From IMG/VR virus record IMGVR_UViG_3300044619_001509: DNA of 64,000 nt. One strand, given 5' to 3'. How positions within the stretch are numbered: position 1 is the stretch's first letter; the number at the start of each line of letters is the position of its first letter. Shown one piece after another: positions 1-64,000 of the stretch. Origin of the DNA: an uncultured virus (IMG/VR IMGVR_UViG_3300044619_001509) (taxonomy: Duplodnaviria > Heunggongvirae > Uroviricota > Caudoviricetes). The notes beneath the pieces were generated by a model. The model searched no databases, was not told the origin of the DNA, and saw nothing but the letters and a program-made list of their open reading frames with translations. The position numbers and the translations under genes were made by a program.

Positions 1-1476
1 TTTGATGCCAATACAGATCCTGCTAATTCTGAAAATGGACAAATTTTGAGTTATGCTTGTGGGCCATTTGAAATAAAACAAGGTGTTCTAAACACGATTA
101 GTTATAATGTTCAAGAATCAAATCAGGAATTTTTGGTTACAGACAAGAATACGGATAAAGATTCCATTCGTGTCTTTGTATTAAATTCCATCACCGATAC
201 AACAGGATTGAATATTCCTTGGACAGTTTCTACAGATATCACTTTATTGGATGAAAATACCAGAGCATTTTTTCTAGAAGAAAATAGTTATGGACAATTG
301 GTTTTGACATTTGGTGATGGAGTTCTTGGTAAAAAATTAGAAATTGGAAATGTTGTTATTATTGAATATTTAAGTACATTTGGTTCTGTTGCAAACGGTA
401 TAGGAAGAAGTGATACCGCAACAAAAAGATCTTTTACATTTGATTCAGATAATATCTTTACCGTGTTTACAATCGAACCATCCAATTCGGGTGCGGATCG
501 TGAAACATCTGGTTCCATTAAGAGAAATGCTGTTAGAAATTTGACATCAAAGGGAAGAGCAGTAACGATAAAGGACTACGAAGGATTGGTGATTGGTTCT
601 TTCAATGATGGTGCTGCTGTTCGTTGTTGGGGCGGAGAAGAAAACGATCCGCCATATTATGGTAAGGTATTCATGTCTGTTCGTCCTGTTGGACAGACCA
701 TTTTGACATCAGAAGATAAAACAAATCTTGTCAACAATATTTTAAAGGAAAAAAATATTGTCGGAATGGATGTGGTAATTGTTGATCCAGAGGTATTGTA
801 TATTAATCCTGTGGTTGAGATTTTCTACGAAAAAGCATTGACAAAAGATTCCGAATCAACTTTGATGAACAGAATTAAAAATTCATTGGTTGTTTATTTT
901 AGACGCAACTTAGTGGAATTTGGCGACTCCATATTTTCCACGGATGTCGAGAATGATATTATGGGTATTACACCAGCATTCAAGAGTGTTGATGTTAATA
1001 TGACTATCGAAAGAAGAATTGTTCCGACACTGGGAGTTTCGGAAAGAACAACAATAGATTTTCAAAATGAATTGTACCACCCCTATGATGGTTATCAATC
1101 AATTATCAAGACAAACAAGTTTCAAATTTCTCAAAACTCAGATTACCATTACATCGAAGACGATGGAAATGGAAAATTGCTATTAAAAAAAATCAAGAAC
1201 GGTGTGGTTTCTACTGTAAATAGTAATTATGGAACAATTGATTATACCACAGGCAAATTAATTATAACCGCATTAAAAGTATATACAATTGAAAACAACT
1301 CAAGTTATGTTTATATTAGAGCAGAACCAAAGACAAATAATATATTTACAAAAAGAAATTCTGTTTTGAGTTATGATTTCTTAACAGACTCGGCTCTACA
1401 AATCAACTTAAATCAAGTAAAAACTCAACAAGTAATCGGTGGTTCTGGAACAGTAATTACAAGGCCTAACTTCTAA
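1..1476 (+). CDS. gp6: Baseplate wedge subunit, T4 gp6-like (5'-truncated by window edge)
   Basis: Frame open from base 1; gp6 motifs FGDGVLGKKL, RAVTIKDYE, WGGEENDPPYYGKVF, GTIDYTTGK; precedes gp7/gp8-like genes. Confidence 0.9.
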   Translation, partial: FDANTDPANSENGQILSYACGPFEIKQGVLNTISYNVQESNQEFLVTDKNTDKDSIRVFVLNSITDTTGLNIPWTVSTDITLLDENTRAFFLEENSYGQLVLTFGDGVLGKKLEIGNVVIIEYLSTFGSVANGIGRSDTATKRSFTFDSDNIFTVFTIEPSNSGADRETSGSIKRNAVRNLTSKGRAVTIKDYEGLVIGSFNDGAAVRCWGGEENDPPYYGKVFMSVRPVGQTILTSEDKTNLVNNILKEKNIVGMDVVIVDPEVLYINPVVEIFYEKALTKDSESTLMNRIKNSLVVYFRRNLVEFGDSIFSTDVENDIMGITPAFKSVDVNMTIERRIVPTLGVSERTTIDFQNELYHPYDGYQSIIKTNKFQISQNSDYHYIEDDGNGKLLLKKIKNGVVSTVNSNYGTIDYTTGKLIITALKVYTIENNSSYVYIRAEPKTNNIFTKRNSVLSYDFLTDSALQINLNQVKTQQVIGGSGTVITRPNF

Positions 1477-3284
1477 TGCCAACTAATTTATTATTACAAT
1501 ATCCTGTTCAAGATACCGTATTGTTTTCTGACACGCTTCGTGTCAATTACAAACTATCGTCATATAGTGATCCAAATGTAAAATCTGTGTACTTTGAGTT
1601 GGATGGATCAACACAAACTGTTTTGGTTTCAACAGAATCTGTAACATTTACTGGACTTACAGAAGGTAGTCATACTCTCAATGGTTATCTTATTGACAGA
1701 CGAAATAATTCGATTCCCAATACTAATTTTTCGGTTTCGTTTCAAACATTTGATTCGGAATTGAGCGTTGAAAACAAGTTAACTCTTGTTCTGGAATCTA
1801 CTATTCCAGGCTTTGTCAGAGAAGATTATCCAAACTTTGTGATGTTCCTAAAGGCATATTACGAATGGTTGTACTCTTCCAACAATCCTTTCTATGCACC
1901 ATTAATATCTGAAGATTTCAAGGACATTGATAAGACACCAGAATATTTTGTAAAATATTTTAAAGAACAATATCTAAAAGATTTTCCTGAGTATTTAACT
2001 TTAGATAAGCAAACAGGTTCTCCATTAAACCTAAAGACTCTCATCAAGAATGTGGGAGAGTTTTATTCATCAAAGGGAACCGAAAGATCCATAAAGTTCC
2101 TGTTGAAAATTCTATATGATACTTATTCGGAAGTTTATTATCCAAGAAAAGATCTTTTCCGTTCGTCTGATAGTAAATGGAATAAAAGAAAATCAATTAA
2201 GTTTACTGGGGATAATGTAAATATTAATGATATCAAGCAAAGAGAATTGGTTCAGAAAATAGGCGAATCAATTACTTGGAGATCGTCGGTTGTTGATATT
2301 CAATGTTACCACGCAGTTAATAAAAAAATAATTGAAGTCTTCTATCAAGAAATTAACGGAACTCCTAATTTTAATTATCCCTTCCAAGTAATTACTGAAA
2401 ATGAAACCATATCACTAAATCCTCTTCGTGTGGTTTCTGATATTAACATAACAAATTCTGGTATTAATTATAGAACAAATGATGTAATTAAGATACAAAA
2501 AGTCTATACAAATCAAGAACCCGTTGATGTTTCTGTTGCTTTAGTGGTAGAGGTGGATGAATATGGACAGATTCAAAAAATAGAAATTGCAAACTTCTTG
2601 ACTGTTGAAGATGTTGAAGGTGAGTATTACTTTGAAATCACTTCGAATATTGGATCTGGAGCCGTTCTGGTTCCAGTGGAAGGTTATATCTGTGATTACG
2701 CAGGCTATTGGACGCAAAAGAATTCTCATGCAAGTTCGATCAAAGTTCTTCCAGATAACTTAAAGTATCAAGAATTATCATATGTCGTAAGAACGAATAG
2801 AAGTTTAGACAAATATGTTGATGCTTTGAAAAAATTGGCGCATCCTGCGGGGTTTGCTGTTGTTGGTGATGTTGTATTACAAAATCAAGTGGTCGAACCA
2901 GTAGAAATTGAAGATGCGTTGTTGAATTTCTTTACACCGCTGATCGGTAATTATGCTGCGTATAGATTAAAAACTTCAATTAATATCAGAAATGCTCCAA
3001 GACCAAGTGATTCGAATATAGATCTTTATCCAGATGGATATGATCCAAATGTTTCTATTAAATTACAAAATGGAACAGATACAACTGCACATATTCCAGT
3101 TAATAAAATTAATACAAATGTAGCAAATACAAAATTTAAGCATCTTCCATCGGTTTCCGATATTGCAAATAAAAATATATATTGGGTTGTATACCCACAT
3201 CCGAATGGTGAAATAAATAATTCTACAAATATAGAACGCTTTGTGGATATTCAACTGAAAGACTTCTTAAAGCAAGAAAAATAA
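1476..3284 (+). CDS. gp7: Baseplate wedge protein, gp7-like, with N-terminal Ig-like extension
   Basis: PGFVREDYPNFVMFLKAYYEW, FYSSKGTERSIKFL, YQELSYVV, KKLAHPAGF match T4-like wedge initiators; lies between gp6 and gp8. Confidence 0.7.
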   Translation: MPTNLLLQYPVQDTVLFSDTLRVNYKLSSYSDPNVKSVYFELDGSTQTVLVSTESVTFTGLTEGSHTLNGYLIDRRNNSIPNTNFSVSFQTFDSELSVENKLTLVLESTIPGFVREDYPNFVMFLKAYYEWLYSSNNPFYAPLISEDFKDIDKTPEYFVKYFKEQYLKDFPEYLTLDKQTGSPLNLKTLIKNVGEFYSSKGTERSIKFLLKILYDTYSEVYYPRKDLFRSSDSKWNKRKSIKFTGDNVNINDIKQRELVQKIGESITWRSSVVDIQCYHAVNKKIIEVFYQEINGTPNFNYPFQVITENETISLNPLRVVSDINITNSGINYRTNDVIKIQKVYTNQEPVDVSVALVVEVDEYGQIQKIEIANFLTVEDVEGEYYFEITSNIGSGAVLVPVEGYICDYAGYWTQKNSHASSIKVLPDNLKYQELSYVVRTNRSLDKYVDALKKLAHPAGFAVVGDVVLQNQVVEPVEIEDALLNFFTPLIGNYAAYRLKTSINIRNAPRPSDSNIDLYPDGYDPNVSIKLQNGTDTTAHIPVNKINTNVANTKFKHLPSVSDIANKNIYWVVYPHPNGEINNSTNIERFVDIQLKDFLKQEK

Positions 3285-3285
3285 A

Positions 3286-5637
3286 ATGTCAAATTATCTA
3301 AAACAAACCTTCAAAACAGAACTTGCCTTGGCATTTGCAGAATCTTTTGCTGCGGACAGTTCCGACAATTATTTTTTATTCTTGGGAAAAGCCTCTGCTT
3401 GGAACGATGAACAAAATCCACCAGCGGCACAGGATACACTTCGTGAAGAATTGGATGCTTGGAGAAATATGATGGCTCTTGCAAAGATTAATAAAAGTAA
3501 TGTAATGGTTGGAGTTGCTCGTTATAATTGGCAATACAATAAAGTATTTGACCAATTTGATGATACGGTTGATTTGTACCAAGAAGGGAACGAATTCCAT
3601 TTTTATTGTATAACGGATGATTTAAATGTATATAAATGCATTTCGAATAATTACGGAAGACCATCTTTGTATAAACCAACTACGGTTTCGACAGAAGAAC
3701 AAATAACTCAAGATGGATATGTCTGGAAGTTTTTGTTTAAAGTGCGAGAAGAATTAAATGAATTTTTAACAGATGATTTTATTCCAATTGAAAAATTAGA
3801 ATCTATTCTTTATAATGACGAAAGAAATCTTCAGAACAATGTAAAGATCACTGCTGTTCCTAGTTCAATTGATAATATCATTGTGACTCAATATGGCGGT
3901 TCCTATCCTTTAGCAATCACAACCGATCCATCAAATACAGATCAGAAACATACAATTACCGAAGTAATCAATTCAAATACATTTGTTCTTGCTCCTGTAT
4001 TCGACTTAGATAAAACAAATGGTATTTACAATGACTACTATGAACTTTATATTGCTCAGGGGCCAGGAGCAGGAAGCAAAGCAACCATTCTTTCCTACAT
4101 CGTAGATGAAAACGAAATTACTGTGGTTGTGGATAAAGCATTATCTCTTACAACGAGCAGTGTTTATAGAATCTACCCTAAAATAGAAATAACAGGAGAT
4201 GGAACGGGAGCGACAGCGATTCCTGTTATGAACGAGGATAAGGTCATTACTGGAATTGATGTTATCAATTCTGGCAAAAATTATCGTTATGTTACAGTAA
4301 AAGTATACAGAAAGAATGAATCATATGCTTCTGTCACACTAGCAAGAGCAATCTTGGCTCCCGTCTATGGCCACGGATATAATGCTATTCGTGAATTGGG
4401 TGCAAACTATGTGGCGATTCATATACCACTTCGTAATTCGGAAAAAATATCACAAGCGGATGCGGTGAATATTTTAAATAATGATTACCGTCAAGTTGGT
4501 ATTTTAAAGAATGCATTTTATAATAATGAAAATACATTGACACCAATCACAACAGAAGAAAATCTTGCAACATTTTTGCAGATAGAAAATATCAATTCAT
4601 ATAGTGTAATTTATTTAGAAACAACCCAGATTATTACCGATAATACAGGAACAAAGATTTCTGTGGGTGATATTATCAAGCAAGGTTCTGAGCAAAATGC
4701 ATATCAAGCAAGAGGAATCATCAAGTCAATTATTTTGGATGAAGGAACTTCTGCTCTGAATAATTACCGTATCACAGTTCAAAATACAAATGGTAGATTC
4801 TTGTCTACATCTTCCAGTACCTATCCTCTGTTAAAAGAAGACGATTCTGTGATTTCTGGAACAATTACTGGAGTCGATTCTTCAAATTTTTACGATCAAA
4901 ATACATTCTTAGCAAATAAAAATATTATTGGAACCACAAGCAACGCAACGGCAAAAGTAGTGAAGTGGGAATGTGATCCTTATGGGTTGTCTGGAAAATT
5001 GTTTATTAATAATATAAATGGATCGTTTATAGATTCTTATTGGACGAAATCCACAGGTGGGGAAATTGTTCTTGTGAAGGGAGAAAATATCGTATCTTAC
5101 GATAGTATCATTTCAACCCCAACAAATACTGATTTGGACAATGATGGTGATGTAGATTCTGCTGATTTGGCGATCTTACTTTCTTCGTGGACAGGGCCGC
5201 AATTCTCTGGAAGCGATCCTTCCAAATCGGGAATTATTGCAGATATTGGAACCTTAGAGGGAGAGAATAAGGTATTCTATAAAGTATCAACAACTTTAAA
5301 TGTTGTACCTACTTCTGGGGTTCTAACTGGAACTATGTTTGAACCAGATGACATTATTGTAAATTCTTCTGGAGTGCAGGGAAGAGTTATATCATTTGCT
5401 CTAAATACTAGTAGTTCTGGTACTTTAGAGGTAAATGCCTTAACGGGTTCCTTTGCTGTAAATGATGTACTGTCTATTTTGACGAATACTGAAATTTCTA
5501 CAAACGCTAGAATCTCAACCATCGTCCAACCAGAAGTATTACCATTTTACGGAGATGTGATATACATACAGAATGTAGTGCCAGTAACTGCTGCAACAGA
5601 TTCAGAAGAACACATAAAAGTCTTACTTAAGTTTTAA
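3286..5637 (+). CDS. gp8: Baseplate wedge subunit, gp8-like
   Basis: RYNW, VYKCISNN, DGYVWKFLF, NDYRQVGILKN and C-terminal GDVIYIQN...EHIKVLLKF are typical of cyanophage-type gp8. Confidence 0.85.
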   Translation: MSNYLKQTFKTELALAFAESFAADSSDNYFLFLGKASAWNDEQNPPAAQDTLREELDAWRNMMALAKINKSNVMVGVARYNWQYNKVFDQFDDTVDLYQEGNEFHFYCITDDLNVYKCISNNYGRPSLYKPTTVSTEEQITQDGYVWKFLFKVREELNEFLTDDFIPIEKLESILYNDERNLQNNVKITAVPSSIDNIIVTQYGGSYPLAITTDPSNTDQKHTITEVINSNTFVLAPVFDLDKTNGIYNDYYELYIAQGPGAGSKATILSYIVDENEITVVVDKALSLTTSSVYRIYPKIEITGDGTGATAIPVMNEDKVITGIDVINSGKNYRYVTVKVYRKNESYASVTLARAILAPVYGHGYNAIRELGANYVAIHIPLRNSEKISQADAVNILNNDYRQVGILKNAFYNNENTLTPITTEENLATFLQIENINSYSVIYLETTQIITDNTGTKISVGDIIKQGSEQNAYQARGIIKSIILDEGTSALNNYRITVQNTNGRFLSTSSSTYPLLKEDDSVISGTITGVDSSNFYDQNTFLANKNIIGTTSNATAKVVKWECDPYGLSGKLFINNINGSFIDSYWTKSTGGEIVLVKGENIVSYDSIISTPTNTDLDNDGDVDSADLAILLSSWTGPQFSGSDPSKSGIIADIGTLEGENKVFYKVSTTLNVVPTSGVLTGTMFEPDDIIVNSSGVQGRVISFALNTSSSGTLEVNALTGSFAVNDVLSILTNTEISTNARISTIVQPEVLPFYGDVIYIQNVVPVTAATDSEEHIKVLLKF

Positions 5638-5650
5638 CGGAGAGTAATTA

Positions 5651-8600
5651 ATGGGTTATAACCACCCCGATATTCTAAAATCAAGTCCATACTACGACGA
5701 TTTTGAAAACACAAAGAATTTTCTTCGTATTTTATTCAAGCCTGGTGTTGCAACCCAAACCAGAGAATTGATTCAATTACAGACTCTCCTTCAGAATCAA
5801 ATTGCAAAATTAGGAAGTCACATCTTTAAGGATGGAAGTCAAGTATTTGGTGGTGGTATCACTCTCAATGAAGCCAATTACATCAAAACGGTGGTTACTC
5901 TTCCTTCTGGAACGACTACAGATAGTTTAAAAGGTAAAATTCTTGTTCAAGGTACAAATTCTTCAAATAGCGTAAGAGCAAGAATTGTTGACATTTTACC
6001 TAGTGTTTCTGCTGATCCATTTACTATTTTTGTTGTTCAATATTTGACAGGAAATGAATTCCAGAGTACATCTTCTCTTACTATTACGGTAGAAGGACAA
6101 CTCGGAGTTAATGTTTTATTTACTGGGGCAGCAGACAGAAAAGGTACATGTCAAACTCTATCCGTTGAATCTGGTATTTTTTATGTTGATGGATTCTTCG
6201 TAAATAGCAACCCACAAACAACAACTCTTGTTCGTTATGATAATGGTGTTCGTAGATTTACAGATGCAATCTTAACATCAGAAGGAGTAACCAACCGAGT
6301 AGGTTTCGAAATTGAAAGAACGGTGGTAACTTCGGTTGATGATGAAACCTTAAACGATCCTGCCCGTGGATTTTACAATTATTCCGCTCCTGGCGCAGAT
6401 CGTTATGTAATTAATTTAAATCTTATTGCTCAAGAATTTGATCCTGCTTCTGTAGAACCAGGCGAATTTGTAACTCCAGATTTTGTCGAATTGGCGAGAG
6501 TTGTAAAAGGTGTTCTTGATTATGTAAAGAAAGTACCAACCTATTCTGAATTGGTAGATACTCTTGCAAGAAGAACATATGACGAATCTGGAAATTATAC
6601 AGTAACTCCATTTGAATTGGAAGTCAAGAACCATTATAGAGATGATGAATATTTTCTTTATGTTAAAGTAAATACACCTTCTACTATAAATTCTGTCTTT
6701 GAAGGTGATTTTATTGTCAATAATATAAATGGATTGGCTACAAAAATAGGATTGATTACTTCCGTAGAAACCTATTCACCAACAACAGCGGAGTTGACTT
6801 CTGGTGGAACAAATGATCTTCCTACTCATGTAATACGAGTAAAAAGAGAAAAAGTAAATGGAACATATAATTATGTTTTCTTTACTAGTTCCGATACTGC
6901 AATTCACAGAAGCAGAAGTTTAGTAGATACTACATTGGGTGCAATTAAGAGAATCACGGTAAGTCGTGATCCTAATGGTGTATATTCTCCAGAAGAAGGT
7001 GGAACAGACGATAAATTTGTATTGTCTGTAAAGCCTGGTAAAGCATATGTTTTTGGTTATGAATTTGAAACCATCAATAATACAAATATCGTTGTGGATA
7101 AAGAAAGAAATGATTCTGTCTATACGGTAAATGATTATAATTTGGGTGCAAATATTGGAAATTACTTCTTGGTTAAAGCAAATCTTGCAAATGGTAAATA
7201 TGCATTTAATCGTTGGGATACTTCTATCAATCTAGAAGAAATGCCATACATGAAGTTTGGTGGGAAATATGTTCGCATAACAATTCCAACACAAGCAGAA
7301 GATACAAGAGATCATGCGCTAAAGTATTGGTCTCCAGTTGCAAAAGATCAAACAACATCGTTTAGAAGTGTTGCTTTTGTTACGGAAGAATCCGCACTCT
7401 CTACAGAAAGTATTGCGGCACACACAAATCCCGCAAACCCATCATACTTAAATCTTATTGATTTTTCTGGTGAAGGCGCAACAAATGACGATCTTTATGG
7501 TGATGGATATATTCGTCCACAGAACACATCAAGAACTCAATCTAAGTCCATTGGTGGTGCGTCATCCTTGACTGCATATCCTATGGTAAATATGAGTAAT
7601 GATATTGAAACTAATATTTCAAGATTAGCATTTTCAGAACCTTGGCATGGAAATTTTGATACTTCATACAATTCTACTTCAGAATCGAATGGAGCATTAT
7701 CGACTTATTCTGGAACATTCCCCGTTAAGCAAATTAAGTGTCTCGATACTGCAAATCCATCTTCGATTCAAGTAACAACAGGACACGCTTTGCGTTGGGT
7801 TCCTGCTTCAAATAGTGGTGCATATTCTACTTCTGGAAGTACACTTTTTGTCAAATTAATTAACACAACAGATTACACTGGTGGTACAAATCTCGAAACA
7901 GCAAGATTTAATGTTGAAGATGGTGTAATCTTTGCAGATCCTACAACATCAACAAATCCAATTTCATACGGTTCAAGTATCGCGTATATTTTAAGAGATA
8001 CGAGTATCAAGAGAATTATTGTTCGTTCTGCTCAGGATTTGGGTTGTGTAAACGATAGTGCTTGTACGGACGCAGGACAGGGTGGTTTCTATTCTGTTGG
8101 TGATATCGTAACACAAAATTACGATAAGAATGGAATTGAAATTCAAGCAACAGGTGAAATTATTGCAATCGGTGGAGATTTCACAACACCAAACACTAAC
8201 ATCGAATTGTACATTCAAACATCTGGAACAAATTACATCTATGGTGTAAATGATACCGTAGAAATGTCAGTTCAAGGTATTACGAATCTCGGATGCTTGA
8301 TTGGGCCATGCGGACTTTACAAACCAAGATCAAGTATAACATTAAATAATCCTGGCTGCGGTGAGTGTGTGAGAATTGGTTTCCGTGATTCTGAAAATGT
8401 CGGTGCATATACTGTAAACGAAATTGCATTCCAGTACAACTATCTTGCTCTTCAAGAAGTCTCTGGAGTACCACAATACCTTGATTCAAACTTGGTAAAG
8501 GGTCGTATTGTTGGTTGGGATGACACATCTAAAGAATTGATTGTTCTTGAAACACAAGGACGATTTGAAATTGCAAATGGTACAATATACGAATTGAAAT

Positions 8601-11600
8601 CATCTACAGGACAAGCAGTAAAATATGGTGGACGCGGTTGGGATAAATTTAAGACTAAGTTCCAAAAGAACACAGGTGCAACTCAACCCCAATACGATAT
8701 TGAAAAAGTAAGTGGTATCTTCATTGATATTGCAAGTACCCCAAATAAAAATTTTATTGAAACTTCTTATTCTGTGTTCGATGCAGCGATTGCGTCTGGT
8801 ACTGGTGAAACCATTACTCAGATTGCGGTTCCGTTTGTTGGAAATTACTTTGAAGGTAAAGATTTTGTTGTTGGAGAAGAAGTTAACCAAACAATATCAA
8901 CATCATCAATTGCAAGAGGAACTGTTCTTTCTTGGACACACCGAGATTTAACAAATCCATCAGATAGAGCAGATACAATTATCATTATCAAACCAATTAA
9001 TACGGTAGAGTTTGTTGTTGGTTCATCTGCAATTAATAACCCTCTTGTGAGTTTCGCAAACCCTGCGGTAAGTTATGATTTGTCTGGTGTGGGAACAACA
9101 AGAACAAAAGAAATTCTTGGTGCAGGAAGAATTCGTCTTCTACGCAGACAAGAAGAAGATGCATATCAGGCATATTTCTTTGATATAAAAATGGATTTCT
9201 TACCCGACAGATCTCGCAAATACAACTTGAATGAAGTGTTTAATTTCTATTATGAAGATGGATTTAAGAATGCAATTTTAAGCGAATTTGAGGACGAAGA
9301 TATTCAATTAGAAATTTCGGAAAATAATTTTGTATTTGAAGTTCATCCTACACTTGGTATCGAAAGTACAGATTACAGTAAGGTATTCGATACCGATAGA
9401 AATTCGTTGTTGTTTAGACTTGCTGGTAGCGAATCCGTAAAGAATGTTGGAGAATTGGATTATCGTATTCAAAGACAATATAATTTATCTGGACCTTTTG
9501 GAACAGATACTTTGTCTTTCTCAACAGATAGTCCTTATGTACGATTTATCGGTGGTGAATCTTCAACAACTGGTTTGGTAGATTCGAATGATTTGATCGA
9601 ACACTATAGTTTAATTTTAACTTTTAATACAGGATTACAATACATTGAATCCTTGTCAAATGGAAACTATACAGTAACAACCAACAATTATTCATCTCCA
9701 ACTAGCATTGCTACATTGTCGATTAAGAGAAAGAGCGGAGTCGCTTGGAGTGACTTGACAAAAGTTTCTTTGATTGCAAATTTAAATGTAAATCCAAGTG
9801 GAAATACATCCCTAATTCGCACAAAGACAGTAGAAAGATTTACAGAAACAGTAACTTTAAAGAAAACAAAGTCTGGTGTTTGGAAAGCAACTCTGTCCCG
9901 AGCAGATATTTTAACAATTGACAAGATTACTGCAATATCATCCAATACAAATGTAAAAGAACAATTTGATCTATATGATGGTCAAACAGATAATCTTTAC
10001 GATTTGGGACAAATTACACTCAAGTCACAATACTTGGTAAATAATGTACCAAATTTTGCAAATTATCAGGTGATTGTATCGTACCGCTATTTCTATCATG
10101 AAAACAGTGGACCATTTACAAAGAACTCATACGAAAATATTGACTATACAGATATTCCTTCGTATACGAGTTCGTTGAATGGTCAATATTACAAATTGGA
10201 TTCTGTAATCGATCTTCGTCCATTGAAGACAACAGATGGATCTATTGTATCTGGATCCAAGTGGATTCCCGCTCCTGCAAATTCATTTAATGTAGATTAT
10301 GAATACTACTTGCCAAGAGCATACAAATTGGCAATTACAAGAGATTTGAATTTTAAACTTATCAGCGGTATTCCCGCGTTCACACCAGAATTACCTTCTG
10401 ATGATGAAAACGCAATGACAATTTACAATATTACAACCTCTCCATATATCTTTGATAAAACGGATGTCGTTGCAAATATGGTAAATAATCGTCGCTATAC
10501 GATGAAAGATATCATTGCATTGGATGATCGTATACAAGCACTGGAACAATTTACATTATTGAATTCTTTGGAAAGAGAAGCAGAAAACAAGTCTATCATA
10601 GACGAAGCAAGTTCTCTCCCAAGAGTCATCAGTTCGATTCTTGTAGATAATTTCAGTACGCATGGTAAGGGTGATACGCTAAACAAAGAATACAATGTAA
10701 GTATTGACTCTGAAAATAACCTGATTCGTCCATCATTTGAAATGGGAACAGTTGATCTAGTAGATTCAACGAGTGCAAACACAACAAGCAATGTGATAAA
10801 AACACCAGATAATGTTGTAATGCTATCTTATGATGCGGTTCCATTAATTTCACAATTGTCAGCAAGTGGAACAGAAAAGATCAATGCATTTAATGATAAC
10901 TCATGGATTGGTTCTATTGCTCTCACACCAAGCACAGATTCTTGGTTTGATGAAACCATCAAACCAGATGTTCGTGTAAATGAAAACAATGCTAACAATG
11001 CAATCAGTGATGTATTCCCTGCTCCAAATAGCAGAAACAACAATGGTATGGGATCTGATTGGGGATTCTGGAAGAGAAAGTGGTTTGGTAATAAACCAGA
11101 AGCAAAGAAAAATACAAATCCAGATCGCAGACCTTGGTGGTTAAAGCAAAGAAAGATCGTACCCGATACTAAGATTGCAGCAGCAACGACATCAAGTAAT
11201 GTCGTAAATGTTGGTGAAAATAAGATCGTAGACAAGTCGGTTGTTCCATACATCCGTGAAAAAACAATAACAGCAGTAGTCGAAGGGTTAAAACCATTTA
11301 CTGTCGTATATGTGTTCTTTGACGATGTAAACATTACCTCACAATGTCAAATCTTAAACAGTGTGGGACAAGTTGTAAGTGGAACGGGATTGAGAACAGA
11401 CTCAAGAGGATCGCTACAATTCAGTTACACTATCGAAAAAGGTAAGTTTAAGACAGGTGAAAAATTACTTGTTGTTACAAACTCACCCACAAACAATGCT
11501 CAATCTGCAACAACAGTAGCAGAAGCGGTATATGTTGCTTCTGGTGCAATTCAGATTGCTACAAATACGGGAATTTCAACAAGAAAGTTAATTAAAAAAC

Positions 11601-12874
11601 CAGCATCTTACACAAAAAATATCAGCGATCCATTGGCACAAACATTCTTTGTGGATGAAGCGCAGTATCCAGAAGGTGTCTTTGTAACGAGTGTTGATAT
11701 TTTCTTCGCCACAAAGGATTCAAATCTTCCCGTGACGCTAGAATTGCGTCCTACGGATAGCGGATATCCTTTGACTAGAAACAGAACAACAATCTATCCA
11801 TTCTCTTCTCTAACAAAATATCCTTCACAAATAACCGTATCCGATGATCCAAACTTAGATAAGGATATGATCAAAACTACCTTTACCTTCTCGACTCCTG
11901 TACATTTACTGCCAGGAGAACACGCAATCGTTTTGAGAAGTAATAGTTCTGACTATTCGATCTATGTTGCTGAAGTGGGCCAGTTGCTAGTAAATAGCGA
12001 ATCTAGAATTACTCAGCAAGCAGCAGTCGGTTCATTCTTCAAGACGCAAAATGCAGGAAAGTGGCAGAATTACGAAAACATCGATATGATGTTTGCAATC
12101 AATCGTTGTGAATTCAATACCACACAAGGTTACATTACATTTACAGATACTCCTGGCGTATTGGCATCAGAAAACCCATACGAAACATATACGGTAAACA
12201 ATGACGAAGTAAAATTCAACAATACTTCGATCAAGTATCGTGTAAGAAACACAGTTGCTACGGATTCGGTAATTCAACCAAACTCGGTATTGATTACTCC
12301 AAATACTAACATAGATTTGAATGCTTCTCATAAGATAACAAATACTGGTTTGAGTTTTGAATTGGAAGTAGAACTAAACAGCGATAGTACAGTAGTTTCT
12401 CCGTTGTTTGATATTGATAGACTCAGAGTTGCTACAGTACACAATGTATTGGACAACAATTCGGATATTAATGTTCAATCCGAACAATACAATGGAGAAT
12501 TGGAACCAAAATCGGATGTTCTTCGTGCAAGATACATAACGAAAATTGTGGAATTGGAATCTGGATTTGAATCATCAAATATCAAAGCGACATTTAATGT
12601 AAATATTCCTGCGGACACAAAGGTGCAAGTATTCATCAAGCACCAATCTGCGGGTGCAGATAATCCATTCGATGACGAAAGATATACTCTTCTTGTGCCA
12701 AATAAATCAAATTATGTGTCACCAGATGTGGATAGTTTCACGGACATTGAATATACTCTTCCTCAAGATTTGGATCAACCTTTCTGTAAGTTTGCTATCA
12801 AGATTTGTTTATATTCAAGTAATCCTGCAAGAGTACCAAAAGTAAAAGAAATGCGAGTGGTAAGTGTCATCTGA
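5651..12874 (+). CDS. Very large virion structural protein, VrlC/DUF4815-like
   Basis: PYYDDF...LF.PG...Q.RELIQLQT, APGADRY, LARRTYDESGNY, RRYTMKDI, DPLAQTF; usual position after gp8. Confidence 0.8.
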   Translation: MGYNHPDILKSSPYYDDFENTKNFLRILFKPGVATQTRELIQLQTLLQNQIAKLGSHIFKDGSQVFGGGITLNEANYIKTVVTLPSGTTTDSLKGKILVQGTNSSNSVRARIVDILPSVSADPFTIFVVQYLTGNEFQSTSSLTITVEGQLGVNVLFTGAADRKGTCQTLSVESGIFYVDGFFVNSNPQTTTLVRYDNGVRRFTDAILTSEGVTNRVGFEIERTVVTSVDDETLNDPARGFYNYSAPGADRYVINLNLIAQEFDPASVEPGEFVTPDFVELARVVKGVLDYVKKVPTYSELVDTLARRTYDESGNYTVTPFELEVKNHYRDDEYFLYVKVNTPSTINSVFEGDFIVNNINGLATKIGLITSVETYSPTTAELTSGGTNDLPTHVIRVKREKVNGTYNYVFFTSSDTAIHRSRSLVDTTLGAIKRITVSRDPNGVYSPEEGGTDDKFVLSVKPGKAYVFGYEFETINNTNIVVDKERNDSVYTVNDYNLGANIGNYFLVKANLANGKYAFNRWDTSINLEEMPYMKFGGKYVRITIPTQAEDTRDHALKYWSPVAKDQTTSFRSVAFVTEESALSTESIAAHTNPANPSYLNLIDFSGEGATNDDLYGDGYIRPQNTSRTQSKSIGGASSLTAYPMVNMSNDIETNISRLAFSEPWHGNFDTSYNSTSESNGALSTYSGTFPVKQIKCLDTANPSSIQVTTGHALRWVPASNSGAYSTSGSTLFVKLINTTDYTGGTNLETARFNVEDGVIFADPTTSTNPISYGSSIAYILRDTSIKRIIVRSAQDLGCVNDSACTDAGQGGFYSVGDIVTQNYDKNGIEIQATGEIIAIGGDFTTPNTNIELYIQTSGTNYIYGVNDTVEMSVQGITNLGCLIGPCGLYKPRSSITLNNPGCGECVRIGFRDSENVGAYTVNEIAFQYNYLALQEVSGVPQYLDSNLVKGRIVGWDDTSKELIVLETQGRFEIANGTIYELKSSTGQAVKYGGRGWDKFKTKFQKNTGATQPQYDIEKVSGIFIDIASTPNKNFIETSYSVFDAAIASGTGETITQIAVPFVGNYFEGKDFVVGEEVNQTISTSSIARGTVLSWTHRDLTNPSDRADTIIIIKPINTVEFVVGSSAINNPLVSFANPAVSYDLSGVGTTRTKEILGAGRIRLLRRQEEDAYQAYFFDIKMDFLPDRSRKYNLNEVFNFYYEDGFKNAILSEFEDEDIQLEISENNFVFEVHPTLGIESTDYSKVFDTDRNSLLFRLAGSESVKNVGELDYRIQRQYNLSGPFGTDTLSFSTDSPYVRFIGGESSTTGLVDSNDLIEHYSLILTFNTGLQYIESLSNGNYTVTTNNYSSPTSIATLSIKRKSGVAWSDLTKVSLIANLNVNPSGNTSLIRTKTVERFTETVTLKKTKSGVWKATLSRADILTIDKITAISSNTNVKEQFDLYDGQTDNLYDLGQITLKSQYLVNNVPNFANYQVIVSYRYFYHENSGPFTKNSYENIDYTDIPSYTSSLNGQYYKLDSVIDLRPLKTTDGSIVSGSKWIPAPANSFNVDYEYYLPRAYKLAITRDLNFKLISGIPAFTPELPSDDENAMTIYNITTSPYIFDKTDVVANMVNNRRYTMKDIIALDDRIQALEQFTLLNSLEREAENKSIIDEASSLPRVISSILVDNFSTHGKGDTLNKEYNVSIDSENNLIRPSFEMGTVDLVDSTSANTTSNVIKTPDNVVMLSYDAVPLISQLSASGTEKINAFNDNSWIGSIALTPSTDSWFDETIKPDVRVNENNANNAISDVFPAPNSRNNNGMGSDWGFWKRKWFGNKPEAKKNTNPDRRPWWLKQRKIVPDTKIAAATTSSNVVNVGENKIVDKSVVPYIREKTITAVVEGLKPFTVVYVFFDDVNITSQCQILNSVGQVVSGTGLRTDSRGSLQFSYTIEKGKFKTGEKLLVVTNSPTNNAQSATTVAEAVYVASGAIQIATNTGISTRKLIKKPASYTKNISDPLAQTFFVDEAQYPEGVFVTSVDIFFATKDSNLPVTLELRPTDSGYPLTRNRTTIYPFSSLTKYPSQITVSDDPNLDKDMIKTTFTFSTPVHLLPGEHAIVLRSNSSDYSIYVAEVGQLLVNSESRITQQAAVGSFFKTQNAGKWQNYENIDMMFAINRCEFNTTQGYITFTDTPGVLASENPYETYTVNNDEVKFNNTSIKYRVRNTVATDSVIQPNSVLITPNTNIDLNASHKITNTGLSFELEVELNSDSTVVSPLFDIDRLRVATVHNVLDNNSDINVQSEQYNGELEPKSDVLRARYITKIVELESGFESSNIKATFNVNIPADTKVQVFIKHQSAGADNPFDDERYTLLVPNKSNYVSPDVDSFTDIEYTLPQDLDQPFCKFAIKICLYSSNPARVPKVKEMRVVSVI

Positions 12875-13082
12875 AAAAATAAAAGTTGCGGATCGTGAAG
12901 ATGTGGTGAGAGATACCAAATCGGGTGCAATCTTAAATACTGATTTGGCAAGGGTAAATGAATATAAAAAAAGAAAAATTGAAATAAATAAGATTAAGCA
13001 GTTAGAGAACAAAATGAATTCTATAGAATCCGATGTTCGAGATATTAAGAGTATTTTACAAATTTTGCTTGAGAGAAAATAA
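12864..13082 (+). CDS. Small coiled-coil hypothetical protein
   Basis: 72-aa ORF (VRDTKSGAILNTD), overlapping the previous stop; similar small genes follow VrlC-like genes in T4-like phages. Confidence 0.65.
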   Translation: MSSEKIKVADREDVVRDTKSGAILNTDLARVNEYKKRKIEINKIKQLENKMNSIESDVRDIKSILQILLERK

Positions 13083-13085
13083 TCA

Positions 13086-16000
13086 ATGCCCAATACAAAT
13101 GATATTGATCTTCAAAAGTTAACACTTGATAGTACATTTTATGATTGGTATCTTCGTACCAATCAGATCATTGATTATATCAATCCGATCAATGTCTATG
13201 ATGTATTTGCTGGCAGTGGTCTTCAAGAATCCCGAACAGGTACGCCAGGAACTGTACAAATAAGTTTGGGTACAAATCCTGCAAATTATGGTATTGATAC
13301 TCTTACAGATAGTAATGGAGATTCTATTACTATTTTGAATATTGCTGGTTTAACATCAAGTACAGTATCGAACACAAGCACATTTGCATTTGGTGGTACG
13401 ACTTCAAAATCTGTTTTAAGAAAAGTGGCAGCATCGGATATGCTTCCACCAACAATTAACGGTAATCATTTATTTACAGGAACAATTACTGTCGGTGATT
13501 TGATTGTACGAGATGGTACAATTATTCTTAATGATACAGGTTCTACGAGAGACAATGTAGGACTTGTAATAGAATCGACAGCAGATACCGCAGCAAATAA
13601 TGTGTCTTTCTTGTTCGATACAGATACAAATGCATGGTATTCTAACAGAAATCTAGGAATGACTTCTGGAAGAAGATTTGTTACGAATGCTATAGGTTCG
13701 GCAACATATCCATTTTATGCGTCCAATTCTCAAGCTATTGTAGACATTCAATTACAAACTAATGTTGGTGCTACTCTTGAAGCATGGTCGATAAGAGGTG
13801 CTTGGGGCTCTCCCGATACTCTTATTTTTGGACATTATACCAATGGTGTAAAGGTTGCAGATGTTTTAGAATTAAGATCTGGTGGTACAAATACAGATAC
13901 TAGAGTTATTGTAAAAGATGCATTAACTATTACCGATATTTTAAATTCCTCTCCGTTTAGTGCAACTCCTGCGGTTACGAGTGTACCTATCACAGATTCC
14001 ACCAATGGTTATTTAAGTACATTTGTTAATCGAATTAAAGCATCAACAGCACTAACAGGAAGTGATATTGGTCGCATTGTCAGACTAGATGGTAGCGGTA
14101 ACGCAATTAGTGCTGTTGCAAGTTCTGAAGCAAATTCACAAACAATTGGTATTTTGGAATCTGTTTCTGGTGGCGTAGCAACAGTAATTACTTCTGGTAT
14201 TTGTCCAATTAGACCAAGAGATAACACTGGTACTCAAATATCAATGACCGCTGGTACGGTATATTATTTACATCAATCAATAGCAGGAGCAGTACAGGCT
14301 ACAAAACCATCTTCTGGGTTCGTAAAACCAGTATTGATTGCAACATCTTCAACACAGTGTGTGTATGTTCCTGATTTTTATTATGCAGCAGGAACATCCG
14401 CGTTTACTGCCGTTCAAGTTGTAGATACGGGTGAAACATATACAGCATCCGCAGCAGGAACTACCTTGCGCTTAGACGGTGGAAATTCAATTGCTTTAGA
14501 TTACACGACAAACGGCACAATTGTATTCAATTATACAGGAACGCAATTACCAAGCGTTGGGAATAGTTCATTTTATATTAAAAACAGTGTAGGTACTAAT
14601 ACAGGATTTGCTCCAAGCACCTATAGTTTAGTTGGACAACCACTAAATTCTGGTATTGCTGATATTCCTGTAGCGCCAGGAACATTAGTTGGTAGACGCG
14701 ACGATACGGATGATAGTAACAATCCAGTAGAAGCACTTTTACCAAGTCAAGTTCGCAGTATTCTTGGATTTAGTGGCAATCGTTACATTAAATCCATTCT
14801 GTTTGAAGAATCTGCAAGTACAGATATTATTAATTTTGATGCTATAAATTCAGAATCGGTAAAGGTTCGTGCTGGATTTGGTATTGATTTTACTTATGAT
14901 TCCGTGGAAAAAGCAGTAGTAATTACAAACACAGGCGGTGGGGGTGGTGGTACAGGTGGACCAAGTACATTAGACATCACTGCTACTGGTGGTGGTTCTG
15001 CAAGCGATATTGGTGCTATTCGTTTCTTGAATTCTGATGCAAGAAACTTTATTGATTTTACAGTAGAAGAAAACACTTCGGGTACAGCATCTATAGTAGC
15101 AAGACCAAAAAATACATTTTTAACATTAGCATCTGTGTCAAGTATAAATCATGATGCTGGTGACATATTAAGAATAATTGGAACTACTGGAGTAAATGTT
15201 GCGCTTGCATCTTTAGGATCAACAAATACATTTACATTATCGTTATCGTCTACTATAACACCAAATACAGTAAGATCGACAACAAATACACTTGAATTAG
15301 ATACAAATTCACTAAGAACTCTTTCATTTAGAGTCAAGGATTCTGCTACGAGTGGTCCTGCTTATTTCAGTACCGATACAAATTACATTACCACACTTGA
15401 GACATTTGATAATATCACTCAGGGAACAAGAGTTGATAGCACACTCTACAATTTTACTGGTAGTAATCCCGTATCAAGAGAAAAATGTGTATCTATGTTT
15501 GCTGATATGACTATTGGTCCTGATACAGTAAGTTTCCCATTCAGATTCTATAAAATCATTGCAGATAAAATTAAAGTTACGGATCTTGAGGTAACAGGAA
15601 CAGCAATTAAGAATTTTACAGAAATTAATAATTTGTCTGGTGAAAGTTATGCCATAACATCATATAATTTAAACAGAATTCGTTTACCATCAGCATTAGA
15701 TGGTATTTTGCTTGATTTTGAAACGACAACTGGTTCCAGTAATCGTGCGTTCATAATGAAACCCGAACCAAATACATTTGGTTCAGGAACATCAAAATCT
15801 TTCTTTATATCAGAAAAAATATTCTTTGCAGATCAAACTTTAAATCAATTTAGTCCATCTATAGGTTTAGATAGTGCTGGTTCCATATTAGTACAATCAA
15901 ATTCTGCTCAATCTAAATTCAGAATGGTGGATTCTGCAAACAGAGAATGTTCGGTTGGTGTTCAAACTGGTTATGCATTCTTAACATATGATCCAGATTC

Positions 16001-16265
16001 TACTGGTCCAAATTCTGCAATTTCTTTGAGAGTAACTTCGGATACACTACTAAACAATGCAGATTCATTCATGGTTGGTATTGTAGGAACAGAAGGTTGG
16101 AAGATAAATACTGTTGCATACGCAACGGGGGATATTGGTAAAGCAATGAGAATTGCAAGCGTTACTGATGGTGTTGCAACTATAGAGGCAAGAGATTATA
16201 TCAAACCATATGTTGTAGGAACTACCTCTGGTGATCTGATTAATACTTTATATTATGTGGTATAA
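13086..16265 (+). CDS. Putative tail fibre/virion structural protein
   Basis: 1059 aa, T/S/G-rich beta-type composition, N-terminal DSTFYDWYLRTN anchor-like motif, poly-Gly linker; within the tail region. Confidence 0.6.
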   Translation: MPNTNDIDLQKLTLDSTFYDWYLRTNQIIDYINPINVYDVFAGSGLQESRTGTPGTVQISLGTNPANYGIDTLTDSNGDSITILNIAGLTSSTVSNTSTFAFGGTTSKSVLRKVAASDMLPPTINGNHLFTGTITVGDLIVRDGTIILNDTGSTRDNVGLVIESTADTAANNVSFLFDTDTNAWYSNRNLGMTSGRRFVTNAIGSATYPFYASNSQAIVDIQLQTNVGATLEAWSIRGAWGSPDTLIFGHYTNGVKVADVLELRSGGTNTDTRVIVKDALTITDILNSSPFSATPAVTSVPITDSTNGYLSTFVNRIKASTALTGSDIGRIVRLDGSGNAISAVASSEANSQTIGILESVSGGVATVITSGICPIRPRDNTGTQISMTAGTVYYLHQSIAGAVQATKPSSGFVKPVLIATSSTQCVYVPDFYYAAGTSAFTAVQVVDTGETYTASAAGTTLRLDGGNSIALDYTTNGTIVFNYTGTQLPSVGNSSFYIKNSVGTNTGFAPSTYSLVGQPLNSGIADIPVAPGTLVGRRDDTDDSNNPVEALLPSQVRSILGFSGNRYIKSILFEESASTDIINFDAINSESVKVRAGFGIDFTYDSVEKAVVITNTGGGGGGTGGPSTLDITATGGGSASDIGAIRFLNSDARNFIDFTVEENTSGTASIVARPKNTFLTLASVSSINHDAGDILRIIGTTGVNVALASLGSTNTFTLSLSSTITPNTVRSTTNTLELDTNSLRTLSFRVKDSATSGPAYFSTDTNYITTLETFDNITQGTRVDSTLYNFTGSNPVSREKCVSMFADMTIGPDTVSFPFRFYKIIADKIKVTDLEVTGTAIKNFTEINNLSGESYAITSYNLNRIRLPSALDGILLDFETTTGSSNRAFIMKPEPNTFGSGTSKSFFISEKIFFADQTLNQFSPSIGLDSAGSILVQSNSAQSKFRMVDSANRECSVGVQTGYAFLTYDPDSTGPNSAISLRVTSDTLLNNADSFMVGIVGTEGWKINTVAYATGDIGKAMRIASVTDGVATIEARDYIKPYVVGTTSGDLINTLYYVV

Positions 16266-16267
16266 CT

Positions 16268-17956
16268 ATGAGCGAAATAAGAATTAAAACGGCAAATCCA
16301 GATGTAATTACTAATATACCAGAAACACTTGGTAATATTAAAGTTAAAGATGAAAATGGCATAATAAGAGATGTTAAAAAGTTGTATGCTAAAAATGGTT
16401 CTGGTGAACCTAGTCTTGTTTGGGATGCTACGGTCGCACCACCAAGCACACAAGATTCTACGCAACCAATATTACAATGCCCTTCTTGCGAATCTGGTTC
16501 TGAAGTATTTTATCCAGAAATACAAGCAATAGGAAAAAGATGGGATTATTGCACTTGGAAAGATACTGGATTATTGTCTTCTTGTTGGAAAAATCCTCCA
16601 GAAACAAGAACATATGCATCCATACGAAAACAAGATCCAGATAAGTTAAATTTTTTACCCCCCCCACCAAATTACATTATGGGTGAATTATTATCTTATA
16701 CCGTACCAGATAGAGTTCTTGTATTTGTTAATAGGCCATTGGTTTCGGATGTACCAAATCATACAGATAAGATATTTTATGGAAAACAAGATAATAGTTT
16801 TCCTTGCTTGGAGGAGTGTTCTCCTTCTTCTGGATGTCAATTAAATGAACCAGATACTACTCTGTGTGATGTCGGTTCTTCAACCCAATCTATTTACGGT
16901 ATAATCGATCAAAGACATCTATTGATAGATACCAGTTGTGTTTCGACAGGATCGTTTAATAATAAAACAAATTCTTGTTCTACTTATTGTTACGGAGAAC
17001 CAGACTTCACTACTGTGTGTCGTTCTGTGAATAGAATACATCCATTATATTTAGAAGACTTGATTTTGACTGATTTTAGTGGTGCTTGCGAAAACCAGTA
17101 TCCAGAATTTTCTCTTATACAATTTAATTTTGGGGATCCTCCTCTAGATCCTCCTTATTTACAATTTGCAAATGATTATACCAACAATAATTTATTTTTA
17201 ACAATTAAGGATATTTCTGTTATAGTCGATTCCTCTTGCTCGAATGAAGAGTTTTCTGCATGGACATTTAGGATGTTTTTACCAATATATGTGTACATAC
17301 CAACAGAAAGAAATAATTATGTAAGAGTTCAAACCCCATTAGATTCTATAATGGACGGATTGTTAGCAGGAAATAATTCAAATATTAATTTAATAACAGA
17401 AACCAACCCAAACTATGATCCGATTGTTCATGCTGTATATCGAGTATTATCGGGAGAAACTAAATTATCTCAAGCATTTTATTCTTCAAATGCAAATAAT
17501 GATGCACGATGGGGGATAATAGGATATCCGAGAGCAGAACCAGTAGATTTTCCTCTACCAGATAAAAATCTTGCAACTCATTGTGTGGTTATTGAAGTAA
17601 CAAATGCAGAAGATGGTAATCCAACTAACAATTGTAATTATTGTTCAAATACACGAGAAGGAAGTAGTTTTAAAGCTTCAAATATTAGATTTTATCCTTT
17701 AGAATCCTATTCCCAAGCTGGAGCTCCTGGCTCATTTGCAGCACCATTACAAAGTTATGGTAATCAAAATGATCTGGGGTATGACAGTTTGGATCAAATA
17801 AATGAAGTATACTCTGATTGTGCAGGAATTGGTGTTTTTTTTGGTAAAACATATTCAAATACTGCAGAATTATCATTCCAAGATTTTTACAATGCTTACT
17901 ACCAACCATATATAACTACGACAGAAAGTACGGATTGTAATACAACATGTTTATAG
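16268..17956 (+). CDS. Cys-rich hypothetical protein, probably virion-associated
   Basis: 562-aa ORF with about 20 Cys, tightly packed after the fibre gene; function inferred from location only. Confidence 0.55.
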   Translation: MSEIRIKTANPDVITNIPETLGNIKVKDENGIIRDVKKLYAKNGSGEPSLVWDATVAPPSTQDSTQPILQCPSCESGSEVFYPEIQAIGKRWDYCTWKDTGLLSSCWKNPPETRTYASIRKQDPDKLNFLPPPPNYIMGELLSYTVPDRVLVFVNRPLVSDVPNHTDKIFYGKQDNSFPCLEECSPSSGCQLNEPDTTLCDVGSSTQSIYGIIDQRHLLIDTSCVSTGSFNNKTNSCSTYCYGEPDFTTVCRSVNRIHPLYLEDLILTDFSGACENQYPEFSLIQFNFGDPPLDPPYLQFANDYTNNNLFLTIKDISVIVDSSCSNEEFSAWTFRMFLPIYVYIPTERNNYVRVQTPLDSIMDGLLAGNNSNINLITETNPNYDPIVHAVYRVLSGETKLSQAFYSSNANNDARWGIIGYPRAEPVDFPLPDKNLATHCVVIEVTNAEDGNPTNNCNYCSNTREGSSFKASNIRFYPLESYSQAGAPGSFAAPLQSYGNQNDLGYDSLDQINEVYSDCAGIGVFFGKTYSNTAELSFQDFYNAYYQPYITTTESTDCNTTCL

Positions 17957-17966
17957 GAGTTAAATT

Positions 17967-18329
17967 ATGAAAGTTAAAGTGTCTAAATTAGCGAACGCGA
18001 TTCCGTCTATTAAGTTTATTTCACAGCAGTCGATTCCCGCTAAGGTATCGTTCAGACTGGCAAAATTTATCAATTTAGTTTCAGAAGAACTTGATGTTCT
18101 TGAAATTGCAAGAAGAACAATTCTAGAAAAGCATTCCACGGTTGATGCTGATAACCCAGACAACCGTATAATTGCTCCAGATTTAAAAGAAAAATACGAA
18201 AAACAAATGATCGAATTGTTCAATCAAGAAGTAGAACTTAATATTGAACCAATCGGTATCAACGAACTCGGTGGAATTTCATTGCCAGTAAATCATTTAA
18301 TGGCATTAGATTTTATGTTTAAAGAATAA
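17967..18329 (+). CDS. Hypothetical helical protein
   Basis: 120-aa ORF with AGGAG RBS upstream. Confidence 0.6.
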   Translation: MKVKVSKLANAIPSIKFISQQSIPAKVSFRLAKFINLVSEELDVLEIARRTILEKHSTVDADNPDNRIIAPDLKEKYEKQMIELFNQEVELNIEPIGINELGGISLPVNHLMALDFMFKE

Positions 18330-18335
18330 AATTTG

Positions 18336-18377
18336 TCCTCCGAAAAACATAAATATTAGAGAAGATTTTTCGGAGGA
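18336..18377 (+). promoter_or_regulatory. 12-bp inverted repeat enclosing a T4-type late promoter and masking the gp13 RBS
   Basis: TCCTCCGAAAAA (18336-47) / TTTTTCGGAGGA (18366-77); CATAAATA at 18348-55; GGAGGA lies in the 3' arm, ATG at 18382. Confidence 0.75.
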
Positions 18378-18381
18378 TTAA

Positions 18382-19218
18382 ATGTCGAGAATTACTACTC
18401 GCCAAGAACTTAAAGATTATTGCCTACGCAAGTTAGGTTATCCAGTAATAGAGATCAACATTGACGATTCCCAGATAGAGGATCGTCTTGATGATGCTCT
18501 ATTATTGTTTTCCGAGATGCATTATGATGGTGCGGAGAGAGTCTTTATGGCCAAACAATTGACCTCTACCGATCTACAGAATCGTTATGTAGATCTCAAA
18601 CTTCCAACGATTGAAGATGCATCAAAAAACATAAAAGCAGCACCCGCGCTAGATCCAGACGGAAATTCTATTATTTCTGTTGTTCGTGTGTTTCAGTTGT
18701 TTGATACTTTGGGTGGTTCTGCGGGTGTAAATATCTTTGACGCCAAATATCAAATTGCTCTTTCCGACTTGTTTGGTTTGTATTCGAACACGGGTAGTGG
18801 TTATACAATGGGTTCGATTCAGCACTACGATATGGTTCGTAGACATTTAGGACTTCTACAGGATTATCTGACACCAGAAAAAGCGATTCGTTTCAGTAAA
18901 GTAACAAATAGAATTTACTTGGATGCGGATTGGGGTTCTTGGACTGTTGGTGACTTTTTGATGTTTGAAGCATATAAGATTCTAGATCCAAATGATTACC
19001 CAGAAATTTACAATGATAGATTATTAAAAGCATATGCAACTGCATTGATTAAAAGACAATGGGGATCGGTTCTTTCCAAGTACAATGGTATTTCATTGGC
19101 GGGTGGAGTCACTCTAAATGGAACTCAAATATACAACGAAGCACTTCAAGAGATTGATTCATTAGAAAAAGAAATGGCAAGTCGTTACGAATTACCTCCA
19201 GATTTCATGGTGGGTTGA
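18382..19218 (+). CDS. gp13: Neck protein gp13
   Basis: LKDYCLRKLGYPVIEINIDDSQIEDR, LIKRQWG..LSKY, GGVTLNG, PPDFMVG. Confidence 0.92.
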   Translation: MSRITTRQELKDYCLRKLGYPVIEINIDDSQIEDRLDDALLLFSEMHYDGAERVFMAKQLTSTDLQNRYVDLKLPTIEDASKNIKAAPALDPDGNSIISVVRVFQLFDTLGGSAGVNIFDAKYQIALSDLFGLYSNTGSGYTMGSIQHYDMVRRHLGLLQDYLTPEKAIRFSKVTNRIYLDADWGSWTVGDFLMFEAYKILDPNDYPEIYNDRLLKAYATALIKRQWGSVLSKYNGISLAGGVTLNGTQIYNEALQEIDSLEKEMASRYELPPDFMVG

Positions 19219-19219
19219 T

Positions 19220-19924
19220 ATGGCAGTAAATCCTTACTTCAACAACTATGGCTTTAAACCAACGCAAGATCTGGTCAATGATCTTATGAAGGAATCTATC
19301 CGTATTCACGGAATTAATTGTTTATATATTCCAAGAGAATTTAAAAACATAGATGTTATTTTTGGTGAAGATACTTCTGCAAAATTTCGTTATGCGTTTC
19401 CAATTGAGATGTATCTCGAAACACCAACAGGATATGGTGGTGATAAAGAAACGGCAACCAAGTTTGGTATCGAAAATCGAGATGTGATCGAACTATTGGT
19501 TTCTAAATCAAGATTCGTACAAGAAACTGTGGCATTTCGTAAATACTTTACTGGTAGACAAATTGAAAGACCAACAGAAGGAGATTTGATCTATAATCCA
19601 ATCGACTTTGGTTTGTATGAAATAAAGTTTGCGGATCAGGATATTCTATTTTATCAAGCAGGAAAGACATACACATTTAAATTGACTTGTGAGAAGATCA
19701 AGTATTCGTATGAGCAAATTGAAGTTAATAACGAAGATATCAATCTTGCTATCAGCAATCAGATCATCAAAACAGACAATAATAATGATGGTATTATTGA
19801 TGAATTGAACTTGGCTCCAGATGGAGATCATAAACAATCAAACAATGCAACAGATATGCAATTAGAAGGTGAAGATGTATATGACTTTAGTGAAAATGAT
19901 CCGTTCTCTGGGGGTAACTACTGA
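19220..19924 (+). CDS. gp14: Neck protein gp14
   Basis: NPYF, ESI..HG...YIPR, FGED, RPTEGDLIY, FYQAGK, DFSENDPF. Confidence 0.9.
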   Translation: MAVNPYFNNYGFKPTQDLVNDLMKESIRIHGINCLYIPREFKNIDVIFGEDTSAKFRYAFPIEMYLETPTGYGGDKETATKFGIENRDVIELLVSKSRFVQETVAFRKYFTGRQIERPTEGDLIYNPIDFGLYEIKFADQDILFYQAGKTYTFKLTCEKIKYSYEQIEVNNEDINLAISNQIIKTDNNNDGIIDELNLAPDGDHKQSNNATDMQLEGEDVYDFSENDPFSGGNY

Positions 19925-20595
19925 TGTTTACAAATCCATTTTATCATCAAACTCTCAGAAAAACAATTATAGCATTTGGATCGTTATTTAATAATCTTTA
20001 TGTTGTTCGTAAACAAGACAATAATGATGTGAAAATTAAAGTTCCCATAATTTATAGCACAAAAGAAAAGTTCATTCAAAGATATAATGATACTTTGAAC
20101 CGTGATAATAATGATAGTATTGTATTACAAACAATTTTACCAAAAATGGGCTATGAAATTGGTGAAATTGCATACGATCCTTCTCGTAAAAAGATAACCG
20201 TAAACAAAAGAATAATTGAAACCGATGAAGGAATTCGTTTAAATTATACGGAAGTTCCATATAATGTAAATATTTCTCTCACCGCATATGTCAGATATGT
20301 GGATGACGGACTTCAAATCATGGAACAAATTCTTCCATTTTTTACTCCAGACTTTACGGTTGCAATCAAGCAAAAAGTATTAAATCAACCAGATGAACAT
20401 ATGAACATTCCGTTTATCTTAAATTCTGTAAACCAACAAACTGATTATGAAGGTTCGATGGAAGCAAATTCCAGAATGATAATGTGGACATACAATTTTA
20501 CAGCAAAGATTAATTTATTTGGTCCATTGAGCGATACTGGAGTTATTCGTTATGTTGATATAGATTTATTGGATATGTCGGAGTTTAACCAATGA
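19924..20595 (+). CDS. gp15: Tail sheath stabiliser/terminator gp15
   Basis: FYHQTLRKTIIAFGSLFNN, KVPIIY..KEKF, QIMEQILPFFTP, DYEG, LFGP. Confidence 0.9.
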   Translation: MFTNPFYHQTLRKTIIAFGSLFNNLYVVRKQDNNDVKIKVPIIYSTKEKFIQRYNDTLNRDNNDSIVLQTILPKMGYEIGEIAYDPSRKKITVNKRIIETDEGIRLNYTEVPYNVNISLTAYVRYVDDGLQIMEQILPFFTPDFTVAIKQKVLNQPDEHMNIPFILNSVNQQTDYEGSMEANSRMIMWTYNFTAKINLFGPLSDTGVIRYVDIDLLDMSEFNQ

Positions 20596-22262
20596 AGCAA
20601 TATAGTAAAATAATAGTATATCCTGTTTTATATGAAAAAGATACAAACGGTGACTATGTTCTGGATACAAATAATGAAAAAATAGTCATACAAAATTATT
20701 TAAATGTAAGTCCTTCACAAGATTATGAAGTAGTAACAGAAACCCAAGAATATTTTTATTTAAATGTAACAAATTTGGGAACGGACATATGGGCAGCAAC
20801 ATGGATAGCCACAGATCCAACTGTACCAAATTTAACTATTGCGGCAGAATCATTAGGAAATGTAAATTACTTTAATTATGTAAAACCGATGATTCAGTTA
20901 CTTGATTGTACTATGACTGGTTCATATAAATTAAGTTCTGCTTCTAGTTTTGTAGACGGAACATCAGGATGTCCACAAAGATTTGCTGCAATTATTACAA
21001 AATTAAATCAATTACCAGAAGGTAAGCGTTCTATTGGAATGTATCGTTACAATAATGGTCCAATTTACGATGAAGTTGGGGACAGATATCCAAGTGGAAA
21101 TCAATCACCGTGGGCAGCAAATGCAATTAATACATTAAAACAGGATTGGTTGTATATTGCAAACGCTTTGGCGGAAAACAATTCCACACCAGATTATTTA
21201 ATACTTGATTGTGAACAGCAAGGTACATTTAGATTTTTTGGTGCTTTGGGAGGAAATCCAACAAGAGTTAATGAAATTACTACAGATTCTAGATTAAATC
21301 AAAAATGGTATAATTCTGATAGTTTTGCCGATTTGTATACAAATTACGGTGAATTTCCATTGACATTTACAAACATATCAAATGGAACATTCCATCCACA
21401 GACTGCATTTGAATATTCATATTGGGATAGATCTATGGATGCTTTGCATGCCCAAGTATTAAATGAAGCATTTTATAAACCAACATTAGATATATTCTCA
21501 AACATAAAAGTATCAAATTATGAATCTGATAATATTGAAAATAATAATTATGTGTATGATTCAAATGGTCATATAAAAAGAACAAAATATTATGTCGGAG
21601 ATGCCAATTCTCCTGTAATGTACGGATCTTGGATGTCTCCTTCGGTATATGGAATATATGCAAACGATACTACAAAATTGGTAAGAACGAATTATGGTGC
21701 AACGATTCAGTTTGATAATACTGCATGGAATCAATTTTTAATACTGGTAAATAATATAAGATCAATTAAAAGATCCTCACCAAATTTTCCAATAAGACCT
21801 TGGATTGCAAGTATTGATTTTACTGGAGATAGTGCATACAACCCAAAATGGAAAACTGATGGAACAGTGTCGAGTAATATTTCTGAAGGACTATACTGGG
21901 AAAGCATAAGACATTTTTGCTTAACAGGAACGCAAATGTTCAATTACTGGAACACAAGCGACAATACTCCAGAGAAAATAATAAATAATTGCGGAAAATT
22001 AAATACCGTTCTTTCCGATGTTAATGATCAACTTGGTGGGTATAGCGACACAGTAACAAATATTAATAAAATTAATTTTTTAGCAAATTATGTGATTAGT
22101 GGAGCAAAGATAGTAAATTCTAATAATTATCTTTGGAGAATTACCCCCAAACCAGGCGTGATCTTAAAAGACATCAATAACACAATAATTACTACAGATA
22201 GTGATGGTGGTGTGTGGTTAACAACAACCACTTCTTCGATACCAATTTTTAATATTGCATGA
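20592..22262 (+). CDS. Hypothetical 556-aa protein between gp15 and gp16, possibly glycoside-hydrolase-like
   Basis: ATGA overlap with gp15; aromatic/Asn-rich; PDYLILDCE, KVSNYE, IRPWIA and YWESIRH segments suggest a TIM barrel (inference). Confidence 0.5.
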   Translation: MKQYSKIIVYPVLYEKDTNGDYVLDTNNEKIVIQNYLNVSPSQDYEVVTETQEYFYLNVTNLGTDIWAATWIATDPTVPNLTIAAESLGNVNYFNYVKPMIQLLDCTMTGSYKLSSASSFVDGTSGCPQRFAAIITKLNQLPEGKRSIGMYRYNNGPIYDEVGDRYPSGNQSPWAANAINTLKQDWLYIANALAENNSTPDYLILDCEQQGTFRFFGALGGNPTRVNEITTDSRLNQKWYNSDSFADLYTNYGEFPLTFTNISNGTFHPQTAFEYSYWDRSMDALHAQVLNEAFYKPTLDIFSNIKVSNYESDNIENNNYVYDSNGHIKRTKYYVGDANSPVMYGSWMSPSVYGIYANDTTKLVRTNYGATIQFDNTAWNQFLILVNNIRSIKRSSPNFPIRPWIASIDFTGDSAYNPKWKTDGTVSSNISEGLYWESIRHFCLTGTQMFNYWNTSDNTPEKIINNCGKLNTVLSDVNDQLGGYSDTVTNINKINFLANYVISGAKIVNSNNYLWRITPKPGVILKDINNTIITTDSDGGVWLTTTTSSIPIFNIA

Positions 22263-22270
22263 GATAAATT

Positions 22271-22720
22271 ATGAAACCAAAAGACTTTGAAAATTTAGAA
22301 GATGAGTTTGAACTCGCCAAGATAGATTCCAGTGGGGGAGTAATTGTTCCCACCGAGAATCAAGAACCCCCAAAGAATCTTGACTTAGACAAAGATTATA
22401 AAGAGGTTAGAGATAACTTAAAAGATATTGTCAAAAAGGGAGCAGAAGCAATTGATGGTATCAGTCTTGTTGCGTCTGAAACTCAGCATCCAAGAGCATA
22501 TGAAGTTCTTGCTACATTGATCAAAAGCGTAGCGGATGTAAATAAAGATATAATGTCAATTCATAAACAAATGAAAGACATAAAAGGCGAAAAAGAACAA
22601 CCAAAAGTAGCACCTACCGTAACCAACAATTCTATTCATTTTGTTGGTAGTACCAAGGAATTGCAAGATTTGGTTAAAAAGAAATTGAATATTATAGAAG
22701 GCGAAAAGATAGATGGATAA
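22271..22720 (+). CDS. gp16: Terminase small subunit
   Basis: DY...RDNL, HPRAYEV..TLIK, NNSIHFVGSTKELQ. Confidence 0.9.
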   Translation: MKPKDFENLEDEFELAKIDSSGGVIVPTENQEPPKNLDLDKDYKEVRDNLKDIVKKGAEAIDGISLVASETQHPRAYEVLATLIKSVADVNKDIMSIHKQMKDIKGEKEQPKVAPTVTNNSIHFVGSTKELQDLVKKKLNIIEGEKIDG

Positions 22721-24353
22721 AACAGCATATCTTGGTAATTTAAATCTAAAACCAGAAAATGTATCAATTGAGTATACCAAGGAACAGATAGAAGAATATT
22801 TAAAGTGTTCTGCTGATCCTCTTTATTTTATTGAAAATTACATTAAAATTATTAATCTTGATGATGGTTTAGTTCCCTTTAAAATGTGGGATTTTCAAAA
22901 GAATTTAATAAAAACTATTCATGATAATCGTTTTACTATTGCAAAACTACCCCGTCAGTATGGAAAATCGACAACAGTAGTTGCTTATATTTTACATTAT
23001 ATTCTTTTTAATAAAGAAGTTAATGTTGCTATTTTGGCAAACAAAGAAAAAATTGCGCGAGATCTATTGGGTAAAATTAAGACAGCGTATGAACATTTAC
23101 CAAAATGGATACAGCAGGGTGTAGGAGAATGGAATAAGGGTTCTATTGTTTTAGAAAACGGTTCGAAGGTCATTGCTGCTGCTACCTCTGCTTCTGCTAT
23201 TCGTGGTGGTTCTTATAATTTAATTTTGCTTGATGAGTTTGCCCACATCGAACCCCATATTGCAGATGATTTTTATTCGTCCGCATATCCTACAATTACC
23301 TCTGGTAAAACAACAAAATTAGTAATTGTATCCACACCAAGGGGATTGAATTTATTTTATCGTCTTTGGACAGAAGCAATTGAAAAACGAAGTAAATTAG
23401 TCCCAATTCAAGGAAATTGGTGGGATTTACCAGGCCGTGATGCAGCTTGGAAGGAAGAAACTATTCAGGGACTTGGTGGAGAGAATGGTGGAGAAGAAAA
23501 ATTTCAACAAGAATATGAAACAGATTTTATTGGTAGTGCAAATACACTCATCCATTCGAATAAATTAAAATCTCTATCATATAAGACTCCACTATACAAA
23601 GATGCAAACGGCTTAAAGGTGTATGAAGAACCCTGTTCAAACCACACATATGTTATGGTGGTGGATACGGCAAGAGGTACTGGTCTGGATTATAATGCCT
23701 TTGTTGTAATTGACATAACAAAAGTCCCATACAAGGTTGTTGCTACATTTAGAAATAACGAAATGTCTCCTGTCGTATATCCCAATGTTATTTTACCCGT
23801 TGCTCGTAAATTTGCAAATGCGTTCATATTGGTAGAAATTAACGATATTGGCGCACAAGTGGCGGAAATTCTATACAACGAAATGGAGTATGAAAATGTG
23901 CTGATGGCTTCTATTCGTGGTAGAAAAGGACAAACACTGGATGGTGGGTTTGGTGGATCGGATATACAATTGGGACTAAGAACAACAAGAGCAGTGAAGA
24001 GATTGGGTTGTTCTTTGATTAAATCTTTCATAGAAGATGATAAATTGTTATTTTGTGACTATGATCTGTTACAAGAATTGGTTTCTTTTGTCTCAAAGAA
24101 TCAATCCTTTGAAGCAGAAATCGGACACACAGATGATTTAGTAATGTGTTTGGTTCTATTTGGTTGGTTAACCACTCAGGGATACTTTAAAGACATGGTT
24201 AACATGGATATTCGAAAACAAATATTTGATGATCGTTTAAAAGAAATCGAAGAAGAATTAACTCCGTTTGGTTTTATTGAAGCAGGATACGACTCGGAAG
24301 TGGAAATCGATAATGAAGGAACTGGCTGGTATTTGGCGGATCCGAAGTATTAA
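22713..24353 (+). CDS. gp17: Terminase large subunit
   Basis: YLGNLNLK, Walker A PRQYGKST, Walker B LILLDE, VSTP, nuclease VVDTARG and HTDDLV. Confidence 0.96.
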   Translation: MDKTAYLGNLNLKPENVSIEYTKEQIEEYLKCSADPLYFIENYIKIINLDDGLVPFKMWDFQKNLIKTIHDNRFTIAKLPRQYGKSTTVVAYILHYILFNKEVNVAILANKEKIARDLLGKIKTAYEHLPKWIQQGVGEWNKGSIVLENGSKVIAAATSASAIRGGSYNLILLDEFAHIEPHIADDFYSSAYPTITSGKTTKLVIVSTPRGLNLFYRLWTEAIEKRSKLVPIQGNWWDLPGRDAAWKEETIQGLGGENGGEEKFQQEYETDFIGSANTLIHSNKLKSLSYKTPLYKDANGLKVYEEPCSNHTYVMVVDTARGTGLDYNAFVVIDITKVPYKVVATFRNNEMSPVVYPNVILPVARKFANAFILVEINDIGAQVAEILYNEMEYENVLMASIRGRKGQTLDGGFGGSDIQLGLRTTRAVKRLGCSLIKSFIEDDKLLFCDYDLLQELVSFVSKNQSFEAEIGHTDDLVMCLVLFGWLTTQGYFKDMVNMDIRKQIFDDRLKEIEEELTPFGFIEAGYDSEVEIDNEGTGWYLADPKY

Positions 24354-24369
24354 TGTAAAGAGGGGTTTT

Positions 24370-24377
24370 TATACATA
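24370..24377 (+). promoter_or_regulatory. Putative late promoter variant TATACATA upstream of gp18
   Basis: One mismatch to T4 TATAAATA in an intergenic gap; TAAGGAG RBS downstream. Confidence 0.5.
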
Positions 24378-24421
24378 TTTGTAGTAAAAATATTAAATAT
24401 TAGGATCTAAGGAGACTATAA

Positions 24422-26371
24422 ATGGCATTTCAAGTAAGCCCTGGCGTACAAATACGAGAATTTGATCTTACAGCAATTGTTCCTGCTGTAGCAACAACCC
24501 CTGCTGGTTATGTTGGAGTATTCCAATGGGGCCCAGCAGATCAAAGAGTCCTTGTCTCAACCGAAAAAGAATTAGAAAGTATTTTCTTTTCACCTCTTAA
24601 CAATCCTTACTATGCAACTTCGTGGTTAATGGCATCCAACTTTTTGGCATACGGTGGAAATCTTCAAGTAGTTCGTTATGTTAATTCTGTAACAGCAACA
24701 GTTGGATCAAGTACAAACTTTACGAGAAACAGTGGTCAATTTGATTTGAACGCAGTTTCTTTGATCGCAGGACCTGGTACAAAAGAAACACTAACTTCTG
24801 GTGATACAATTGTTACCATTAAGAATCGCGAACATTACGAATCTATAACAATCAATGGTGTAACGACTCCATTCGAAAACGCATTTCTTGCAAGATATCC
24901 AAGTAGATTGGGTAATAATTTGGCAGTTGTTGTTTTGATGCCTACCGATTCTGCAAATCCTTGGGCAACAGAATTCGCAGGCGCTCAAGCAGCAGCAACA
25001 GGAACAATTGGAAATAATTTCACAGCAGCAACTCTTGCTTCTGCGGTGTTCAATTCCATAAGAGCATTCCCAAACACAACACAACAAGCAGCAACTCTTG
25101 GATTCAGTAGAGACGAAATTCATATTGCTGTTATTGACATTAACGGTTCATTCTCTGGTGTTGCTGGTGAAATATTGGAATTGTACGAAGGTCTATCGGT
25201 TGCTTCCGATGCAACAAACGCAGACGGTACTACGAATTATTGGCAAAATGTCATCAATAACAGATCGCAATACATCTATGCTGGTGATATTGGAAGTCAA
25301 ATTCGCTTCAAGTCAACAGGATTGGCATGGGGTTCTGCTTTTGCAACTTCTGCTCCTGGCGGATTCCGTATTGGTTATACAGATAGAACAACACAAACCA
25401 ACGAAACATTTGCTACATTCTACTTTGACGGTGGAACAAATGCAACATTTACTACAAATGCAGTGGCATATTCAAATATAAATGTAACTCTGTCTGCTAA
25501 TATTTTAGCAGAATATCAAGACATGTTTGGTGATCCAGATGAGTCTGATGTTTCGTTGTTGATTGGTTATAACACAACAAGCACAACCGATACGAGCAGT
25601 CTAATTGCAATTGCAGAAAACAGAAAAGATGCAATTTGCTTTGTGTCTACTTGCTACGATCTTGGTAATGTTGGTGGATCTAGAACAACAATTAAGAATG
25701 CAATTACAGCTTTTGCAGATCTTTTAGGTTCAACATCTTACGGTGCTTTGGATTCTGGTTACAAGTACCAATACGATAGATTCAATAATGTTTATCGTTA
25801 TGTTCCACTTTGTGCCGATAGTGCGGGGTGTGCGGTAAGAACAGACAACCAAAAGGATCCTTGGTTCTCGCCAGCAGGATATGATCGCGGTAGAATTTTG
25901 AATGTTGTGAAGTTAGTGTTCAACCCAAATCAAGCAGAACGCGACGAACTTTACAAGAAAAATGTAAATCCTGTAATTACATCTCAAGGATTTGGTGTAA
26001 TTCTGTTCGGTGATAAGACTCTACAGAAGAAACCAAGTGCATTTGATCGTATCAATGTTCGTAGATTGTTTAATGTTCTTGAGAAGTCAATTGCGACTGC
26101 TGCCAAGTTCCAACTCTTCGAATTCAACGATGCGTTCACTCGTTCGCAATTCAAGCAACTTGTTGAACCATTCTTGCGCGATGTTCAAGGAAGAAGAGGA
26201 ATTACTTCTTACGCAGTTGTATGTGACGAAAGTAACAATACACCATCAATTATTGATGCAAACAGATTTGTTGCTGATATTTTCGTTGCACCAAACCGTT
26301 CGATCAACTTCATTCAACTTAACTTCGTGGCAACTCCAACTGGAGTATCTTTCGCGGAATATGGTGGATAA
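24422..26371 (+). CDS. gp18: Tail sheath protein
   Basis: SPGVQIREFDLT, FQWGP, PWFSPAG..RG, AFDRINVRRLF, FEFNDAFTR, RSINFIQLNFVA. Confidence 0.96.
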   Translation: MAFQVSPGVQIREFDLTAIVPAVATTPAGYVGVFQWGPADQRVLVSTEKELESIFFSPLNNPYYATSWLMASNFLAYGGNLQVVRYVNSVTATVGSSTNFTRNSGQFDLNAVSLIAGPGTKETLTSGDTIVTIKNREHYESITINGVTTPFENAFLARYPSRLGNNLAVVVLMPTDSANPWATEFAGAQAAATGTIGNNFTAATLASAVFNSIRAFPNTTQQAATLGFSRDEIHIAVIDINGSFSGVAGEILELYEGLSVASDATNADGTTNYWQNVINNRSQYIYAGDIGSQIRFKSTGLAWGSAFATSAPGGFRIGYTDRTTQTNETFATFYFDGGTNATFTTNAVAYSNINVTLSANILAEYQDMFGDPDESDVSLLIGYNTTSTTDTSSLIAIAENRKDAICFVSTCYDLGNVGGSRTTIKNAITAFADLLGSTSYGALDSGYKYQYDRFNNVYRYVPLCADSAGCAVRTDNQKDPWFSPAGYDRGRILNVVKLVFNPNQAERDELYKKNVNPVITSQGFGVILFGDKTLQKKPSAFDRINVRRLFNVLEKSIATAAKFQLFEFNDAFTRSQFKQLVEPFLRDVQGRRGITSYAVVCDESNNTPSIIDANRFVADIFVAPNRSINFIQLNFVATPTGVSFAEYGG

Positions 26372-26395
26372 AACAAAGTTTTTACGAAAAAGAAG

Positions 26396-26403
26396 AATAA
26401 ATA
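26396..26403 (+). promoter_or_regulatory. Putative late promoter AATAAATA upstream of gp19
   Basis: One mismatch to TATAAATA; intergenic, before AGGAG RBS. Confidence 0.5.
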
Positions 26404-26421
26404 AAGTAAATAGGAGACATA

Positions 26422-27177
26422 ATGGCAGACTCAAGCATTAATTCATTTATGACAAACTTTGACGGTGGTGCAAGACCAAATCTTTACACCTTCGTCTTAG
26501 CATGTCCTGGTCTAGCAGTATTAAATCCACAATTTGCACAACTTCAGTTTTTCTGCCGCAGTACACAGCTTCCTGCTTCTGTACTTGGAGAAATTACTGT
26601 ACCGTATTTGGGAAGACAAGGTAAGTATCCTGGCGATAGAACCTTTGAAGATTTTACGATTACCGTAATCAACACTCAAGATATGAATCTTCGTAGAGTG
26701 TTTGAATTCTGGCACGAAAACTTCAACACATACGCAGGAAACTCAACTTCGTATCCCAATCCAAGACAAATATTTGGTACTGCGGTTGTGACACAACTCA
26801 ATAAGGCATACCAACCAGTTCGTGCATATCAGTTGTTTGATATGTTCCCAAGAGATGTATCATCTGTTGATTTGGCATATGATAACAACGATACTGTTTC
26901 TGAATTCTCAGTAACTTTCGGATATTCATACTTTGTTACTGACAATTCTCCTGCAAACAGTGCCGCTGGAGTTGGTGGTCAAGGATTACTCAATCCTGGC
27001 GCATATGTTCCTGGTCTTGCTGGTTCTGGAAATGGATTCGGTTTTGGAAACAACGGATTTGGTGGTGGACAAGGATTTGGAGTATCGTTCGGTTCTGGAC
27101 CTAGTGGATCGGGATTCTCGTTTGGATATGGTAATGGTAATTCTGGATTTGGTTTTGGTTACGGTAAGAGTAATTAA
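26422..27177 (+). CDS. gp19: Tail tube protein with Gly/Phe-rich C-terminal extension
   Basis: GGARPNLY, FFCRSTQLP, PGDRTFEDFTITV, FPRDVSSVDL.YD, EFSVTFGY; about 75 extra C-terminal residues. Confidence 0.92.
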   Translation: MADSSINSFMTNFDGGARPNLYTFVLACPGLAVLNPQFAQLQFFCRSTQLPASVLGEITVPYLGRQGKYPGDRTFEDFTITVINTQDMNLRRVFEFWHENFNTYAGNSTSYPNPRQIFGTAVVTQLNKAYQPVRAYQLFDMFPRDVSSVDLAYDNNDTVSEFSVTFGYSYFVTDNSPANSAAGVGGQGLLNPGAYVPGLAGSGNGFGFGNNGFGGGQGFGVSFGSGPSGSGFSFGYGNGNSGFGFGYGKSN

Positions 27178-27193
27178 AACATATAATGTGACA

Positions 27194-27201
27194 CCTACAT
27201 A
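27194..27201 (+). promoter_or_regulatory. Putative late promoter variant CCTACATA upstream of gp20
   Basis: Shares the TA(A/C)ATA core found before other late genes. Confidence 0.4.
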
Positions 27202-27231
27202 TTCAAGTAGTATTTTACTTGGAGATTTATA

Positions 27232-28869
27232 ATGTCAATACCCTTCTTTGGAGCTCTATTTGGAAGCAGTAAAAAGCGTTCCACAGATTTCCTAAACATT
27301 CCAGTAACCCCTGAAGCAGACTTTGAGGACGGCGCAACAATCTTAGAGAGTGGCGCTGGAGCTCAAGGTTATGCTGTTGATATGGATACAAATCTTAGAT
27401 CTGATATTGATCTTATTCGTAAGTATAGAGAAATAAGTGGACATGCAGAAATTGAAATTGCTATTGATGATATTGTCAACGAAGCTATTTCAGAAGACAT
27501 CAAAGGTACAATTGTAAAATTAGATCTTGATAACATTGATATTTTATCTGCTGCAACCAAAAAGAAAATAGCACAAGAATTTAATGATATTTTGTATCTT
27601 ATAGGATTTAATAAAAAAGGATATGAACTTTTTCGTCAATGGTACATAGATGGAAGAATGTATCATTATTGCAATATAGATGAAAAAGATCCAAAAGCAG
27701 GAATTAAAAGCATTATTCCGATTGATCCTCTCAAGATCAAAAAGATCATAGAAATTAAAAAGAAAACCGATCAGGTTACAAAAGTACAAACAATCGAAGA
27801 AGTAAAAGAATATTATATTTACTCAAACTACGATAAATTCATTGCTCCTGGCCCAAACACACCAGTAATTACATACGGAAATCTCACAGGCATTCGATTG
27901 ACTTCGGATTCTGTGAGTTATGTGCATTCTGGATTACTTGAAAGAAACAGCAAGAGAATCTATGGTTACTTACACAAAGCAATCAAACCACTCAATCAGT
28001 TAAGAATGATTGAAGATGCTGTTGTAATCTATCGTATTTCCCGCGCACCCGAAAGAAGAATTTTTTATATCGATGTTGGTTCTTTACCAAAACAAAAAGC
28101 AGAACAGTATCTTCGTGAAATTATGAATCGTTACCGTAATAAGGTAACATACGATGCTGCAACAGGTGAAGTTCGTGACGATAGACGCATGATGCATATG
28201 TTGGAAGATTACTGGTTGCCTCGCCGTGAAGGTGGAAAGGGTACATCAATTGAAACTCTTCCTGGCGGACAAAACCTTGGTGAAATGGAAGATGTCAAAT
28301 ACTTCCAAAAGAAACTATATCAATCACTAAACATACCTCTTTCTCGTATGGAAGCAGACAATGGTTTCAATATGGGAAGGGCATCAGAAATCAGCAGAGA
28401 CGAATTGAAGTTTACGAAGTTTATCGATAAGTTGAGAAGAAAGTTTGCTGAGTTGTTCTTAAATCTTCTTCGTGTTCAATTGCTTGCAAAAGGAATATTG
28501 AATCAAGAAGATTGGGAAAAGGTATCTCAGGATATTCGTTTCAACTTCTCAAGTGATTCTTATTTTGCAGAATCTAAGAACATTGAAATGATGAAAGAAA
28601 GATTGTCGATTCTTCGTGATATTGGAGACTTCTCTGGTAAGTTCTTCTCCGAAGAATATGTTCGTAGGACCATATTACAAATGACACAACAAGAATCGGA
28701 TGCAATGCAAGAACAAATAGAAAAAGAAAGAATTCGCCAGCAAAGATTGGCAATGCAATTGGGTTCAGAAAATATTGCTACCGCAGAAGGTGGAAATCCG
28801 CCAGCAGTAGATGCGCCATTACCACAGCAAAATCAAGGTGGAGGAATGAATGTCAGCAGCTTACTATGA
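27232..28869 (+). CDS. gp20: Portal protein
   Basis: WYIDGR, YLHKAIKPLNQLRMIED..VIYRISRAPERRIFYIDVG, EDYWLPRREGGKGT, RDELKF. Confidence 0.97.
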   Translation: MSIPFFGALFGSSKKRSTDFLNIPVTPEADFEDGATILESGAGAQGYAVDMDTNLRSDIDLIRKYREISGHAEIEIAIDDIVNEAISEDIKGTIVKLDLDNIDILSAATKKKIAQEFNDILYLIGFNKKGYELFRQWYIDGRMYHYCNIDEKDPKAGIKSIIPIDPLKIKKIIEIKKKTDQVTKVQTIEEVKEYYIYSNYDKFIAPGPNTPVITYGNLTGIRLTSDSVSYVHSGLLERNSKRIYGYLHKAIKPLNQLRMIEDAVVIYRISRAPERRIFYIDVGSLPKQKAEQYLREIMNRYRNKVTYDAATGEVRDDRRMMHMLEDYWLPRREGGKGTSIETLPGGQNLGEMEDVKYFQKKLYQSLNIPLSRMEADNGFNMGRASEISRDELKFTKFIDKLRRKFAELFLNLLRVQLLAKGILNQEDWEKVSQDIRFNFSSDSYFAESKNIEMMKERLSILRDIGDFSGKFFSEEYVRRTILQMTQQESDAMQEQIEKERIRQQRLAMQLGSENIATAEGGNPPAVDAPLPQQNQGGGMNVSSLL

Positions 28870-29413
28870 TGTAAATGCCGAACAAGGTTCAACCTTTAGG
28901 ATGAAACTAACGGTTGCCGATAAGAACGGAAAAGCTTTAAATCTTAAGGGAAACCAAGATGGATATGTTCCTATTGGAGAATTGCCCGAAGGATTCGAAG
29001 ATAGATTTTTAGTCACGGATTCGCAAGGTGTAACAAGTAGTATCGCTAAGGTATTTCTTCGTATGCAAGTGCGCGATAGCGTCGATGGTAGTGTTGTTCC
29101 TATTTCTCAACCACCCGAAATTGCAAATCAAACAAATAGCGATGAGTTAACACTTTTTGGTGTATCTGGGTTTGGTTCTAATGTATTTCCAATCGATATA
29201 GAACTTGGTGATGGGGGAACAACTCAGGAAGAACCAAATGCAATTATTACAATTGATGCCATCTACATGGAAAATATTCCATATGGTAAACCATTGTATG
29301 ATATAGAAGTTGTCTATGCCCAAGATACAATTTCACACCCAAATAAAGTTGTCTATAGATTAGTTCAAGGTAGATTCATAATTTCTCCAAACATTACGAG
29401 ATTTGCAAACTAA
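28850..29413 (+). CDS. Hypothetical beta-sandwich (baseplate/fibre adapter-like) protein
   Basis: YDVNAEQGSTF...RMQVR...YDIEV...RLVQGRFIISPNIT pattern typical of small phage structural adapters; GGAGG RBS. Confidence 0.6.
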   Translation: MSAAYYDVNAEQGSTFRMKLTVADKNGKALNLKGNQDGYVPIGELPEGFEDRFLVTDSQGVTSSIAKVFLRMQVRDSVDGSVVPISQPPEIANQTNSDELTLFGVSGFGSNVFPIDIELGDGGTTQEEPNAIITIDAIYMENIPYGKPLYDIEVVYAQDTISHPNKVVYRLVQGRFIISPNITRFAN

Positions 29414-31872
29414 TGAATTTTGTTGTAGCAATCAAAACCGAACCAAATAGACTTGTGAGAGAAATATCTCGCAACGATATTGTAGTTTTGATGTCAAAGA
29501 ACGAACAAGTTGCAAACAAAGATATAATTCATAGAGATAAAGCATATCTTAAAAAATTAGAAGGTGTTTGCTTTGAGTGTTCTAAATTAAATGCACAACC
29601 ACCACAAGATGTTTGTGAACCACCAGAACCAGATAATCCCACTCCTCATGGTTGTCAGGATTACAATAATCCTTGTTTATGTTTTAATTGCCCAGAACCA
29701 CCAACGGGAAACTGCATAACAGGTTATCCATTACGAAATACTCCAGATCTAGGTTCTGGTTATTGGATTGGTTTAAACGCAAATGCTTTCTATAGCAATC
29801 CTGTCGGTGGTGGATGGTTGGTTGCTGTTAGTTGTGCGAGTGGTGATATCGTTGGTGCATTTCCCGTAACAAATAATAATTTTGGTTATGGGAGGGGAAC
29901 TATTTTAACAGAACCAGTGATGGTATATCCCGCAGGCGCGGTTAATGGTGCAGGAATACAACCACAAAATAGAACAACATTTCCTGTTCTTGGGTTAATT
30001 CCTTCAGACGGAAATGCAATAATTGCTCAGGGATCTTTTAATATATTAACAACAAATACTCCAGTAGGAATACCATCATCAAATCCTCCGTATTTTTGTT
30101 TATCAACAGATAGTTTTGTTGTTAATATGCCACCTCCGAGTCCGTGCATACGAAAATACGGAACTTCGGAATGTCCTGATTTTAAATTTTTCCCAGTACA
30201 AGGAACCGCACCAGAATATCAAGAAGAAAATTATTTGTTGAATATTAAAAATGTTCCAAATTTTCCAACAGAACTTACTGGTAAAACTGTTGTAGTATTC
30301 GAAAATAATTTGGGAACATATTCGTCTGTTGTTGATTTTACAAGATCCGCATCTGATGCATTGAGTGGAACTTGTGGTGGGGATCAATGGCCAGATGATG
30401 CTGTTGGTGGTTGTACTTCTTGTGAAAATTGCAATCCCGCTGTTCCCTGCCAATATCTTGCAAATTTAACAAATGGTAATTTTAATGTTAATTATTATGG
30501 TTATAACGCAGCAGCAAATGGTATCGAATCATTTGTAGCTATTGGTCCTTCAAATCCTCCAAGTAAAAATGACGCAGGAGATCTGTCGAATACAACATTC
30601 TGGGAAGATTGGTGGGGTTGGGATGAAACCCAATCTTATGTTAATAATATTGTTTTCTCATTTGGTGATGGAAGTCCCACACCTTTTGTAATACCACCAA
30701 TAAAAACATTAAATGATGAATGCTCTTGTGGATTGCAACTATCATCCATACAAACAATACATTATATTGATCAGTTCCCTGTTTGTTGCACAGCAGGTGG
30801 TATTCAAGGCGGACCGACTACAACTATATTAACAAGTCGTGTTTCAAGTGCAACATGTGCTTCTGAATGTTCTATTTGTGTAAGTACCGCCTGTATATCT
30901 GGAATTGAAAGAGCTGGACCAAACGGCCCCGAAAAGGTTCCAGTAGAAGGAAAATCAGGAAAATATTCATATACTCCTTGTTATATTTGCAACGGTGATC
31001 CAGAACCAATATTGAGAGACACATCTGGTTTGTGGTATTTGTCAGAAGCACAAAGTGGAAATATAGCATATTTGCAAAATAATGGCACAATACCACCACC
31101 AAATCCACTCAATCAATCCTGTGAAAATGTTTTATTTGCTTTTTCTTCTGGTGCGGCTTGTTCGAATCCATGCACAACAATAATGTACGATGAAAATGGT
31201 TTAGGTTTATATGCAATTGATGAAACCGCATTGATGAATTGTGCAGGAATTCTTAAATCGGGAATTGATAGTGATTGCTTTAAAGCAAAATTTTTACCAC
31301 AAATATATCAAAACAATCAATTAAGACTAAAAACTCCAGATAATGTTATTAATAATACTGACTTTTATATTTCGAATGAATTGGTTGCAAATATAGAAAT
31401 TTTAATAGATGGTACATGGGAAAACCTAAAAACAGAATTATATGGACCCGATACATCAAGTAATTACTGGTATAAGAATAATTTTGGTCCGTTGGGGCCA
31501 ATGAAAAATAATTCTGGTAAATGTGCGGATCCTTTCCTTTCTGCATTTGAAAATTGTGCTGTGCCTTTTACAGATATAATTCCAGTTATTTTAAATCCTG
31601 AATGTGGACCAAATGGAGTATATGGGTGGATAGAAACAAGTGGAATAGCAAGAATGAGAAACGAATTATGTAAAGAATGCGTAAATGGTCAATTGGTTCC
31701 TTCTTTAAACACTACAGATCCGTGTTCTTGTTGTTTTCAGAGTGTAAATCAAATTAGTGGAAATTTGGGATGTTCTGGTGGAAATTGTCCACCCGCATGT
31801 GAGGGGTTAGATTGTGTTACGGGAGTAGCACCGCCAGGGGTAATAATAACAAGTGCCACAGGATCCTGCTAA
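29413..31872 (+). CDS. Cys/Pro/Gly/Asn-rich hypothetical protein
   Basis: 819-aa ORF with about 45 Cys; coupled to the previous gene (TAATG). Confidence 0.6.
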   Translation: MNFVVAIKTEPNRLVREISRNDIVVLMSKNEQVANKDIIHRDKAYLKKLEGVCFECSKLNAQPPQDVCEPPEPDNPTPHGCQDYNNPCLCFNCPEPPTGNCITGYPLRNTPDLGSGYWIGLNANAFYSNPVGGGWLVAVSCASGDIVGAFPVTNNNFGYGRGTILTEPVMVYPAGAVNGAGIQPQNRTTFPVLGLIPSDGNAIIAQGSFNILTTNTPVGIPSSNPPYFCLSTDSFVVNMPPPSPCIRKYGTSECPDFKFFPVQGTAPEYQEENYLLNIKNVPNFPTELTGKTVVVFENNLGTYSSVVDFTRSASDALSGTCGGDQWPDDAVGGCTSCENCNPAVPCQYLANLTNGNFNVNYYGYNAAANGIESFVAIGPSNPPSKNDAGDLSNTTFWEDWWGWDETQSYVNNIVFSFGDGSPTPFVIPPIKTLNDECSCGLQLSSIQTIHYIDQFPVCCTAGGIQGGPTTTILTSRVSSATCASECSICVSTACISGIERAGPNGPEKVPVEGKSGKYSYTPCYICNGDPEPILRDTSGLWYLSEAQSGNIAYLQNNGTIPPPNPLNQSCENVLFAFSSGAACSNPCTTIMYDENGLGLYAIDETALMNCAGILKSGIDSDCFKAKFLPQIYQNNQLRLKTPDNVINNTDFYISNELVANIEILIDGTWENLKTELYGPDTSSNYWYKNNFGPLGPMKNNSGKCADPFLSAFENCAVPFTDIIPVILNPECGPNGVYGWIETSGIARMRNELCKECVNGQLVPSLNTTDPCSCCFQSVNQISGNLGCSGGNCPPACEGLDCVTGVAPPGVIITSATGSC

Positions 31873-31874
31873 AA

Positions 31875-31882
31875 CATAAATA
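31875..31882 (+). promoter_or_regulatory. Late promoter CATAAATA
   Basis: Intergenic, upstream of AGGAG RBS and the small head gene. Confidence 0.6.
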
Positions 31883-31898
31883 AAAATAGGAGAAAATT

Positions 31899-32075
31899 AT
31901 GAACATTATTGATAGTTTATTAGACAATAATCAAGAAGAATTTAGAAATCAAATTAATTCTGCACTTTTTGCCAAAATTAAAGACGCTTTGGCTGAAAAG
32001 AGAGTAGAAGTAGCATCTTCTTTATACGATAATACGGATGAAGAAGAATGTCAAGAATGCCCACCTCAAGAATAA
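31899..32075 (+). CDS. Small acidic prohead core protein, gp67-like (not in ORF track)
   Basis: 58 aa MNIIDSLLDNNQEEFRNQINSALFAKIKDALAEKRVEVASSLY...; AGGAG RBS; position before gp21. Confidence 0.7.
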   Translation: MNIIDSLLDNNQEEFRNQINSALFAKIKDALAEKRVEVASSLYDNTDEEECQECPPQE

Positions 32076-32085
32076 GGAAAGATAA

Positions 32086-32736
32086 ATGTATCTTATCTCA
32101 GAACATATAGAACAACCAGTTAAAGTTTTAGCGGAAAGTAAAGATGGCAAAAAGAACTTCTTTATTGAAGGTATCTTTATGCAAGCAGAACAAAAGAACA
32201 AAAATGGTAGAGTCTATCCTTGTTCTGTGCTAGTTAACGAAGTTGCCAGATATACCCAAGAATATATTAAAGAAAATCGTGCTTTAGGTGAACTTGGACA
32301 TCCAGAAGGCCCAATTATCAATCCAGAAAGAGTTTCTCACTTGATTACATCTTTAAGAGAAAATGGAAACGATATTATAGGCAAAGCTCTTATTTTGGGA
32401 ACTCCTTACGGTAAAATCGTAGAGAATTTTCTTGATAATGGAGTTAAATTGGGTGTTTCTTCCCGTGGGTTGGGTTCCTTAAAGGAAATTAACGGTGTTA
32501 ATATGGTTCAAGAAGACTTCAAATTAGCTACTGTTGATATTGTTACAGATCCATCTGCACCAAGTGCGTTTGTAAATGGTATTATGGAAGGTAAACAATG
32601 GGCATGGGAAAACGGTATTCTTAAAGAATCCACAATTGCAGATATCAAAAAGACTATCTCAAAGACTTCTTCCCAAAGACTAGAAGAACAATACTTAAAG
32701 GCATTCAAGCTTTTATTTCCAAATAATAGAAAATAA
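32086..32736 (+). CDS. gp21: Prohead protease
   Basis: FIEGIFMQAE..NKNGRVYP, ALGELGHP, GVSSRGLGS, DIVTDPSAPSAFV. Confidence 0.96.
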   Translation: MYLISEHIEQPVKVLAESKDGKKNFFIEGIFMQAEQKNKNGRVYPCSVLVNEVARYTQEYIKENRALGELGHPEGPIINPERVSHLITSLRENGNDIIGKALILGTPYGKIVENFLDNGVKLGVSSRGLGSLKEINGVNMVQEDFKLATVDIVTDPSAPSAFVNGIMEGKQWAWENGILKESTIADIKKTISKTSSQRLEEQYLKAFKLLFPNNRK

Positions 32737-32742
32737 TAAATA
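32735..32742 (+). promoter_or_regulatory. Putative late promoter AATAAATA upstream of gp22
   Basis: Near-consensus; TAAGGAG RBS downstream. Confidence 0.5.
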
Positions 32743-32765
32743 AAATAGATTACTAAGGAGAAATT

Positions 32766-33884
32766 ATGGATCCCGTATTAGCAGCAAAAAAATTAATTGA
32801 TTCTTTGGTTGAAGAAGAACTAAAGACATTAGGTGAAGAAAAAGAAAACGAAGATTCTATGGATGAAGATCCTATGGAACAAGAAAACGATACTCCAGAA
32901 ACAGCAGGAAATGCAGCAGGAAATCAAGCATCTGTTGCAATGAAACCAGCAGCTTTTGGTAAAGCATCTTCCGCAGAAATAATTCAAGATGCTCATGGTG
33001 GATCTACAAAAGATGCTCATGGGGGGAAAGATACATTGCAAACTATGCAATACACGGATACTTCCGCACAGAACCGCGCTTCTGTTGGAATGAAACCATC
33101 ATTCGCTACGAGTGGTGTTTCATCAATGAGCGAAGAAAAGGTTCGCGAAGATATTACAAGTATCTTTGGTTCTGAAGAACTCTCCGAAGAATTCATGAAT
33201 AAGGCTGGTTCGATTTACGAAGCAGCAGTAATAACAAAAGCAAATGAAGTTGTTCAAGAAATTCACGAACAATATGAAAATGCTTTCAATGAAGAAGTAG
33301 AAAATATCAAGACACAACTCTCCGAACAAGTAGATTCATATTTGAATTATGTTGTTGAAGAGTGGATGGAAGAAAACAAGTTAGCAATTGAAAGTGGTAT
33401 TCGTACAGAAATCGCAGAAAACTTCATTGCACAATTGAAAGACTTGTTCATGGAATCCTACATCGAAGTTCCACAAAACAAGACAAACTTGTTTGATGAA
33501 ATGACAGATGCGATCTCTGAACTTGAAAATAGAGTAAATCAAGAACTAGAAAAGAATGTTGATCTTGTTAATGAAAACAAGGCTCTTCGCGCAGTAACTA
33601 TCTTCAATGAAGCAACGAAGAATTTGACTGACGGAGAAGTAGACAGAATTTCTAGACTAGCAGAAAACATTGAATTTATCACTGAAGATGATTTCTCAGA
33701 TAAGGTAAAGACTTTGGTAGAAAACATCACAAAGAAACCAGCAATTAAAGAATCATCAAAGAAAGACAATAGCAAGTATTTGGTGGAAACCGTAATTGAA
33801 AGTGAAGATAATGATGTACCTTCCGAGAATCCAAAAATAAACATGTACTCAAATGCCATCTCAAGAATGAGTCCAAATAATTAA
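32766..33884 (+). CDS. gp22: Prohead core scaffold protein
   Basis: Acidic coiled coil; LSEEF..KA..IYEAAV, VDSYLNYVVEEWMEENKLAIE.GIRTEIAE.F. Confidence 0.92.
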   Translation: MDPVLAAKKLIDSLVEEELKTLGEEKENEDSMDEDPMEQENDTPETAGNAAGNQASVAMKPAAFGKASSAEIIQDAHGGSTKDAHGGKDTLQTMQYTDTSAQNRASVGMKPSFATSGVSSMSEEKVREDITSIFGSEELSEEFMNKAGSIYEAAVITKANEVVQEIHEQYENAFNEEVENIKTQLSEQVDSYLNYVVEEWMEENKLAIESGIRTEIAENFIAQLKDLFMESYIEVPQNKTNLFDEMTDAISELENRVNQELEKNVDLVNENKALRAVTIFNEATKNLTDGEVDRISRLAENIEFITEDDFSDKVKTLVENITKKPAIKESSKKDNSKYLVETVIESEDNDVPSENPKINMYSNAISRMSPNN

Positions 33885-33888
33885 AAAA

Positions 33889-33896
33889 TATAAATA
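33889..33896 (+). promoter_or_regulatory. T4 late promoter TATAAATA upstream of gp23
   Basis: Exact consensus in an intergenic gap. Confidence 0.8.
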
Positions 33897-33927
33897 AAAA
33901 TAGAAATCTTTAAAGGAGAATTCAACA

Positions 33928-35391
33928 ATGTCAGGTATTTACTTATCAGAAAACACAAGAGCAAAGTGGAAGCCAATCGTCGAACACGAAGCACTTCCAA
34001 AGATTACAGATAACTACAAGAAGACTGTAACAACTATTCTTTTGGAAAACCAAGAAAAAGCATTGAACGAAGTTTATCAAGGAACTGGTTCATCTCAACT
34101 TGGTGTAATCCAAGGCCCAACAGGTACATCGGGTGCAATCGACGCATTCGATCCTGTTCTCATCTCACTCGTAAGACGCGCTATGCCAAATTTGATGGCA
34201 TACGATTTTGCTGGTGTTCAACCAATGACAGGCCCAACGGGTTTGATCTTTGCAATGCGTTCTCGTTACGGTGGAGATAGAACTGGAGCAGAAGCATTCT
34301 ACAATGAAGCAAACTCTGGTTACTCTGGTGGTGCTGCACCTAACGGTGGTTTGACACATTCAGGTACGATGGGTAACTTGTTTGCAAACGATATTCAATC
34401 GACACAAGCAGGTGCATTTGATGCAGGTAAGCCTGCGTTAACAAGTCAAATCGAAAGAGCATTTGATCAAGGATATGCAGCTACATTTGATCAATCTGGT
34501 GGTTTCGCAGAAATGTCATTCAGCATCGAAAAGACATCTGTTGTTGCTAAGTCTCGCGCACTAAAAGCAGAATACACAACAGAACTTGCACAAGACTTGA
34601 AAGCAGTACACGGTCTTGATGCTGAAACGGAATTGGCAAACATTCTTTCGACTGAAATTATGTTTGAAATTAACCGTGAATTGGTAAGAACAATGTACGA
34701 TGTTGCTCAACTTGGTTGCCAACAACCAGATCTTGACGCAGTTGCATCGACAGCAAACCGCTTCCGTGTTGGTCTTGCTGGTGGTATCTACGACCTCGAA
34801 AGAGATTCTGATGGTCGTTGGAGTGCAGAAAAGTTCCGTGGTTTGACTTTCCAAATCGAACGCGAATGCAACGAAATCGCAAGAATCACTCGTAGAGGAA
34901 AGGGTAACTTCGCAGTAGTATCTCCTGATGTTGCTTCGGCTCTTTCTATGAGTGGTGTACTCGACTTCTCAGCAGTATTCAACCCATCAATGAATGTTGA
35001 TGTTACTGGAAACACGCTCGTAGGAACTCTCCACGGTGGAAGAGTAAAGATCTATGTTGACCCATATTCACAAACAAGTACAAACTTCGTTTGTGTAGGA
35101 TACAAGGGAACCTCACCATATGATGCTGGTATGTTCTACTGCCCATATGTACCGCTACAAATGGTACGCGCAGTTGATACGAGAAACTTCCAACCAAAGA
35201 TTGGTTTCAAGACTCGTTACGGATTGGTATCAAATCCATTCGTAAGAACACTCATCAACGCAGACGGTACTCCAAACCTTTCTGCTGGTGCAAATGACGG
35301 TGAAACATTGACTCGTAGAGTCAACCCATACTACCGCATCTTCAATGTAAGAAACATCCACGGTAACGATGCTTCATTCGGTGGTTCATAA
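33928..35391 (+). CDS. gp23: Major capsid protein
   Basis: DPVLISLVRRAMPNL, GVQPMTGPTGLIFAMR, KSRALKAEY..ELAQDLKAVHGLDAE.EL, YCPYVPL, FQPKIGFKTRYG. Confidence 0.98.
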   Translation: MSGIYLSENTRAKWKPIVEHEALPKITDNYKKTVTTILLENQEKALNEVYQGTGSSQLGVIQGPTGTSGAIDAFDPVLISLVRRAMPNLMAYDFAGVQPMTGPTGLIFAMRSRYGGDRTGAEAFYNEANSGYSGGAAPNGGLTHSGTMGNLFANDIQSTQAGAFDAGKPALTSQIERAFDQGYAATFDQSGGFAEMSFSIEKTSVVAKSRALKAEYTTELAQDLKAVHGLDAETELANILSTEIMFEINRELVRTMYDVAQLGCQQPDLDAVASTANRFRVGLAGGIYDLERDSDGRWSAEKFRGLTFQIERECNEIARITRRGKGNFAVVSPDVASALSMSGVLDFSAVFNPSMNVDVTGNTLVGTLHGGRVKIYVDPYSQTSTNFVCVGYKGTSPYDAGMFYCPYVPLQMVRAVDTRNFQPKIGFKTRYGLVSNPFVRTLINADGTPNLSAGANDGETLTRRVNPYYRIFNVRNIHGNDASFGGS

Positions 35392-35417
35392 TTCTTAGTT
35401 ACTGATTAAGTGGGAAG

Positions 35418-35446
35418 AGAGCGGAGAAATCCGCTCTTTTTCTTTT
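35418..35446 (+). terminator. Rho-independent terminator after gp23
   Basis: Stem AGAGCGGA / GAAA tetraloop / TCCGCTCT followed by a T-rich tract. Confidence 0.85.
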
Positions 35447-35453
35447 CTACATA
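35446..35453 (+). promoter_or_regulatory. Putative late promoter variant TCTACATA upstream of gp3
   Basis: Immediately after the terminator, where a restart is needed; TA(A/C)ATA core. Confidence 0.5.
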
Positions 35454-35471
35454 TTGTATAAGGAGAAAACA

Positions 35472-36011
35472 ATGTCTCAATTTGTAACAGGTTTTAATCG
35501 CGCTCCGCAAACAATAGACTTAGCACATACCAATAAGTTCAGACTGACAATACACAAGTATCCCTATGTGGAATATTTTTGTCAAAAAGCGAATATCCCT
35601 GGCCTTGATATTCCAGAATATATTCAACCAAGTCATTTTACAGCAATTGTAAGACCCGCAACCACAATTAATTACGAAAAACTAGAAGTTAGTTTTTTGG
35701 TTACAGAAGACTTGCAGAATTGGTTGCAGTTGCATGATTGGATGACAAAGATTGTTCCAACCAGATCATTCCGTGAAGTAATTCAACCAGAAAAAGATAT
35801 TTACTCTGATATCACTTTAACCATTTTAAGCAACAAATCTCAAAGAGTAATGGAAGTAAATTACAAACAATGTTGGCCAAAATCCCTGAGTGGAATTGTT
35901 TATGATGCTACCACACTTGACACAGCAAATCCTGTGGCAACGGTAGTATTTTCTCATGCGGGTGCAACTGTCACTCACAAATCTACAAATAAAGAAAGTC
36001 CTGTAGCTTGA
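35472..36011 (+). CDS. gp3: Tail tube terminator/completion protein
   Basis: NKFRL.I.KYP.VEYFCQ.ANIPG, FLVTEDLQNW...HDWM, WPKSLSGI.YD; ATG after AAGGAG. Confidence 0.85.
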   Translation: MSQFVTGFNRAPQTIDLAHTNKFRLTIHKYPYVEYFCQKANIPGLDIPEYIQPSHFTAIVRPATTINYEKLEVSFLVTEDLQNWLQLHDWMTKIVPTRSFREVIQPEKDIYSDITLTILSNKSQRVMEVNYKQCWPKSLSGIVYDATTLDTANPVATVVFSHAGATVTHKSTNKESPVA

Positions 36012-36036
36012 CAATCTCAAGCCAATGTGATACTAT
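36008..36036 (+). promoter_or_regulatory. Sigma70-type early promoter for uvsY-uvsW
   Basis: TTGACA-17 nt-TACTAT with TGn extended -10. Confidence 0.75.
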
Positions 36037-36046
36037 TTAAAATACT

Positions 36047-36484
36047 ATGGATATACAAACACTTAAACAAGAACTAGAAAAAGATTTAAAAATTAACGAT
36101 GCTGAACTCGACACAGAATCTTTAAAGATTCCTAAGATTCACAACAAATACTTAAACATTTTACACGAAGAAAAAATTCTTCTTCAGTCACTTCGGTTGA
36201 AAAAAAGAATAATGCTTCGTGAAAAATGGGAATACTATACTGGCAAAGTAGATGCAGAAACCCTTAAGCAAAAAGGATTGGAACCATTCAATTTGAAAGT
36301 GTTAAAGCAAGATTTGGATCTTTACATAGATTCCGATCAAGATATTTTGCAATTAGATTCAAAGTTAATTACCCAGCAAGAGAAGGTGGATTATCTTCAA
36401 GATGCCATCAAAGCAATAAATAATATGCAATGGCATATAAGAGATGCGATTGCTTGGCGTAAATTTATAAATGGTGTAAACTGA
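36047..36484 (+). CDS. uvsY: Recombination mediator UvsY
   Basis: LDTESLKIPKIHNKY, KWEYYTGK, PFNLKVLKQD, IRDAIAWRKF. Confidence 0.9.
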   Translation: MDIQTLKQELEKDLKINDAELDTESLKIPKIHNKYLNILHEEKILLQSLRLKKRIMLREKWEYYTGKVDAETLKQKGLEPFNLKVLKQDLDLYIDSDQDILQLDSKLITQQEKVDYLQDAIKAINNMQWHIRDAIAWRKFINGVN

Positions 36485-37971
36485 TGGATCTAACAATCAA
36501 CGACGAGAATTGTGTTTATATTAAAGTTAATTGCGAAAGATCTTTTGCAAAGGAACTTTCAGAATTTTTTACATTTTATGTACCTGGCTATAAGTTTATG
36601 CCAGCATATCGAAATAAATTTTGGAATGGTCAAATAAAACTGTACAACATATACACTCAAGAAATATATGCTGGTTTAAAAGATTATGTGGTTAAATTTG
36701 CCAATGATAGAAATTATTCTATTCAAGATAACACAAAACCCATCGGTGAAGAAATAACAATTGAACAGGTTGCAGAATTTATTAAATCATTAAACCTCAC
36801 GGTTGGTGGTAAACCAATTGAGATTCATCCCCATCAACTTCAAAGTATTCATCATTCAATTAACACAGGAAGATGTCTACTTGTTTCTCCAACGGGTTCT
36901 GGAAAAAGTTTAATTATTTATTGCTTGGTGCGTTGGTATTTAAATAAGTTACCAAAGGAAAAAAAGATACTCATTCTTGTTCCCACGATTTCTCTTGTTT
37001 CACAGATGTATTCTGACTTTGTGGATTATGCCACGAAAGATTCTTTTGATGTACACAGAAATGCTCACAAAATATTCGGTGGACAAGATAAAGAAACCAA
37101 AAAAAGAATAGTCATTTCAACATGGCAAAGCATCTATAAACAAGATGTTTCCTACTATGAAAACTTTGCTGCTGTGTTTGGTGATGAGTGCCATTTGTTC
37201 AAGAGCAAATCTCTTACCGACATTATGACAAAACTTAATACTTGTCCATACCGAATTGGTACAACAGGAACTCTTGATGGTACTTTGACTCACAAATTAG
37301 TTATTGAAGGACTATTCGGTAGAGCATACAAAGTTACATCAACTAAAGATCTAATCGACAAAAACATATTGTCAAATCTGTCAATTGATTGCCTTCTGCT
37401 CGGATATTCTGATGAAATTCGTAAGTCTCTAAAGGGTATGACCTATCAGGAAGAGATTGATTGGATCGTGACAAATGATCTTCGAAACAAGTTTATATGC
37501 GATTTGGCAAACAGTCTCAAAGGCAATAGTCTTATTCTGTTTCAGTTTGTCGATAAGCATGGAAAGAAATTAAAAGAGATTCTTGATAATATGAACACAG
37601 GAAGAAAGATCTTTTTCATACATGGTGGAACCGATGTGGAAGATCGTGAAGAAGTGCGTAAGATTGCAGAAACAGAAGAAAATGCAATTATAATTGCATC
37701 ATATGGAACCTTCTCCACAGGAGTTTCTATTAATCGATTACACAATATTATATTTTCTTCACCATCAAAAAGTCGTATTCGTGTTTTACAAAGTATTGGT
37801 AGACAATTAAGAAAATCTGAGTTTAAAGAAAAAGCCAAACTCTATGATTTGGCTGATGATTTGTGTTGGAAGTCATATAAAAACCATACATTCAAGCATC
37901 ACGAAGAACGACTTAAGATATACGAGTCGGAGAACTTTGAACACAAGAAGATCAAACTGACGGTTGTATAA
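36484..37971 (+). CDS. uvsW: SF2 DNA helicase UvsW
   Basis: SPTGSGKS, DECH, TGT, YGTFSTGVSI, LQSIGR. Confidence 0.95.
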   Translation: MDLTINDENCVYIKVNCERSFAKELSEFFTFYVPGYKFMPAYRNKFWNGQIKLYNIYTQEIYAGLKDYVVKFANDRNYSIQDNTKPIGEEITIEQVAEFIKSLNLTVGGKPIEIHPHQLQSIHHSINTGRCLLVSPTGSGKSLIIYCLVRWYLNKLPKEKKILILVPTISLVSQMYSDFVDYATKDSFDVHRNAHKIFGGQDKETKKRIVISTWQSIYKQDVSYYENFAAVFGDECHLFKSKSLTDIMTKLNTCPYRIGTTGTLDGTLTHKLVIEGLFGRAYKVTSTKDLIDKNILSNLSIDCLLLGYSDEIRKSLKGMTYQEEIDWIVTNDLRNKFICDLANSLKGNSLILFQFVDKHGKKLKEILDNMNTGRKIFFIHGGTDVEDREEVRKIAETEENAIIIASYGTFSTGVSINRLHNIIFSSPSKSRIRVLQSIGRQLRKSEFKEKAKLYDLADDLCWKSYKNHTFKHHEERLKIYESENFEHKKIKLTVV

Positions 37972-37974
37972 ATA
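37967..37974 (+). promoter_or_regulatory. T4 late promoter TATAAATA
   Basis: Exact consensus overlapping the uvsW stop, before AAGGAG and ATG 37991. Confidence 0.7.
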
Positions 37975-37990
37975 CTTAGAAGGAGTGTCT

Positions 37991-38662
37991 ATGGAGAATT
38001 CTAAATTCATAATACTTAAAATGATCTCTGGTGAAACTCTTATTGGCAATCTTGTAAAGAAAACAAGATTGGGATACACCATTTCCAATCCATTAGTATA
38101 TCAAGTAATCGCTTCAACTACTCCTGCGGGTCAGATTGTAAAACAATTTGTTTCGTTTCGACCTTGGTGTGAATTTTCAATCGACAAGGAAATAACCTTT
38201 AAAAACAACAATATTGTCGGGCCAGATATAACACCAAACCCAGATTTGGTTGATTTTTATTGTAAGGAAGTTAATAATAGAAACGCTCCAAAAGAGGAGC
38301 GCAAGGAAGAACCAGAGACAGAGACAGAACCACCACAGAACCAACCAACAGATAAGGTTCGTGGAACATTAAACTTCAATATGGAGTTTATGAATCCAGA
38401 AGATCTTCAAATGTTTATGGAAAGTGTGCAATTTGGTCTTGATAATTTGATTGAGGGAGAAGATTCAGATCAAATTATTGAAGATGCTCAGGAAGAACTA
38501 GAGGCGTTCTTCGAATCAAATCATATTCCTTATAAGAAGCCAAATAAGAAGGCCAAGAAGAAAAAGACATCGAAAGAGTCTTTTGATCTTCCTTACAACA
38601 AAAATGGCGACCCAAAAGATCCATCCAGTTGGTCGGATAATCCAAGTGATTATCTTGAGTAA
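37991..38662 (+). CDS. Hypothetical protein (N-terminal Sm-like beta domain, acidic C-terminus)
   Basis: ILKMISGETLIG...NPL...PW pattern seen in genes between uvsW and gp55 of T4-like phages; fold is inference. Confidence 0.6.
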   Translation: MENSKFIILKMISGETLIGNLVKKTRLGYTISNPLVYQVIASTTPAGQIVKQFVSFRPWCEFSIDKEITFKNNNIVGPDITPNPDLVDFYCKEVNNRNAPKEERKEEPETETEPPQNQPTDKVRGTLNFNMEFMNPEDLQMFMESVQFGLDNLIEGEDSDQIIEDAQEELEAFFESNHIPYKKPNKKAKKKKTSKESFDLPYNKNGDPKDPSSWSDNPSDYLE

Positions 38663-38700
38663 GGCTTTAGAGCTAAGCTATCTGAATAGCCCACACAGCC

Positions 38701-38728
38701 ATTATAAGCCCACTTGATTTTTTGTCAA
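38701..38728 (-). promoter_or_regulatory. Consensus sigma70 promoter on the minus strand (antisense)
   Basis: Minus strand reads TTGACA-16 nt-TATAAT; no credible minus-strand CDS follows. Confidence 0.6.
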
Positions 38729-38753
38729 GCCCTTTTCTTGAAAGATTTTTATC

Positions 38754-38781
38754 TTGCTTTCTTTATACATCCTTGTATAAT
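38754..38781 (+). promoter_or_regulatory. Sigma70-type promoter for gp55
   Basis: TTGCTT-16 nt-TATAAT. Confidence 0.6.
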
Positions 38782-38802
38782 CTGAGCAGAAAGGTTATAG
38801 AT

Positions 38803-39279
38803 ATGCCCAAAAAGAAACCAAATCACTACATAAACAACAGTGATTTTTTTGAAAAACTTATGGAGTGGAAAAAGCAAGTAAACGAAGCAAGAGCAGTTGG
38901 AGAAAAACCACCACCAATAACATCTTATATTGGCGAATGTTTTTTAGATATTGCCAAAAATCTCGCAAAGAAACCCAATTTTGTTAATTACCCATTTAAG
39001 GATGATATGATTGGGGATGCCGTAGAAAACTGCTTAATGTATTGTGAAAACTTTAATCCCGAAAAATCTCAGAATCCATTCTCGTATTTTACTCAGATAA
39101 CATACTTTGCGTTCTTAAGACGAATACAAAAAGAGAAAAAGCAAAATCTAATCAAATTTAAAAAGTTAAAGTCTTTGGACACAAAAGGTGATCTCAACGA
39201 ATACTTTAAGATGATGGGATTTACCGAAGATGAAATTGAATATTATGATAAACTTGATGAGGAAAAAATAGAAGAATGA
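38803..39279 (+). CDS. gp55: Late transcription sigma factor
   Basis: HYINN..F, YIGECFL.IA..LA.KPNFVNY, DMIGD.VENC, NPFSYFTQI.YFAFLRRIQKEKKQ. Confidence 0.95.
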   Translation: MPKKKPNHYINNSDFFEKLMEWKKQVNEARAVGEKPPPITSYIGECFLDIAKNLAKKPNFVNYPFKDDMIGDAVENCLMYCENFNPEKSQNPFSYFTQITYFAFLRRIQKEKKQNLIKFKKLKSLDTKGDLNEYFKMMGFTEDEIEYYDKLDEEKIEE

Positions 39280-40322
39280 AAGTTGCTATAATTTCTGATA
39301 CTCATTTTGGCGCAAAGAACGATTGTCCTTACCTACTGGATCATTCTCTTTCTTACTTTGAGAATACCTTCTTTCCATATCTAAAAAATAATAATATTAA
39401 GACAATTATTCACATGGGAGATCTCATGGATCGCCGAAAGTATGTGAATTTTAATACATTATCTCAGGTTCGTAAACGATTTATACAACACATCAAAGCA
39501 AGCGAAATAGATTTTCATTGCATTATCGGAAACCACGATACCTATTTTAGAAATACAAATGATATCAATTCTGTTCAAGAATTGTTTGAATATAATTTAA
39601 ACATCTATTCGGTTGCAAAGGAAGTAACAATTGGTGGTTTGCCAATGTTGTTTATTCCGTGGATCAACAAATCAAATGTTGATGATGCATATAAAGCAAT
39701 CATACAAAGTAAGTGTGAGTTTGCTCTTGGTCATTTGGAGATCAGCGGATTTGAAGTTATTCGCGGTGTGAAGCACGAAGAGGGATTGGATATATCCTTA
39801 TTTGATAAGTTTGAAAAGGTATTTTCTGGTCACTTTCATTGCAAACAAAGTCACAAAAATATTGAATATTTTGGAACGCAATATCAAATAACATTTAATG
39901 ATCTAAATGAACGCAAGGGATTTCATGTTTTTGATACCGAAACGCGAGAAATAGAGTACATTAAAAACACATCCAAATTGTTCTATCAGATCAAGTATGA
40001 TGACAAAAATTATGAGATGATGGAAACGGAGTTTGAGAGGTATGCAAAGACATTTGTTCGTGTAATTGTAGACACCAAAACAAATCCAATAGTATACGAT
40101 CAGTTTGTGCAATCGTTATTGGACGCAGGGGCATATGATGTTTCTATTATTGAAGATTATAGTGAACAACAGACGATGGCCAGTTCTGTGGACGATGTTT
40201 CAAAGGACACACTCACACTCATCAATGAGGAAATTGACAATCTGAGTGACATTGACAACAAGACCAAACTAAAGAAAATGATCCACGATCTGTACCTTGA
40301 GAGCTTGACGGTCGAGGAGTGA
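39276..40322 (+). CDS. gp47: Mre11/SbcD-like recombination nuclease
   Basis: ISDTHFG, MGD, GNHD, SGHFH. Confidence 0.95.
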   Translation: MKVAIISDTHFGAKNDCPYLLDHSLSYFENTFFPYLKNNNIKTIIHMGDLMDRRKYVNFNTLSQVRKRFIQHIKASEIDFHCIIGNHDTYFRNTNDINSVQELFEYNLNIYSVAKEVTIGGLPMLFIPWINKSNVDDAYKAIIQSKCEFALGHLEISGFEVIRGVKHEEGLDISLFDKFEKVFSGHFHCKQSHKNIEYFGTQYQITFNDLNERKGFHVFDTETREIEYIKNTSKLFYQIKYDDKNYEMMETEFERYAKTFVRVIVDTKTNPIVYDQFVQSLLDAGAYDVSIIEDYSEQQTMASSVDDVSKDTLTLINEEIDNLSDIDNKTKLKKMIHDLYLESLTVEE

Positions 40323-40333
40323 TCTGGTAGAAT
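40305..40333 (+). promoter_or_regulatory. Sigma70-type early promoter, probably leaderless
   Basis: TTGACG-17 nt-TAGAAT with TGn; ATG begins 7 nt after the -10 box. Confidence 0.7.
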
Positions 40334-40339
40334 CCCACC

Positions 40340-40657
40340 ATGAAAACCGACACAGATGATAAAATGTATGTGGTTCGCTATACAACTGGAGTTTATTTTA
40401 GTGTTTATGGTGATTCTAGAGAAACCACGAACCTTGCAGATGCGGATAAATTTACCTTACACTCAGCACTGGAAAAAGCCAAACAACTTAATTGCAATTG
40501 TACAGTTTTTGAGTATATTCCTCCCCAACTCGGAAATTCGGTAAATCCTAAGCAAGAAATTTTAAATGAACTGTATACCATCACCTCATATACAGATCCG
40601 CGAGTCCTCGCGGGCGTAAATCGTACTATTCAACTAGTCAACATGTATATGAAATAA
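40340..40657 (+). CDS. Hypothetical protein
   Basis: 105-aa ORF directly downstream of a promoter. Confidence 0.6.
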   Translation: MKTDTDDKMYVVRYTTGVYFSVYGDSRETTNLADADKFTLHSALEKAKQLNCNCTVFEYIPPQLGNSVNPKQEILNELYTITSYTDPRVLAGVNRTIQLVNMYMK

Positions 40658-40661
40658 ATTT

Positions 40662-41204
40662 ATGAATATTTTTGCAGTCCATCAAGATCCAGTGATCGCA
40701 GCAGAGATGCTATGCGATAAACATGTAGTCAAGATGATCGTTGAAGGTTGTCAGATGCTTTCGACAATTCACCATATGGATTACATGGATATTGTTGCAG
40801 ATAATAATTTTTGTCATCGCTTGTACAAACCATCGTTTAAGAATCATCCTTGCACCAAATGGGCAAGAGAAAATCAAGCAAATTATTTTTGGTTAGCAGA
40901 ACACACATTTGCACTTTCGTGTGAATATACTGCTAGGTACGGTAAAACACATAAAGCAAATGGTTTGTCTATTGACTTTATGAAAAACATTCCTTACTTC
41001 TTGCGGGATACTTCTATCGTTCGTACACCGTTTGCACAGGCCATGCCAGATAAATATAAGTGCGAAGACGGTGTAACCGCATATAGAAATTATTATATTG
41101 GGGAGAAAGCCAAAATTGCAAAGTGGAAACACGGTAATAACCCACAGTGGTTTCTAGAAGGAATTCAAAATCAATGCACGAAACAGACTTTACATTTACC
41201 CTAG
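40662..41204 (+). CDS. Pyrimidine-dimer DNA glycosylase (DenV/endonuclease V-like family)
   Basis: MNIF....DP..AA...CDKHVVKMI.E..QMLST, HPCTKWARE...NY.WL, PFAQAMPD.YK, AYRNYY. Confidence 0.75.
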   Translation: MNIFAVHQDPVIAAEMLCDKHVVKMIVEGCQMLSTIHHMDYMDIVADNNFCHRLYKPSFKNHPCTKWARENQANYFWLAEHTFALSCEYTARYGKTHKANGLSIDFMKNIPYFLRDTSIVRTPFAQAMPDKYKCEDGVTAYRNYYIGEKAKIAKWKHGNNPQWFLEGIQNQCTKQTLHLP

Positions 41205-41746
41205 AAGAATATTCAGAAAATAAAACAAAAATTTTAGTTTCCAAAGAGGATAGAGATATTGTAGAATATCTTTTTGAATCTTATGGATACGAAATAATTA
41301 AGTTTAACAGGAGATCCTTCGTTGTGGAGGATCATATTTTTGAAGTATTTGATGAATTAAATTCATTCGAAGTGGATGAATCCGATACTCAAGAATTGCT
41401 GACAGAAGACGATTTTACCATCACACCTATGGATGAACTTTATGAAATAAAGTATGTCATCACAACTTTGGATACTCACCAAGAACTATTGGAAGGTATT
41501 GCAAAACGAGCAACGGTTATTCGCGGTGGTAAAAGAAAAATAATCTTTAAGTGTGGGCCTGGTCAGATGAAAGTTGGTAGATCGTGCAGACGCAGACCAA
41601 CGACTGAACTCAATAAAATGAAGAGAAGAGCCAGAATCACCGCAAGAAAAACAAAATCATCTCGTAGAATGGCAGTAAGAAAGCGCAAGATATCATTAAA
41701 GAGAAGAGCAATTTTGGTGAGAACTAAGCCAAAACCTAAAAAGTAA
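41174..41746 (+). CDS. Acidic-then-basic protein resembling prohead core gp68
   Basis: C-terminal KRRARITARKTKSSRRMAVRKRKISLKRR resembles the basic T4 gp68 tail; start uncertain (41147 GTG possible). Confidence 0.5.
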   Translation: MHETDFTFTLEEYSENKTKILVSKEDRDIVEYLFESYGYEIIKFNRRSFVVEDHIFEVFDELNSFEVDESDTQELLTEDDFTITPMDELYEIKYVITTLDTHQELLEGIAKRATVIRGGKRKIIFKCGPGQMKVGRSCRRRPTTELNKMKRRARITARKTKSSRRMAVRKRKISLKRRAILVRTKPKPKK

Positions 41747-41757
41747 TGGAGTAATGA

Positions 41758-43473
41758 GTGATAACATTTAAGAGTATAAAATGGAAAAATTTCCTAAGTA
41801 CGGGAAATACATTTACTGAAATCGACTTTCTCAAGGCAAATACAACTTTAATCAACGGATCTAATGGAGCAGGAAAAACAACTCTTTTGGATGCGTTGTG
41901 TTTTGTATTGTTTGGTAAACCGTACAGAAACATTAATATTCCGCAACTCGTCAATTCGATCAACGAAAAAGATTTAAGAGTTGAGATAGAGTTTAATGTG
42001 GAACAAACTGAATATAAAATTATTCGTGGTCTTGCGCCTAAAATTTTTGAGATATACAAGAATGGTACTCTCATAAACCAAGACGCAAAATCAAAAGATT
42101 ATCAGCAAATGTTTGAGACTCAAATTCTTAAAATGAACTACAAGTCTTTTTGTCAGGTAGTTATTTTAGGTTCAACAAACTATACTCCTTTTATGCGTCT
42201 GAGTGCTGCGGACAGACGAGCAATCGTTGAAAGCCTATTGGACATCAATATATTTTCAACCATGAATACAATACTTAAAGGTAAAATGTCAACCCTTAAG
42301 GATGAGATGAAAGAAATTGATATGTCGGTTAAGTTGCTCAAGCAGGAGCAGGATAGTCAAGAAAAATTCATAGAAAACTTAAAAAACAATAGTAAATCTA
42401 CTTTAGATAAGCATTCTGTTGAACTGAAGAATTCTATGAATCAAATATCCGAATTGACTGAGGATATACAAAATTTAAATAATAGACTGACAGAATATTC
42501 AGAAAGTATTGCAGACAGCGCAAATACAAACAAGTCCAAGACAAAACTCATTTTGCTGCAAGATCAGATTGAAGTAAATGTAAAAGCAGCACAAAAGAGT
42601 CTCAAGTTCTATGAAACTAACAATACCTGTCCAACTTGCTCACAGAATATAGAGGAGCAAGTAAAGTGCAAGCACATTGAAGAAAAAACAAATGCTATTG
42701 CAGAATATACTAATGGATTGACTGAACTAGAACAAAAAATTAAAGATATTGACAACGAACTAATTCAGATAGAGATTGCAAATAAAAAAATCTTAAATCT
42801 CGAAAAAGAAATATCAAGTAAAAATAGTTTGTTGGTGAGTACGACAAAGTACATGAAAAAGATTCAATCGGAAATAGATGAATTAAATCAAGATAAAGAA
42901 AATATTGAAAAAGAAGAGCAGTTGTTAACTGATATTCGTAGTAAATGGAATGATGCAAACGAAAAGCGTAAAATGCTTTTGGAAGATTCTTATTATTACA
43001 CTTTAATCAGTAGTCTTATCAAGGATGGTGGAATAAAGGCCAAAATCATTAAGCATTATCTTCCAATCATGAATAAAATTATTAATAATTATTTGTCTCA
43101 TATGAATTTCTTTGTTAAGTTTGAACTAAATGAGAACTTTGAAGAATCGATTAAAAGCAGACATCGTGATGATTTTACCTACGATAGTTTTAGTGAAGGT
43201 GAAAAAAGAAAAATTGATCTTGCTCTTTTGTTTGCATGGAGAGCAACCGCTCAGTTAAAGAATTCTGTAAATTGTAATCTGATGATTTTTGATGAGGTTC
43301 TTGATGGTAGTCTGGATGATTCATCTATTGAATCTTTCCTAGATATTTTGAAAGGACTAAAGAAAACAAGTAATATTATTGTAATAAGTCATAAACCAAA
43401 AGAACTATTACAAGACAAGTTTGAAAATCATATTACATTTATTAAAAAGAATAACTTTAGCGTTATGCAATGA
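41758..43473 (+). CDS. gp46: Rad50/SbcC-like recombination ATPase
   Basis: WKNFLSTGN, GSNGAGKTT, zinc hook CPTC, FSEGE, IFDE, ISH. Confidence 0.96.
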   Translation: MITFKSIKWKNFLSTGNTFTEIDFLKANTTLINGSNGAGKTTLLDALCFVLFGKPYRNINIPQLVNSINEKDLRVEIEFNVEQTEYKIIRGLAPKIFEIYKNGTLINQDAKSKDYQQMFETQILKMNYKSFCQVVILGSTNYTPFMRLSAADRRAIVESLLDINIFSTMNTILKGKMSTLKDEMKEIDMSVKLLKQEQDSQEKFIENLKNNSKSTLDKHSVELKNSMNQISELTEDIQNLNNRLTEYSESIADSANTNKSKTKLILLQDQIEVNVKAAQKSLKFYETNNTCPTCSQNIEEQVKCKHIEEKTNAIAEYTNGLTELEQKIKDIDNELIQIEIANKKILNLEKEISSKNSLLVSTTKYMKKIQSEIDELNQDKENIEKEEQLLTDIRSKWNDANEKRKMLLEDSYYYTLISSLIKDGGIKAKIIKHYLPIMNKIINNYLSHMNFFVKFELNENFEESIKSRHRDDFTYDSFSEGEKRKIDLALLFAWRATAQLKNSVNCNLMIFDEVLDGSLDDSSIESFLDILKGLKKTSNIIVISHKPKELLQDKFENHITFIKKNNFSVMQ

Positions 43474-43919
43474 AATTAGCCACTCTTGATGATTACGAAG
43501 ACATTATAAAAATATTTTACGAAAATCGAAGCATCTTTCCACACATTCGTACAGATTACTTAAAGCGAATGATAGAATCCAAAAAGTGTTTCTATAAAGA
43601 TGGAGTTGTGATAACATTTAATCAGTATAAACGAACCAATAAGATTGGAAATGTTTATGCGAATAAAAATTCATACACCATTAAGCAAATAGTAAACAAA
43701 TATAAAGGTAATGGGAAAGCAGCAGAAATATTAAAAGAGTTCTTGCAATCCATCCAAGAACCTGTATACTTGTCGGTGCGAGCAGATAATGTTCGTGCAA
43801 ATTCGTTTTACAAAAAGATGAATTTTGAATTAGTTGGAACAATCAATTGGAAAAACGGTACAATACCAGGCCATGTCTACCTCTACTCAGAAACCACGCC
43901 CAGAATACGAACGAAATGA
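43470..43919 (+). CDS. GNAT-family acetyltransferase
   Basis: QIV...KGNGKA (motif A) and LSVRADNVRANSFYKKMNF (motif B). Confidence 0.8.
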   Translation: MKLATLDDYEDIIKIFYENRSIFPHIRTDYLKRMIESKKCFYKDGVVITFNQYKRTNKIGNVYANKNSYTIKQIVNKYKGNGKAAEILKEFLQSIQEPVYLSVRADNVRANSFYKKMNFELVGTINWKNGTIPGHVYLYSETTPRIRTK

Positions 43920-45474
43920 TCATGTCATCAATTCGGAAATAAATGTTTGTTTTGAAGATTTACTTGCAATGACACCTGATGAGTTTAAAAATTGGGTCAT
44001 CAAAATGCGAGAAGTTATTCGTGAAGCATGGGACACTCATGGGTGTCCTCCACGAACAGGTAAAAATCAAGATGAGATTGTTGATGCTTTCAATCGACTA
44101 GAATCTTTTCCTGTTCATGAATTTGAGTTCAATGATGAACTAGAAAACAATTCTTATCCCGATGTTATTATAAACAAATCGCGGGTTGGTGTAGAAGTCG
44201 ATCAGTGGTTTTCTAACATGTTCAAGACGAGAATCAATTATAGTGAAAAGGACAATGGGTATTCAATCTACGATCTAATTGCCGATCCAAATAAATTGGA
44301 TCGTGTAGTCAAAGGTTGTATGCGTCATTTGAGGAGAGATTCTTTCTATTCTCATGCTCTTTCTGCAATAAAACATTCTACCAAGTATTCGGTTGTGGAT
44401 GTTGCCACAGGTGACGAATGGATGGAAGCATTCTTCAATAATCCTTCTATATTTGAAGGACACGATTTCATGTTGGAGCAAATCAAACCAAAGATCGGAA
44501 TGAATAGTGGTTACTTTCAATTAGATCAGTCTGACATTTTAGTATTATCAAAAGAACAAGTAGAAAAGTGGAAAGAAAAAATGTCATACAGGCATCATTC
44601 CACTTTCGATATTAGTAATATGCCTGATGATAAAATTTATTCTATACGACTTTACAGAAAGGGAGAAAAAGTTTTTCCTTCTGGATTTAAATGTTTTAGA
44701 ATAGGTTACATTCAACCCGCAGTAAATTTTCCACCATTAACAGCAAAGTACCTTTATGAAAGATTTACAAATCATATTTATCAAGATCAAGTGGTTATTT
44801 TCGATCCTTCTAGCGGTTGGGGTGGTCGTATTTTGGGTGCTATGTCTATTTCTGATGATACCTGTGTCCATTATGTGGGTACTGACCCAAATACCGATAA
44901 TTTTCCAAATAGCTTGGAACGATACGGCAAATACGGTAGTCTCGCGGATTTCTACAATCAAAAAACATATCGCGGCAATTCGATCTTCACGCCACCAAAC
45001 ACCTACGAAATCTTCATGCTTGGATCAGAAGTCATTGGAGATTCTGAAGGATTCGCCAAGTACAAAGGAAAAGTGGATTTAGTATTTACCTCTCCTCCCT
45101 ATTTTAATCGTGAAGCATACTCAGAAGATCCAACTCAATCCTATAAGAAATTTTCTAATTTTGATTCGTGGGTAGAGGGATTTTTGCGTCCAACTCTCAA
45201 GAATTGCGTAGAATCATTACGCAAAGATAGATATCTTTTATGGAATATATCGGATCTTTTAATTAAGGGAGAGTATCTACCACTTGAAAAAGCAAGTCGA
45301 GATATTCTCGAAGAATATGGTATGAGATATGAATACACCCTCAAAATGGCTTTGGAACCCATGCCAGGTCAAAATCGTGTAGATGAAGATGGTATTCCTA
45401 AATGTAAAAATTACTGTAAAGTAAATGGTAGGATGCTAAAGTACGAACCCGTTTTTGTATTTTACAAACCTTGA
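43873..45474 (+). CDS. DNA amino-methyltransferase (N4-C/N6-A type)
   Basis: SAM-binding FDPSSGWGGR (~44800) and catalytic FTSPPYF (~45085); start uncertain. Confidence 0.75.
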   Translation: MSTSTQKPRPEYERNDHVINSEINVCFEDLLAMTPDEFKNWVIKMREVIREAWDTHGCPPRTGKNQDEIVDAFNRLESFPVHEFEFNDELENNSYPDVIINKSRVGVEVDQWFSNMFKTRINYSEKDNGYSIYDLIADPNKLDRVVKGCMRHLRRDSFYSHALSAIKHSTKYSVVDVATGDEWMEAFFNNPSIFEGHDFMLEQIKPKIGMNSGYFQLDQSDILVLSKEQVEKWKEKMSYRHHSTFDISNMPDDKIYSIRLYRKGEKVFPSGFKCFRIGYIQPAVNFPPLTAKYLYERFTNHIYQDQVVIFDPSSGWGGRILGAMSISDDTCVHYVGTDPNTDNFPNSLERYGKYGSLADFYNQKTYRGNSIFTPPNTYEIFMLGSEVIGDSEGFAKYKGKVDLVFTSPPYFNREAYSEDPTQSYKKFSNFDSWVEGFLRPTLKNCVESLRKDRYLLWNISDLLIKGEYLPLEKASRDILEEYGMRYEYTLKMALEPMPGQNRVDEDGIPKCKNYCKVNGRMLKYEPVFVFYKP

Positions 45475-45499
45475 CATGGCGCAGACAATCTGATACACT
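45471..45499 (+). promoter_or_regulatory. Sigma70-type early promoter, probably leaderless
   Basis: TTGACA-17 nt-TACACT with TGn; ATG begins 7 nt after the -10 box. Confidence 0.75.
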
Positions 45500-45505
45500 A
45501 CTCAC

Positions 45506-46630
45506 ATGAAGATGCGTAGAGATAAACACGAAACTACCGTTATGGGTGAAGAACCTATGTGGACGGATATTAAAACATTGACCGATATTCAAATATCGGC
45601 AAGAACACTAAAAGCAATTAACTGGTACAATTACTTTTGCAATGAAGATATGTACCGCGAATATGTGCTTGAATATTGCAAGCAGTATGATAAAGAGGAA
45701 TACCACAAACTAAAAAGTGTGAATAAAAATCATCCTCTCTTTAGAGAGAGTGGTGCGATTGCACGAATTTTAAATCTTGGTGGAAAAGTTCCACCAAAAG
45801 ATCTGGAAAAGTTTAAAGTACGATATAAGCATTTGCTTAACTTAGCAAAGGTAACAGAAGAAGTTGTGGAAAAGATTGAAGAAGAATCGTCCAAACCTTC
45901 TGTTCAAGATCATATTAAAAATAAAGCAGCAGATACCGTTTCTGAAATGGAAGTGCTGATTGATGTTTTCTTGGAGACAGATGGCAAAGCAAATACAGAA
46001 TTTGTCAAAACATTTGATCCTGAAGCGTGGATTATTTCTCGTAAATTAAAGCAATACGAATGTCAAGCAATTCACGAACACTATTCTGATTCTCTCAAAG
46101 AGAAGAAAGCGGTTCTACAAGGTAAAGATAAACAACTAGTAGAAGGTTATGCTCACATAAAGAGCGCAAAGTTGACCAAATATATCAAGATCCTCGAAAA
46201 GATTGTTGATGTATCAGGACAGTTTGCCCTTCAGAAGAAAGAGCGCAAACCGCGAAAGAAGAAAAAGAAAACAGCAGATCAACTGATCAAGAAGTTAAAA
46301 TATCAGTCTACGCCAGATGCGGATACTGGATTAACTTCTGCTGATCCGAGAACAATCGTCGGAGCATCAAAGTTGCTTGTCTATAATACAAAGACAGGCA
46401 AGGTTTCATTCTATGAGTCGCAATCCCTAGAAGGATTGAGTCTCAAGGGATCGACTTTACTAAATGTCAACAAAGCAGTTTGTAAAACTGTAAGAAAACC
46501 AAAAGAATTTTTCAAAAATATAGCGGGTGTTCGTAGCGTATTGAATCATTATGATTCTCTCAAAACAAAGGAATACGAAGCAACCACAAGAATAAATGAA
46601 CATACTATTATTGTGAAAGCGTTTAAATGA
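45506..46630 (+). CDS. Conserved-type hypothetical T4-like phage protein
   Basis: GEEP.W, NWYNYF, KQLVEGY, IVGA..L.VYNTK, KTVRKP, RINE..II motifs. Confidence 0.65.
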   Translation: MKMRRDKHETTVMGEEPMWTDIKTLTDIQISARTLKAINWYNYFCNEDMYREYVLEYCKQYDKEEYHKLKSVNKNHPLFRESGAIARILNLGGKVPPKDLEKFKVRYKHLLNLAKVTEEVVEKIEEESSKPSVQDHIKNKAADTVSEMEVLIDVFLETDGKANTEFVKTFDPEAWIISRKLKQYECQAIHEHYSDSLKEKKAVLQGKDKQLVEGYAHIKSAKLTKYIKILEKIVDVSGQFALQKKERKPRKKKKKTADQLIKKLKYQSTPDADTGLTSADPRTIVGASKLLVYNTKTGKVSFYESQSLEGLSLKGSTLLNVNKAVCKTVRKPKEFFKNIAGVRSVLNHYDSLKTKEYEATTRINEHTIIVKAFK

Positions 46631-47541
46631 TTTTAATTGACAACTATCAACTCATAATGCCATTGTTATTCCGTTTGGAAGCTACCTTAAGCAAAAACAA
46701 AGCAATAATGACGGATAAAGAAGTGCTTAATGTAATTAGAGCAAGTATGCTACCAAAGTATGCTAAATTAGCAAAACAATTTGTTAAAGATTACAAACAG
46801 ATTTATATTTGTACTGAAGGTGGTAATTCTTGGAGAAAGGATAAGTATCCTTTTTACAAAGCAAACAGAGCAAAATTAAATTCTCCTTTTTGGGATGCAG
46901 CATTTCATTCTCTTCTTCTTTTCGAAGCCGAAATTCACGAAAATGTGTATCCAGTAATCAAATTAGCAAAAACAGAGGCAGATGATATTATTGGTACTTT
47001 GGCAATAGAACAACATAAACACGAAAAAATATTAATTGTTTCGGGTGATAAAGATTTTACTCAACTATTGTATTATCCAAATATCGACATATATAACACC
47101 AACTCTGATAAAATAGTACAATGCCAAGATCCTGTAAATTTTTTAGCGGAACAGATTATTCGTGGTGATGCTTCTGATGGTATACCAAATATTTTAAATC
47201 CAACTAACATTCTCATAAACAGGGATGCTAATGGAAAACAAATACAGAAGCAAAAATCAGTAACAAAAACTAAATTAGAAGAACTTAAATCGGTATTTTT
47301 TAAAGGTCAGTTAAATACAACTCTAGTATCTGAAGATAGATTTAAAATTAATGAAGAGTTGATTGATTTGCATAAAGTACCAAATGAGCATAAATTAGGA
47401 ATTTTTATTCTTTATGACAATTTAAAAATAAATTATGCAAACCATGTAAAGCCTTTTAATTATCTACTATATAGTAATAGCAAACTCCAAGTACAAGATC
47501 TTTATGGTGGTTTCGATTCACATGTATACCTCAATCTCTGA
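46627..47541 (+). CDS. rnh: T4 RNase H-like 5'-3' exonuclease
   Basis: MILID, WRK..YPFYKANR, EADDIIG, IVSGDKDFTQL, GDASDGIPN. Confidence 0.9.
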   Translation: MILIDNYQLIMPLLFRLEATLSKNKAIMTDKEVLNVIRASMLPKYAKLAKQFVKDYKQIYICTEGGNSWRKDKYPFYKANRAKLNSPFWDAAFHSLLLFEAEIHENVYPVIKLAKTEADDIIGTLAIEQHKHEKILIVSGDKDFTQLLYYPNIDIYNTNSDKIVQCQDPVNFLAEQIIRGDASDGIPNILNPTNILINRDANGKQIQKQKSVTKTKLEELKSVFFKGQLNTTLVSEDRFKINEELIDLHKVPNEHKLGIFILYDNLKINYANHVKPFNYLLYSNSKLQVQDLYGGFDSHVYLNL

Positions 47542-47959
47542 TATGCTAACTGATATTGGTTCTTTGAAAACTAAAGAACAAAAAATTGAAAAAATTAAAT
47601 ACTATGCAAAAGCATACAGGTATTTTGAAAATTTTTTAAGATGGAGTTTATTTAATCCAAAGACTCCTGTTTATAAAAAAATTCCAGAATATAACCCAAA
47701 TATGGTAGACATTAGTTTATCATATATTAAACTGGAAAAGGCTTTATCTTCTCTTAAATATTTTTTTGATGGACCAGAATTCGTACAAAATTCAAAGAAA
47801 AGAGATGATAAATTACTCTGTATCTTAGAGGAAATTAGTTGGTTAGAAGCACCATTATTTGAAAGTTTGGTTCTTAATAACTTTAAAAATTATACTCAAG
47901 TTTATTTTACAAAAGAAGAAGTTTTGGAGGCTTTGCCAGAGATGAAGGACATAGCGTAA
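47522..47959 (+). CDS. Hypothetical protein
   Basis: ISDML......KTKEQKI start; resembles the gene that commonly neighbours rnh in T4-like phages. Confidence 0.6.
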   Translation: MYTSISDMLTDIGSLKTKEQKIEKIKYYAKAYRYFENFLRWSLFNPKTPVYKKIPEYNPNMVDISLSYIKLEKALSSLKYFFDGPEFVQNSKKRDDKLLCILEEISWLEAPLFESLVLNNFKNYTQVYFTKEEVLEALPEMKDIA

Positions 47960-48150
47960 TGGGTAGAACTTATAGCAATGAAGACGGTGGATTTGAGAAG
48001 TTTAAAAGAAAACCTAAAAGTGTTAAAAAGGGTAAAGGAACCCGCTCAAATCAAAAACAATTTATTCGTGACACATTTGTAAATAATAACATAGATGATG
48101 TGAACGATGAAGATTACTATAGAGTGAAAGATTGGGAAAAAGATGACTAA
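47959..48150 (+). CDS. Small basic hypothetical protein
   Basis: 63-aa ORF overlapping both neighbours. Confidence 0.55.
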   Translation: MGRTYSNEDGGFEKFKRKPKSVKKGKGTRSNQKQFIRDTFVNNNIDDVNDEDYYRVKDWEKDD

Positions 48151-48694
48151 TGCTCGTAAAATAACAGAAGCAATTCAGAAGGCAAAATTTCAAGGAAAAT
48201 CTGCCGCTGATGCAATAAAGGAACTTCAAGCACAGGAAACGGTTGAAAAAAAAAATGTTCCTGCGGATGTTCCAAATGTTCCCAAACCAAATCTAATAAA
48301 TAAAGCATCTTCTTTTGCCAAATCAATGGCATCAAGAGGTTTAAAAAACAATCGCGCAAGTGATAGAACAATCGCTTTGCGTGTATTGAGTTGTCATGGT
48401 AATAATCAACTTCCTCCATGTCCTTATCGCAAGGATAGTGAAAAATTTAAAGGTTCCTATTATTGTGGTGCGTGTGGGTGTGGAGATAAGCAGATGACGC
48501 AGTTGACTTACATCGAAGTCAATGGTAAAATGACGGACTACAACAAGTTGGATTACCCAAAAGTTACTTGTCCATTAAAAATGCCTGGATTTACCGATTA
48601 CAAAACATCGGAAGAGGATCCACCAACAAGCAACAGCAGAAAACAATTTATTGAGTTTCATGAAGGTATAGATTACATTAAAGAAAATATTTGA
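48143..48694 (+). CDS. Cys-containing hypothetical protein (possible metal binding)
   Basis: C..CP...CGACGC...CP pattern. Confidence 0.6.
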   Translation: MTNARKITEAIQKAKFQGKSAADAIKELQAQETVEKKNVPADVPNVPKPNLINKASSFAKSMASRGLKNNRASDRTIALRVLSCHGNNQLPPCPYRKDSEKFKGSYYCGACGCGDKQMTQLTYIEVNGKMTDYNKLDYPKVTCPLKMPGFTDYKTSEEDPPTSNSRKQFIEFHEGIDYIKENI

Positions 48695-48704
48695 GGTTTA
48701 TATT

Positions 48705-49385
48705 ATGTCAAAAAGTATTAAGTTATCGAAAGAAACATTAGAGATTCTGAAAAATTTTGCATCAATCAATTCTAACATTTTGGTGCAGCCTGGAAAAACT
48801 CTAAGCACAATTTCTCCTGTAAAGAATGTTCTTGCAGAAGCAACCGTTGTTGAAGATTTTCCGATTCAGTTCGGACTTTGGGATCTAAACAGATTTTTGG
48901 GCGTTGTGTCCCTGTTTTCCGATCCTGAGTTTGTCTTTGAGGAAAAGTTTGTAACCATTCATGGTAAAAATTCTTCGGTGAAGTTTTTTTACTCAGAACC
49001 AAAGTTGCTGACTGTTCCTCCTGCAAAGAAGATTCAGATGCCAGAAAGTTCAATTAATTTTATTCTTAATCAGAAAGACTTTTCGGATTTGATGAAAATG
49101 TCTGCGACTCTTCAGTTGTCTGATATTTGTGTTCGTTCAAACGAAGATAAGATTGAACTTGCTGTAGTAGACAAGAAGGGTGCATCAAGCGATTGTGGTT
49201 CTATTGTTGTTGGTGATAACAACACAACCAAAAACTTTGAATTTTATTTTAAGTCAGAAAATTTAAAGTTAATTCCTGGCGATTATGAAGTCACCGTTGG
49301 TGCAACAACTGTTTCTAAGTTTGTGAGCAAGAATCGTTATCTTACTTATTGGATTGCATTGGAAGTTGATTCCAAGATTAATTAA
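48705..49385 (+). CDS. gp45: Sliding clamp
   Basis: LSKETLEILKNFASINSNI, FGLWDLNRFL, ENLKLIPGDY.V, YWIALE. Confidence 0.95.
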   Translation: MSKSIKLSKETLEILKNFASINSNILVQPGKTLSTISPVKNVLAEATVVEDFPIQFGLWDLNRFLGVVSLFSDPEFVFEEKFVTIHGKNSSVKFFYSEPKLLTVPPAKKIQMPESSINFILNQKDFSDLMKMSATLQLSDICVRSNEDKIELAVVDKKGASSDCGSIVVGDNNTTKNFEFYFKSENLKLIPGDYEVTVGATTVSKFVSKNRYLTYWIALEVDSKIN

Positions 49386-49387
49386 TT

Positions 49388-50329
49388 ATGAATACAGAAA
49401 ACTTTTTGTGGGTTGAAAAGTACCGTCCAAAAACAATCGAAGAGTGCATTCTTCCACCAAAATTAAAGAAGACATTTCAAGAAATGGTAGATTCTGGTCA
49501 ATGCCAGAATCTTCTTCTTAGTGGAGGTGGTGGTTGTGGTAAAACAACCGTTGCAAAGGCTCTTTGTAATGAAATGGGTGTTGATTACATTATGATCAAC
49601 TGCTCAGAAGATGGTAACATCGACACACTTCGTACTAAAATTCGAAACTTTGCGAGTACCGTATCCTTTGTAGATAAGGTAAAGGTTGTAATCCTAGATG
49701 AGTTTGACTACTCAAATCAACAGTCAATGCAACCCGCTCTTCGTGGATTTATAGAAGAGTTTGCCGATAACTGTAGATTTATTCTTACTTGTAACTACAA
49801 GAATCGAATTCTTCCTCAACTCCATTCTCGTTGCACCTGTATTGATTTTGTTTTTACAAACGACGAGAAGATGAAGATGTGTGCTGAGTTTATGTCAAGA
49901 TTGACAGAGATTCTAAAGGCGGAAAATATTCAGTTTGAAGAAAAGATTATTGCCAAACTGGTAATGAAGTATGCTCCCGATTTTCGTAGACTATTGAACG
50001 AAGTTCAACGATATTCTATTAGCGGAACAATTGATTCGGGTATTTTGAGCGATGCTGGAGATTTTTCCATCAAGGAAGTTATTCTTGCGATGAAAGAAAA
50101 GAACTTTGCCAAAGTTCGTAAGTGGGTGACTGAAAACGGTCATTATGATTCTAGTCACATCGTAGGAAAAATTAAACTAGGATTTGATGAATATTTTGTA
50201 GCTAGTTCGATTCCCACCGCAATTCTCATTTCAAATGACTATCAGAGAGATGCTGCATTTGTTGCAGATCCCGAGATTAATCTATCCGCATATTTTGTGA
50301 AACTTATGATGGAGTGTGAATTTAAATAA
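49388..50329 (+). CDS. gp44: Clamp loader large subunit
   Basis: LWVEKYRP, GCGKTT, ILDEFD, ALRGFIEEF, LHSRC. Confidence 0.96.
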   Translation: MNTENFLWVEKYRPKTIEECILPPKLKKTFQEMVDSGQCQNLLLSGGGGCGKTTVAKALCNEMGVDYIMINCSEDGNIDTLRTKIRNFASTVSFVDKVKVVILDEFDYSNQQSMQPALRGFIEEFADNCRFILTCNYKNRILPQLHSRCTCIDFVFTNDEKMKMCAEFMSRLTEILKAENIQFEEKIIAKLVMKYAPDFRRLLNEVQRYSISGTIDSGILSDAGDFSIKEVILAMKEKNFAKVRKWVTENGHYDSSHIVGKIKLGFDEYFVASSIPTAILISNDYQRDAAFVADPEINLSAYFVKLMMECEFK

Positions 50330-50718
50330 TGGAACTATTTGATTTTATTAATGATGTGAGTCATGAGAAAAAAAATATTTATAAAGAACTATCTGAACGA
50401 GAAGAGAAAAAGTACCCAACCTACCTTGTTAACAAGTATTTTTCATTTTTTTCGGACACTATTTTTTATGCGAACGAAGTAAATAAATGTCAATACCTTA
50501 CAGGTAAAGATATTCATTATTTCTATCTAAACACTCTTCGCAAAAAGAAAAGATTTACCAAATGGTTAAAAACGGAAAAAATAGAGGACGAAGAACTGGT
50601 GATGCAAGTCTATTCTTGCTCGCGCCAAAAAGCTAAAGAATACCTCAAAATACTCTCCAAAGAGCAGATTCAGAGCATTAAAGACACCTATCATCATTTA
50701 AATACTAATAAATCCTAA
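50329..50718 (+). CDS. gp62: Clamp loader small subunit
   Basis: LFDFIN, DTIFYANEVN, RKKKRFTKW; between gp44 and regA. Confidence 0.88.
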   Translation: MELFDFINDVSHEKKNIYKELSEREEKKYPTYLVNKYFSFFSDTIFYANEVNKCQYLTGKDIHYFYLNTLRKKKRFTKWLKTEKIEDEELVMQVYSCSRQKAKEYLKILSKEQIQSIKDTYHHLNTNKS

Positions 50719-50746
50719 ATAATATTAATTATTGTTAGGAGTATTT
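50700..50746 (+). promoter_or_regulatory. Late-promoter-like CCTAAATA within an imperfect hairpin masking the regA RBS
   Basis: TCCTAA (50713-18)/TTAGGA (50735-40) and AAATAC/GTATTT arms; CCTAAATA at 50714-21. Confidence 0.45.
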
Positions 50747-50747
50747 A

Positions 50748-51149
50748 ATGAGTGAATATATTAGTGTAGAGGATCTTTTAGAGGTAGAATTACAAAACAA
50801 AGAGGACTTTTTAAAGGTAAAAGAAACTCTTACTCGTATTGGTATTACTTCCAAAAAAGAAAATAAGTTATTTCAGTCGTGTCATATTTTACATAAAAAA
50901 GGTAAATATTACATTGTACATTTTAAGGAACTATTTCTATTGGATGGGTTGGAGTCAAATATAGACGATAACGATATTGCCAGAAGAAATACAATTGCCA
51001 AACTTTTACAGGAATGGAAACTTATAAAAATTGTAAATCCCGATATAATGAATAATAATTTTGCAGGAATTAATCAGATTAAAATAATTCCACATTCCGA
51101 AAAAACCAAATGGCAATTGTGTCCTAAATACCATATAGGTAAAAAATAA
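50748..51149 (+). CDS. regA: Translational repressor RegA
   Basis: DFLKVKETLTRIGI, LFQSCHILHK.G.YYIVHFKELF, RRNTIA.LL..W. Confidence 0.96.
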   Translation: MSEYISVEDLLEVELQNKEDFLKVKETLTRIGITSKKENKLFQSCHILHKKGKYYIVHFKELFLLDGLESNIDDNDIARRNTIAKLLQEWKLIKIVNPDIMNNNFAGINQIKIIPHSEKTKWQLCPKYHIGKK

Positions 51150-51535
51150 TGATTCCTTATTCTTACGATCTTACATTTAATAAAAATACGGATTTTCGTT
51201 TATCCTTTCAAGCACTTGAGGATGATAACACAACTCCTTTGTTTTTTAATGGAACAAATGCAATTGCAACTTACGAATGTAGAATGATTGTGACAAGAGC
51301 ATTAAATGGTGGAGAAACTGTTCTTGAAATTTCAAATTATCCATCGACAAATCAAAATATAAATGATACAATAGATTTTTCTGTGACTGTAGATGGAAGA
51401 ATCGACATAGATATAAGCGAAGAAACTATCAACACTTTGACAAATAATAAGTATCATTATACGATAATTTTATCCTCATCATCGGGATATGATCAAATGT
51501 TACTCAGAGGACGAGTTGATGTGTTTGGAGGTTGA
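51149..51535 (+). CDS. Hypothetical beta-sandwich adapter-like protein (paralog-like to 28850-29413)
   Basis: YDLTFNKNTDF...RM...GRIDIDIS...YHYTI...LLRGRV pattern. Confidence 0.55.
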   Translation: MIPYSYDLTFNKNTDFRLSFQALEDDNTTPLFFNGTNAIATYECRMIVTRALNGGETVLEISNYPSTNQNINDTIDFSVTVDGRIDIDISEETINTLTNNKYHYTIILSSSSGYDQMLLRGRVDVFGG

Positions 51536-52638
51536 CTGTGAAACGATCCGAACTCTTTGTACTACCCAGTAGCATTTCAAAATTATTTCTACCAAACGGA
51601 ACCGAAAATCCAAATGTAGATAATATTGATTATTATCCAAGGCATCTTCAGCCATTTTATGGTAATTTGCACATAATTAATGCAAATACAAGCACTATCG
51701 GTGAAGATTCGTTTGGTAATCTCGTTGCGGGTTGGAATCCAAATCAAAGAAATTTTAATCTAGTTACAGATATAGTAAATAATTTTCCCCGTCATATGCT
51801 ACAAAACCTTGTGGTGATTGCGGGAAAAGACGGAACCGCAATTCCTATTGCTGGTTCTTATTTTACAAAAATGATGGATCATGAGCCTGGTACGATTGAA
51901 CCACTTTCGTGTCTAATTACGGATGAAAACGGTGATATAGTAGGATTAAATTTTACAAGTTCTATAACTATTGCTGGACTTGTTAATAGTGGAACCAATA
52001 CTGGTGATCAAAATCTATTTTCTACGATTGCTGTAGCAGGTCAATCAAATGTTGTTGCTGATACAACATCGGATACCTTGACATTAGTTGCTGGATCTGG
52101 TATAGCAATAACTACAGACGCCACCACTGATACTATTACTATTGCTAGTACTGGTGGTGGTGGAAGTAAAACATATGGAATATTTACTCCACTTGATAAT
52201 CAACCACCAGCAACAAATTATGCAACCATTGATACAAGAAATTCTATTATGATTCTAGATTTTGATGCTGCTACGCGGGAAGAGGCTGTCTTTGTGTCGG
52301 TTATTCCCGAAGCAGCGGTATTAGGTAGCGGATTGACCGCTAGAATCAACTGGACGGCAACCACGGCAACAACAGGAAACTGCGTCTGGGGAATTCAGTA
52401 TGAAAGAATGAACACGGACATCGACTCGGATTCCTTCGCTACGGCTGCTACCACCACAAGCGCAACAAATGCAACTTCGGGAATCATCACAACCACGACC
52501 ATAACCACAACGAACATCGACGGATTGACGGCAGGAGATCCGTATAGGATCAAGGTGTTCAGGGACGCAGCCAATGGATCCGACACAATGACTGGCGATG
52601 CCGAACTCATCTCAGTCGAAGTAAGGAGCGGTGCATAA
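51532..52638 (+). CDS. Putative fibre/receptor-binding structural protein
   Basis: Thr-rich; NSGTNTGDQN and FSTIAVAGQSNVVAD...TLTLVAGSGIAITT fibre-type motifs; TTG start uncertain. Confidence 0.55.
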   Translation: MTVKRSELFVLPSSISKLFLPNGTENPNVDNIDYYPRHLQPFYGNLHIINANTSTIGEDSFGNLVAGWNPNQRNFNLVTDIVNNFPRHMLQNLVVIAGKDGTAIPIAGSYFTKMMDHEPGTIEPLSCLITDENGDIVGLNFTSSITIAGLVNSGTNTGDQNLFSTIAVAGQSNVVADTTSDTLTLVAGSGIAITTDATTDTITIASTGGGGSKTYGIFTPLDNQPPATNYATIDTRNSIMILDFDAATREEAVFVSVIPEAAVLGSGLTARINWTATTATTGNCVWGIQYERMNTDIDSDSFATAATTTSATNATSGIITTTTITTTNIDGLTAGDPYRIKVFRDAANGSDTMTGDAELISVEVRSGA

Positions 52639-53435
52639 TGTCAATCCGTCAAAATTTTCAAGAATCCGATGGAAACGGAAACTATGTATGGCGCGAATTG
52701 GTGGGAGACCTTACCAGAAGCCTGTTTACTTTTCCATTCACCATCAACTTATGGGTAAAGAAGACTGGCAGCAATGGAACCAAAGTTTTGTCTGTACACC
52801 ACACCAGTTCGGGAGGACAAGTTGCATGTAATGCCTTCATAATAGAAGACAACGCAGGATCACCCCTGAGAATGAGGTTGCGGGCATTGACTTCAAATGG
52901 TAACACATCCCTCACCAACACCAATGTTTCCATAAGCCAGAACACATGGTACATGGTGACGGCAGTAGTCGCAAGCGCGACCAGTCGCATATTGTATGTG
53001 AATGCCGTTGCCTCCACCACATCTACAGTTTCCCGCACCCCATTGACAATTGAGGAATTAGCCATTGGAGCATATCCAAGCAACGATCCAAATTTTGGAA
53101 GCACAAATCCCGTAATTTACACAATTGCGGATGTTCCGTTTGGTATTTCCGCTGAACTTGGTGTATGGAATGCAGCACTTACCGCAGACGAGATCACATC
53201 TCTGCATAAAGGGGCAAGGACGATACAGGTGAGACCTCAGTCCCTCTGTCTCTACTCTCCTTGGATTCGCAACAGTTCCAACGACCTTGTCGGAAAATAC
53301 ACAAGCAATGTTCCTTCATTCAGCCAAGCACCCTATTTCGATGTCGGTGATTACGAGTTTAACGGTGGAACGGTGGTTCCCCGCGTGGTTGAGGATCCTT
53401 TGGTAGAGGTGCATGACATAAGGAGGTATGGATGA
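52638..53435 (+). CDS. LamG/concanavalin-A-like lectin domain protein
   Basis: FTINLWVK, NTWYMVTAV, LYVNA, IGA, AELGVWNAALTADEI..L. Confidence 0.8.
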   Translation: MSIRQNFQESDGNGNYVWRELVGDLTRSLFTFPFTINLWVKKTGSNGTKVLSVHHTSSGGQVACNAFIIEDNAGSPLRMRLRALTSNGNTSLTNTNVSISQNTWYMVTAVVASATSRILYVNAVASTTSTVSRTPLTIEELAIGAYPSNDPNFGSTNPVIYTIADVPFGISAELGVWNAALTADEITSLHKGARTIQVRPQSLCLYSPWIRNSSNDLVGKYTSNVPSFSQAPYFDVGDYEFNGGTVVPRVVEDPLVEVHDIRRYG

Positions 53436-53911
53436 GCAAGTATGCAATAATTCAGAACTCGGCAAATAGTACGATGATTGTAGGAATCAAGGACATAGAA
53501 GATTCCCTGTATTCACAATGGGTATCGACGGGCAATCCAAAAAAGGATGTTTATAGACTTGTCATTGAATCCGAACCCCCAGAAGTATCAAAAAACGAGG
53601 TTGCTGTCAAGTCATTCGTAGTGAATCCTACGACCGTCAATGTCGTGTGGACGGTGCGACAAAAGACACAAGATGAACTTCGCATGATCTTTACGGCATA
53701 TGAGTTCTTGCTTCGGTTCACTCCACAGGAACGAGCGGCTTTCCGCGCTGCTGCAAACACCGATCCTCTCGTCGCGGACTTTCAGCAACTTGCACAGGCT
53801 GCACAGGAGATCGTCAGCGACGATCCACTCACTATTATGGGACTAAATTATTTGATTTCTGTTGGATTATTAACAGAACAAAGAAAGAACGAAATTTTAG
53901 ATATTGTTTAA
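53432..53911 (+). CDS. Hypothetical protein, possible fibre assembly chaperone
   Basis: TAYEFLLRFTPQERAA...DDPLT..GLNYL...GLLTEQRKNEIL is typical of small genes after fibre genes (inference). Confidence 0.5.
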   Translation: MSKYAIIQNSANSTMIVGIKDIEDSLYSQWVSTGNPKKDVYRLVIESEPPEVSKNEVAVKSFVVNPTTVNVVWTVRQKTQDELRMIFTAYEFLLRFTPQERAAFRAAANTDPLVADFQQLAQAAQEIVSDDPLTIMGLNYLISVGLLTEQRKNEILDIV

Positions 53912-53938
53912 CATTTTTGAAATAAGGTAGTATATATT

Positions 53939-54454
53939 ATGAACGAAATTCCAAAATTAAAAATTTATTGTAAATCACCATACGCAACCTATCCAACATA
54001 CGCAACAGAAGATTCTGCATGTTTTGATATACATGCATGTGTTGCTCACGAATCTATTAAAATTTGGTATGAAAATTCAATAGATTCTATTGAAGAATTG
54101 GCAACCGAAGAATCTATAATTCGTGTTATGCCAAAATCTAGAGTATTGATTCCTACTGGAATCATAATGGATATTCCCAAAGGATATTCTGTTCGTTTAC
54201 ACTCTCGTTCGGGATTAGCATTAAAGAATGGTGTTTTTCTTGGTAACTGTGAAGGTGTAATTGATTCGGATTATATTCAAGAGGTAAAAGTAATTTTATA
54301 TAACTCATCTGCTATTCCATTCTTTATTAAACAGGGTGATAGAATTTGTCAAGGAGAACTGGTGAAAAATCTTGACTATTTGCTGGAGAGATGCTATACT
54401 CCTCCTTCAATCAAGACAAATCGTGAAGGTGGATTTGGATCCACAGGAGTATAA
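53939..54454 (+). CDS. dut: Trimeric dUTPase
   Basis: All five motifs: SACFDI, SRSGLA, GVIDSDY, GDRICQ, REGGFGSTG. Confidence 0.93.
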   Translation: MNEIPKLKIYCKSPYATYPTYATEDSACFDIHACVAHESIKIWYENSIDSIEELATEESIIRVMPKSRVLIPTGIIMDIPKGYSVRLHSRSGLALKNGVFLGNCEGVIDSDYIQEVKVILYNSSAIPFFIKQGDRICQGELVKNLDYLLERCYTPPSIKTNREGGFGSTGV

Positions 54455-54455
54455 T

Positions 54456-54776
54456 ATGAATCGTGAAGAACTATTTAAACATCATGAAGAAATTTCAAAG
54501 AAAGCACTAGAATTAATGAAAAAGAAAAACCATGATTACGCAGGTAATGGTGGTGAAACCCCATTTGCAAATTTTGAGAGATGTGAAGCAATGAACATCT
54601 GTTCAACCGAAGCTGGATTTTTGGTGCGACTTTGCGACAAGTTATCTCGCTTGTCAACTTTCGCAGAATCTGGTAAACTGACAGTCCATAACGAAGGTTA
54701 TGAAGATGCTATTATTGATATTATAAACTATTGTGTGCTATTCTCTGCTTATGTCAAATCAAAAAATATACACTAA
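54456..54776 (+). CDS. Nucleotide-modification-associated helical protein (DUF1599/MazG-like)
   Basis: KKNHDYA, PFANF, VRLCDKLSRL, EGYEDAIIDIINY. Confidence 0.65.
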   Translation: MNREELFKHHEEISKKALELMKKKNHDYAGNGGETPFANFERCEAMNICSTEAGFLVRLCDKLSRLSTFAESGKLTVHNEGYEDAIIDIINYCVLFSAYVKSKNIH

Positions 54777-57288
54777 TATTGGAATTCGTGGTAACAATAT
54801 TCTTTACAGGGGTTACGAAAACGGTAAAAGAGTCCATGAAAAGGTTGCTTTTTCCCCTACTCTGTTTGTTCCCACAAATAAAAAAACCATATACAAAACC
54901 CTTTTTGGTCAGCACCTAGAACCGTTTAAGCCTGGTTCTATTAACGATTGTCGTGACTTTTTAGATCGGTATTCGGATGTCGATAATTTTGACATTTACG
55001 GAAATACTGACTACAAATATCAGTTTATTGCTGAAGAATTTTGTCACGAACTGGAGTATGATATTGACAAATTTAATGTGGCATACATAGATATAGAAAC
55101 CAAATGTGAAGAGGGCTTCCCCGATGCAAATGTCGCCAATGAAGAAATTATTGTTATTACTGTTCGCATGGGGAGTACTATTTATACCTTCGGACTTAAT
55201 GATTTTGGCGCTGTTTCTAATAACCATGAATGTTATGTCTTCAGAAGCGAATCAGACCTCCTCGAATCATTCCTAGAATTTTGGGAACAAAAAGACATTG
55301 ATATAGTAACTGGTTGGAATATCAACTTTTTTGATATTCCTTATCTTATTAATAGAATCAATAAGATTTTGGGTGACGGGGAAGCAAAAAGACTTTCTCC
55401 GTGGAATCATATCAAGGAAAGAATTGTTACGGTAATGCAGCGAGATTATACTGTGTATGATCTTGTTGGTATTTCTACTCTTGATTATTTTGATCTTTAT
55501 CGAAAGTTGACATTTGTAAACCGTGAATCATACAAGTTGGATCATATTGCATATGTCGAACTTGGTGAAAGAAAGACTTCATATACCGAATATGACAGTC
55601 TAAGAGACTTCTACACAAAGAACTTTCCGAAGTTTGTCGAGTATAATGTGCGAGATGTTGATCTTGTCGTTAAACTTGAGGAAAAATTGAAGTTGATGGA
55701 ACTTGCTCTGAGAATTGCTTATTCGGCAAAAGTAAACCATAACGATATCTTCTCACAAGTAAAGACTTGGGATCAGATCATTTATCATCATTTGAACTCT
55801 CAAAACATTATTATTCCTCTAAAGAAAGAACAAGAGGAAAAGGAAGACAAGTTTATTGGTGCGTATGTAAAGGAACCCGAAGTCGGAATGCACAAATGGA
55901 TCGCATCGTTTGACTTGGATTCTTTGTATCCACATTTGATTATGCAGTATAATCTTTCGCCAGAAACTATCACATCGGATGGTGCAAGAAATAGTTTTTC
56001 TGTTGATGATGTTTTGGATGAAACAAATAAATTTAAAACATCCATGAAGAGATACTCATCAAAAGATTTGTCTGTCGCAGCAAACGCAACGACCTATCGC
56101 AAAGATAAGCAAGGGTTCTTACCAAAGTTGATGGAAACTTTGTACGAAGAGCGAAAGATGTTTAAAAATAAAATGTTGGAAGCAAAAGCAAAACTTGCCA
56201 AACTTCCCGATACTGCTACGGTTGAAGAGAGGAGCAAACTGAAGAAAGAGATTGCAAAGAATCACAACTTCCAGTTGGCAAGAAAGATTCAACTTAACTC
56301 GGCTTTCGGTGCAATTGGAAATCAATATTTTAGATACTTTAACTTGGATATTGCGGAAGCAATTACTTTGTCGGGTCAATTGTCGATTCGTTGGATTGAA
56401 ACCTGTCTAAACGATTACATGAACAATGCAGTCGGAACAAAAAACGAAAACTATGTTATTGCCAGTGATACAGATAGTATTTACTTGCGAATGGATACAT
56501 TGGTTAATAAAGTATTACCAAATGATACGGACGAGAAAAAAGTAAAGTTTTTGTTGAATGTTTGTGATAAAGCACTACAACCGTTCATTGAAGAAAAATA
56601 CCAAGGATTAGCAACCAAAATGAATGTATATGCACAGAAAATGCATATGAAGCGCGAAGCGATTGCAAACAAAGGTATTTGGACTGCCAAGAAACGATAC
56701 ATGTTAAATGTAATGGTTGGTGAAAGTGGAGTAATACTCAAGACACCCGAACAAAAGATTCTGGGTGTCGAAACCGCACGATCATCTACGCCAGAAATTG
56801 TTCGTGATGCATTGGGTGATTGTATTAATATTATTCTCAATGGTACGGAAGATGAGATGAGAGAATATATTGCGAACTTTGAAAAGAAATTCAACGAATC
56901 TTCAATTGAAGATGTTTCATTCCCTCGCGGATGTAATGGAATGGAAAAGTATGCAGATTCTACACTAATCTACAAAAAATCTACTCCAATTGCAGTAAAG
57001 GGTGCATTGCTGTATAATAACTTTATACGCAAGAACAAACTTCAAAAGAAGTATTCTCTGATCAAAGATGGAGAAAAGATAAAATTTGTTTATCTGAAGC
57101 AACCCAACACGATTGGTGGTTCTGTTGTTTCTTTTGTGGGAAGAGTCCCCGATGAATTTGACTTGAGACGATTTGTGGATTTTGACAAGCAGTTTGAGAT
57201 TTCATTCAAAGAACCGCTCTGTAATATTTTAAATGTAATTGGTTGGAAATTTAAAAAGGAAAACACTCTTGAATCCCTGTTTGCTTGA
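54751..57288 (+). CDS. gp43: Family B DNA polymerase
   Basis: Exo DIET, GWN..FFD, YNVRD; polymerase FDLDSLYP, KIQLNS.FG, SDTDS, KKRY; C-terminal clamp-binding TLESLF. Confidence 0.97.
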   Translation: MSNQKIYTNIGIRGNNILYRGYENGKRVHEKVAFSPTLFVPTNKKTIYKTLFGQHLEPFKPGSINDCRDFLDRYSDVDNFDIYGNTDYKYQFIAEEFCHELEYDIDKFNVAYIDIETKCEEGFPDANVANEEIIVITVRMGSTIYTFGLNDFGAVSNNHECYVFRSESDLLESFLEFWEQKDIDIVTGWNINFFDIPYLINRINKILGDGEAKRLSPWNHIKERIVTVMQRDYTVYDLVGISTLDYFDLYRKLTFVNRESYKLDHIAYVELGERKTSYTEYDSLRDFYTKNFPKFVEYNVRDVDLVVKLEEKLKLMELALRIAYSAKVNHNDIFSQVKTWDQIIYHHLNSQNIIIPLKKEQEEKEDKFIGAYVKEPEVGMHKWIASFDLDSLYPHLIMQYNLSPETITSDGARNSFSVDDVLDETNKFKTSMKRYSSKDLSVAANATTYRKDKQGFLPKLMETLYEERKMFKNKMLEAKAKLAKLPDTATVEERSKLKKEIAKNHNFQLARKIQLNSAFGAIGNQYFRYFNLDIAEAITLSGQLSIRWIETCLNDYMNNAVGTKNENYVIASDTDSIYLRMDTLVNKVLPNDTDEKKVKFLLNVCDKALQPFIEEKYQGLATKMNVYAQKMHMKREAIANKGIWTAKKRYMLNVMVGESGVILKTPEQKILGVETARSSTPEIVRDALGDCINIILNGTEDEMREYIANFEKKFNESSIEDVSFPRGCNGMEKYADSTLIYKKSTPIAVKGALLYNNFIRKNKLQKKYSLIKDGEKIKFVYLKQPNTIGGSVVSFVGRVPDEFDLRRFVDFDKQFEISFKEPLCNILNVIGWKFKKENTLESLFA

Positions 57289-58561
57289 TCTTGTAGATGA
57301 AATTAAAAAATGTGCAGACTCAAATGGACTTCCTATCATACCTTACGATAAGTGGAATGATATGAATAACAATTATTCCAAGCAGGATATTAAAGATGCT
57401 CTTGCTTATTACATTGTTACAGAAAAACCAAAGTTTCCATTTCGTGAGATAGAGGAGTCTGAAGCGGCAAAGAAGTTTCATAGACTCTGTAAGGAAGATT
57501 ATAATAAGTTTTATATTCCTAGATCTTTGTTGCACACAAGAGATGTTCTTGAAAAATATGATGATTACAAGTATCCCTTTTCTGTTTATGGAAACGGACT
57601 AATACAATTTGGTCATTACTATAATGATATTAGTAATATCTTTCAGCAAGAAAATCGATACTCTTGTGGATCATATGGATTTGCTGCGCCACTTGAGATT
57701 TGGAAAGATGAACAACTTCTTCGTAAGATGAACTATACATTTTGGAGATTGGGTAACAAGAGCGTAGGACTTCACAATTGGAGAGGATCTTTTCGCTTGG
57801 GTGCTTATGTTGCAACTCAATTTAAACCTCATGTTGCAAAGACAATATATGATTTAACCAAAGCAAAATCTGTCATGGATACGAGTTGTGGATGGGGAGA
57901 TCGTCTTGCTGCATTTTATGCTTCGAACGCATACGAATATTATGGTTGCGATCCAAACGAAAAAGTATTTGAAACATACAAAAAACAATGTGTTTGGTAT
58001 GAAAAACAATTAGGTTGTAATGAACCCTATATCAAAGAAGAAGAAGATTATTTCTTTTGTTGGGGTAAAAAGTATGTGGTGATACACAGAAAACCCGCAG
58101 AAGATATAGATTGGAATACTAGATCCAATCCAATTGATTGTTTATTTACTTCTCCTCCATATTTTTCTACGGAACTTTACAATAGGGGTGGAGAAAACGA
58201 AAAAGATCAATCATGGGCCAGATACATTGAATATAGTAACTGGAGAGATGGGTTCTTGTTTCCAATGCTAACAAATGCATGGAAAGTAATCAATGATGGG
58301 GGATATGTAATGATTAATATTATGGATCCTGTTATTGGTGGAATAAGATACAGAACTTGCGATGAAATGGTTGACTTTATGTGCAATCAACTAGGAGCAA
58401 ACTTTATTGGTCAAATTGGCATGAGAATCAAACAAAGACCAAAAAAGACAAACGATCTGTCTGCTTTCCTAGAAAAAGATTTTATTGAAAATATTTGGTG
58501 CTTTGGTAAAGGGGTTGACAAACTACCTACTAATGGTACACTAGAAAACTATATGGAGTAA
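57269..58561 (+). CDS. Second DNA amino-methyltransferase (N4-C/N6-A type)
   Basis: ATQFKP.VAK, MDTSCGWGDR, FTSPPYF; TTG start after AAGGA. Confidence 0.75.
   Translation: MNPCLLDLVDEIKKCADSNGLPIIPYDKWNDMNNNYSKQDIKDALAYYIVTEKPKFPFREIEESEAAKKFHRLCKEDYNKFYIPRSLLHTRDVLEKYDDYKYPFSVYGNGLIQFGHYYNDISNIFQQENRYSCGSYGFAAPLEIWKDEQLLRKMNYTFWRLGNKSVGLHNWRGSFRLGAYVATQFKPHVAKTIYDLTKAKSVMDTSCGWGDRLAAFYASNAYEYYGCDPNEKVFETYKKQCVWYEKQLGCNEPYIKEEEDYFFCWGKKYVVIHRKPAEDIDWNTRSNPIDCLFTSPPYFSTELYNRGGENEKDQSWARYIEYSNWRDGFLFPMLTNAWKVINDGGYVMINIMDPVIGGIRYRTCDEMVDFMCNQLGANFIGQIGMRIKQRPKKTNDLSAFLEKDFIENIWCFGKGVDKLPTNGTLENYME
58515..58542 (+). promoter_or_regulatory. Sigma70-type early promoter for uvsX-gp41
   Basis: TTGACA-16 nt-TACACT with TGn. 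Confidence 0.7.
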
Positions 58562-58563
58562 AT

Positions 58564-59631
58564 ATGAGTAATATACTAAACAAAATTAAAAAGAATTCAA
58601 CAATCACAGAATCCGATATATTAACGACATCAAAATACTTTGCTAAAAAGGACATGATTGCAACAAGTGTTCCTGTAATCAATCTTGCTTTATCTGGCAG
58701 ACTTGATGGTGGATTTGTTCCTGGCGTTACGATGTGGGCGGGACCGAGTAAACATTTTAAAACAGCATTTTCTTTGCTGATGGCAAAGTCATATATGCAA
58801 AAGTATCCCGATTCTGCTTTGTTATTTTATGATTCGGAGTTCGGAACTCCCCAATCATATTTTGAAAGTTTTGGAATTGATACAAATAGAGTATTGCATA
58901 CACCAATCAAAGATATCGAACAACTAAAGTTTGATATCATAAGACAATTACAAGGGCTGGAACGCGGAGAAAGAGTAATTATTGTTATTGATTCGATTGG
59001 TAATTTGGCTTCAAAGAAAGAAGTGGATGATGCAGTTGAAGGTAAATCAGTAGCAGACATGAGTAGAGCAAAGCAAATCAAGTCTTTGTTTCGTATGGTA
59101 ACTCCATATCTTGTTATGAACGACATTCCGATGGTTGTGGTAAATCATACTTACAAAGAAATTGGAATGTATCCAAAAGATATTGTGGGTGGTGGTACTG
59201 GTTCGTATTATTCAGCGGATACTATCTTTATTCTTGGAAGACAACAAGAGAAGGATGGAACCGAACTCACAGGTTACAATTTTATTATTAATGTAGAGAA
59301 GTCTCGTTATGTAAAAGAAAAATCAAAAATTCCTATCTCTGTTTCATTTGAAGGTGGTATAAGTACATGGAGTGGGTTGCTCGACATAGCACTTGAAACA
59401 GGACATGTTGTGAAACCATCGAATGGATGGTATACTAGCACTCTAGACAAGGAAAACAAGAAATACCGATTGAAGGAAACAGAATGTAAGGAATTCTGGC
59501 TTCCAATTCTTACCGATCCTACTTTCCAAAAAGTAGTTCAAGACACTTACGCAATCGGACAAAAAGTTATCTTGACCGCTGATACTGAACTATTAAACGC
59601 CATTAACGAAGCAGCTAAAAATTTAGAATAA
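58564..59631 (+). CDS. uvsX: RecA-like recombinase UvsX
   Basis: AGPSKHFKT, FYDSEFG, IDSIGNLASKKE, VADMSRAK, GGGTG.YYSAD. Confidence 0.96.
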   Translation: MSNILNKIKKNSTITESDILTTSKYFAKKDMIATSVPVINLALSGRLDGGFVPGVTMWAGPSKHFKTAFSLLMAKSYMQKYPDSALLFYDSEFGTPQSYFESFGIDTNRVLHTPIKDIEQLKFDIIRQLQGLERGERVIIVIDSIGNLASKKEVDDAVEGKSVADMSRAKQIKSLFRMVTPYLVMNDIPMVVVNHTYKEIGMYPKDIVGGGTGSYYSADTIFILGRQQEKDGTELTGYNFIINVEKSRYVKEKSKIPISVSFEGGISTWSGLLDIALETGHVVKPSNGWYTSTLDKENKKYRLKETECKEFWLPILTDPTFQKVVQDTYAIGQKVILTADTELLNAINEAAKNLE

Positions 59632-59632
59632 T

Positions 59633-61048
59633 ATGAATACAATTGAAGACATCATATTCAGAAACCTTATATCAAACGAATCTTATATGAGAAGAGTTCT
59701 TCCATTTATCAAGGAAGAATACTTTCAAACAAAGTCTGAAAAACTTCTCTTTAAGGAGATTCACAAATATGTTACAACTTACAATTCTCTTCCATCAATT
59801 GATGCACTTAAAATTGAGATACAAAACTCAAGTGAATTGACTCAAAAAGAATTTGATGATTTGTCTACTCGTCTTGAGAACCTCAAGGAAATTGAAAAAG
59901 CAGATGAAGAATGGATTGTAGACAAGACAGAAACATTCTGTAAAGATAAAGCAATCTACAATGCGATTCTTGAGTCGATTCATATCATCGAAGGTAAGTC
60001 AAAGACAAAGACTAGTTCTGCTTTGCCGCAGTTACTTTCAGATGCATTGGCAGTTTCATTTGATCCACATATCGGACACGACTATCTTGAAGATGGCGAA
60101 AAACGATATGACTTCTATCATAAAATCGAAACAAGAATGCCATTTGATTTGGAATATTTCAATGATATTACAAATGGTGGTACTCCATCTAAAACACTGA
60201 ATGTTATTTTGGCAGGAACAGGTGTTGGAAAGTCTTTGTTTATGTGTCATCATGCTGCAAACTGTTGGATGCAGAACAAGAATGTCTTATACATTACTTG
60301 TGAAATGGCGGAAGAAAGAATTGCAGAAAGAATTGATGCAAATCTCATGGATACAACTCTTGATGATTTGAAAACACTTCCTCAAGATGTGTACATAAAG
60401 AAACTTGATAGAATTCAAAAAAACATTACCAGCAAATTGATCATTAAGGAATATCCTACAGCATCCGCAAATGCCAATCACTTTAGATTTTTGCTAGACG
60501 AACTTCAACTCAAGAAGAAGTTTACTCCTGATATTATTTTTATCGATTATCTCAACATCTGTGCTTCTGCTAGATTCAAGGCAAATGGTAGTGTAAACTC
60601 ATACACTTACATTAAAGCAATTGCAGAGGAACTTCGTGGTTTGGCTGTGGAGAGAAATGTCCCTATCTTTACAGCGACTCAAACTAACCGCCAAGGTTAT
60701 TCGAATTCTGATGTTGGCCTTGAAGATACATCCGAGTCGTTTGGTCTTCCTGCCACTGCTGACTTTATGTTTGCTATAATGACGAATGAAGAGTTTGAAA
60801 AAAATGGACAGATACTTGTAAAGCAGCTTAAGAACCGCTATAATGATCTAGCGACTAAGAGAAAGTTCTTAGTAGGTGTCAACAAGTCAAAGATGAAACT
60901 CTATGACCTTGACGAATCCGCACAAGACGGTCTTGTGGGGACAGGTGAAGAAGACGATATTGGTACGGAAGGTTTCGATAACAAATTCAAAAAAAACCGT
61001 GACTCGTATCGGGAAAAAGCTAATTCATGGAAAATGAATAATGAATGA
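59633..61048 (+). CDS. gp41: Replicative DnaB-like helicase
   Basis: LAGTGVGKS, EMAEERIAERIDAN, IFIDY, TSESFGLPATAD, KQLKNRY. Confidence 0.96.
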   Translation: MNTIEDIIFRNLISNESYMRRVLPFIKEEYFQTKSEKLLFKEIHKYVTTYNSLPSIDALKIEIQNSSELTQKEFDDLSTRLENLKEIEKADEEWIVDKTETFCKDKAIYNAILESIHIIEGKSKTKTSSALPQLLSDALAVSFDPHIGHDYLEDGEKRYDFYHKIETRMPFDLEYFNDITNGGTPSKTLNVILAGTGVGKSLFMCHHAANCWMQNKNVLYITCEMAEERIAERIDANLMDTTLDDLKTLPQDVYIKKLDRIQKNITSKLIIKEYPTASANANHFRFLLDELQLKKKFTPDIIFIDYLNICASARFKANGSVNSYTYIKAIAEELRGLAVERNVPIFTATQTNRQGYSNSDVGLEDTSESFGLPATADFMFAIMTNEEFEKNGQILVKQLKNRYNDLATKRKFLVGVNKSKMKLYDLDESAQDGLVGTGEEDDIGTEGFDNKFKKNRDSYREKANSWKMNNE

Positions 61049-61235
61049 AAAGCAATACAAGCAAGTCCAGTACATCAACGCGAACGATAATCGTTCGTTT
61101 GATGAAAAATTTAAGACTCTTCCCTTTGTACGCGAAGAAGACCTTGAAGAGTGGAAAAATTGGTGGGAAGGTTTAATGAATCTTCGCAACGAAGCGAATG
61201 CTAATAATCAGTATTTCAAAACAAATAAGCGATAA
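61041..61235 (+). CDS. Small hypothetical protein
   Basis: 64-aa ORF overlapping both neighbours. Confidence 0.55.
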   Translation: MNEKQYKQVQYINANDNRSFDEKFKTLPFVREEDLEEWKNWWEGLMNLRNEANANNQYFKTNKR

Positions 61236-62242
61236 TGTCAATTATTGTAGATAAAAAGTTTATTGGTTTGGTCTCTCCAATACTTGACAAGTTCAAGTGG
61301 AAGAAGAGCGATCTTGCCAATTTTAGATGCCCAATCTGTGGTGACTCTAAGAAAAGCAAAGTAAAGGCTCGTGCCTACTTCTTTTCTAAAAAGAACAGTA
61401 TGTTTTTCTATTGTCAAAACTGCGGAGCATCCCATTCTTTTTATCGGTTTTTGGAAATTGTTTCCCCATCTCTCTGCAAAGAATATTCGCTTGAGAGGTG
61501 GAAGGAAAACGGAGAATATAAAATAGATTCTCCTGCGCCAAACATAAAGTTTGAGCAACCCATTTTTCATAAGGACATGAAAAATGCACAAAGGTTGGAT
61601 ACTTTGGAAGAAAATCATATGTGCGTTACATATGTACGAGAAAGGAAGATTCCAATATCTTCCTATTCTCGTTTGTATTATGTTGATAATTATGGGAGTT
61701 GGTTGCAAAGTATTGATCCAACAATTACCAATATTCCCAACGATAAACGATTGGTAATTCCAATCTTCAATGCAAACGGTCTATTAATAGGTGTTCAAGG
61801 ACGGACTTTAGAAAACAGTCATTTGCGTTACATTACGAAAAAATTTGATGATGAAATCGAACGCTTGTGGTTTGGGCTCGATCAAAAGATCGAATCGGAA
61901 ACAGTCTATGTTGTCGAAGGCCCAATTGATTCTCTCTTTATCCCTAATTGTGTTGCTATGCTTGGCATCAATAGCGGCAACATCCCAAAGCCATTGAGAG
62001 GAAAACGAATTATTTTTGTTGTGGACAACGAACCACGAAACAAAGATGTAATTCGTAGAATGTATGATCTAATTGATGCAAAACGCGAAATCGTCATATG
62101 GCCAGAAACCATTGTAGAAAAAGATATCAATGATATGGTTCTTAGTGGAATGAGTCCTATTGAAATTGTAAAAATTATTCAAGACAATGCTTGTTCTGGT
62201 CTTGAAGCAAAGTTAAAATTAAATGAATGGAAAAAAATATGA
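61235..62242 (+). CDS. gp61: DNA primase
   Basis: Zn finger NFRCPICGDS...CQNC; TOPRIM VVEGPIDSLF, DNEPRN, KDINDM. Confidence 0.95.
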   Translation: MSIIVDKKFIGLVSPILDKFKWKKSDLANFRCPICGDSKKSKVKARAYFFSKKNSMFFYCQNCGASHSFYRFLEIVSPSLCKEYSLERWKENGEYKIDSPAPNIKFEQPIFHKDMKNAQRLDTLEENHMCVTYVRERKIPISSYSRLYYVDNYGSWLQSIDPTITNIPNDKRLVIPIFNANGLLIGVQGRTLENSHLRYITKKFDDEIERLWFGLDQKIESETVYVVEGPIDSLFIPNCVAMLGINSGNIPKPLRGKRIIFVVDNEPRNKDVIRRMYDLIDAKREIVIWPETIVEKDINDMVLSGMSPIEIVKIIQDNACSGLEAKLKLNEWKKI

Positions 62243-62889
62243 ATGAAGAAGAATTTGATAAGTACAATGAACAATTGCTCAACACTGTTCTACAATTTAA
62301 TGAACTGTTTTCAGATTATATAAAAGAAATGGATCCCGTTCTTTGGAATAAAGCAAGAGAATATGCTAAGGATTTTTCTAAGAACGAATCAATAATTCTA
62401 GAAGAAGTATCTGAAAAGACGCCAGAAAAGATTTTATCCAACACTCAACGACAAACTATTTTTCTTAAACTCACAGCATCTTATATTCAAAATATTTCAA
62501 ATGAATATCAAGAATTTGTTCTGGAAAATATAAAACTTTCCACGGAAGAAATTAAAAGCAAATGGTTGAAGAAAAATAAAGACAATAACTATACAGAAAA
62601 AGATCCATTTGGAGCAGAGAAAGATCTTGATCTTTTTATCTCATGTAATCACCGATTCTCTTTTGATAAATTCGATGATAGTGATTGGATGGATTACATT
62701 TATATCCTGATAAATTGCACAAAAGATATTAATTTTGTAAAGAGATTCAAGAAGATTTTCGAAGAGCATCACACGGAAGATAATAAAGAACTTTATAACT
62801 ACTATCGGGCTTGTATGGGCGCATATGCTGCTCAGATTCGAATGCTTCAAAAACTCGAAAACAAGGAAGAACAAGATGACACCGAATAA
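62239..62889 (+). CDS. Hypothetical protein
   Basis: About 216-aa ORF with ATGA overlap on the primase stop. Confidence 0.55.
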
Positions 62890-63544
62890 TCCTGTTAGGC
62901 TTATTTCTGTTACTACTCCTCAATTAGAGGAATTTAAGAATTTGTCCGCAGATGAATTGCTTGCTGCAATTGCAAGAGTAAGCAATCCAAACAATCAAAC
63001 CAATACAGAAACGATGCCAAAAATGTTAAAGTATTGTATTGATCATAAGCATTGGAGTGTGTTTGAGATGGTTGATATGACTGTTGAGATTACAACTTCA
63101 AGAATGATTGCTGCTCAAATTTTGCGTCATCGTAGTTTTGTGTTCCAAGAGTTTTCCCAAAGATACGCAAAAGCAAGCAATTTTGTTCCTATTGTCCCGA
63201 GAAGACAAGACACAAAGAATCGGCAAAATTCTATTGATGATCTTGACGAAGAGACAAAGAAAGCATTTATACAATATCAATATGATAAATGGATAGAAAA
63301 TAAAAACATGTATGATTTCTTCATCGAAAAAGGTGTAGCAAAGGAATGTGCTAGAGGTATTTTACCTTTAAACACAGAAACTACCCTATACATGAAAGGC
63401 AATGTCCGTAGTTGGATACATTACCTCGAAATTCGTACTGATCCGTCCACTCAATTAGAACACCGAGAAATCGCTGTCGAGATTAAAAAAATCTTTGTGG
63501 AGACTTTTCCTATTGTAGCATCTGCGCTGAATTGGAAAACATAA
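62876..63544 (+). CDS. thyX: Flavin-dependent thymidylate synthase
   Basis: [42 protein letters not shown]. Confidence 0.95.
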
Positions 63545-63547
63545 ATA
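63540..63547 (+). promoter_or_regulatory. Late promoter CATAAATA
   Basis: Overlaps the thyX stop; ATG of the next gene begins 7 nt after the box. Confidence 0.55.
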
Positions 63548-63553
63548 CTGTAC

Positions 63554-64000
63554 ATGAATAATTTTAAGAATTACCTAAAAGAATCCTCAATTGAACCAGC
63601 AAAACTAAGTTCTGGTAATTATTCAATTGGCGACAAGTTTAGGTTAATGACTAAAATTGCGGGTACAAATTACGATAAAGATCATGTATTTACCATAACC
63701 GAGAACGATGACCTTTCAAAGATTATCAAACTTGGTGGTATTGGTGAATACTCTTTTTTTGACGAAAATAACACAAAAATAACATTACATGCTGGTCCTC
63801 AAATAATTGATGGTTTATTTGAGCATATTCCACCACCTCCCGTAGAAGAACAACCCCCAAGCGTTCAAATAATTCGTGAAACTATAATTCAACCAACTGT
63901 AATTGAAAAAATTATAGAAAAAGTTATAGTAGAAAAACCTGTCCGTGGCCCTATGGGGCCAGTTGGACCACAAGGTGAAAAGGGAGATACTGTTTTTCTG
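63554..64000 (+). CDS. Collagen-repeat protein (3'-truncated; not in ORF track)
   Basis: Open to the window end: MNNFKNYLKE...HIPPPPVEE...IEKIIEKVIVEKPVRGPMGPVGPQGEKGD. Confidence 0.7.
   Translation, partial: MNNFKNYLKESSIEPAKLSSGNYSIGDKFRLMTKIAGTNYDKDHVFTITENDDLSKIIKLGGIGEYSFFDENNTKITLHAGPQIIDGLFEHIPPPPVEEQPPSVQIIRETIIQPTVIEKIIEKVIVEKPVRGPMGPVGPQGEKGDTVFL

Follow-up and report, generated by a model that had tools for sequence, protein, structure and literature searches.

Flank-dependent tolerance of CCWGG in a freshwater T4-like phage suggests a protective DNA mark in GCC context

Results

The window analysed here, a stretch of 64,000 bases with a GC content of 35.3%, stems from an uncultured T4-like myovirus from lake water and represents about one third of its genome; a second record of the same phage (G001) extends the sequence by only ~5.3 kb. 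It encodes two methyltransferase-like proteins with an SPPY motif, which we call MTase(a) and MTase(b). MTase(a), a 533-aa amino-methyltransferase-like protein, lies between gp46 and RNase H (43873..45474, + strand) and combines an N-terminal domain of ~300 aa that matched no known family with a motif I-like DPSSGWGG sequence around residue 311 and the sequence FTSPPYF around residue 406. Residues D311, P312, S313, G315, W316, G317 and G318 as well as T406, S407, P408, P409 and Y410 are invariant in 27 MTase(a) sequences, and 26 aligned relatives share 65-78% identity with the protein over its full length. Its match to PF01555 (27.6 bits, cut-off 26.7) covers only profile positions 1-70 of 221, and a PDB sequence search gave no match. 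The structure model (pLDDT 76) adopts a class I SAM-methyltransferase fold, whose top matches are all SAM-dependent methyltransferases and allow a generic assignment only. The start of MTase(a) is overlapped by a GNAT-type acetyltransferase-like gene (43470..43919, + strand), which matches phrog_1249 and, weakly and below the cut-off, rimI. This gene, possibly a partner of MTase(a), varies among relatives; where related loci leave room for it, 29 of 62 have it no more than 1.6 kb upstream of MTase(a).

MTase(b), a 440-aa paralogue of MTase(a) with ~30% identity to it and 28-35% identity to its homologues, is encoded directly after the DNA polymerase gene gp43 and before UvsX (57239..58561, + strand), with FTSPPYF at residue 305. 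It scores 22.9 bits against PF01555, under the cut-off of 26.7. Among the 120 listed of its 1953 relatives, the only source-given name is 'hypothetical protein', and a search of NCBIfam with the SPPY methyltransferase-like proteins returned no match. None of the 55 ORFs in this third of the genome matches the cytosine C5-methyltransferase (C5-MT) family PF00145 at E <= 1e-5, and none encodes a TET (Tet_JBP) protein, a CmoA-like protein or a CmoY ligase.

The window contains 35 CCAGG or CCTGG sites, of which 32 have a G immediately 5' or a C immediately 3'. Our recount reproduces exactly the numbers of an earlier sequence-only reading, whose five example sites are likewise all present, at most one base off (1806, 5741, 12152, 45364 and 58720). 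The flanked sites, GCCWGG or CCWGGC, lie at 1806, 4063, 5741, 6389, 6458, 7034, 8351, 11912, 12152, 13245, 14676, 17726, 22152, 23430, 24440 and 25355 and, further downstream, at 26629, 26995, 27847, 28261, 31834, 35598, 36583, 41558, 43866, 45364, 48584, 48789, 49275, 51886, 54931 and 58720. The three exceptions, all CCTGG on the + strand, are found in ACCTGGT (GGA CCT GGT ACA; 24773..24777) in the tail sheath gene and in two TCCTGGT contexts in the tail tube gene (TGT CCT GGT CTA at 26506..26510 and GTT CCT GGT CTT at 27010..27014). At 26506, the proline is preceded by cysteine, which has no G-ending codon.

As a null model, we shuffled synonymous codons within genes 2000 times, thereby preserving the proteins and their codon usage. 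The flank bias noted by eye persists under these conditions: flanked sites number 32, compared with a shuffle mean of 12.4 (sd 2.9, maximum 22), and unflanked sites 3, compared with 32.2 (sd 4.0, minimum 17), so that neither observed count was ever reached. The flanked fraction is 0.91 (shuffle mean 0.28, maximum 0.50), and the total of 35 compares with 44.7 (sd 4.2).

All 35 sites occur in a single reading frame, as CCW-GGN encoding Pro-Gly on the + strand, and no Pro-Gly pair in the window is written as CCC-GGN or CCG-GGN. Because CCGG is absent, Pro-Gly can only be written as CCWGG, leaving the flanks alone free. The sequence-only reading had also pointed to an excess of GGC in these pairs, and GGC indeed makes up 19 of 35 glycine codons after proline as against 85 of 1236 overall. 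It is used at none of the 13 sites with a G before CCW and at 19 of the 22 sites without one (Fisher p = 3.8e-7). Eight Pro-Gly sites follow an amino acid that lacks a G-ending codon, and seven of them use GGC.

Other words are avoided as well. Relative to the codon-preserving null, CCGG (0 observed, 47.4 expected), ACGT (0, 151.6), AGCT (31, 153.4) and CCSGG (0, 9.7) are depleted in the window, as are several 6-mers. CCSGG is missing because CCGG itself is missing, and the earlier remark on ScrFI-type restriction at CCNGG is apt only in part.

The MTase(a) family is present in all 80 related loci that we fetched. Across these loci (1.02 Mb), the ratio of observed to expected CCWGG is 1.19 for flanked (288/241) and 0.19 for unflanked sites (93/478), compared with 1.21 and 1.31 in 37 cyanophage-type loci. 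In a quickly built tree of major capsid proteins, the flank rule appears in at least six separate groups, interleaved with groups at chance level. It also holds in unrelated T4-like phages, with CCWGG flanked at 62/62 sites in G002, including 9/9 outside the Pro-Gly frame, 35/35 in G003 and 20/20 in G005. The MTase(a) carriers G007-G010 show the rule only partially, with 14-31 unflanked sites each, and a gene of family PF00145 is present in G010, which falls into the window's sister group.

A similar rule applies to GCGC, which occurs solely as GGCGC or GCGCC in G002 (39/39) and G008 (63/63). Within ORFs, flanked GCGC is close to or above expectation (33 observed, 35.1 expected in G002; 50 and 40.9 in G008), whereas the unflanked form is absent (0 observed, with 28.0 and 54.7 expected, respectively). 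AGCT is missing from both (~208 and ~243 expected), which fits a mark restricted to GCC. Both genomes carry MTase(a), and neither a C5-MT nor a TET gene was found in the 54% and 71% of them, respectively, that could be searched. G008, moreover, lacks YACGTR, AACGTT and GACGTC and contains AACGTA, AACGTC and AACGTG. In HTVC008M, a 5'-G rule governs GATC (83/83) and GANTC (43/43); at these sites a flanking G creates no GpC, and a search for five methyltransferase families and TET found none in this phage, so that a 5'-G rule can also arise by another route.

The footprint recurs in cultured phages. For cyanophage S-B43, experiments have demonstrated a cytosine modification at the GC motif, affecting ~75% of GC (PMC12783734). 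CCGG is its only strongly avoided 4-mer (8 observed, 323 expected from base composition), and all eight survivors are G-flanked; within ORFs, 6 flanked sites compare with 37.7 expected and 0 unflanked sites with 122.7. Melnitz, a phage of OM43, encodes a C5-MT that matches SpCmoX (PDB 8YF3, E = 6e-76), directly adjoined by a Tet_JBP gene (PF12851), which was found in this phage alone among 15 records searched. C5-MTs adjoining TET in phages target GpC[C/T] (PMC8256090). Every CCWGG (68/68) and CCGG (15/15) of Melnitz has a 5' G or 3' C, and all 64 GCGC sites have a 5' R or 3' Y; flanked sites are about as numerous as in the shuffles, and unflanked ones are absent. The phage tolerates GGCC (94) and GCGC (64). 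Melnitz shows this footprint as a phage without an SPPY-type enzyme. In Venkman, which infects the same host strain, PF00145, PF01555 and PF12851 were all undetected, and its genome contains no CCWGG, CCGG, GGCC or GCGC and no Pro-Gly pair (25 expected). In T4-like phages with the footprint, Pro-Gly pairs are reduced to 0.5-0.7 of expectation.

Discussion

Our results indicate that a single flanking base decides whether CCWGG is tolerated in this phage. We regard a phage-borne mark in GCC context that shields CCWGG as the best explanation, and as a probable one, because the footprint recurs in S-B43 and Melnitz and because Venkman, lacking a detectable methyltransferase, also lacks CCWGG. The earlier proposal of a shielding mark in a GC or GCC context has thus gained its support only by comparison (8/8, 68/68 and 0 sites, respectively), with GCC as the likely context. 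That the phage modifies its own DNA, that it does so in GCC context, which base is marked, which enzyme writes the mark and that a CCWGG-specific endonuclease is the selective agent are all inferred. In this reading, several restriction enzymes of the host press strongly on the genome, with ACGT and CCGG eliminated. Without CCGG, Pro-Gly is confined to CCA-GGN or CCT-GGN, each of which holds CCWGG, so that the site cannot be removed without changing the protein. Two synonymous positions remain free to create GCCWGG or CCWGGC, so that GCC spans the edge of the site on at least one strand. A mark placed after replication in GCC context (GpC followed by C) would then lie in the outer part of the site on one strand and block double-strand cutting, assuming that one marked strand suffices at most sites, while unmarked HCCWGGD sites would be lethal and hence purged. 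The persistence of three unflanked CCWGG sites in the window speaks against such a shield, as do the merely partial rule in G007-G010, the 5'-G rule of HTVC008M and the lack of C5-MT, TET and CmoA-like genes among the 55 ORFs. Since the window lacks CCGG even in its G-flanked form, the mark would, moreover, have to give no protection from the enzyme that cuts CCGG, and the depletion of AGCT, a GCT context, implies a tighter context than GpC[C/T], the published one.

Plausible candidates for the writer are the two SPPY methyltransferase-like genes: MTase(a) is conserved in all 80 related loci, a group depleted of unflanked CCWGG only, and MTase(b) takes the place of the Melnitz C5-MT. The position of MTase(a) in the replication module, together with the footprint, suggests that it acts on DNA, and we favour either this protein, perhaps assisted by its acetyltransferase-like neighbour, or MTase(b). 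It is tempting to speculate, though as a tentative possibility, that the SPPY family writes a hitherto undescribed GCC mark, at N4 of cytosine or N2 of the paired guanine, which may be acylated by the product of the neighbouring gene, and that HTVC008M carries another mark (GGA/TCC) made by an enzyme outside the recognised methyltransferase families.

Alternatively, the shield may be real and its writer a C5-MT or a carboxymethyltransferase, CmoX-like or linked to TET, that is encoded outside the window, with the SPPY proteins serving another purpose. The enzymes that can be named in S-B43 and Melnitz are indeed relatives of C5-MTs, the sister-group phage G010 has a PF00145 gene, and the available sequence covers the genome incompletely, even with the ~5.3 kb added by G001. 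However, G002 and G008 combine a GCC-type rule and MTase(a) with the lack of PF00145 and PF12851 in the searched parts of their genomes, and a GCC-only context differs from the GpC[C/T] or GpCN reported for C5-MTs (PMC8256090). MTase(b), in addition, fills the slot after gp43 that is occupied by the C5-MT in Melnitz. We therefore consider a writer of this kind rather unlikely.

A different scenario dispenses with modification altogether and invokes an endonuclease, from host restriction or another source, that reads the 7-mer HCCWGGD and is blocked at either edge by a G:C pair whose G lies 5'. A true 7-bp specificity would predict precisely the pattern seen, with flanked sites at or above neutral levels and unflanked ones gone. 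Enzymes with degenerate outer positions, such as those recognising GDGCHC, are known, the flank-dependent avoidance of ACGT in G008 resembles 6-bp specificities, and HTVC008M obeys a 5'-G rule without a recognisable methyltransferase. Nevertheless, the same 'not G' rule would be needed independently for cutters of CCWGG, CCGG, GCGC and CTSAG in different hosts, and it appears in S-B43, whose GC-context mark is proven. Venkman, facing the same host strain as Melnitz, does not retain even flanked CCWGG or CCGG and abandons Pro-Gly instead, and we found no such specificity in the published literature. Taken together, these points make an endonuclease of this type unlikely.

A purely translational preference for the codon pair CCW-GGC or a mutational bias at Pro-Gly is very improbable: although all sites in the window are Pro-Gly on one strand, which by itself cannot exclude a cause at the mRNA level, the G-before and C-after contexts are reverse complements and mutually exclusive (0/13 against 19/22), CCW-GGD is used freely in relatives with the same genes (98/114 Pro-Gly pairs in HTVC008M, 34/47 in three cyanophage loci), the rule extends to other frames in G002 and to other palindromes, and the 37 cyanophage-type loci, in which CCWGG is not depleted, are at chance and do not show the bias.

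Descriptions of context-specific post-replicative cytosine marks in phages date only from 2021 and 2025 and cover a handful of enzymes (PMC8256090; PMC12783734). If the footprint is the genomic shadow of such marks, their motif (GCN, GC[C/T] or GCC) could be read from sequence without chemistry, in thousands of uncultured phage contigs as well as in cultured phages; in Melnitz, for instance, the cassette bears no annotation beyond 'HhaI methylase' and 'hypothetical protein'. The same end would then probably be reached in a large clade of freshwater T4-like phages through another enzyme family, as yet uncharacterised. Should the SPPY family write the GCC mark, it would represent a third route to camouflage in GpC context, enzymatically unrelated to C5-MT/TET and CmoX, and the one-base flank rule would be a general readout of the modification motif. 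The depletion of Pro-Gly, complete in Venkman, further suggests that restriction strongly shapes phage proteins. The footprint also leads to predictions that can be tested directly on two genes amenable to cloning, those of MTase(a) and MTase(b).

Among known systems, the C5-MT and TET (5mYOX) clusters likewise produce a post-replicative phage cytosine mark, at GpC followed by a pyrimidine, that is thought to evade restriction, and GCC, the word tolerated in the window, is one of their two target words (Burke et al., 2021, PMC8256090). Unlike these clusters, the window has neither a C5-MT nor a TET gene, and its context looks GCC-only; a genome footprint is not mentioned in the passages of that paper on the GpC[C/T] enzymes. 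The CmoA/CmoX/CmoY system of S-B43, which converts cytosine in GC motifs into 5-carboxymethylcytosine and the glycine amide of that base (Yang et al., 2025, PMC12783734), shares with the window a T4-like aquatic phage and a footprint at an avoided site, but it belongs to another enzyme family and acts at any GC rather than GCC, and the window has no cmoA or asparagine-synthetase-like gene. With PF01555 and the (D/N/S)PPY enzymes (Trm11/TrmN), MTase(a) and MTase(b) have in common the SPPY motif IV, a glycine-rich motif I and the class I SAM-methyltransferase fold, whereas they differ from these enzymes in that motif I precedes motif IV and, in MTase(a), by the unmatched N-terminal domain. As in ordinary restriction-site avoidance, palindromes such as ACGT, CCGG and AGCT are depleted relative to a codon-preserving null. 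We found no published description of avoidance that depends on one flanking base; in the window, by contrast, a single such base decides, and the tolerated class stands at or above expectation.

CCWGG sites and their flanking bases in the window

The window contains 55 open reading frames (ORFs), all on the plus strand, and is 98.6% coding. Pfam and PHROG scans recover both the structural and the replication module of a T4-like myovirus, including baseplate and neck proteins, terminase, sheath, tube, portal gp20 and capsid gp23, together with UvsY/W/X, gp46/47, gp45/44/62, RegA, gp43, gp41 and ThyX. Its major capsid protein shares at most 54% identity with any cultured phage among the matches listed, and the public runs containing the sequence are lake-water metagenomes.

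CCWGG occurs exactly 35 times, and 32 of these sites have a G immediately 5' or a C immediately 3' (GCCWGG/CCWGGC, hereafter flanked), the very counts stated in the sequence-only reading. The three unflanked sites (HCCWGGD), at 24773, 26506 and 27010, lie in the sheath and tube genes. The same reading had named codon-preserving shuffling as the test that could refute it, and the bias persists: in 2000 within-gene synonymous shuffles, flanked sites averaged 12.4 (maximum 22; 32 observed), unflanked sites 32.2 (minimum 17; 3 observed) and the total 44.7 (35 observed). A further 5.3 kb upstream is available from G001, a record of the same phage that is 100% identical across window positions 1-14717 and thus not independent; it adds seven CCWGG sites, every one of them flanked (L201 has 18, of which 11 are shared). 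L081, L161 and L162 likewise represent this phage and are not independent either. Pooled logos (117 + 138 oriented sites) reveal no motif beyond position -1. The flank preference is real and strong. Eight of the 35 sites fall into a single 2407-aa ORF with DUF4815 repeats (5651-12874), which probably encodes a giant baseplate or fibre protein.

Codon usage and protein cost

All 35 sites read CCA/CCT-GGN and hence encode Pro-Gly, and no Pro-Gly pair in the window uses CCC or CCG before GGN. Because CCGG is absent (0 vs 47.4 expected by codon shuffle), and both CCC-GG and CCG-GG contain it, CCWGG is unavoidable in every Pro-Gly pair. Synonymous choice is left at two bases only, the last of the codon before Pro and the last of the Gly codon. 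The choice between them is either-or, never both: GGC is used at none of the 13 sites with a preceding G and at 19 of the 22 without one (Fisher p = 3.8e-7). Across the window GGC is generally a rare choice, made for 85 of 1236 Gly codons. The 13 G-ending preceding codons compare with 6.5 expected; at the eight sites whose preceding residue lacks any G-ending codon, GGC is found in seven. The two options are mutually reverse-complementary, which points to the recognition of double-stranded DNA.

Pro-Gly pairs are present at 0.70 of expectation in the window, 0.52 and 0.72 in the related phage records G002 and G003, and 0.62 in the cultured OM43 myophage Melnitz, as against 0.93-1.13 in the related records G007-G010 and the SAR11 myophage HTVC008M, in which CCGG is not banned or CCWGG not avoided. 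The refuge is exploited where needed, yet part of the Pro-Gly pairs seems to have been lost.

Distribution of the rule among related phages

Complete restriction to flanked CCWGG is seen in G002 (97 kb, 62/62), G003 (47 kb, 35/35), the fetched 20 kb of G005 (20/20) and Melnitz (141.5 kb, 68/68). In-ORF codon shuffles predict 23.6 flanked and 62.7 unflanked sites for G002 (observed 56 and 0), 22.1 and 56.3 for Melnitz (61 and 0) and 7.1 and 25.8 for G003 (33 and 0). Flanked sites account for 37 of 56 in G007 (109 kb), 30 of 44 in G008 (128 kb), 38 of 69 in G009 (109 kb) and 31 of 45 in G010 (95 kb), and for only 24 of 136 in HTVC008M (147 kb), which does not avoid CCWGG. On a quick maximum-likelihood capsid tree (89 rows, three pairs of which are one contig fetched twice), the all-flanked genomes fall into at least six separate groups interleaved with chance-level ones.

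Across 80 loci (1.02 Mb) fetched with MTase(a), one of two SPPY methyltransferase-like proteins of the window, observed/expected CCWGG was 1.19 for flanked (288/241) and 0.19 for unflanked sites (93/478), compared with 1.21 and 1.31 in 37 cyanophage-type loci hand-picked from the tree, all expectations being based on base composition. At the control sites CCGG, CATG and GATC, the flanked-to-unflanked ratio of observed/expected values in the MTase(a) loci was 0.94-1.24. A different pattern was noted in G006 (L196-L200), where CCWGG is depleted (32 sites vs 75 predicted by base composition) and follows no G rule; 21 of the 32 surviving sites carry a 5'C or 3'G (CCCWGG type). Neither MTase(a) nor a C5 cytosine methyltransferase (C5-MT) or TET gene was found in its 87 kb.

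The same flanks at other palindromes

By codon shuffle, the window also avoids ACGT (0 vs 151.6 expected), AGCT (31 vs 153.4), CTGCAG (1 vs 15.0), CCATGG (0 vs 8.6), GGTACC (0 vs 9.3), AGTACT (2 vs 15.4) and GTGCAC (0 vs 5.6), but not GGCC (33 vs 26.4), GCGC (46 vs 46.4) or GATC (274 vs 245.1). Its 31 remaining AGCT sites follow no flank rule.

A scan of all palindromic 4-mers and W/S-centred palindromic 5-mers in loci of at least 9 kb, with duplicate contigs left out and codon shuffles added, uncovered further all-or-none cases. In all but one, the rescuing flank is again 5'G/3'C: Melnitz CCGG (15/15; in ORFs 14 flanked vs 18.5 expected, 0 unflanked vs 38.2), G002 GCGC (39/39; 33 vs 35.1, 0 vs 28.0), G008 GCGC (63/63; 50 vs 40.9, 0 vs 54.7) and G003 CTSAG (17/17; 16 vs 15.7, 0 vs 35.7). 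The sole exception is Melnitz GCGC, with 5'R/3'Y (64/64; 58 vs 55.2, 0 vs 12.5). Flanked counts are thus at neutral expectation and unflanked counts at zero. The common denominator is a trinucleotide spanning flank and site, namely GCC in the window, G002 and G008, with GCT as an additional option in Melnitz and G003. In G003 (L202-L204), where the CTSAG rule coexists with the CCWGG rule, it implies a GC[C/T]-type context for this lineage; no methyltransferase gene was found in its 47 kb.

A mark on any GpC does not fit the window-type phages, given that AGCT, with its internal GpC, is depleted in the window and absent from G002 and G008 (about 208 and 243 expected), and that GCGC needs a flank in both of the latter. 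A uniform dinucleotide mark (on GG or GC) would make the flank irrelevant, as such dinucleotides already lie inside CCWGG, CCGG and GCGC. The insertion of 7-deazaguanine was discarded, with the TGT/DpdA family (PF01702) found in none of five records.

Two other patterns were noted. G008 (L167-L173) contains 204 ACGT sites, as AACGTA/C/G or GACGTA, with CACGTC occurring twice and AACGTT, YACGTR and GACGTC absent, a pattern suggesting either several specificities of 6 bp or a further flank rule based on 5'A. In G002, GGWCC has a 5'T at 188 of 201 sites, which is presumably Gly-Pro codon usage (GGW-CCA) rather than shielding.

Candidate modifying enzymes

The window contains no C5-MT, TET or CmoA-like gene. 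Candidate writers within it are MTase(a) and MTase(b), paralogues that both carry an SPPY motif. MTase(a) (43873-45474) is located between gp46 and the RNase H gene. It is present in 80 of 80 loci, which were themselves fetched with it, as well as in G002 and G007-G010; among these five contigs, PF00145 was detected only in G010 and Tet_JBP in none. The protein shares 65-78% full-length identity with 26 aligned relatives, and both SAM-methyltransferase motifs are invariant. Its structural model (pLDDT 76) adopts a class I SAM-methyltransferase fold with generic neighbours only, among them the m2G enzymes Trm11 and TrmN, which have a motif of the same (D/N/S)PPY type. The C-terminal domain had no matches among PDB sequences, and NCBIfam returned none for the protein. 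An acetyltransferase-like gene (43470-43919), found in no more than 29 of the 62 related loci with room for it, overlaps the start of MTase(a): by 86 bases for the long ORF (43834-45474, TTG start) and by 47 for the first ATG (43873), which yields a length in agreement with the relatives. MTase(b) (57239-58561), whose family comprises 1953 unnamed proteins, directly follows gp43, a slot occupied by the C5-MT in Melnitz.

Explanations for the footprint

The sequence-only reading had proposed that a phage-encoded cytosine mark in a GC/GCC context shields CCWGG from restriction. This mechanism emerges as the best-supported explanation, and we consider it somewhat more probable than all others together. 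A less likely alternative is an endonuclease with an intrinsic HCCWGGD specificity and no shield. A reason to keep such non-shield explanations alive for the window as well comes from the 5'-G rules of HTVC008M. In the complete genome of this Pelagibacter phage (NC_020484.1, L213-L220), GATC occurs solely as GGATC/GATCC (83/83, 28 as GGATCC; in ORFs 66 flanked vs 97.3 expected, 0 unflanked vs 144.6) and GANTC always with a 5'G (43/43; 0 unflanked vs 169 expected). At these sites the flanking G creates no GpC, and PF01555, PF00145, PF02086, PF05869, PF02384, TET and TGT were all not found in this genome. GCGC has 5'R/3'Y at 59 of 59 sites and CCGG a 5'G at 41 of 51. The window itself holds two misfits, the intolerance of G-flanked CCGG and the persistence of three unflanked CCWGG. 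Searches on the host side retrieved no host-genome matches with the Melnitz methyltransferase, and 80 loci with the HTVC008M S21 protein, mostly Planctomycetota and none SAR11 or OM43 by title.

Against an HCCWGGD endonuclease speaks, apart from the identical flank rule at other palindromes, the contrast between Melnitz and Venkman, which database records assign to the same OM43 strain. Venkman, a Methylophilales phage (MT375522.1, L225-L226; 38.6 kb), is devoid of CCWGG, CCGG, GGCC, GCGC, GATC and ACGT, and PF00145, PF01555 and PF12851 genes were not found in it. Its proteome contains no Pro-Gly and one Gly-Pro (about 25 expected of each), so that two dipeptides have apparently been purged by restriction pressure. 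Melnitz, by contrast, retains GGCC (94) and GCGC (64), which have GC[C/T] within or gain it via the flank. The flanking-G refuge is thus a property of the phage rather than of host enzymes, with the caveat that the natural hosts of the two phages may differ.

Comparison with known cytosine modification systems

The cyanophage S-B43, whose GC-context mark is experimentally established, served as a positive control and also argues against an HCCWGGD endonuclease. CCGG is its sole strongly avoided 4-mer (8 vs 323 expected from base composition), and all eight sites are G-flanked (in ORFs 6 flanked vs 37.7 expected, 0 unflanked vs 122.7). Nothing describing avoidance that depends on a flanking base came to light among the papers listed by full-text searches for CCWGG/GCCWGG-type words or in the available text of PMC8256090 and PMC12783734. 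Judging by title, the hits for GCCWGG-type words were largely primer sequences or off-topic.

The Melnitz protein labelled HhaI-type methylase in its annotation is a close relative of CmoX, matching PDB 8YF3 along its whole length (E = 6e-76). According to the available text of PMC12783734, this structure belongs to SpCmoX, an enzyme of the T4-like S-B43 that carboxymethylates DNA cytosines at C5 in GC motifs, and about 75% of GC in S-B43 virion DNA carries the glycine amide. The following Melnitz gene codes for a dioxygenase of the Tet_JBP family (43 bits against a cut-off of 34.9). Judging from its gene content, the region L206:4010-8090 (MZ577097.1), comprising the 'hhaIM modification methylase', this unannotated Tet_JBP, a 427-aa ORF without family and a P-loop kinase-like ORF, likely represents a cytosine hypermodification cassette; the Melnitz paper, in its available text, does not present it in this way and names the methylase only as possible protection. 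The same pairing of a C5-MT with TET was described by Burke et al. (2021), whose methyltransferases, in the available text, mainly target a GpC[C/T] consensus, some acting on any GpC (PMC8256090). GpC[C/T] corresponds exactly to the Melnitz flank rule. On balance, we favour the view that the footprint in the window reflects a GCC-restricted variant of this recently described type of phage DNA camouflage.

Follow-up and report, generated by a model that had tools for sequence, protein, structure and literature searches.

Why would the baseplate of a phage contain a calcium-binding loop that looks like part of a dockerin? The question arises from a 64,000-nt stretch of DNA (hereafter, the window) of an uncultured freshwater T4-like myovirus, in which the original prediction had placed such a loop in the baseplate protein gp8, considered its form typical of Planctomycetota and proposed that the phage had captured it from its host. 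We asked what the loop is, where else it occurs, and what it might do for the phage.

The gp8-like protein and its motif

The locus lies in a baseplate wedge cluster with the gene order gp6-like, gp7-like, and gp8-like, and T4 core genes are found elsewhere in the window (Table 1). The product of the third gene, P0001, contains the N-terminal gp8 domain, since a Pfam search matched residues 8-95 to PF09215 (Phage-Gp8) with 33.3 bits (cut-off 25), and in the PHROG profiles its residues 1-532 match phrog_438, "baseplate wedge subunit" (E 5.5e-73). P0001 resembles T4 gp8 (PF09215; T4 baseplate, 5iv5) in this N-terminal domain, in the gp6-gp7-gp8 order and in the surrounding T4-like core genome. 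It differs in its length (783 aa, compared to 337 positions in the Pfam gp8 profile), in ~350 additional C-terminal residues that comprise beta-domains known only from a small uncultured clade, and in the calcium-loop insertion itself. The database names of P0001 relatives, and of proteins that share only the motif, are all "hypothetical protein" or blank. Phage DNA was present in lake/freshwater metagenomes of three studies (runs X3, X13, and X17), of which runs X13 and X17 contain only parts of the P0001 gene that do not cover the motif.

Table 1. Window coordinates of the wedge genes and of the parts of P0001 discussed in the text
Feature	Position	Strand	Basis or remark
gp6-like baseplate wedge gene	1..1476	+	phrog_219, E 1.1e-89; 5' end beyond window
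gp7-like baseplate wedge gene	1476..3284	+	PF23786 Baseplate_wedge; phrog_17744, E 3.5e-49
gp8-like baseplate wedge gene (P0001)	3286..5637	+	783 aa; PF09215 and phrog_438
Beta-rich domain ahead of insertion, residues 430-579	4573..5022	+	AF2 of 430-783; 10-residue block pLDDT means 66-89
Lineage-specific 24-residue insertion, PTNT + DLDNDGDVDSADLAILLSSW, residues 612-635	5119..5190	+	P0001-P0004 only among aligned relatives
12-residue predicted calcium-binding loop, DLDNDGDVDSAD, residues 616-627	5131..5166	+	Dockerin_1 profile positions 32-52
Exit helix, residues 625-634	5158..5187	+	Fragment model 196-205, pLDDT 59-71
Beta-barrel domain behind insertion, residues 669-749	5290..5532	+	AF2 block pLDDT means 78-93
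Conserved C-terminal tail (...YIQN..P......EE.IK...F)	5533..5634	+	Conserved alignment columns; common to distant gp8-like proteins

As predicted, positions 5131-5190 (+) of the window, GATTTGGAC...TCGTGG, encode the calcium-loop motif DLDNDGDVDSADLAILLSSW as residues 616-635 of P0001. It is a single-copy feature: the 20-mer pattern, back-translated with degeneracy, matched the window once, no further copy turned up when all six frames of the 64 kb were scanned by regex, and a loose loop regex found one loop only, both in P0001 and in the window. Chance matches are not expected, as none of 100 dinucleotide-preserving shuffles matched the pattern, even with 2 mismatches allowed (expected number, 0). 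The 12 loop residues, DLDNDGDVDSAD, have the dockerin ligand pattern (D/N at 1, 3, 5, and 9, D/E at 12, and G and a hydrophobic residue at 6 and 8, respectively) in the form D1, D3, D5, G6, V8, D9, D12, which corresponds to D616, D618, D620, G621, V623, D624, and D627. The hydrophobic face of the exit helix is formed by L628 and L632, and W635 lies directly past the helix end.

The label "dockerin/EF-hand loop" that the segment had been given was supported, in the sense of a single dockerin-type repeat. When 40 aa were excised and searched against Pfam, Dockerin_1 (PF00404) was the sole match (E 1e-3, positions 32-52 of the 57 in the profile), with a score of 19.7 bits (16.8 bits for a 252-aa piece) that does not reach the gathering cut-off of 22.9; full-length P0001 gave no Dockerin_1 match at E<=0.01. 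The excised pieces matched none of the EF-hand families (PF00036, PF13202, PF13499) at E<=10, and two hallmarks of a canonical EF-hand are missing, as loop position 12 is Asp rather than Glu and DSSP assigned an exit helix only. Six of nine weak PDB matches are cellulosomal dockerins, and another two come from a protease that has three dockerin-like repeats. Thirty-one unrelated proteins match this segment alone at a library-wide E<=1e-3; Dockerin_1 is found in 18 of them at E<=0.01, in 12 cases above the cut-off. In the ESM Atlas, the best feature score was 0.79, which is under the tool's bar, and the structural neighbours, which we treat as leads only, are mostly dockerin-bearing clusters (Planctomycetota is the commonest phylum in five of the ten neighbour rows, and two rows are viral).

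The segment shares with type I dockerins (PF00404; 2y3n_B, 1daq_A, 2mte_A, 2vn5_B) the layout of the 12-residue loop (D/N in positions 1, 3, 5, and 9, G in 6, D in 12, and a hydrophobic residue in 8) and, behind it, a helix with leucines spaced as L..LL. However, a type I module of ~60 residues comprises two tandem repeats of ~22 residues and is carried terminally by a secreted enzyme, whereas P0001 has one repeat, scoring under the gathering cut-off, inside a phage structural protein. On the basis of these comparisons, the segment is a single dockerin-type ("F-hand") loop plus an amphipathic helix, that is, half a dockerin. We found no description of a single dockerin-type calcium loop in a phage baseplate protein in the literature searched.

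Distribution and structural setting of the insertion

The motif was also said to sit in a variable part of gp8, and the alignment bears this out: the 24-residue segment (612-635) is an indel that is present in four of 17 family members. It is absent from L205 and L206 and from all 14 more distant gp8-like proteins that were aligned, in which the flanking near-invariant "GE" columns still align, and no gp8-like match among 81 representatives has the loop. Two of the 14 distant proteins, P0026 and P0030, have small insertions of their own there, unrelated to the segment; the site therefore tolerates other indels. In our first tree, the four motif-bearing rows stood opposite a clade of 15; the base was unresolved and the outgroups were long branches without the region, which left the indel unpolarised. 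The polarity is instead based upon the distant gp8-like proteins, which lack the segment and show it to be a derived insertion, probably gained once by one sub-lineage. The segment is missing from at least 15 related clusters and is thus dispensable for basic function.

Where the segment occurs, its ligand positions are kept. An independent contig of run X8 (27,870 nt) has the segment and differs by 49 substitutions, and no indel, over 4500-5700; two of the changes fall in the motif (V623I and L628F by codon reading), both outside the ligand/Gly positions. The four orthologues P0001-P0004, which are 75-91% identical across the C-terminal part, are invariant at the ligand/Gly positions, and the seven variable positions miss all six of these (p=0.044, for four close sequences only). 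Position 8 of the loop is V or I among the four, and the other ligand-pattern positions do not vary.

AF2 modelled the fragment 430-783 with a mean pLDDT of 70; here, two confident beta-domains enclose the loop-helix (59-71), the flanks of which are below 50. For full-length P0001, AF2 gave a poor model (mean pLDDT 53), with the gp8 core domain badly modelled; Foldseek searches of the PDB returned nothing usable (TM<0.1). The best VIA-align match of the C-terminal model (Z 7.3) was a phage KP1 baseplate chain against the post-insertion barrel, which is within the range of common arrangements and not distinctive, and the pre-insertion beta-domain found only small beta-barrel look-alikes (Z<8). 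As modelled, then, the insertion would sit in an exposed, flexible, indel-tolerant linker between the two beta-domains of the gp8 C-terminal part.

T4 gp8 is a homodimer in the baseplate, with one gp8 dimer per wedge. When two copies of residues 430-783 of P0001 were modelled with ESMFold2 and 2 Ca, the pair scored 0.48, compared to 0.00 for the best of three controls; of 30 proteins solved as one-chain pairs, 20 come up to this mark, as does one of 23 solved as single chains, counts that are only rough here since our own alignment was supplied and the ligand included. The runs share at least 94% of contacts, and the partner pLDDT is at least 73. The predicted interface comprises residues 624-625, 628-629, 632, and 635-640 plus both linkers, which puts the helix of the segment at the twofold interface. 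The model supports, rather than demonstrates, a dimer of the C-terminal arms. It leaves loop residues 616-623 outside the interface and shows no loop-to-loop pairing of the classic EF-hand kind. Relatives that lack the insertion have most of the interface residues, so dimerisation of the arms may not require it.

The motif in cells and in other viruses

The suggestion that this form of the loop is typical of Planctomycetota proved largely correct, in that the bias among its carriers is real, although the form is not phylum-wide. The strict motif has at least 131 prokaryotic matches, and 115 of those listed have Planctomycetota-lineage labels, a tally counted by hand from NCBI labels that proved unreliable twice. 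One further MAG labelled "Bacteroidia" (G004) proved to be of the same phylum as G002. Only one of 200 sampled Planctomycetota genomes has the motif (p=0.36 versus background), whereas four of 150 sampled genomes of the G002 class do, against none among 350 genomes drawn from two further phyla (p=0.008). Two samples intended as background were off target, as the G003 phylum (labelled Gammaproteobacteria) consists of 0.4-2.1 Mb genomes and the G004 phylum is that of G002. The motif form is patchy within Planctomycetota and concentrated in many-copy lineages. Five MAGs with titles suggestive of lake water columns (Phycisphaerae/Planctomycetota), picked because motif matches were present, have 15, 6, 11, 16, and 13 copies in genomes of 2.1-3.3 Mb, and cohesin (PF00963) is above the cut-off in two of them (G549 and G550). 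Andrei et al. (2019; PMC6461901) describe cohesin/dockerin modules in Nemodlikiaceae (CL500-3), a hallmark lake lineage. The "planctosome" outlined there shares with our phage the lake-water habitat and the motif form, which is abundant in the MAGs with titles suggestive of lake Phycisphaerae; it differs in that the modules are full and belong to secreted cellular proteins, whereas the phage protein has half a module.

The motif also occurs in 72 viral stretches with a GC content of 0.35-0.62, which shows that viral structural proteins have been built with dockerin-type repeats time and again; of 35 viral carriers, five have matches to PHROGs for baseplate wedge, virion structural or tail fibre proteins. 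Among the motif-bearing viral proteins, the two largest families (L004, 364 aa; L030, 258 aa) have no cultured-phage relatives. A tblastn search of 50,697 cultured phage records with a 28-residue segment gave no match, which is uninformative for a short, acidic query with the low-complexity filter on.

Of 143 prokaryotic instances, 16 have the D3+D7 variant of the phage motif, compared to none of 80 other viral ones. The best match (16 of 20 positions) is to a Phycisphaerae MAG, and the motif scored 60.4 bits under a model of the lake MAGs G548-G550, 58.8 under a general prokaryotic model and 55.5 under a viral model, with small margins and a post hoc grouping. The segment DNA, however, is 40% GC, similar to the phage (35%) and not to prokaryotic motif loci (mean, 64%), and so shows no sign of recent transfer. 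An argument from GC content against a GC-rich host was set aside, since T4-like phages are often far more AT-rich than their hosts. When the whole window was compared as DNA to the five lake MAGs, the only match was of 31 nt (87% identity, E 0.067), which we take to be chance because it is inside an ORF and there is no repeat array; as the five MAGs are incomplete, this null carries no weight on the host. The proposed capture from a host therefore found no direct support in base composition, in spacer or DNA matches to these MAGs or in the gene content of the window, where a Pfam scan of the 30 ORFs detected no cohesin partner. No tRNA genes that might serve as a host clue were found in the window. 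Taken together, the motif is a suggestive, unproven clue to a Planctomycetota host.

Candidate roles of the loop

The docking reading of the original prediction, in its most concrete form, is that the segment is a working tag taken from the host that would plug into cohesin-type surface sockets for calcium-dependent adsorption, and would mark a Planctomycetota host, specifically a lake Phycisphaerae with a non-cellulosomal cohesin-dockerin system. The labels of the prokaryotic carriers, the prevalence in the G002 class, the many-copy lake MAGs with cohesin in two of five, the published modules in Nemodlikiaceae, the lake/freshwater origin of the phage DNA, the D3+D7 variant, and the score under the lake-MAG model all favour it. 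Nevertheless, we consider it rather unlikely, since the segment is half a dockerin that scores below threshold, the form is rare across the phylum, the segment lacks the GC content of prokaryotic loci, the many relatives that lack it presumably have similar hosts, and the 72 viral stretches make phage-to-phage origin or convergence possible. In another arrangement, which we regard as a long shot, the two half-dockerins, one per gp8 chain, would join across the twofold axis as a complete dockerin-like plug that docks with calcium on the cohesin sockets of lake Phycisphaerae of the CL500-3/Nemodlikiaceae type. If this is true, and each wedge has one gp8 dimer, a baseplate would bear six plugs, forming a split receptor-binding device, and the phage would possibly provide the first phage-host link for the abundant CL500-3/Nemodlikiaceae lineage; we found no report of viruses of CL500-3 in the literature searched, and a 2025 review of Planctomycetota names phage once, for plasmid-borne phage genes. 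It is very improbable that the loop is instead a docking point on the baseplate for a phage-encoded accessory protein, such as a fibre or enzyme with a cohesin-like module: dockerin-type repeats do occur on the structural proteins of other viruses (the five carriers of 35 noted above), but the Pfam scan of the 30 window ORFs showed neither a cohesin nor any other candidate partner, and the motif has one copy in 64 kb.

A further alternative is that the segment does nothing, being a short stretch of acidic character, inserted in a surface loop that tolerates it, with a fortuitous likeness to a calcium loop. The other insertions at this site in P0026 and P0030, the relatives that lack the segment and the low model confidence there are all compatible with such a neutral passenger. 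We nonetheless consider it distinctly unlikely, because the match extends over 20 positions with none expected by chance, the ligand positions are kept in the four orthologues and in the X8 strain, and the segment, which makes up a whole unit of loop plus helix, has its closest relatives among dockerin repeats.

We lean, with somewhat better than even confidence, toward a calcium-dependent clasp in the gp8 C-terminal arms, gained once by one freshwater phage sub-lineage. In such a clasp, one Ca2+ would be bound via D616, D618, D620, the backbone at D622, D624, and D627, and would order the loop and the helix. The helix face formed by L628, L632, and W635 would then pack at the twofold axis, where the two gp8 C-terminal arms meet, so that the clasp would stiffen or lock the outer baseplate arms in a calcium-dependent manner, with no autonomous docking domain. 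There is a precedent in principle, in that a review (PMC3499812) describes calcium as switching the baseplate of lactococcal phage p2, where calcium bound in the baseplate governs conformation and infectivity, and states that many phages require calcium. Phage p2 is a siphovirus, and the protein and the calcium site are different, so the analogy is one of principle only.

Whichever host the phage has, a single calcium loop in a baseplate protein is a clean natural experiment in how a phage tunes the stability or triggering of its baseplate by environmental calcium. The hosts of abundant uncultured lake T4-like phages are mostly unknown, and for these the motif offers a cheap, testable host hypothesis.

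A dockerin-type loop inserted in the baseplate protein gp8

The original prediction held that a dockerin/EF-hand loop is inserted in a variable part of the baseplate protein gp8. By translation, the motif indeed falls within a gp8-type protein, identified by matches to PF09215 (residues 8-95, 33.3 bits; Pfam cut-off 25) and to the PHROG family phrog_438 (residues 1-532, E 5.5e-73). A degenerate DNA pattern matched the window only once and none of 100 shuffles, and a six-frame scan of the window gave no second calcium loop.

Features of the window
Feature	Coordinates	Strand	Details
gp6-like gene	1-1476		upstream of gp8
gp7-like gene	1476-3284		upstream of gp8, after gp6-like
gp8-type baseplate wedge ORF	3286-5637	+	783 aa; PF09215 and phrog_438
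Motif DLDNDGDVDSADLAILLSSW	5131-5190	+	residues 616-635 of gp8
Large ORF directly 3' of gp8	5651-12874	+	2407 aa; DUF4815 (E 5.7e-54), phrog_358
Next large ORF	13086-16265		1059 aa; no Pfam or PHROG match
Next large ORF	16268-17956		562 aa; no Pfam or PHROG match
Tail tube family match	26422-27177	+	phrog_45
Tail tube family match	35454-36011	+	phrog_45
Large ORF with partial N6_N4_Mtase match	43834-45474	+	PF01555 (DNA methylase family); of the two ORFs with this match, one scores 27.6 bits, just over the 26.7 cut-off, and one 22.9 bits, under it
LtfC-like beta-sandwich ORF	51149-51535	+	
Laminin_G_3 ORF	52638-53435	+	concanavalin-like lectin
Large ORF with partial N6_N4_Mtase match	57239-58561	+	PF01555; scores as given for 43834-45474

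A search with residues 480-783 returned 16 proteins of 746-783 aa that share the C-terminal part of gp8. In their alignment, a 24-residue block (residues 612-635, PTNT plus the 20-mer) is present in four orthologues (P0001, the protein of this phage, to P0004) and absent from 13 others, and one extra proline shortly downstream is likewise confined to these four; L205 and L206, from viral contigs, also lack the block. A first tree placed the four carriers opposite a supported clade of 15 with the base unresolved, and left the polarity open. HMMER, run exhaustively with residues 481-783, yielded 81 representatives, among which no gp8-like protein has a calcium loop. Because all 14 distant gp8-like proteins that we aligned lack the block, while their flanking columns align (e.g., a near-invariant 'GE'), and because two of the 14 (P0026 and P0030) carry unrelated small insertions at the same site, the alignments of close and distant homologues bear out an insertion in a variable part of gp8, and show it to be a derived one in an indel-tolerant loop.

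When pieces of the protein were excised, Pfam returned Dockerin_1 only (E 1e-3; score 19.7 bits, cut-off 22.9), over profile positions 32-52 of 57, i.e., one of its two repeats; in the whole 783-aa protein there was no Dockerin_1 match at E<=0.01. Nine weak matches were found among PDB sequences (E 0.06-1), six of them to cellulosomal dockerins and two to entries of a protease that has three dockerin-like repeats, each aligning to a single repeat. The exhaustive HMMER search also found 31 unrelated proteins that match the motif segment alone (library-wide E<=1e-3), in many cases with more than one repeat; 18 have Dockerin_1 at E<=0.01 (12 over the cut-off), and five have PEP-CTERM. Loop positions 1, 3, 5, 9, and 12 are Asp, position 6 is Gly, and position 8 is Val. 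Of the 20 motif positions, 7 differ between the four orthologues, and the ligand and Gly positions are all conserved (p=0.044); a strain of the phage in metagenome run X8 has two motif changes, V623I and L628F by codon reading, which leave the ligand and Gly positions intact too. Given the one-repeat matches, the dockerin-like company, and the conserved residue pattern, we read the motif as one calcium loop of dockerin type followed by a helix, resembling one dockerin repeat and, judged by its sequence, falling outside the two-repeat Dockerin_1 family. The predicted dockerin signature therefore stands, with one repeat only and a score under the Pfam cut-off.

A distinct repeat variant, DxDxDGD[VI]DDADFG..F..F, is found 2-4 times immediately ahead of a hydrophobic, Arg-rich C-terminus in proteins including P0025, P0043, P0050, P0052, P0058, and P0084 (P0058 is among the five PEP-CTERM matches); here a dockerin-type repeat is paired with a sorting signal of the exosortase type.

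A recurrent freshwater phage

Elsewhere the window encodes the usual T4-like core, namely terminase, sheath, tube, portal, major capsid protein, gp43 polymerase, UvsX/UvsY, clamp, clamp loader, and RegA. Cultured phages reach at most 54% identity to the major capsid protein (a Synechococcus phage; Methylophilales phage Melnitz) and 51% to the polymerase, where cyanomyoviruses are closest. Their matches to gp8 are confined to residues ~1-490, and none of 466 cultured-phage records covers 80% of it. An identical gp8 is encoded by a 20.9-kb viral record (G001). Public runs with DNA of the phage carry the labels lake water, freshwater, or simply metagenome; they make up 20 rows from 17 studies, and two of the rows may be the source itself. 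Of four runs examined more closely, X3 and X13 (lake water) and X17 (freshwater) have identical pieces, and X8 ('metagenome', another study) has a 27,870-nt contig spanning 4500-5700 with 49 substitutions and no indels; the phage is thus recurrent in freshwater.

The three large ORFs after gp8 are probably distal baseplate or fibre proteins. One tail tube match adjoins the sheath gene and the other follows the major capsid gene. The LtfC-like and Laminin_G_3 ORFs are possible extra adhesins; both lie among the replication genes, with regA on one side and the dUTPase gene on the other.

Distribution of the motif form

A scan of one genome per species with the strict pattern D[LF][DN]xDGx[VIM]DxxD[LF]xx[LIFM][LF]xxW found at least 131 prokaryotic stretches. 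By titles (a manual count made twice), 115 of the 131 among the matches listed have Planctomycetota-lineage labels, mostly Phycisphaerae/Phycisphaerales, with Isosphaeraceae and Pirellulales too; 11 have other phylum labels and five have none. The scan was non-exhaustive, since Phycisphaerae genome G002 has 11 copies, one of them among the matches listed. The NCBI labels of two MAGs are at odds with genome grouping: 'Bacteroidia' MAG G004 (L104; 13 copies), one of the 11 with another phylum label, falls in the same phylum sample as G002, and 'Gammaproteobacteria' MAG G003 (L167) groups in a phylum whose genomes are 0.4-2.1 Mb.

In even samples of other genomes, a match occurred in 4/150 from the class of G002 and 1/200 from its phylum, versus 0/200 and 0/150 from the background phyla of G003 and G006 (Fisher's test against pooled backgrounds: class, p=0.008; phylum, p=0.36). 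One of the four, G306 (3.3 Mb), has 41 copies while 146 of the 150 have none, an extreme lineage-specific expansion. Given these samples, the form is concentrated in certain many-copy Planctomycetota lineages and is not a phylum-wide mark; the predicted association is seen in the labels and in the class sample, and not in the phylum sample. Five MAGs of 2.1-3.3 Mb, picked because they had motif matches and whose titles suggest lake water columns, have 15, 6, 11, 16, and 13 copies, and two have Pfam cohesin domains over cut-off. Passages in Andrei et al. (2019; PMC6461901) describe cohesin/dockerin modules in Nemodlikiaceae (CL500-3), the hallmark lineage of lake Phycisphaerae, whose genomes are the smallest.

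The pattern also occurs in 72 viral-contig stretches (locus GC 0.35-0.62), one being the record of this phage. Among 35 representative carrier ORFs, five match a PHROG for a structural protein (baseplate wedge, virion structural, or tail fibre) and the other 30 match no PHROG. In viral contig L048 (1-3819, minus strand), an ORF of at least 1273 aa has five spaced copies, and its N-terminal part matches baseplate wedge family phrog_17744, as does the gp7-like gene of the window. L004-type and L005-type families recur with one copy near the C-terminus. Neither the ~360-aa one of these ('LSSKIEDLNDDGKVDGADL...' or close variants, about 15 contigs) nor the ~215-260-aa one ('SDQ.RSDLN.DG.VDGKDLGILFGQW', about 11 contigs, GC 0.54-0.57) has PHROG matches or relatives among cultured phages, and the two largest motif-bearing families have no cultured-phage relatives. 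Our literature search found no published description of dockerin modules on phage baseplate proteins; one candidate paper was set aside, as it concerns a carbohydrate-binding module.

A possible host clue and a proposed structural clasp

It was also proposed that the motif hints at a Planctomycetota host, which is possible and worth testing, though not a finding, and we consider it unlikely. In its favor are the Planctomycetota labels and high copy numbers among prokaryotes, the lake habitat common to the phage and the motif-rich MAGs, a best motif identity among the matches listed of 16/20 (to a Phycisphaerae MAG), and the D3+D7 variant of the phage, seen in 16 of 143 prokaryotic instances among the matches listed versus 0 of 80 other viral ones. 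The position-specific score is highest under lake MAGs G548-G550 (60.4 bits), followed by the general prokaryotic set (58.8), the viral set (55.5), and lake MAGs G551-G552 (47.5), but the margins are small and the MAG grouping is post hoc. Against it, the segment has a phage-like GC of 40%, whereas prokaryotic loci average 64% among the matches listed; none of the five lake MAGs has a real DNA match to the window; and relatives without the segment exist. Furthermore, a Pfam scan of 30 ORFs of the window found no cohesin, and one repeat falls short of a complete dockerin. A role of the motif in host docking is likewise possible but unlikely.

AF2 modelled the full-length protein poorly (mean pLDDT 53). 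A model of residues 430-783 (mean pLDDT 70) has two confident beta-domains, ~430-579 and ~669-749, joined by a linker structured only in the loop plus helix (625-634, pLDDT 59-71; flanks <50), which fits an exposed, tethered element at modest model confidence; fold searches with the models returned nothing distinctive. Loops of the EF-hand type generally work in pairs, and T4 gp8 forms a dimer, so we modelled two copies of 430-783 with two Ca. The score was 0.48 (best of three controls, 0.00), a mark reached by 20/30 proteins solved as one-chain pairs and 1/23 single chains, counts that apply only roughly here. Runs agreed in at least 94% of contacts, with partner pLDDT of at least 73. In P0001 numbering, the predicted interface includes residues 546-555, 578-579, 601-612, 635-640, and 643-649 and, on the helix, the face made up of 624-625/628-629/632; contacts at 639:639 and 640:640 are symmetric, and loop residues 616-623 lie outside it. 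The modelling supports, rather than shows, binding between two gp8 C-terminal parts.

That the block is an insertion, and one of dockerin type, is established. For its role, we slightly favor, as the most likely, a calcium-ordered clasp: calcium would order the loop, and the motif would clasp the interface of the gp8 outer arms. Architecturally, the insertion is a new variation on a known motif.

Follow-up and report, generated by a model that had tools for sequence, protein, structure and literature searches.

A conserved, nearly uncharged glycine/phenylalanine-rich extension on the tail-tube protein of a clade of uncultured T4-like phages

Few molecular machines are understood as well as contractile tails, and we know of no solved contractile tail in which the tube does not fit closely inside the sheath. 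The locus described here raises the question of what a long, nearly chargeless stretch of glycine, phenylalanine and small polar residues might do at the end of the tube protein of such a tail. The gene lies in a 64,000-nucleotide stretch of DNA from an uncultured virus, referred to below as the window. The features on which the analysis draws are the following.

24422..26371, plus strand: tail sheath gene of the gp18 type, directly 5' of the gp19 gene (PF17482, 2.5e-15; PF04984; phrog_23, 1.1e-112).
26422..27177, plus strand: complete coding sequence of a gp19-type tail-tube protein, 251 aa plus stop (open reading frame, phrog_45, PF06841, T4 gp19 profile match, Foldseek).
26422..26937, plus strand: tube-fold core, residues 1-172 (pLDDT 70-86 over most of residues 20-175; T4 gp19 alignment).
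26938..27033, plus strand: proximal extension, residues 173-204, with DNSP (174-177), NPG (191-193) and PGLAG (conservation in 49 and 30 sequences).
27034..27165, plus strand: distal Gly/aromatic part, residues 205-248, uncharged, with G-phi-G-phi-G units (Gly autocorrelation; conserved G209, F243 and G244).
27112..27175, plus strand: 33-nt (11-aa) unit duplicated in tandem at the terminus, corresponding to the last two phi-G-phi-G strands (TRF period 33, 1.9 copies, 78% matches).
27232..28869, plus strand: portal gene of the gp20 type, directly 3' of the gp19 gene (PF07230, 4.8e-169).
35454..36011, plus strand: second paralogue with the tube fold (185 aa), located 3' of the gene for the major head protein (phrog_45, 3.2e-29).

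The identity of the protein was established at several levels. The 251-aa protein falls in PHROG 45, 'tail tube' (2e-47), and its protein cluster carries precomputed PF06841/PF23849 labels; on its own, the sequence scores 26.5 bits against PF06841 (T4 gp19), just below the curated cut-off of 28.2. A clade profile made from 49 relatives retrieved T4 gp19 from the PDB (E 2.7e-28), with profile positions 12-168 aligned to chain residues 9-162 of 163. Because this alignment reaches chain residue 162/163, T4 gp19 stops at the point where the core of the 251-aa protein ends, its terminus being the equivalent of residue ~169 here (core end 172). AlphaFold2, run on the alignment of the 49 relatives, modeled the core at pLDDT 70-86 with the gp19 tube fold (a beta sandwich with a flanking helix and a long hairpin); Foldseek matched it best to the T4 tube (5w5f_A, E 8e-11; identity only about 27%), with 9ev2_T1 and 5iv5 among the further best matches. 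The phage protein thus shares with T4 gp19 (PDB 5W5F, 5IV5) its fold, its family and its gene position between sheath and portal, but whereas T4 gp19 ends at the last core strand (163 aa), the lake phage protein runs 79 aa further. The initial annotation had named the gene as a gp19-type tube protein and T4 gp19 as a 163-aa protein devoid of such a tail, and both statements are borne out by these matches.

Genomic setting is in keeping with this identity. The gene order in the window is gp18-gp19-gp20, the position characteristic of the gp19 family, and a sheath-sized open reading frame lies directly 5' in 70 of 80 related loci, most of the other ten beginning too near a contig end to reveal one. 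The rest of the window holds a T4-type late module encoding baseplate wedge, gp13/14/15-like, terminase, prohead protease, scaffold and major head proteins, together with UvsY, a UvsW-like helicase and gp55. GC content is ~35%. In a search of 50,697 phage records the major head protein reaches no more than 54% identity, with cyanophages and the Methylophilales phage Melnitz ranking highest, and the stretch occurs in sequencing runs of lake-water or freshwater metagenomes. We read the source as an uncultured freshwater T4-like myophage and the 251-aa protein as its probable major tail-tube protein. A frame scan found no Gly-rich segment in the second tube-fold paralogue (35454..36011), which we read, from the gene order of cyanophages, as a gp3-type tube terminator.

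The extension begins after the last core strand, FGYSYFV (166-172), and comprises 79 aa (7.3 kDa), including 28 Gly, 9 Phe and 3 Tyr (35% Gly, 15% Phe/Tyr). Its only charged residues are D174 and K249, with none at 175-248. The run free of D/E/K/R/H spans 74 residues, the next longest in plus-strand frames of at least 150 aa in the window being 34; runs that long are expected by chance 2.7e-05 times in 20,335 residues at 24.2% D/E/K/R/H. Segments of 30 aa with at least 11 Gly occur at only one other place in the window, 14925-15014 (stop-to-stop frames of at least 60 aa, both strands). The Gly/Phe string reported initially at 26950..27174 corresponds to residues 177-251 (75 aa) and is present as quoted, followed by KSN. 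Lys and Arg are absent between the Arg of an FPR motif, just before residue 150, and K249; with no Lys/Arg in ~100 residues, the tail therefore falls in one tryptic peptide and would escape trypsin-based virome proteomics.

Within the distal part, 20 of the 44 residues are Gly and 11 are Phe or Tyr, with Gly at every second position. Gly autocorrelation has z scores of -3.9, +2.8 and -1.9 at lags 1, 2 and 3, respectively, and the aromatic residues likewise follow a period of 2 (lag 2, z +2.2). This period-2 pattern fits putative two-faced beta strands, with Gly on one face and Phe/Tyr on the other, and does not fit polyglycine-II helices. A polyglycine-II lattice was accordingly rejected for the tail on two grounds, the positive lag-2 as against the negative lag-3 signal and a Gly content of 45% (20/44) in the distal part. 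Such a lattice needs three residues per turn and a very high share of Gly, for which 45% is too little. The fibre tips S16 gp38 and Pam3 gp24 resemble the extension in that they, too, carry a glycine-rich element with aromatic and polar residues on a phage tail protein, but differ in that their elements are polyglycine-II helix lattices in receptor-binding tips (PMC9942802).

How widely is the extension distributed? The homologues were the best 120 clusters from a word-indexed search, and because its candidates share words with the query, the counts are not prevalence figures: 66 of the best 120 clusters carry a Gly-rich tail reaching 68-99 aa past the core, 52 end 3-31 aa past it, one (P0063) has a 77-aa non-Gly tail that is frameshifted in appearance, and one more is a fragment. 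In a scan of IMG/VR, 80 loci were kept. The long form is found at all 52 with an identity of at least 49%: 49 genes are complete and encode 235-263 aa, and three are cut by a contig end. Among the remaining 28, 22 genes are complete, at 177-197 aa. The survey of gp19 homologues for the extension, as proposed in the initial annotation, therefore recovers it both among the protein clusters and at every locus in the closer range. No such tail was found in the annotations of two cultured relatives, whose tube proteins measure 174 aa (Melnitz) and 198 aa (S-BM3). By tblastn against the 50,697 phage records, none of the 2410 matching records covers at least 80% of the query, a result that alone is no proof of absence from cultured phages because BLAST masks low-complexity sequence and the record set may lack near relatives.

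A tree of the core alone addressed the origin of the extension. It was obtained by a quick IQ-TREE search with a midpoint root and contains 115 rows, after P0063, P0065, P0066, P0067 and P0093 had been dropped as fragments or oddities. The 63 tail-bearers form one side of a branch with an SH-aLRT support of 99; a single change suffices to explain the tail, and none of 500 shuffles gave a count as low. On this tree, the tail is gained once in one clade and evidently kept thereafter. The nearest tail-less rows, P0068 and P0070, end in ~15 residues with GPG or NPGG, and these ends may be a rudiment of the proximal part.

Searches with the extension itself led back to the same clade. Pfam gave no match to the tail, and a tail-only phmmer search of 1.84 billion representatives returned 17 hits, two of them real and from the phage's own clade (P0002, P0134). 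Four of the other 15 hits (P0133, P0135, P0136, P0145), and likewise P0146, were rejected as actinobacterial helical-repeat proteins whose unit resembles NPGAYVPGLAGS by chance; other long multi-stretch hits have the same look in the results table as these actinobacterial repeats. Look-alikes of the tail in the ESM Atlas (best 0.76-0.78) are small viral hypothetical proteins and were set aside as below the level of a lead. A literature search of full texts turned up no account of a comparable tail on the tube protein of a myophage. On sequence comparison, then, the core belongs to the gp19 family, and the tail is outside every family with which it was compared.

Contigs from runs of three different studies span the tail with no gaps. 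Contig X5 covers 26409-27300 with no differences, and contig X8 covers 26885-27158. Contig X11 (28.6 kb) contains all 1001 bases with 14 substitutions, two of which lie within the tail and, by our reading, would comprise one Val-to-Ile change and one synonymous change. A metatranscriptome contig of 156 nt is identical to 27023-27178; because DNA carry-over is possible, it is no proof of expression. The concern that the tail might be an assembly artefact missing from reads and relatives was thus put to the test, and the tail was found in relatives and in independent runs alike. A programmed frameshift to a tail-less form was also considered and rejected: inspection by eye revealed no slippery heptamer near the core-tail border, and nothing supports recoding. 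At that border, the -1 frame meets a stop shortly past the core, and the +1 frame has no stop along the tail. Since it is the gp19 frame that is under selection, we regard the +1 open reading frame overlapping the tail (26933..27232) as a side effect of the repetitive codons.

That selection was estimated as Nei-Gojobori omega over 45 pairs, which were drawn from the window together with nine close loci selected among L004-L016. Omega is 0.007-0.083 for the core and 0.05-0.37 for the tail; in pairs with dS below about 0.6, tail omega is 0.05-0.18, and many pairs are saturated (dS above 1). These estimates clearly point to purifying selection on the tail. Relative to the core, the tail evolves 2-4 times faster and is under correspondingly weaker purifying selection. 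Each of S176, P192, G193, G209, F243 and G244 recurs in at least 90% of 49 sequences (50-86% identity), and among 30 close relatives the motifs DNSP, NPG, PGLAG-x-GNGFGFG and GSGFS-x-GY-x-NG are kept at a per-column identity of at least 0.9, with a mean column identity of 0.69 for the tail and 0.86 for the core. In 61 of 65 tail-bearers a terminal phi-G-phi-[GS] motif lies within the final 14 residues, and the duplicated terminal hairpin unit is the best-kept element of the tail. The middle varies in length between subclades (tails of 68-99 aa) and has no confident alignment. Taken together, the position-specific conservation and the period-2 Gly pattern argue that the tail would be more than a compositional brush.

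We next compared the extension with other low-complexity elements of similar composition. Cohesive FG-repeat domains of nucleoporins and aromatic-rich kinked low-complexity segments resemble the tail in having Phe-Gly in uncharged Gly/Ser/Asn spacers, in many copies per scaffold. However, nucleoporin FG domains extend over hundreds of residues, whereas the lake phage tail has ~45 motif residues in strict G-phi-G-phi-G alternation with conserved positions. It is FG-like in composition only (9 Phe and 3 Tyr, mostly Gly-flanked, no charge at 175-248), and homology to pore proteins was not found, the tail-only phmmer search having returned its own clade and spurious actinobacterial proteins. J-domain proteins (class A/B, DnaJ/DNAJB) likewise possess a Gly/Phe-rich low-complexity stretch that is reported to make weak intra- and intermolecular contacts (PMC12126530). 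Their linker, however, is internal and lies between folded chaperone domains, a J domain and a substrate-binding domain, in contrast to the C-terminal element on a structural protein described here. Pfam detected no J domain in the 251-aa protein, and the tail does not qualify as the G/F region of a J-protein.

Structure prediction bears on what the extension looks like. Because pLDDT is 23-42 over the whole tail in two independent AlphaFold2 models (49 and 40 sequences), no tail fold is supported. Both models contain a low-confidence C-terminal beta hairpin at the duplicated unit. A complex prediction with three cores (1-175) and the tail (176-251) gave a score of 0.00 and a mark of 0.32, and has no bearing on binding.

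Where on the tube could the extension lie? By homology, the C-terminus would be on the outer tube face. Volume arithmetic, with six tails per ring, 7.3 kDa each and 1.21 cubic angstroms per dalton, requires ~53,000 cubic angstroms per ring, as against ~50,000 in a lumen segment 40 angstroms wide and ~40 high. Spread over the outer surface at a radius of 41-48 angstroms, a range drawn from the sheath bore of P1 and the outer radius of the T4 tube, the same volume would make a layer of ~4-5 angstroms, or roughly one sheet. The T4 lumen is ~40 angstroms wide and is occupied by the tape measure and the end of the DNA (PMC12929629), and the height was taken from rises of 38-40 angstroms given for related tubes in a review (PMC9022992). 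Since the tail volume exceeds that of the lumen, which in T4 is already occupied, a lumen location is very unlikely unless the tail is removed.

Precedents point outward. The same review describes C-terminal extensions of tube proteins as decorating the outside of the tube, and a C-terminal arm of 80alpha and SPP1 as binding the next ring (PMC9022992). The tube proteins of siphophages (80alpha gp53, SPP1 gp17.1, lambda gpV, T5 pb6) thus have in common with the lake phage protein a C-terminal add-on outside the tube (PMC9022992). These add-ons, however, are folded domains or short arms, in contrast to an uncharged Gly/Phe low-complexity tail with no predicted fold; no Ig-like or FN3 domain was found in the tail, which has no Pfam match and pLDDT below 50. 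Siphophage tails have no sheath and therefore have room outside the tube. For contractile systems, it is reported that the outer beta sheet of the T4 tube-fold ring meets a helix of the sheath C-terminal domain (PMC12929629), that the P1 sheath bore is 82 angstroms and that the tube is exposed after contraction (PMC10304247). Of the two locations suggested in the initial annotation, the tube-sheath interface stands, by homology only, on the external position of C-terminal extensions in the other tube proteins that the review treats (PMC9022992), and the lumen fails on volume.

An interface location makes demands on the sheath. Over the last 240 residues of the sheath protein, no indel separates 43 tail-bearing from 22 tail-less loci; the tail would therefore have to occupy cavities already present or be accommodated by a slightly wider fit. 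A few charged-to-uncharged sheath differences occur in the tail-bearing group, and they are not evidence because they are confounded with phylogeny.

We tentatively favor a reading in which the extension lies at the tube-sheath interface as a non-ionic arm or coat and becomes ordered on assembly, a proposal in which we infer location, ordered state, partner and role alike. The module of 68-99 residues, near-chargeless and made of Gly, Phe/Tyr, Ser and Asn, would consist of three parts: a proximal linker (DNSP, NPG), a variable Gly-rich middle, and two-faced strands, with glycines lining one side and aromatic or aliphatic side chains the opposite side, ending in the duplicated hairpin unit. It would exit the tube fold on the outer tube face and, in the assembled tail, would form a thin layer or arm between tube and sheath, ordering upon assembly, or would fill cavities under the sheath. 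Weak, multivalent, non-ionic contacts could be made with neighboring tails, with the outer beta sheet of the tube and/or with the inner helix of the sheath. Such contacts would supplement or replace the usual electrostatic tube-sheath contacts in templating, holding and releasing the extended sheath, and after contraction the module would coat the exposed tube. Counting against an arm or coat are the low pLDDT (23-42) throughout the tail in both AlphaFold2 models, the variable and unalignable middle, as in a linker or disordered region, and a sheath without indel, hence with no obvious extra room.

Some of these same observations would be expected if the tail were never fixed at all, and instead formed a disordered FG brush, as suggested in the initial annotation, in the shape of a cohesive or entropic Gly/Phe layer on ~130 or more subunits that serves as spacer or lubricant between tube and sheath. 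Such a brush would account for pLDDT below 50 all along the tail in two models, the low-complexity, charge-free composition, a middle that varies in length and sequence between subclades, and the 2- to 4-fold faster evolution relative to the core. Fixed motifs, conserved blocks, the period-2 Gly pattern and the conserved terminal hairpin unit nevertheless exceed what conservation of composition alone would leave, as does omega as low as 0.05-0.18 in unsaturated pairs, and we consider the brush possible but, on balance, doubtful.

The period-2 pattern could also be taken further than in the arm or coat that we favor. All tails might pair through their G-phi-G-phi-G strands into a silk-like, two-faced beta layer around the tube, which would make a third concentric layer; we regard this as unlikely. 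Were it true, a dry glycine/aromatic interface would replace electrostatic contact and make sheath stability and release independent of ionic strength, a property that would suit a phage from lake water such as this member.

Purifying selection without a predicted fold would also be compatible with a function in the monomer. An assembly-control element could mask polymerization surfaces, such that growth occurs on baseplates only, or recruit a chaperone, and later be displaced or perhaps trimmed. The T4-type prohead protease acts in heads, which counts against trimming in the tail, and no protease site or processing signal was seen in the tail, which has no Glu. Moreover, in the AlphaFold2 monomer the tail is not packed against the core, and relatives that lack a tail assemble without one. 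There is a parallel in the Gly/Phe-rich linkers of J-domain proteins, for which intra- and intermolecular contacts and autoinhibition are described (PMC12126530), yet assembly control seems to us distinctly unlikely.

Alternatively, the extension might act only after contraction, as an uncharged hydrophobic coat that helps the tube across the outer membrane and periplasm or that binds a component of the host envelope. Its aromatic, uncharged composition would suit such a task, contraction does expose the tube (PMC10304247), and restriction to one clade could reflect a particular host envelope. However, the tail is on every subunit, yet only the distal tube enters the cell, and neither a membrane-active motif nor an amphipathic helix was seen in the two AlphaFold2 models. 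As the sole function we think it improbable; a post-contraction role is compatible with the favored arm or coat.

The remaining possibilities can be dealt with briefly. FG-type domains fill the channels of nuclear pores, and by analogy the tails might fill the tube channel until ejection as a lumen plug or tape-measure helper. We hold this to be very improbable in view of the volume needed, in a space held in T4 by the tape measure and DNA end (PMC12929629), and of the external position of tube-protein C-terminal extensions (PMC9022992). Finally, a non-functional tail arising from slippage, mis-assembly or read-through, which the repetitive GGN/TTY coding region with its 33-nt tandem duplication might bring to mind, is scarcely credible given its presence in independent runs and studies and in 66 protein clusters and 52 loci, an omega far below 1, and a single gain after which it was kept.

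Our analysis thus describes a whole uncultured clade, with at least one lake-water member, that adds 7 kDa of uncharged Gly/Phe sequence to each tube subunit and maintains it under selection. This matters for phage structural biology because the tail would lie at a place where a contractile tail seems to offer no space. If it lies at the tube-sheath interface, it would be a rare conserved and functional low-complexity aromatic/glycine module in a virion. It would also alter the surface that templates sheath assembly and releases the sheath on contraction, and the clade would then represent a natural experiment on the design of that interface.

Comparison of the sheath (gp18 type), encoded directly upstream of the tail-tube gene, was centered on the last 240 residues of the protein (window about 25650..26368), which were compared between 43 loci with the Gly/Phe-rich tail and 22 loci without it (loci L004-L082). 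No indels were found between the two groups over these residues, but the tail-bearing group differed from the tail-less group at a few columns by changes from charged to uncharged, examples being K to A, E to T, and D to S. These charge differences, which are confounded with phylogeny, are suggestive of an altered tube-sheath interface.

Among relatives of the tube protein itself, P0063 carries the core followed by a charged, non-Gly tail of 77 aa. This looks like the tail region in another reading frame, and the change of frame may be a sequencing error or may exist as a true variant. Searching with the tail only also retrieved five actinobacterial proteins (P0133, P0135, P0136, P0145, and P0146) with many helical repeats, whose repeat unit is similar to the proximal tail stretch NPGAYVPGLAGS. 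Their E values go as low as 6e-18 because scores add up over the repeats, and we judge the likeness to be due to chance.

Other ORFs noted in the window, among them a second tube-fold paralogue, are as follows:

5651..12874, +, 2407-aa ORF; PHROG matches exclusively of unknown function (phrog_358, 3.6e-287)
13086..16265, +, 1059-aa ORF, next after the 2407-aa ORF; no match in the PHROG comparison
28850..29413, +, 187-aa ORF; sole PHROG match phrog_1084 (unknown function)
29413..31872, +, 819-aa ORF; no match in the PHROG comparison
35454..36011, +, second tube-fold paralogue, 185 aa; phrog_45 (3.2e-29)

The paralogue lies directly 3' of the major head protein gene and lacks a Gly-rich tail. 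It is probably a gp3-type tube terminator, an assignment based on cyanophage gene order. Besides the tail of the tube protein, the only Gly-rich patch in the window (30-aa segments with at least 11 Gly, in stop-to-stop frames of at least 60 aa on both strands) is a Gly run with Thr/Ser at 14925-15014, inside the 1059-aa ORF. The 187-aa ORF, which overlaps the end of the portal gene by 20 nt, and the 819-aa ORF are located between the portal and prohead protease genes.

The window's phage is a freshwater phage, because the sequencing runs that contain the stretch (X1-X20; 16 studies) are mostly lake-water and freshwater metagenomes. In contrast to this source, the cultured phages closest to it are marine cyanophages and one Methylophilales phage. 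Positions 27023-27178 are also spanned by a contig from a metatranscriptome.

The T4 tube initiator gp54 (chains 5iv5_W and 9ufn_C) also extends about 70 residues past the tube-fold strands, and its extension holds a moderately Gly/Ser-rich stretch. Alignment of this extension with the window's tail was of low confidence and gave no evidence of homology. As a solved structure, the gp54 extension might indicate a possible location for a C-terminal extension of the tube fold.

Follow-up and report, generated by a model that had tools for sequence, protein, structure and literature searches.

The window, a 64,000-nucleotide stretch of DNA from a marine T4-like phage, contains a small acetyltransferase-fold (GNAT) gene that overlaps a large methyltransferase gene, here called MT1. 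Upstream of both lies gp46 (41758..43473, plus strand), which encodes an SbcC/Rad50-like recombination nuclease subunit (phrog_77, E 1.6e-166; PF13476 and PF02463) and whose TGA stop (43471-43473) overlaps the ATG of the GNAT gene (43470-43472) in an ATGA junction. The GNAT gene (43470..43919, plus strand; phrog_1249, E 8.2e-07) encodes 149 amino acids with a pI of 9.71 and ends in a stop codon at 43917-43919, and MT1 (43873..45474, plus strand) encodes 533 amino acids from an ATG at 43873. Only two in-frame starts precede the conserved MT1 block YERNDHV, this ATG and a TTG at 43834; as alignments of homologues begin at MT1 residues 1-12, we place the gene overlap at 47 nt (86 nt with the TTG start). 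A sequence-only reading of the window had proposed coupling of the GNAT gene to gp46, an overlap of about 47 nt and roughly 310 residues ahead of the SAM motif of the methyltransferase, and each of these is borne out, with the motif beginning at residue 311. In the 31-nt gap 3' of MT1 there is a promoter-like TTGACA-17-TACACT with a TG extension (45471..45499, plus strand), a consensus match that could terminate the gp46-GNAT-MT1 unit; such sites total 44 overall, which is not above shuffled sequence (41.1). The neighbourhood comprises gp47, gp46, RNase H, gp45 and gp43, which are genes of replication and recombination. MT2 (57239..58561, plus strand; 26% identity over 236 columns in BLASTP, E 3e-14; PF01555 at 22.9 bits), paralogous to the catalytic domain of MT1, lies between the genes for DNA polymerase and UvsX, and no GNAT gene adjoins it.

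The AlphaFold model of the small protein (pLDDT 91.8) aligns with 2pc1 over 139 residues (VIA Z 16.7, rmsd 2.1), and 231 chains match it at Z >= 8 in VIA. The fold confirms a GNAT-fold enzyme, for which acetyl transfer is the predicted activity. Its Pfam score falls under the cut-off (PF13673, 20.3 bits versus 23.6), a relative on contig L120 scores above it (FR47, 26.3 versus 22.1; PF13673, 23.9 versus 23.6), and three further relatives (P0137, P0140 and P0142) have both PF13673 and PF00583. The closest solved structures belong to N-terminal acetyltransferases of proteins and to GNATs that act on small molecules: Naa60 (Foldseek E 1.6e-06), archaeal Ard1, RimI and SpeG. Conservation in the family is highest in the block FPHIRTDY (residues 23-30; 43536..43559, plus strand), in which F23, P24, H25, R27, D29 and Y30 are invariant among 22 GNAT sequences; in the model it falls in the loop that joins the first two helices (residues 6-18 and 28-36), where it is likely to form the acceptor-substrate site. 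The motif A region QIVNKYKGNGKA (residues 73-84; 43686..43721, plus strand), with Q73 and G82 invariant and G80 present in at least 90% of sequences, is by its sequence likely to be the acetyl-CoA pyrophosphate loop. The first position of motif A (Q/R-x-x-G-x-G/A), K77 in the window protein, varies across the family. Motif B contains a conserved tyrosine (R104, N107, A110, F113 and Y114 are invariant in the 22 sequences), and both motifs align with those of Naa50 and PaiA. The family is basic, with a median pI of 9.67 for the 22 members versus 5.71 for 57 window ORFs.

MT1, for which 2310 homologues and 3820 representatives were found, is of the SPPY amino-methyltransferase type, as the sequence-only reading had it. 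Motif I, DPSSGWGGR (residues 311-319; 44803..44829, plus strand), is the predicted SAM-binding site; all of 49 homologues have D311, G315 and R319, and the motif is also conserved in the four divergent forms. Motif IV, TSPPYF (residues 406-411; 45088..45105, plus strand), is the predicted catalytic amino-group pocket and aligns with VTSPPY of the solved DNA cytosine-N4 methyltransferase 8s9n; among the same homologues S407 and Y410 are invariant, and T406, P408, P409 and F411 occur in at least 90%. Motif I (311) before motif IV (406) is the gamma-type order, as in M.BseCI, and the reverse of that in the beta class. With PF01555 MT1 scores 27.6 bits (cut-off 26.7), the match being confined to profile positions 1-70 of 221, and the same family is matched in 45 of the 49 members. 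The region ahead of the core (residues 1-285; 43873..44727, plus strand) is modelled as mostly helical with a small beta subdomain (pLDDT 91.6 for MT1 as a whole). The Rossmann fold starts at about residue 285-306, leaving some 265-285 extra residues; W41, W53, P59, F113, S131 and D156 are kept across the long-form family, and the N-termini are not conserved in the 49-homologue alignment. This region gave no family match, the Pfam matches of the 49 members being to PF01555 and Eco57I only, and an Atlas search with it reached a top score of 0.79.

Searches with the MT1 core profile against the PDB gave weak matches, six of the best seven to DNA methylases: M.BseCI (E 0.0014), two DNA cytosine-N4 methyltransferase entries (0.0041 and 0.0081), a TTHA0409-type entry (0.016), DpnA (0.092) and CcrM (0.16). 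The one non-DNA entry was ToxA (0.034), and the full-length profile had no PDB match at E <= 1. The predicted viral structures most like MT1 bear annotations of DNA methylases, N4-cytosine or other (E 1.7e-14 to 1e-10). Among solved folds, by contrast, the top matches are to aTrm11 (Z 15.7), TrmN (15.3), Trm14 (14.9), METTL5 (14.0) and PrmC (13.2), with Trm11 and RsmC also among them; generic methyltransferase folds score about 13, so that the Trm11 margin is only about 2 Z units. We infer that beta-class DNA methylases, being permuted relative to MT1, cannot score well in an aligner that follows sequence order. THUMP, UPF0020, Trm11/RlmL and MTS gave no Pfam match at E <= 0.1 in MT1 or the 49 members.

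To ask how closely the two genes are linked, we surveyed the loci of the best 80 of 172 GNAT relatives, of which 68 were informative and 12 lay on contigs that ended too soon. An MT1-family methyltransferase is directly beside the GNAT gene in 65 of the 68 (61 downstream and 4 upstream), one gene away in another and missing in only two. In our reading of the GNAT tree, eight of nine deep lineages adjoin a methyltransferase. The partners fall into size classes of about 525-567 amino acids, about 360, and 334-425 when upstream of the GNAT gene; outside MT1's own clade they are only 27-32% identical to MT1 and have only the catalytic core in common. The genes overlap elsewhere too, by 32 nt in L088 and also in L120, a 455-kb contig (54% GC in the locus read) on which their order is reversed, as it is in a second lineage. 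In L163 and L164 the GNAT gene and a short methyltransferase lie away from gp46, the methyltransferase abutting a gp45-like clamp gene. The GC content of the loci read spans 30-54%, and so the phages that carry FPHIRTDY GNATs probably have different hosts. Much of the co-occurrence is synteny shared by related phages. Other genes also recur in the best 80 loci: an AspH-like protein hydroxylase homologue in 55, mostly directly upstream of the GNAT gene (with a gap of 200-300 nt in about nine), and a peptide deformylase in 52.

The pair also exists as a single protein. A natural fusion of 562 amino acids (P0296) matches MT1 residues 286-533 over its residues 171-397 (32% identity, E 8e-31) and the window GNAT over residues 419-560 (39%, E 1e-29). 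Its 90% cluster has nine members from four kinds of source, seven of them 562 amino acids long. Close relatives of its methyltransferase part (78-90% identity) lack a GNAT in four of the six metagenome loci with enough downstream DNA. The linkage is indeed one-sided: a GNAT is nearly always with an MT1-family methyltransferase, and MT1 is often without a GNAT, which is absent from 38 of 72 informative MT1 loci and from anywhere on two long MT1-bearing contigs (G002, 142 kb; G003, 118 kb). The pair is thus not obligate.

At 22 of 80 MT1 loci the gp46-MT1 junction holds varied cargo, including a GlnII-type glutamine synthetase, a staphylococcal-nuclease homologue, endonuclease VII and a gene resembling PLP enzymes (PALP-like). 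The PALP-like gene sits between gp46 and MT1 in 18 of the 80, all of these among the 38 loci that lack the GNAT, and never occurs together with it. Among 50,697 cultured-phage records its relatives were found only inside ParB-methyltransferase genes (three records), and related methyltransferases bear ParB-like DNA-binding domains.

ACGT and CCGG sites are wholly absent from the window; its DNA is therefore evidently not broadly shielded, which speaks against blanket protective hypermodification. No link was found to the CCWGG context, to which the sequence-only reading had tentatively tied the pair; CCWGG has 35 sites and is only mildly depleted. Among the window ORFs scanned there are genes for ThyX (62825-63544) and a dUTPase-like protein, but none was seen for a hydroxymethylase, a base kinase (5-hmdU DNA kinase) or an amino-acid:DNA transferase (aGPT-Pplase).

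Several known systems offer comparisons. In phage PaMx11 the GNAT gp48 acetylates 5-aminomethyl-dU in DNA (Lee et al., NAR 2021, PMC8989533). The thymidine hypermodification pathways of phages M6, ViI and PaMx11 resemble the present case in using phage genes, in having a GNAT as a late tailoring step on an already modified base in polymeric DNA, and in swapping a PLP enzyme and an acetyltransferase combinatorially among relatives. These pathways begin, however, with 5-hmdU, a base kinase and an amino-acid:DNA transferase, none of which was seen in the window, where the core enzyme is of the SPPY methyltransferase type and ThyX is encoded; the PALP-like partner had no match in the M6 and ViI records. 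MT1 has motif I and the SPPY motif IV in common with orphan DNA amino-methyltransferases from phages and giant viruses (PF01555 N6_N4_Mtase; the ParB-MTase fusions phrog_67 and phrog_498; enzymes of M.BseCI-like gamma order), which give weak but consistent sequence matches and, among viral proteins, its best structural ones. MT1 departs from them in matching only 70 of the 221 PF01555 positions, in having motif I before motif IV, unlike the beta class represented by PF01555, and in possessing a family-less N-terminal domain of about 280 residues and a dedicated GNAT partner. The GNAT Mom of phage Mu moves glycine from Gly-tRNA onto adenine N6 in DNA, with R111 and S124 as catalytic residues, and shows that a phage-encoded GNAT fold is able to acylate an exocyclic amine of a base in double-stranded DNA; the same source reports that TmcA acetylates N4 of cytidine, a further precedent, and that acyl groups on adenine N6 are unstable (PMC13219725). 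The instability counts against a DNA-acetylation reading. The Mom gene product has 241 amino acids, compared with 149 for the window GNAT, and acts alone, with no methyltransferase partner. Sequence kinship with Mom, the analogy offered by the sequence-only reading, was rejected: in hhalign a 22-sequence GNAT profile matched Mu Mom (L172:878-1603) with a probability of 0.17% (E 0.36, 19 columns).

The Trm11/TrmN/Trm14 and PrmC/METTL5 enzymes share with MT1 the order of motif I before motif IV and provide its best solved folds (Z 15.7-13.2). Several enzymes of these types require a small partner protein, Trm112. In MT1, by contrast, Pfam gave no match to THUMP and none at family level; the gene lies among DNA replication genes, and its partner, in place of a zinc-knuckle activator, is a GNAT that looks like an enzyme.

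Taken together, the GNAT and MT1 are very probably functionally coupled, and the claim that they form a real pair and not chance neighbours is upheld by the 65 of 68 loci, both gene orders and the fusion protein. Because they stand together or fused in many unrelated viruses, they probably cooperate on a chemical mark, which most likely sits on the phage's own DNA. That MT1 acts on DNA we consider probable; for the GNAT the same is a tentative proposal, somewhat short of an even chance. We rank first, at a similarly guarded level, an optional tailoring GNAT coupled to a DNA-modifying methyltransferase, which corresponds to the two-step modification that the sequence-only reading had listed first. 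The two genes would form a coupled, mobile module, in which MT1, an exocyclic-amino (m4C/m6A) methyltransferase type with SAM motif I followed by SPPY motif IV, may recognize its target through the N-terminal domain of about 280 residues and, being produced with replication and recombination genes, would mark phage DNA after replication. The GNAT, an optional add-on almost solely beside or fused to MT1-family methyltransferases, would use acetyl-CoA to acetylate an amine on or near the base modified by the methyltransferase-type enzyme, turning a simple mark into a larger one. Its basicity counts for DNA modification; the acidity of MT1 (pI 5.63), its matches to RNA and protein methyltransferase folds, and the many phages in which it works without a GNAT count against. 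A plain methyl group also offers the GNAT no obvious acetylation site, and the two-step reading thus needs the GNAT to acetylate the same exocyclic amine or one close to it, or MT1 to transfer a group larger than methyl.

A serious rival is a protein-targeting GNAT. MT1 would then be an orphan anti-restriction DNA methylase and the GNAT a RimI/NAT-like acetyltransferase of a host or phage protein, two separate counter-defence tools linked or fused only through simultaneous action, as in 'polyvalent proteins'. We hold this to be possible, and less probable than tailoring of DNA. The GNAT's top sequence and structure matches are protein N-alpha-acetyltransferases, its gene follows AspH-like and peptide deformylase genes in many of the best loci, and MT1 is frequently on its own; polyvalent conflict proteins, moreover, are described as gaining RimI-like GNAT and DNA methylase domains independently (Iyer et al., PMC5512222). 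Co-deployment leaves unexplained, however, the tie to one methyltransferase family across eight of nine deep lineages, both orders and very different genomes, and the PLP-like domain built into related methyltransferases, and the invariant FPHIRTDY would imply a single conserved acceptor across phages of probably different hosts.

Improbable, in our view, is a pair directed at RNA or translation, with a Trm11/TrmN/PrmC-like methyltransferase (m2G, m6A or glutamine) and a GNAT acetylating ribosomal proteins or tRNA. The solved-fold matches of MT1, the RimI and NAT matches of the GNAT and the deformylase and AspH-like neighbours in L088-type loci favour it, but neither THUMP nor any other domain for RNA binding turned up in MT1, the fold margin is slight, the sequence relatives of MT1 are DNA methylases, related methyltransferases carry ParB-like domains, and both genes are embedded in a replication module. 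We give as little credence to the absence of any functional link, with the gp46-MT1 junction as a hot spot for insertions and the GNAT as one of many unrelated cargo genes co-inherited by related phages. Varied cargo, the strong synteny of T4-like genomes and the recurrent deformylase are compatible with this, yet it does not account for a fusion cluster from several sources, the reversed order on the high-GC contig and in another lineage, the pairs beside a clamp gene away from gp46, or the rarity of GNAT loci that lack the methyltransferase. Least probable is the second option of the sequence-only reading, that the GNAT acetylates MT1, at a lysine or the N-terminus, to switch its activity: tight translational coupling and fusion are arrangements that would fit a regulator and the enzyme it controls, and a basic GNAT could attract an acidic MT1, but the putative substrate loop is invariant whereas MT1 N-termini are not conserved, the partners are alike only in their cores, many MT1 genes have no GNAT, and a phage would seem to gain little from regulating an enzyme made only during infection.

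Under the first-ranked reading, a PLP-enzyme-like protein or an AspH-like hydroxylase may fill the accessory slot of the GNAT in other lineages, and such swapping of partners is reminiscent of the combinatorial design of known phage pathways for DNA hypermodification. A bolder and doubtful extension would put MT1-type enzymes at the centre of a family of phage DNA hypermodification systems not yet described, with interchangeable tailoring partners. The SPPY enzyme would mark an exocyclic base amine, possibly with a group larger than methyl such as the aminocarboxypropyl part of SAM, and the mark would be tailored by the GNAT through N-acetylation, by a PLP enzyme of PALP type or by an AspH-like hydroxylase. 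In a second version the GNAT may acetylate the base amine directly and so produce, for instance, N4-acetylcytosine in DNA. If true, either version would add a modified base that is new, in marine phages of very high abundance.

By its sequence the window is a portion of a T4-like myovirus genome distant from cultured phages, and its major capsid protein shares at most 54% identity with any of 2608 matching records. Within it gp47 is followed by a denV-like glycosylase, an unknown ORF, gp46 (41758-43473), the 149-aa acetyltransferase-fold protein GNAT (43470-43919), the SPPY methyltransferase MT1 (43873-45474), a phrog_11903 protein, RNase H, gp45, gp44 and gp62; farther along lie gp43, the second SPPY methyltransferase MT2 (57239-58561), UvsX, gp41 and gp61. 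The sequence-only reading had GNAT coupled to gp46 and overlapping the start of MT1 by about 47 nt, with roughly 310 residues ahead of the SAM motif of MT1. This description is confirmed: gp46 ends and GNAT begins within one ATGA, the MT1 ATG at 43873 lies 47 nt within the GNAT gene and is the sole ATG 5' of the conserved N-terminal block YERNDHV (the only further in-frame start is a TTG at 43834), and the invariant Asp of motif I is residue 311. Megablast of the MT1/GNAT region against cultured phages returned no match, and both genes are absent from the record nearest to the window (G001, 20.9 kb). A promoter scan was uninformative, because its 44 promoter-like sites compare with 41.1 in shuffled sequences. 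Elsewhere in the window, between RegA and a dUTPase-like gene, GC content rises to as much as 0.446 at 52001-54000 (about 0.35 elsewhere), over ORFs at 51532-53911, one of which has a concanavalin-A-like lectin/glucanase domain (PF13385).

Relatives of MT1 belong to uncultured aquatic T4-like phages and form 2310 clusters when grouped at 90% identity, with 3820 representatives at 50%; among cultured phages, tblastn found only 24 records, with 26-33% identity over the catalytic half. We counted linkage in the best 80 loci of 151 viral-contig relatives of MT1 and in the best 80 loci of 172 relatives of GNAT, several of which are on contigs of the MT1-side set; all of these loci are fragments, many closely related to each other. 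MT1 was nearly always found 3' of gp46. GNAT lay directly 5' of MT1 in 32 of the 80 loci and up to about 600 nt from it in 2 others, and was absent from 38, all of which had at least 450 nt of upstream DNA; 8 were too short for a call. The two spaced loci are close relatives, and the stretch between GNAT and the best-matching part of MT1 (1608-2213 of L047, 3245-3831 of L049) may hold a small inserted gene or reflect disruption of the MT1 N terminus. Where GNAT was absent, gp46 abutted MT1 in 13 loci, other genes intervened in 22 and gp46 was off the locus in 3. A search that detected the positive control (G004) found no GNAT anywhere on two large MT1-bearing contigs, G002 (142 kb, 78% complete) and G003 (118 kb, 66% complete). 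Given these contigs and the 38 loci, MT1 does not need GNAT.

Counted from the GNAT side, a methyltransferase of the MT1/MT2 family was directly downstream in 61 of the 80 loci, directly upstream in 4 and one gene off in 1 (L137), with 12 contigs ending too early and only L134 and L146 lacking one. The proposed co-occurrence of the pair thus stands for GNAT, which adjoins a methyltransferase in 65 loci of 80, but is not obligate for MT1. GNAT partners could be sorted into three kinds, namely long MT1 forms (about 525-567 aa), short ones (about 360 aa) and those encoded upstream (334-425 aa), and those beyond MT1's own clade were only 27-32% identical to MT1. We read nine deep GNAT lineages from a maximum-likelihood tree of 61 distinct sequences, and eight of them adjoin a methyltransferase. 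Arrangements varied: in L088 the two genes overlap by 32 nt, and in L120 (a 455-kb contig, 54% GC in the locus) their order is reversed. In L163 and L164, GNAT and a short methyltransferase are 0.4-1.7 kb apart and next to a gp45-like clamp gene rather than gp46. These two contigs (142.6 kb and 111.2 kb) come from single-cell assemblies titled Pelagibacteraceae and may be genomes of phages sequenced together with the cells they had infected, in which case they would hint at the host range of the phage group; L164 also carries a serine recombinase-like gene.

Among longer proteins containing GNAT, P0296 (562 aa) joins a methyltransferase to a following GNAT: residues 171-397 match MT1 286-533 (32% identity, E 8e-31) and residues 419-560 match GNAT (39%, E 1e-29). 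Its cluster has nine members from Logan, NCBI, JGI and ENA (seven of 562 aa, one of 559 aa and one of 400 aa), and no such fusion was found in viral contigs. Six metagenome loci encode the P0296 methyltransferase part at 78-90% identity without GNAT, four of them with at least 450 nt downstream. As this methyltransferase exists both fused to GNAT and without it, GNAT has been repeatedly gained or lost, always on the MT1 methyltransferase family. Two further long proteins join GNAT to a clamp-like protein, with a part like the PF05118 hydroxylase AspH between them in P0294; these joins (P0293, P0294) may be gene-call read-throughs, and P0297 looks chimeric. Since both gene orders, three partner classes, varied genomic settings and a fusion were found, the coupling of GNAT to the MT1 family very probably exceeds shared synteny.

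The place of GNAT between gp46 and MT1 can be taken by a gene for a PALP-type PLP-enzyme-like protein of 243-257 aa (4184-4957 of L016 and 17 other MT1 loci). Of the 18 occurrences among the 80 MT1 loci, 17 were among the 22 GNAT-less loci with intervening genes and the other was L073, in which gp46 is off the locus; across all 160 loci the PALP-like gene and GNAT never occurred together. Only three cultured-phage relatives of this protein were found, all under genes annotated as DNA methylases, where they are domains inserted within ParB-methyltransferase genes (one at 2325-4745 of L171) of the Erythrobacter phages vB_EliS_R6L and ZS04 and the Microcystis phage Mae-JY30. In the 807-aa protein of vB_EliS_R6L, an N terminus that we read as ParB-like from the alignment, not from a family match, precedes the motif I part of PF01555 (330-370), a PALP domain (416-573; 40.6 bits, cut-off 35) and an SCPPY motif IV aligned to MT1 402-461 (E 2e-05); a PLP-type domain is therefore built into a methyltransferase of MT1-like motif order. 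The PALP-like protein had no match at E up to 0.001 to records of the M6 or ViI PLP decarboxylases. Other cargo between gp46 and MT1 included a staphylococcal-nuclease homologue, endonuclease VII and a GlnII-type glutamine synthetase (3917-4978 of L068; also L026, L071 and L072; NF041605 E 7.3e-113, below cut-off), the last probably an auxiliary nitrogen-metabolism gene. On the GNAT side, 55 of the 80 loci hold an AspH-like 2OG-oxygenase homologue (PF05118), directly 5' of GNAT in most, with a gap of 200-300 nt in about nine, and overlapping it in L088 (2391-3029). Both methyltransferase-less GNAT loci have this gene upstream, and a peptide deformylase gene co-occurs with GNAT in 52 loci.

The sole Pfam match of MT1 (533 aa) is to PF01555, lies around TSPPYF and scores 27.6 bits (cut-off 26.7). 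In an alignment of 49 homologues (30-81% identity), D311, G315 and R319 of motif I and S407 and Y410 of motif IV are invariant, and the N-terminal 285 residues are also well conserved. Such an invariant motif IV Ser is characteristic of N4-cytosine enzymes. The motif order of MT1, with I ahead of IV, is opposite to that of the beta class modelled by PF01555. In the AlphaFold model (pLDDT 91.6, pTM 0.89) the N-terminal region consists largely of helices plus a small beta subdomain, and the Rossmann fold starts at about residue 285-306. The best solved folds are amino-methyltransferases that act on RNA or protein and share the motif order of MT1 (aTrm11, Z 15.7; Trm11, 15.4; TrmN, 15.3; Trm14, 14.9; METTL5, 14.0; PrmC, 13.2), with generic methyltransferases at about 13. 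Membership of MT1 in the Trm11 family was considered, and Pfam gave no THUMP or UPF0020 hit at E up to 0.1. This ranking carries little weight for the target, because a sequential aligner penalizes beta-class DNA methylases, which would be circularly permuted relative to MT1. A full-length MT1 profile had no matches among PDB sequences at E up to 1. A catalytic-core profile had weak matches only, and six of the best seven were DNA methylases: M.BseCI (E 0.0014), two DNA cytosine-N4 methyltransferases (8s9n, E 0.0041, both halves of which matched in permuted order, and 8s9m, E 0.0081), a TTHA0409-type methylase (0.016), DpnA (0.092) and CcrM (0.16); the one non-DNA entry was ToxA (0.034). Among predicted viral structures, the top hits (E 1.7e-14 to 1e-10) belong to giant viruses and phages and carry annotations as DNA methylases, N4-cytosine or other. 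An atlas search with MT1 residues 1-250 gave leads only, viral clusters without names (top scores 0.79 and 0.78), and NCBIfam had no match to MT1 or MT2. MT2 is paralogous to MT1 in the catalytic core alone (26% identity, E 3e-14); the N-terminal regions of the two differ, and the MT2 gene lies between those for gp43 DNA polymerase and UvsX. Its true start may be later than the listed TTG, which overlaps the end of gp43. Because the sequence relatives of MT1 are uniform, albeit weak, ParB fusions occur among them and the gene sits in a replication module, we consider DNA its likely target.

GNAT falls below Pfam cut-offs, and its predicted structure is a confident GNAT fold (pLDDT 91.8). The family retains G80 and G82 of the acetyl-CoA loop and R104, N107 and Y114 of motif B; residues 23-30, which lie between helices 1 and 2, form an invariant FPHIRTDY block that is probably the acceptor site. 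It is a basic family (median pI 9.67 for 22 members; 57 window ORFs have a median of 5.71), and tblastn found no relatives among 50,697 cultured-phage records. Structure matches were to 2pc1 (Z 16.7), RimI (15.5) and archaeal Ard1 (15.0-15.1) by VIA and to Naa60 by Foldseek (E 1.6e-06), and NCBIfam scored RimI at 29.4 bits against a cut-off of 86.4. A relation to Mu Mom, the precedent initially invoked, was rejected (hhalign probability 0.17%). Complex predictions for MT1 and GNAT gave ipSAE 0.00 in two runs without controls and speak neither for nor against binding.

ACGT and CCGG are absent from the window (112 and 60 sites expected, respectively), and AGCT occurs 31 times against 113 expected; CATG, GTAC, TGCA and TCGA are also low. 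Its nearest relatives (L001-L003 and L066) share this pattern, from which other lineages depart, in line with host-specific restriction-site avoidance. Such avoidance suggests that MT1, MT2 and GNAT, whatever their action, leave some sites unshielded. The pair had also been proposed to lie behind a CCWGG rule, for which we found nothing connecting to GNAT or MT1: the 35 sites reflect mild depletion (CCAGG 11 against 25.7 expected, CCTGG 24 against 31.6) and their flanks resemble Pro-Gly codon pairs.

We rank first, tentatively, a DNA-directed modification by two enzymes, GNAT and MT1. An MT1 core whose partner can be GNAT, a PLP-like protein or a hydroxylase recalls the combinatorial tailoring of thymidine hypermodification, and GNATs have precedents on bases: PMC8989533 describes acetylation of an amine on a base in DNA by the PaMx11 GNAT gp48, and PMC13219725 presents Mom and TmcA as GNATs able to acylate exocyclic base amines. 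Against such a role, there is nothing on a methyl group to acetylate, and PMC13219725 reports N6-acyl adenine to be unstable. The second reading, a GNAT that targets protein beside an ordinary methylase, is in our estimate less likely. The closest likeness of GNAT is to protein N-terminal acetyltransferases, genes for protein-modifying types (peptide deformylase, AspH-like) are among its neighbours, and Iyer et al. (PMC5512222) describe recruitment of RimI-like GNATs and DNA methylases side by side into phage conflict proteins. This order comes from weighing the partner pattern and the GNAT precedents against the methyl and instability problem, the likeness to N-terminal acetyltransferases and the neighbours. 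An RNA or protein target for both enzymes, chance linkage and self-regulation follow, in that order.

We found no description of the GNAT/MT1 pair in open-access PMC or bioRxiv. Should GNAT target protein, the module would be a compact counter-defence kit, fused or paired. If instead the methyltransferase deposits a mark that is then tailored by GNAT, by the PLP-like protein and by the hydroxylase, modified DNA bases would be made along a new enzymatic route, one that would bear on tools for site-specific DNA labelling, on sequencing biases for environmental viral DNA and on the arms races between phages and their hosts in the ocean.
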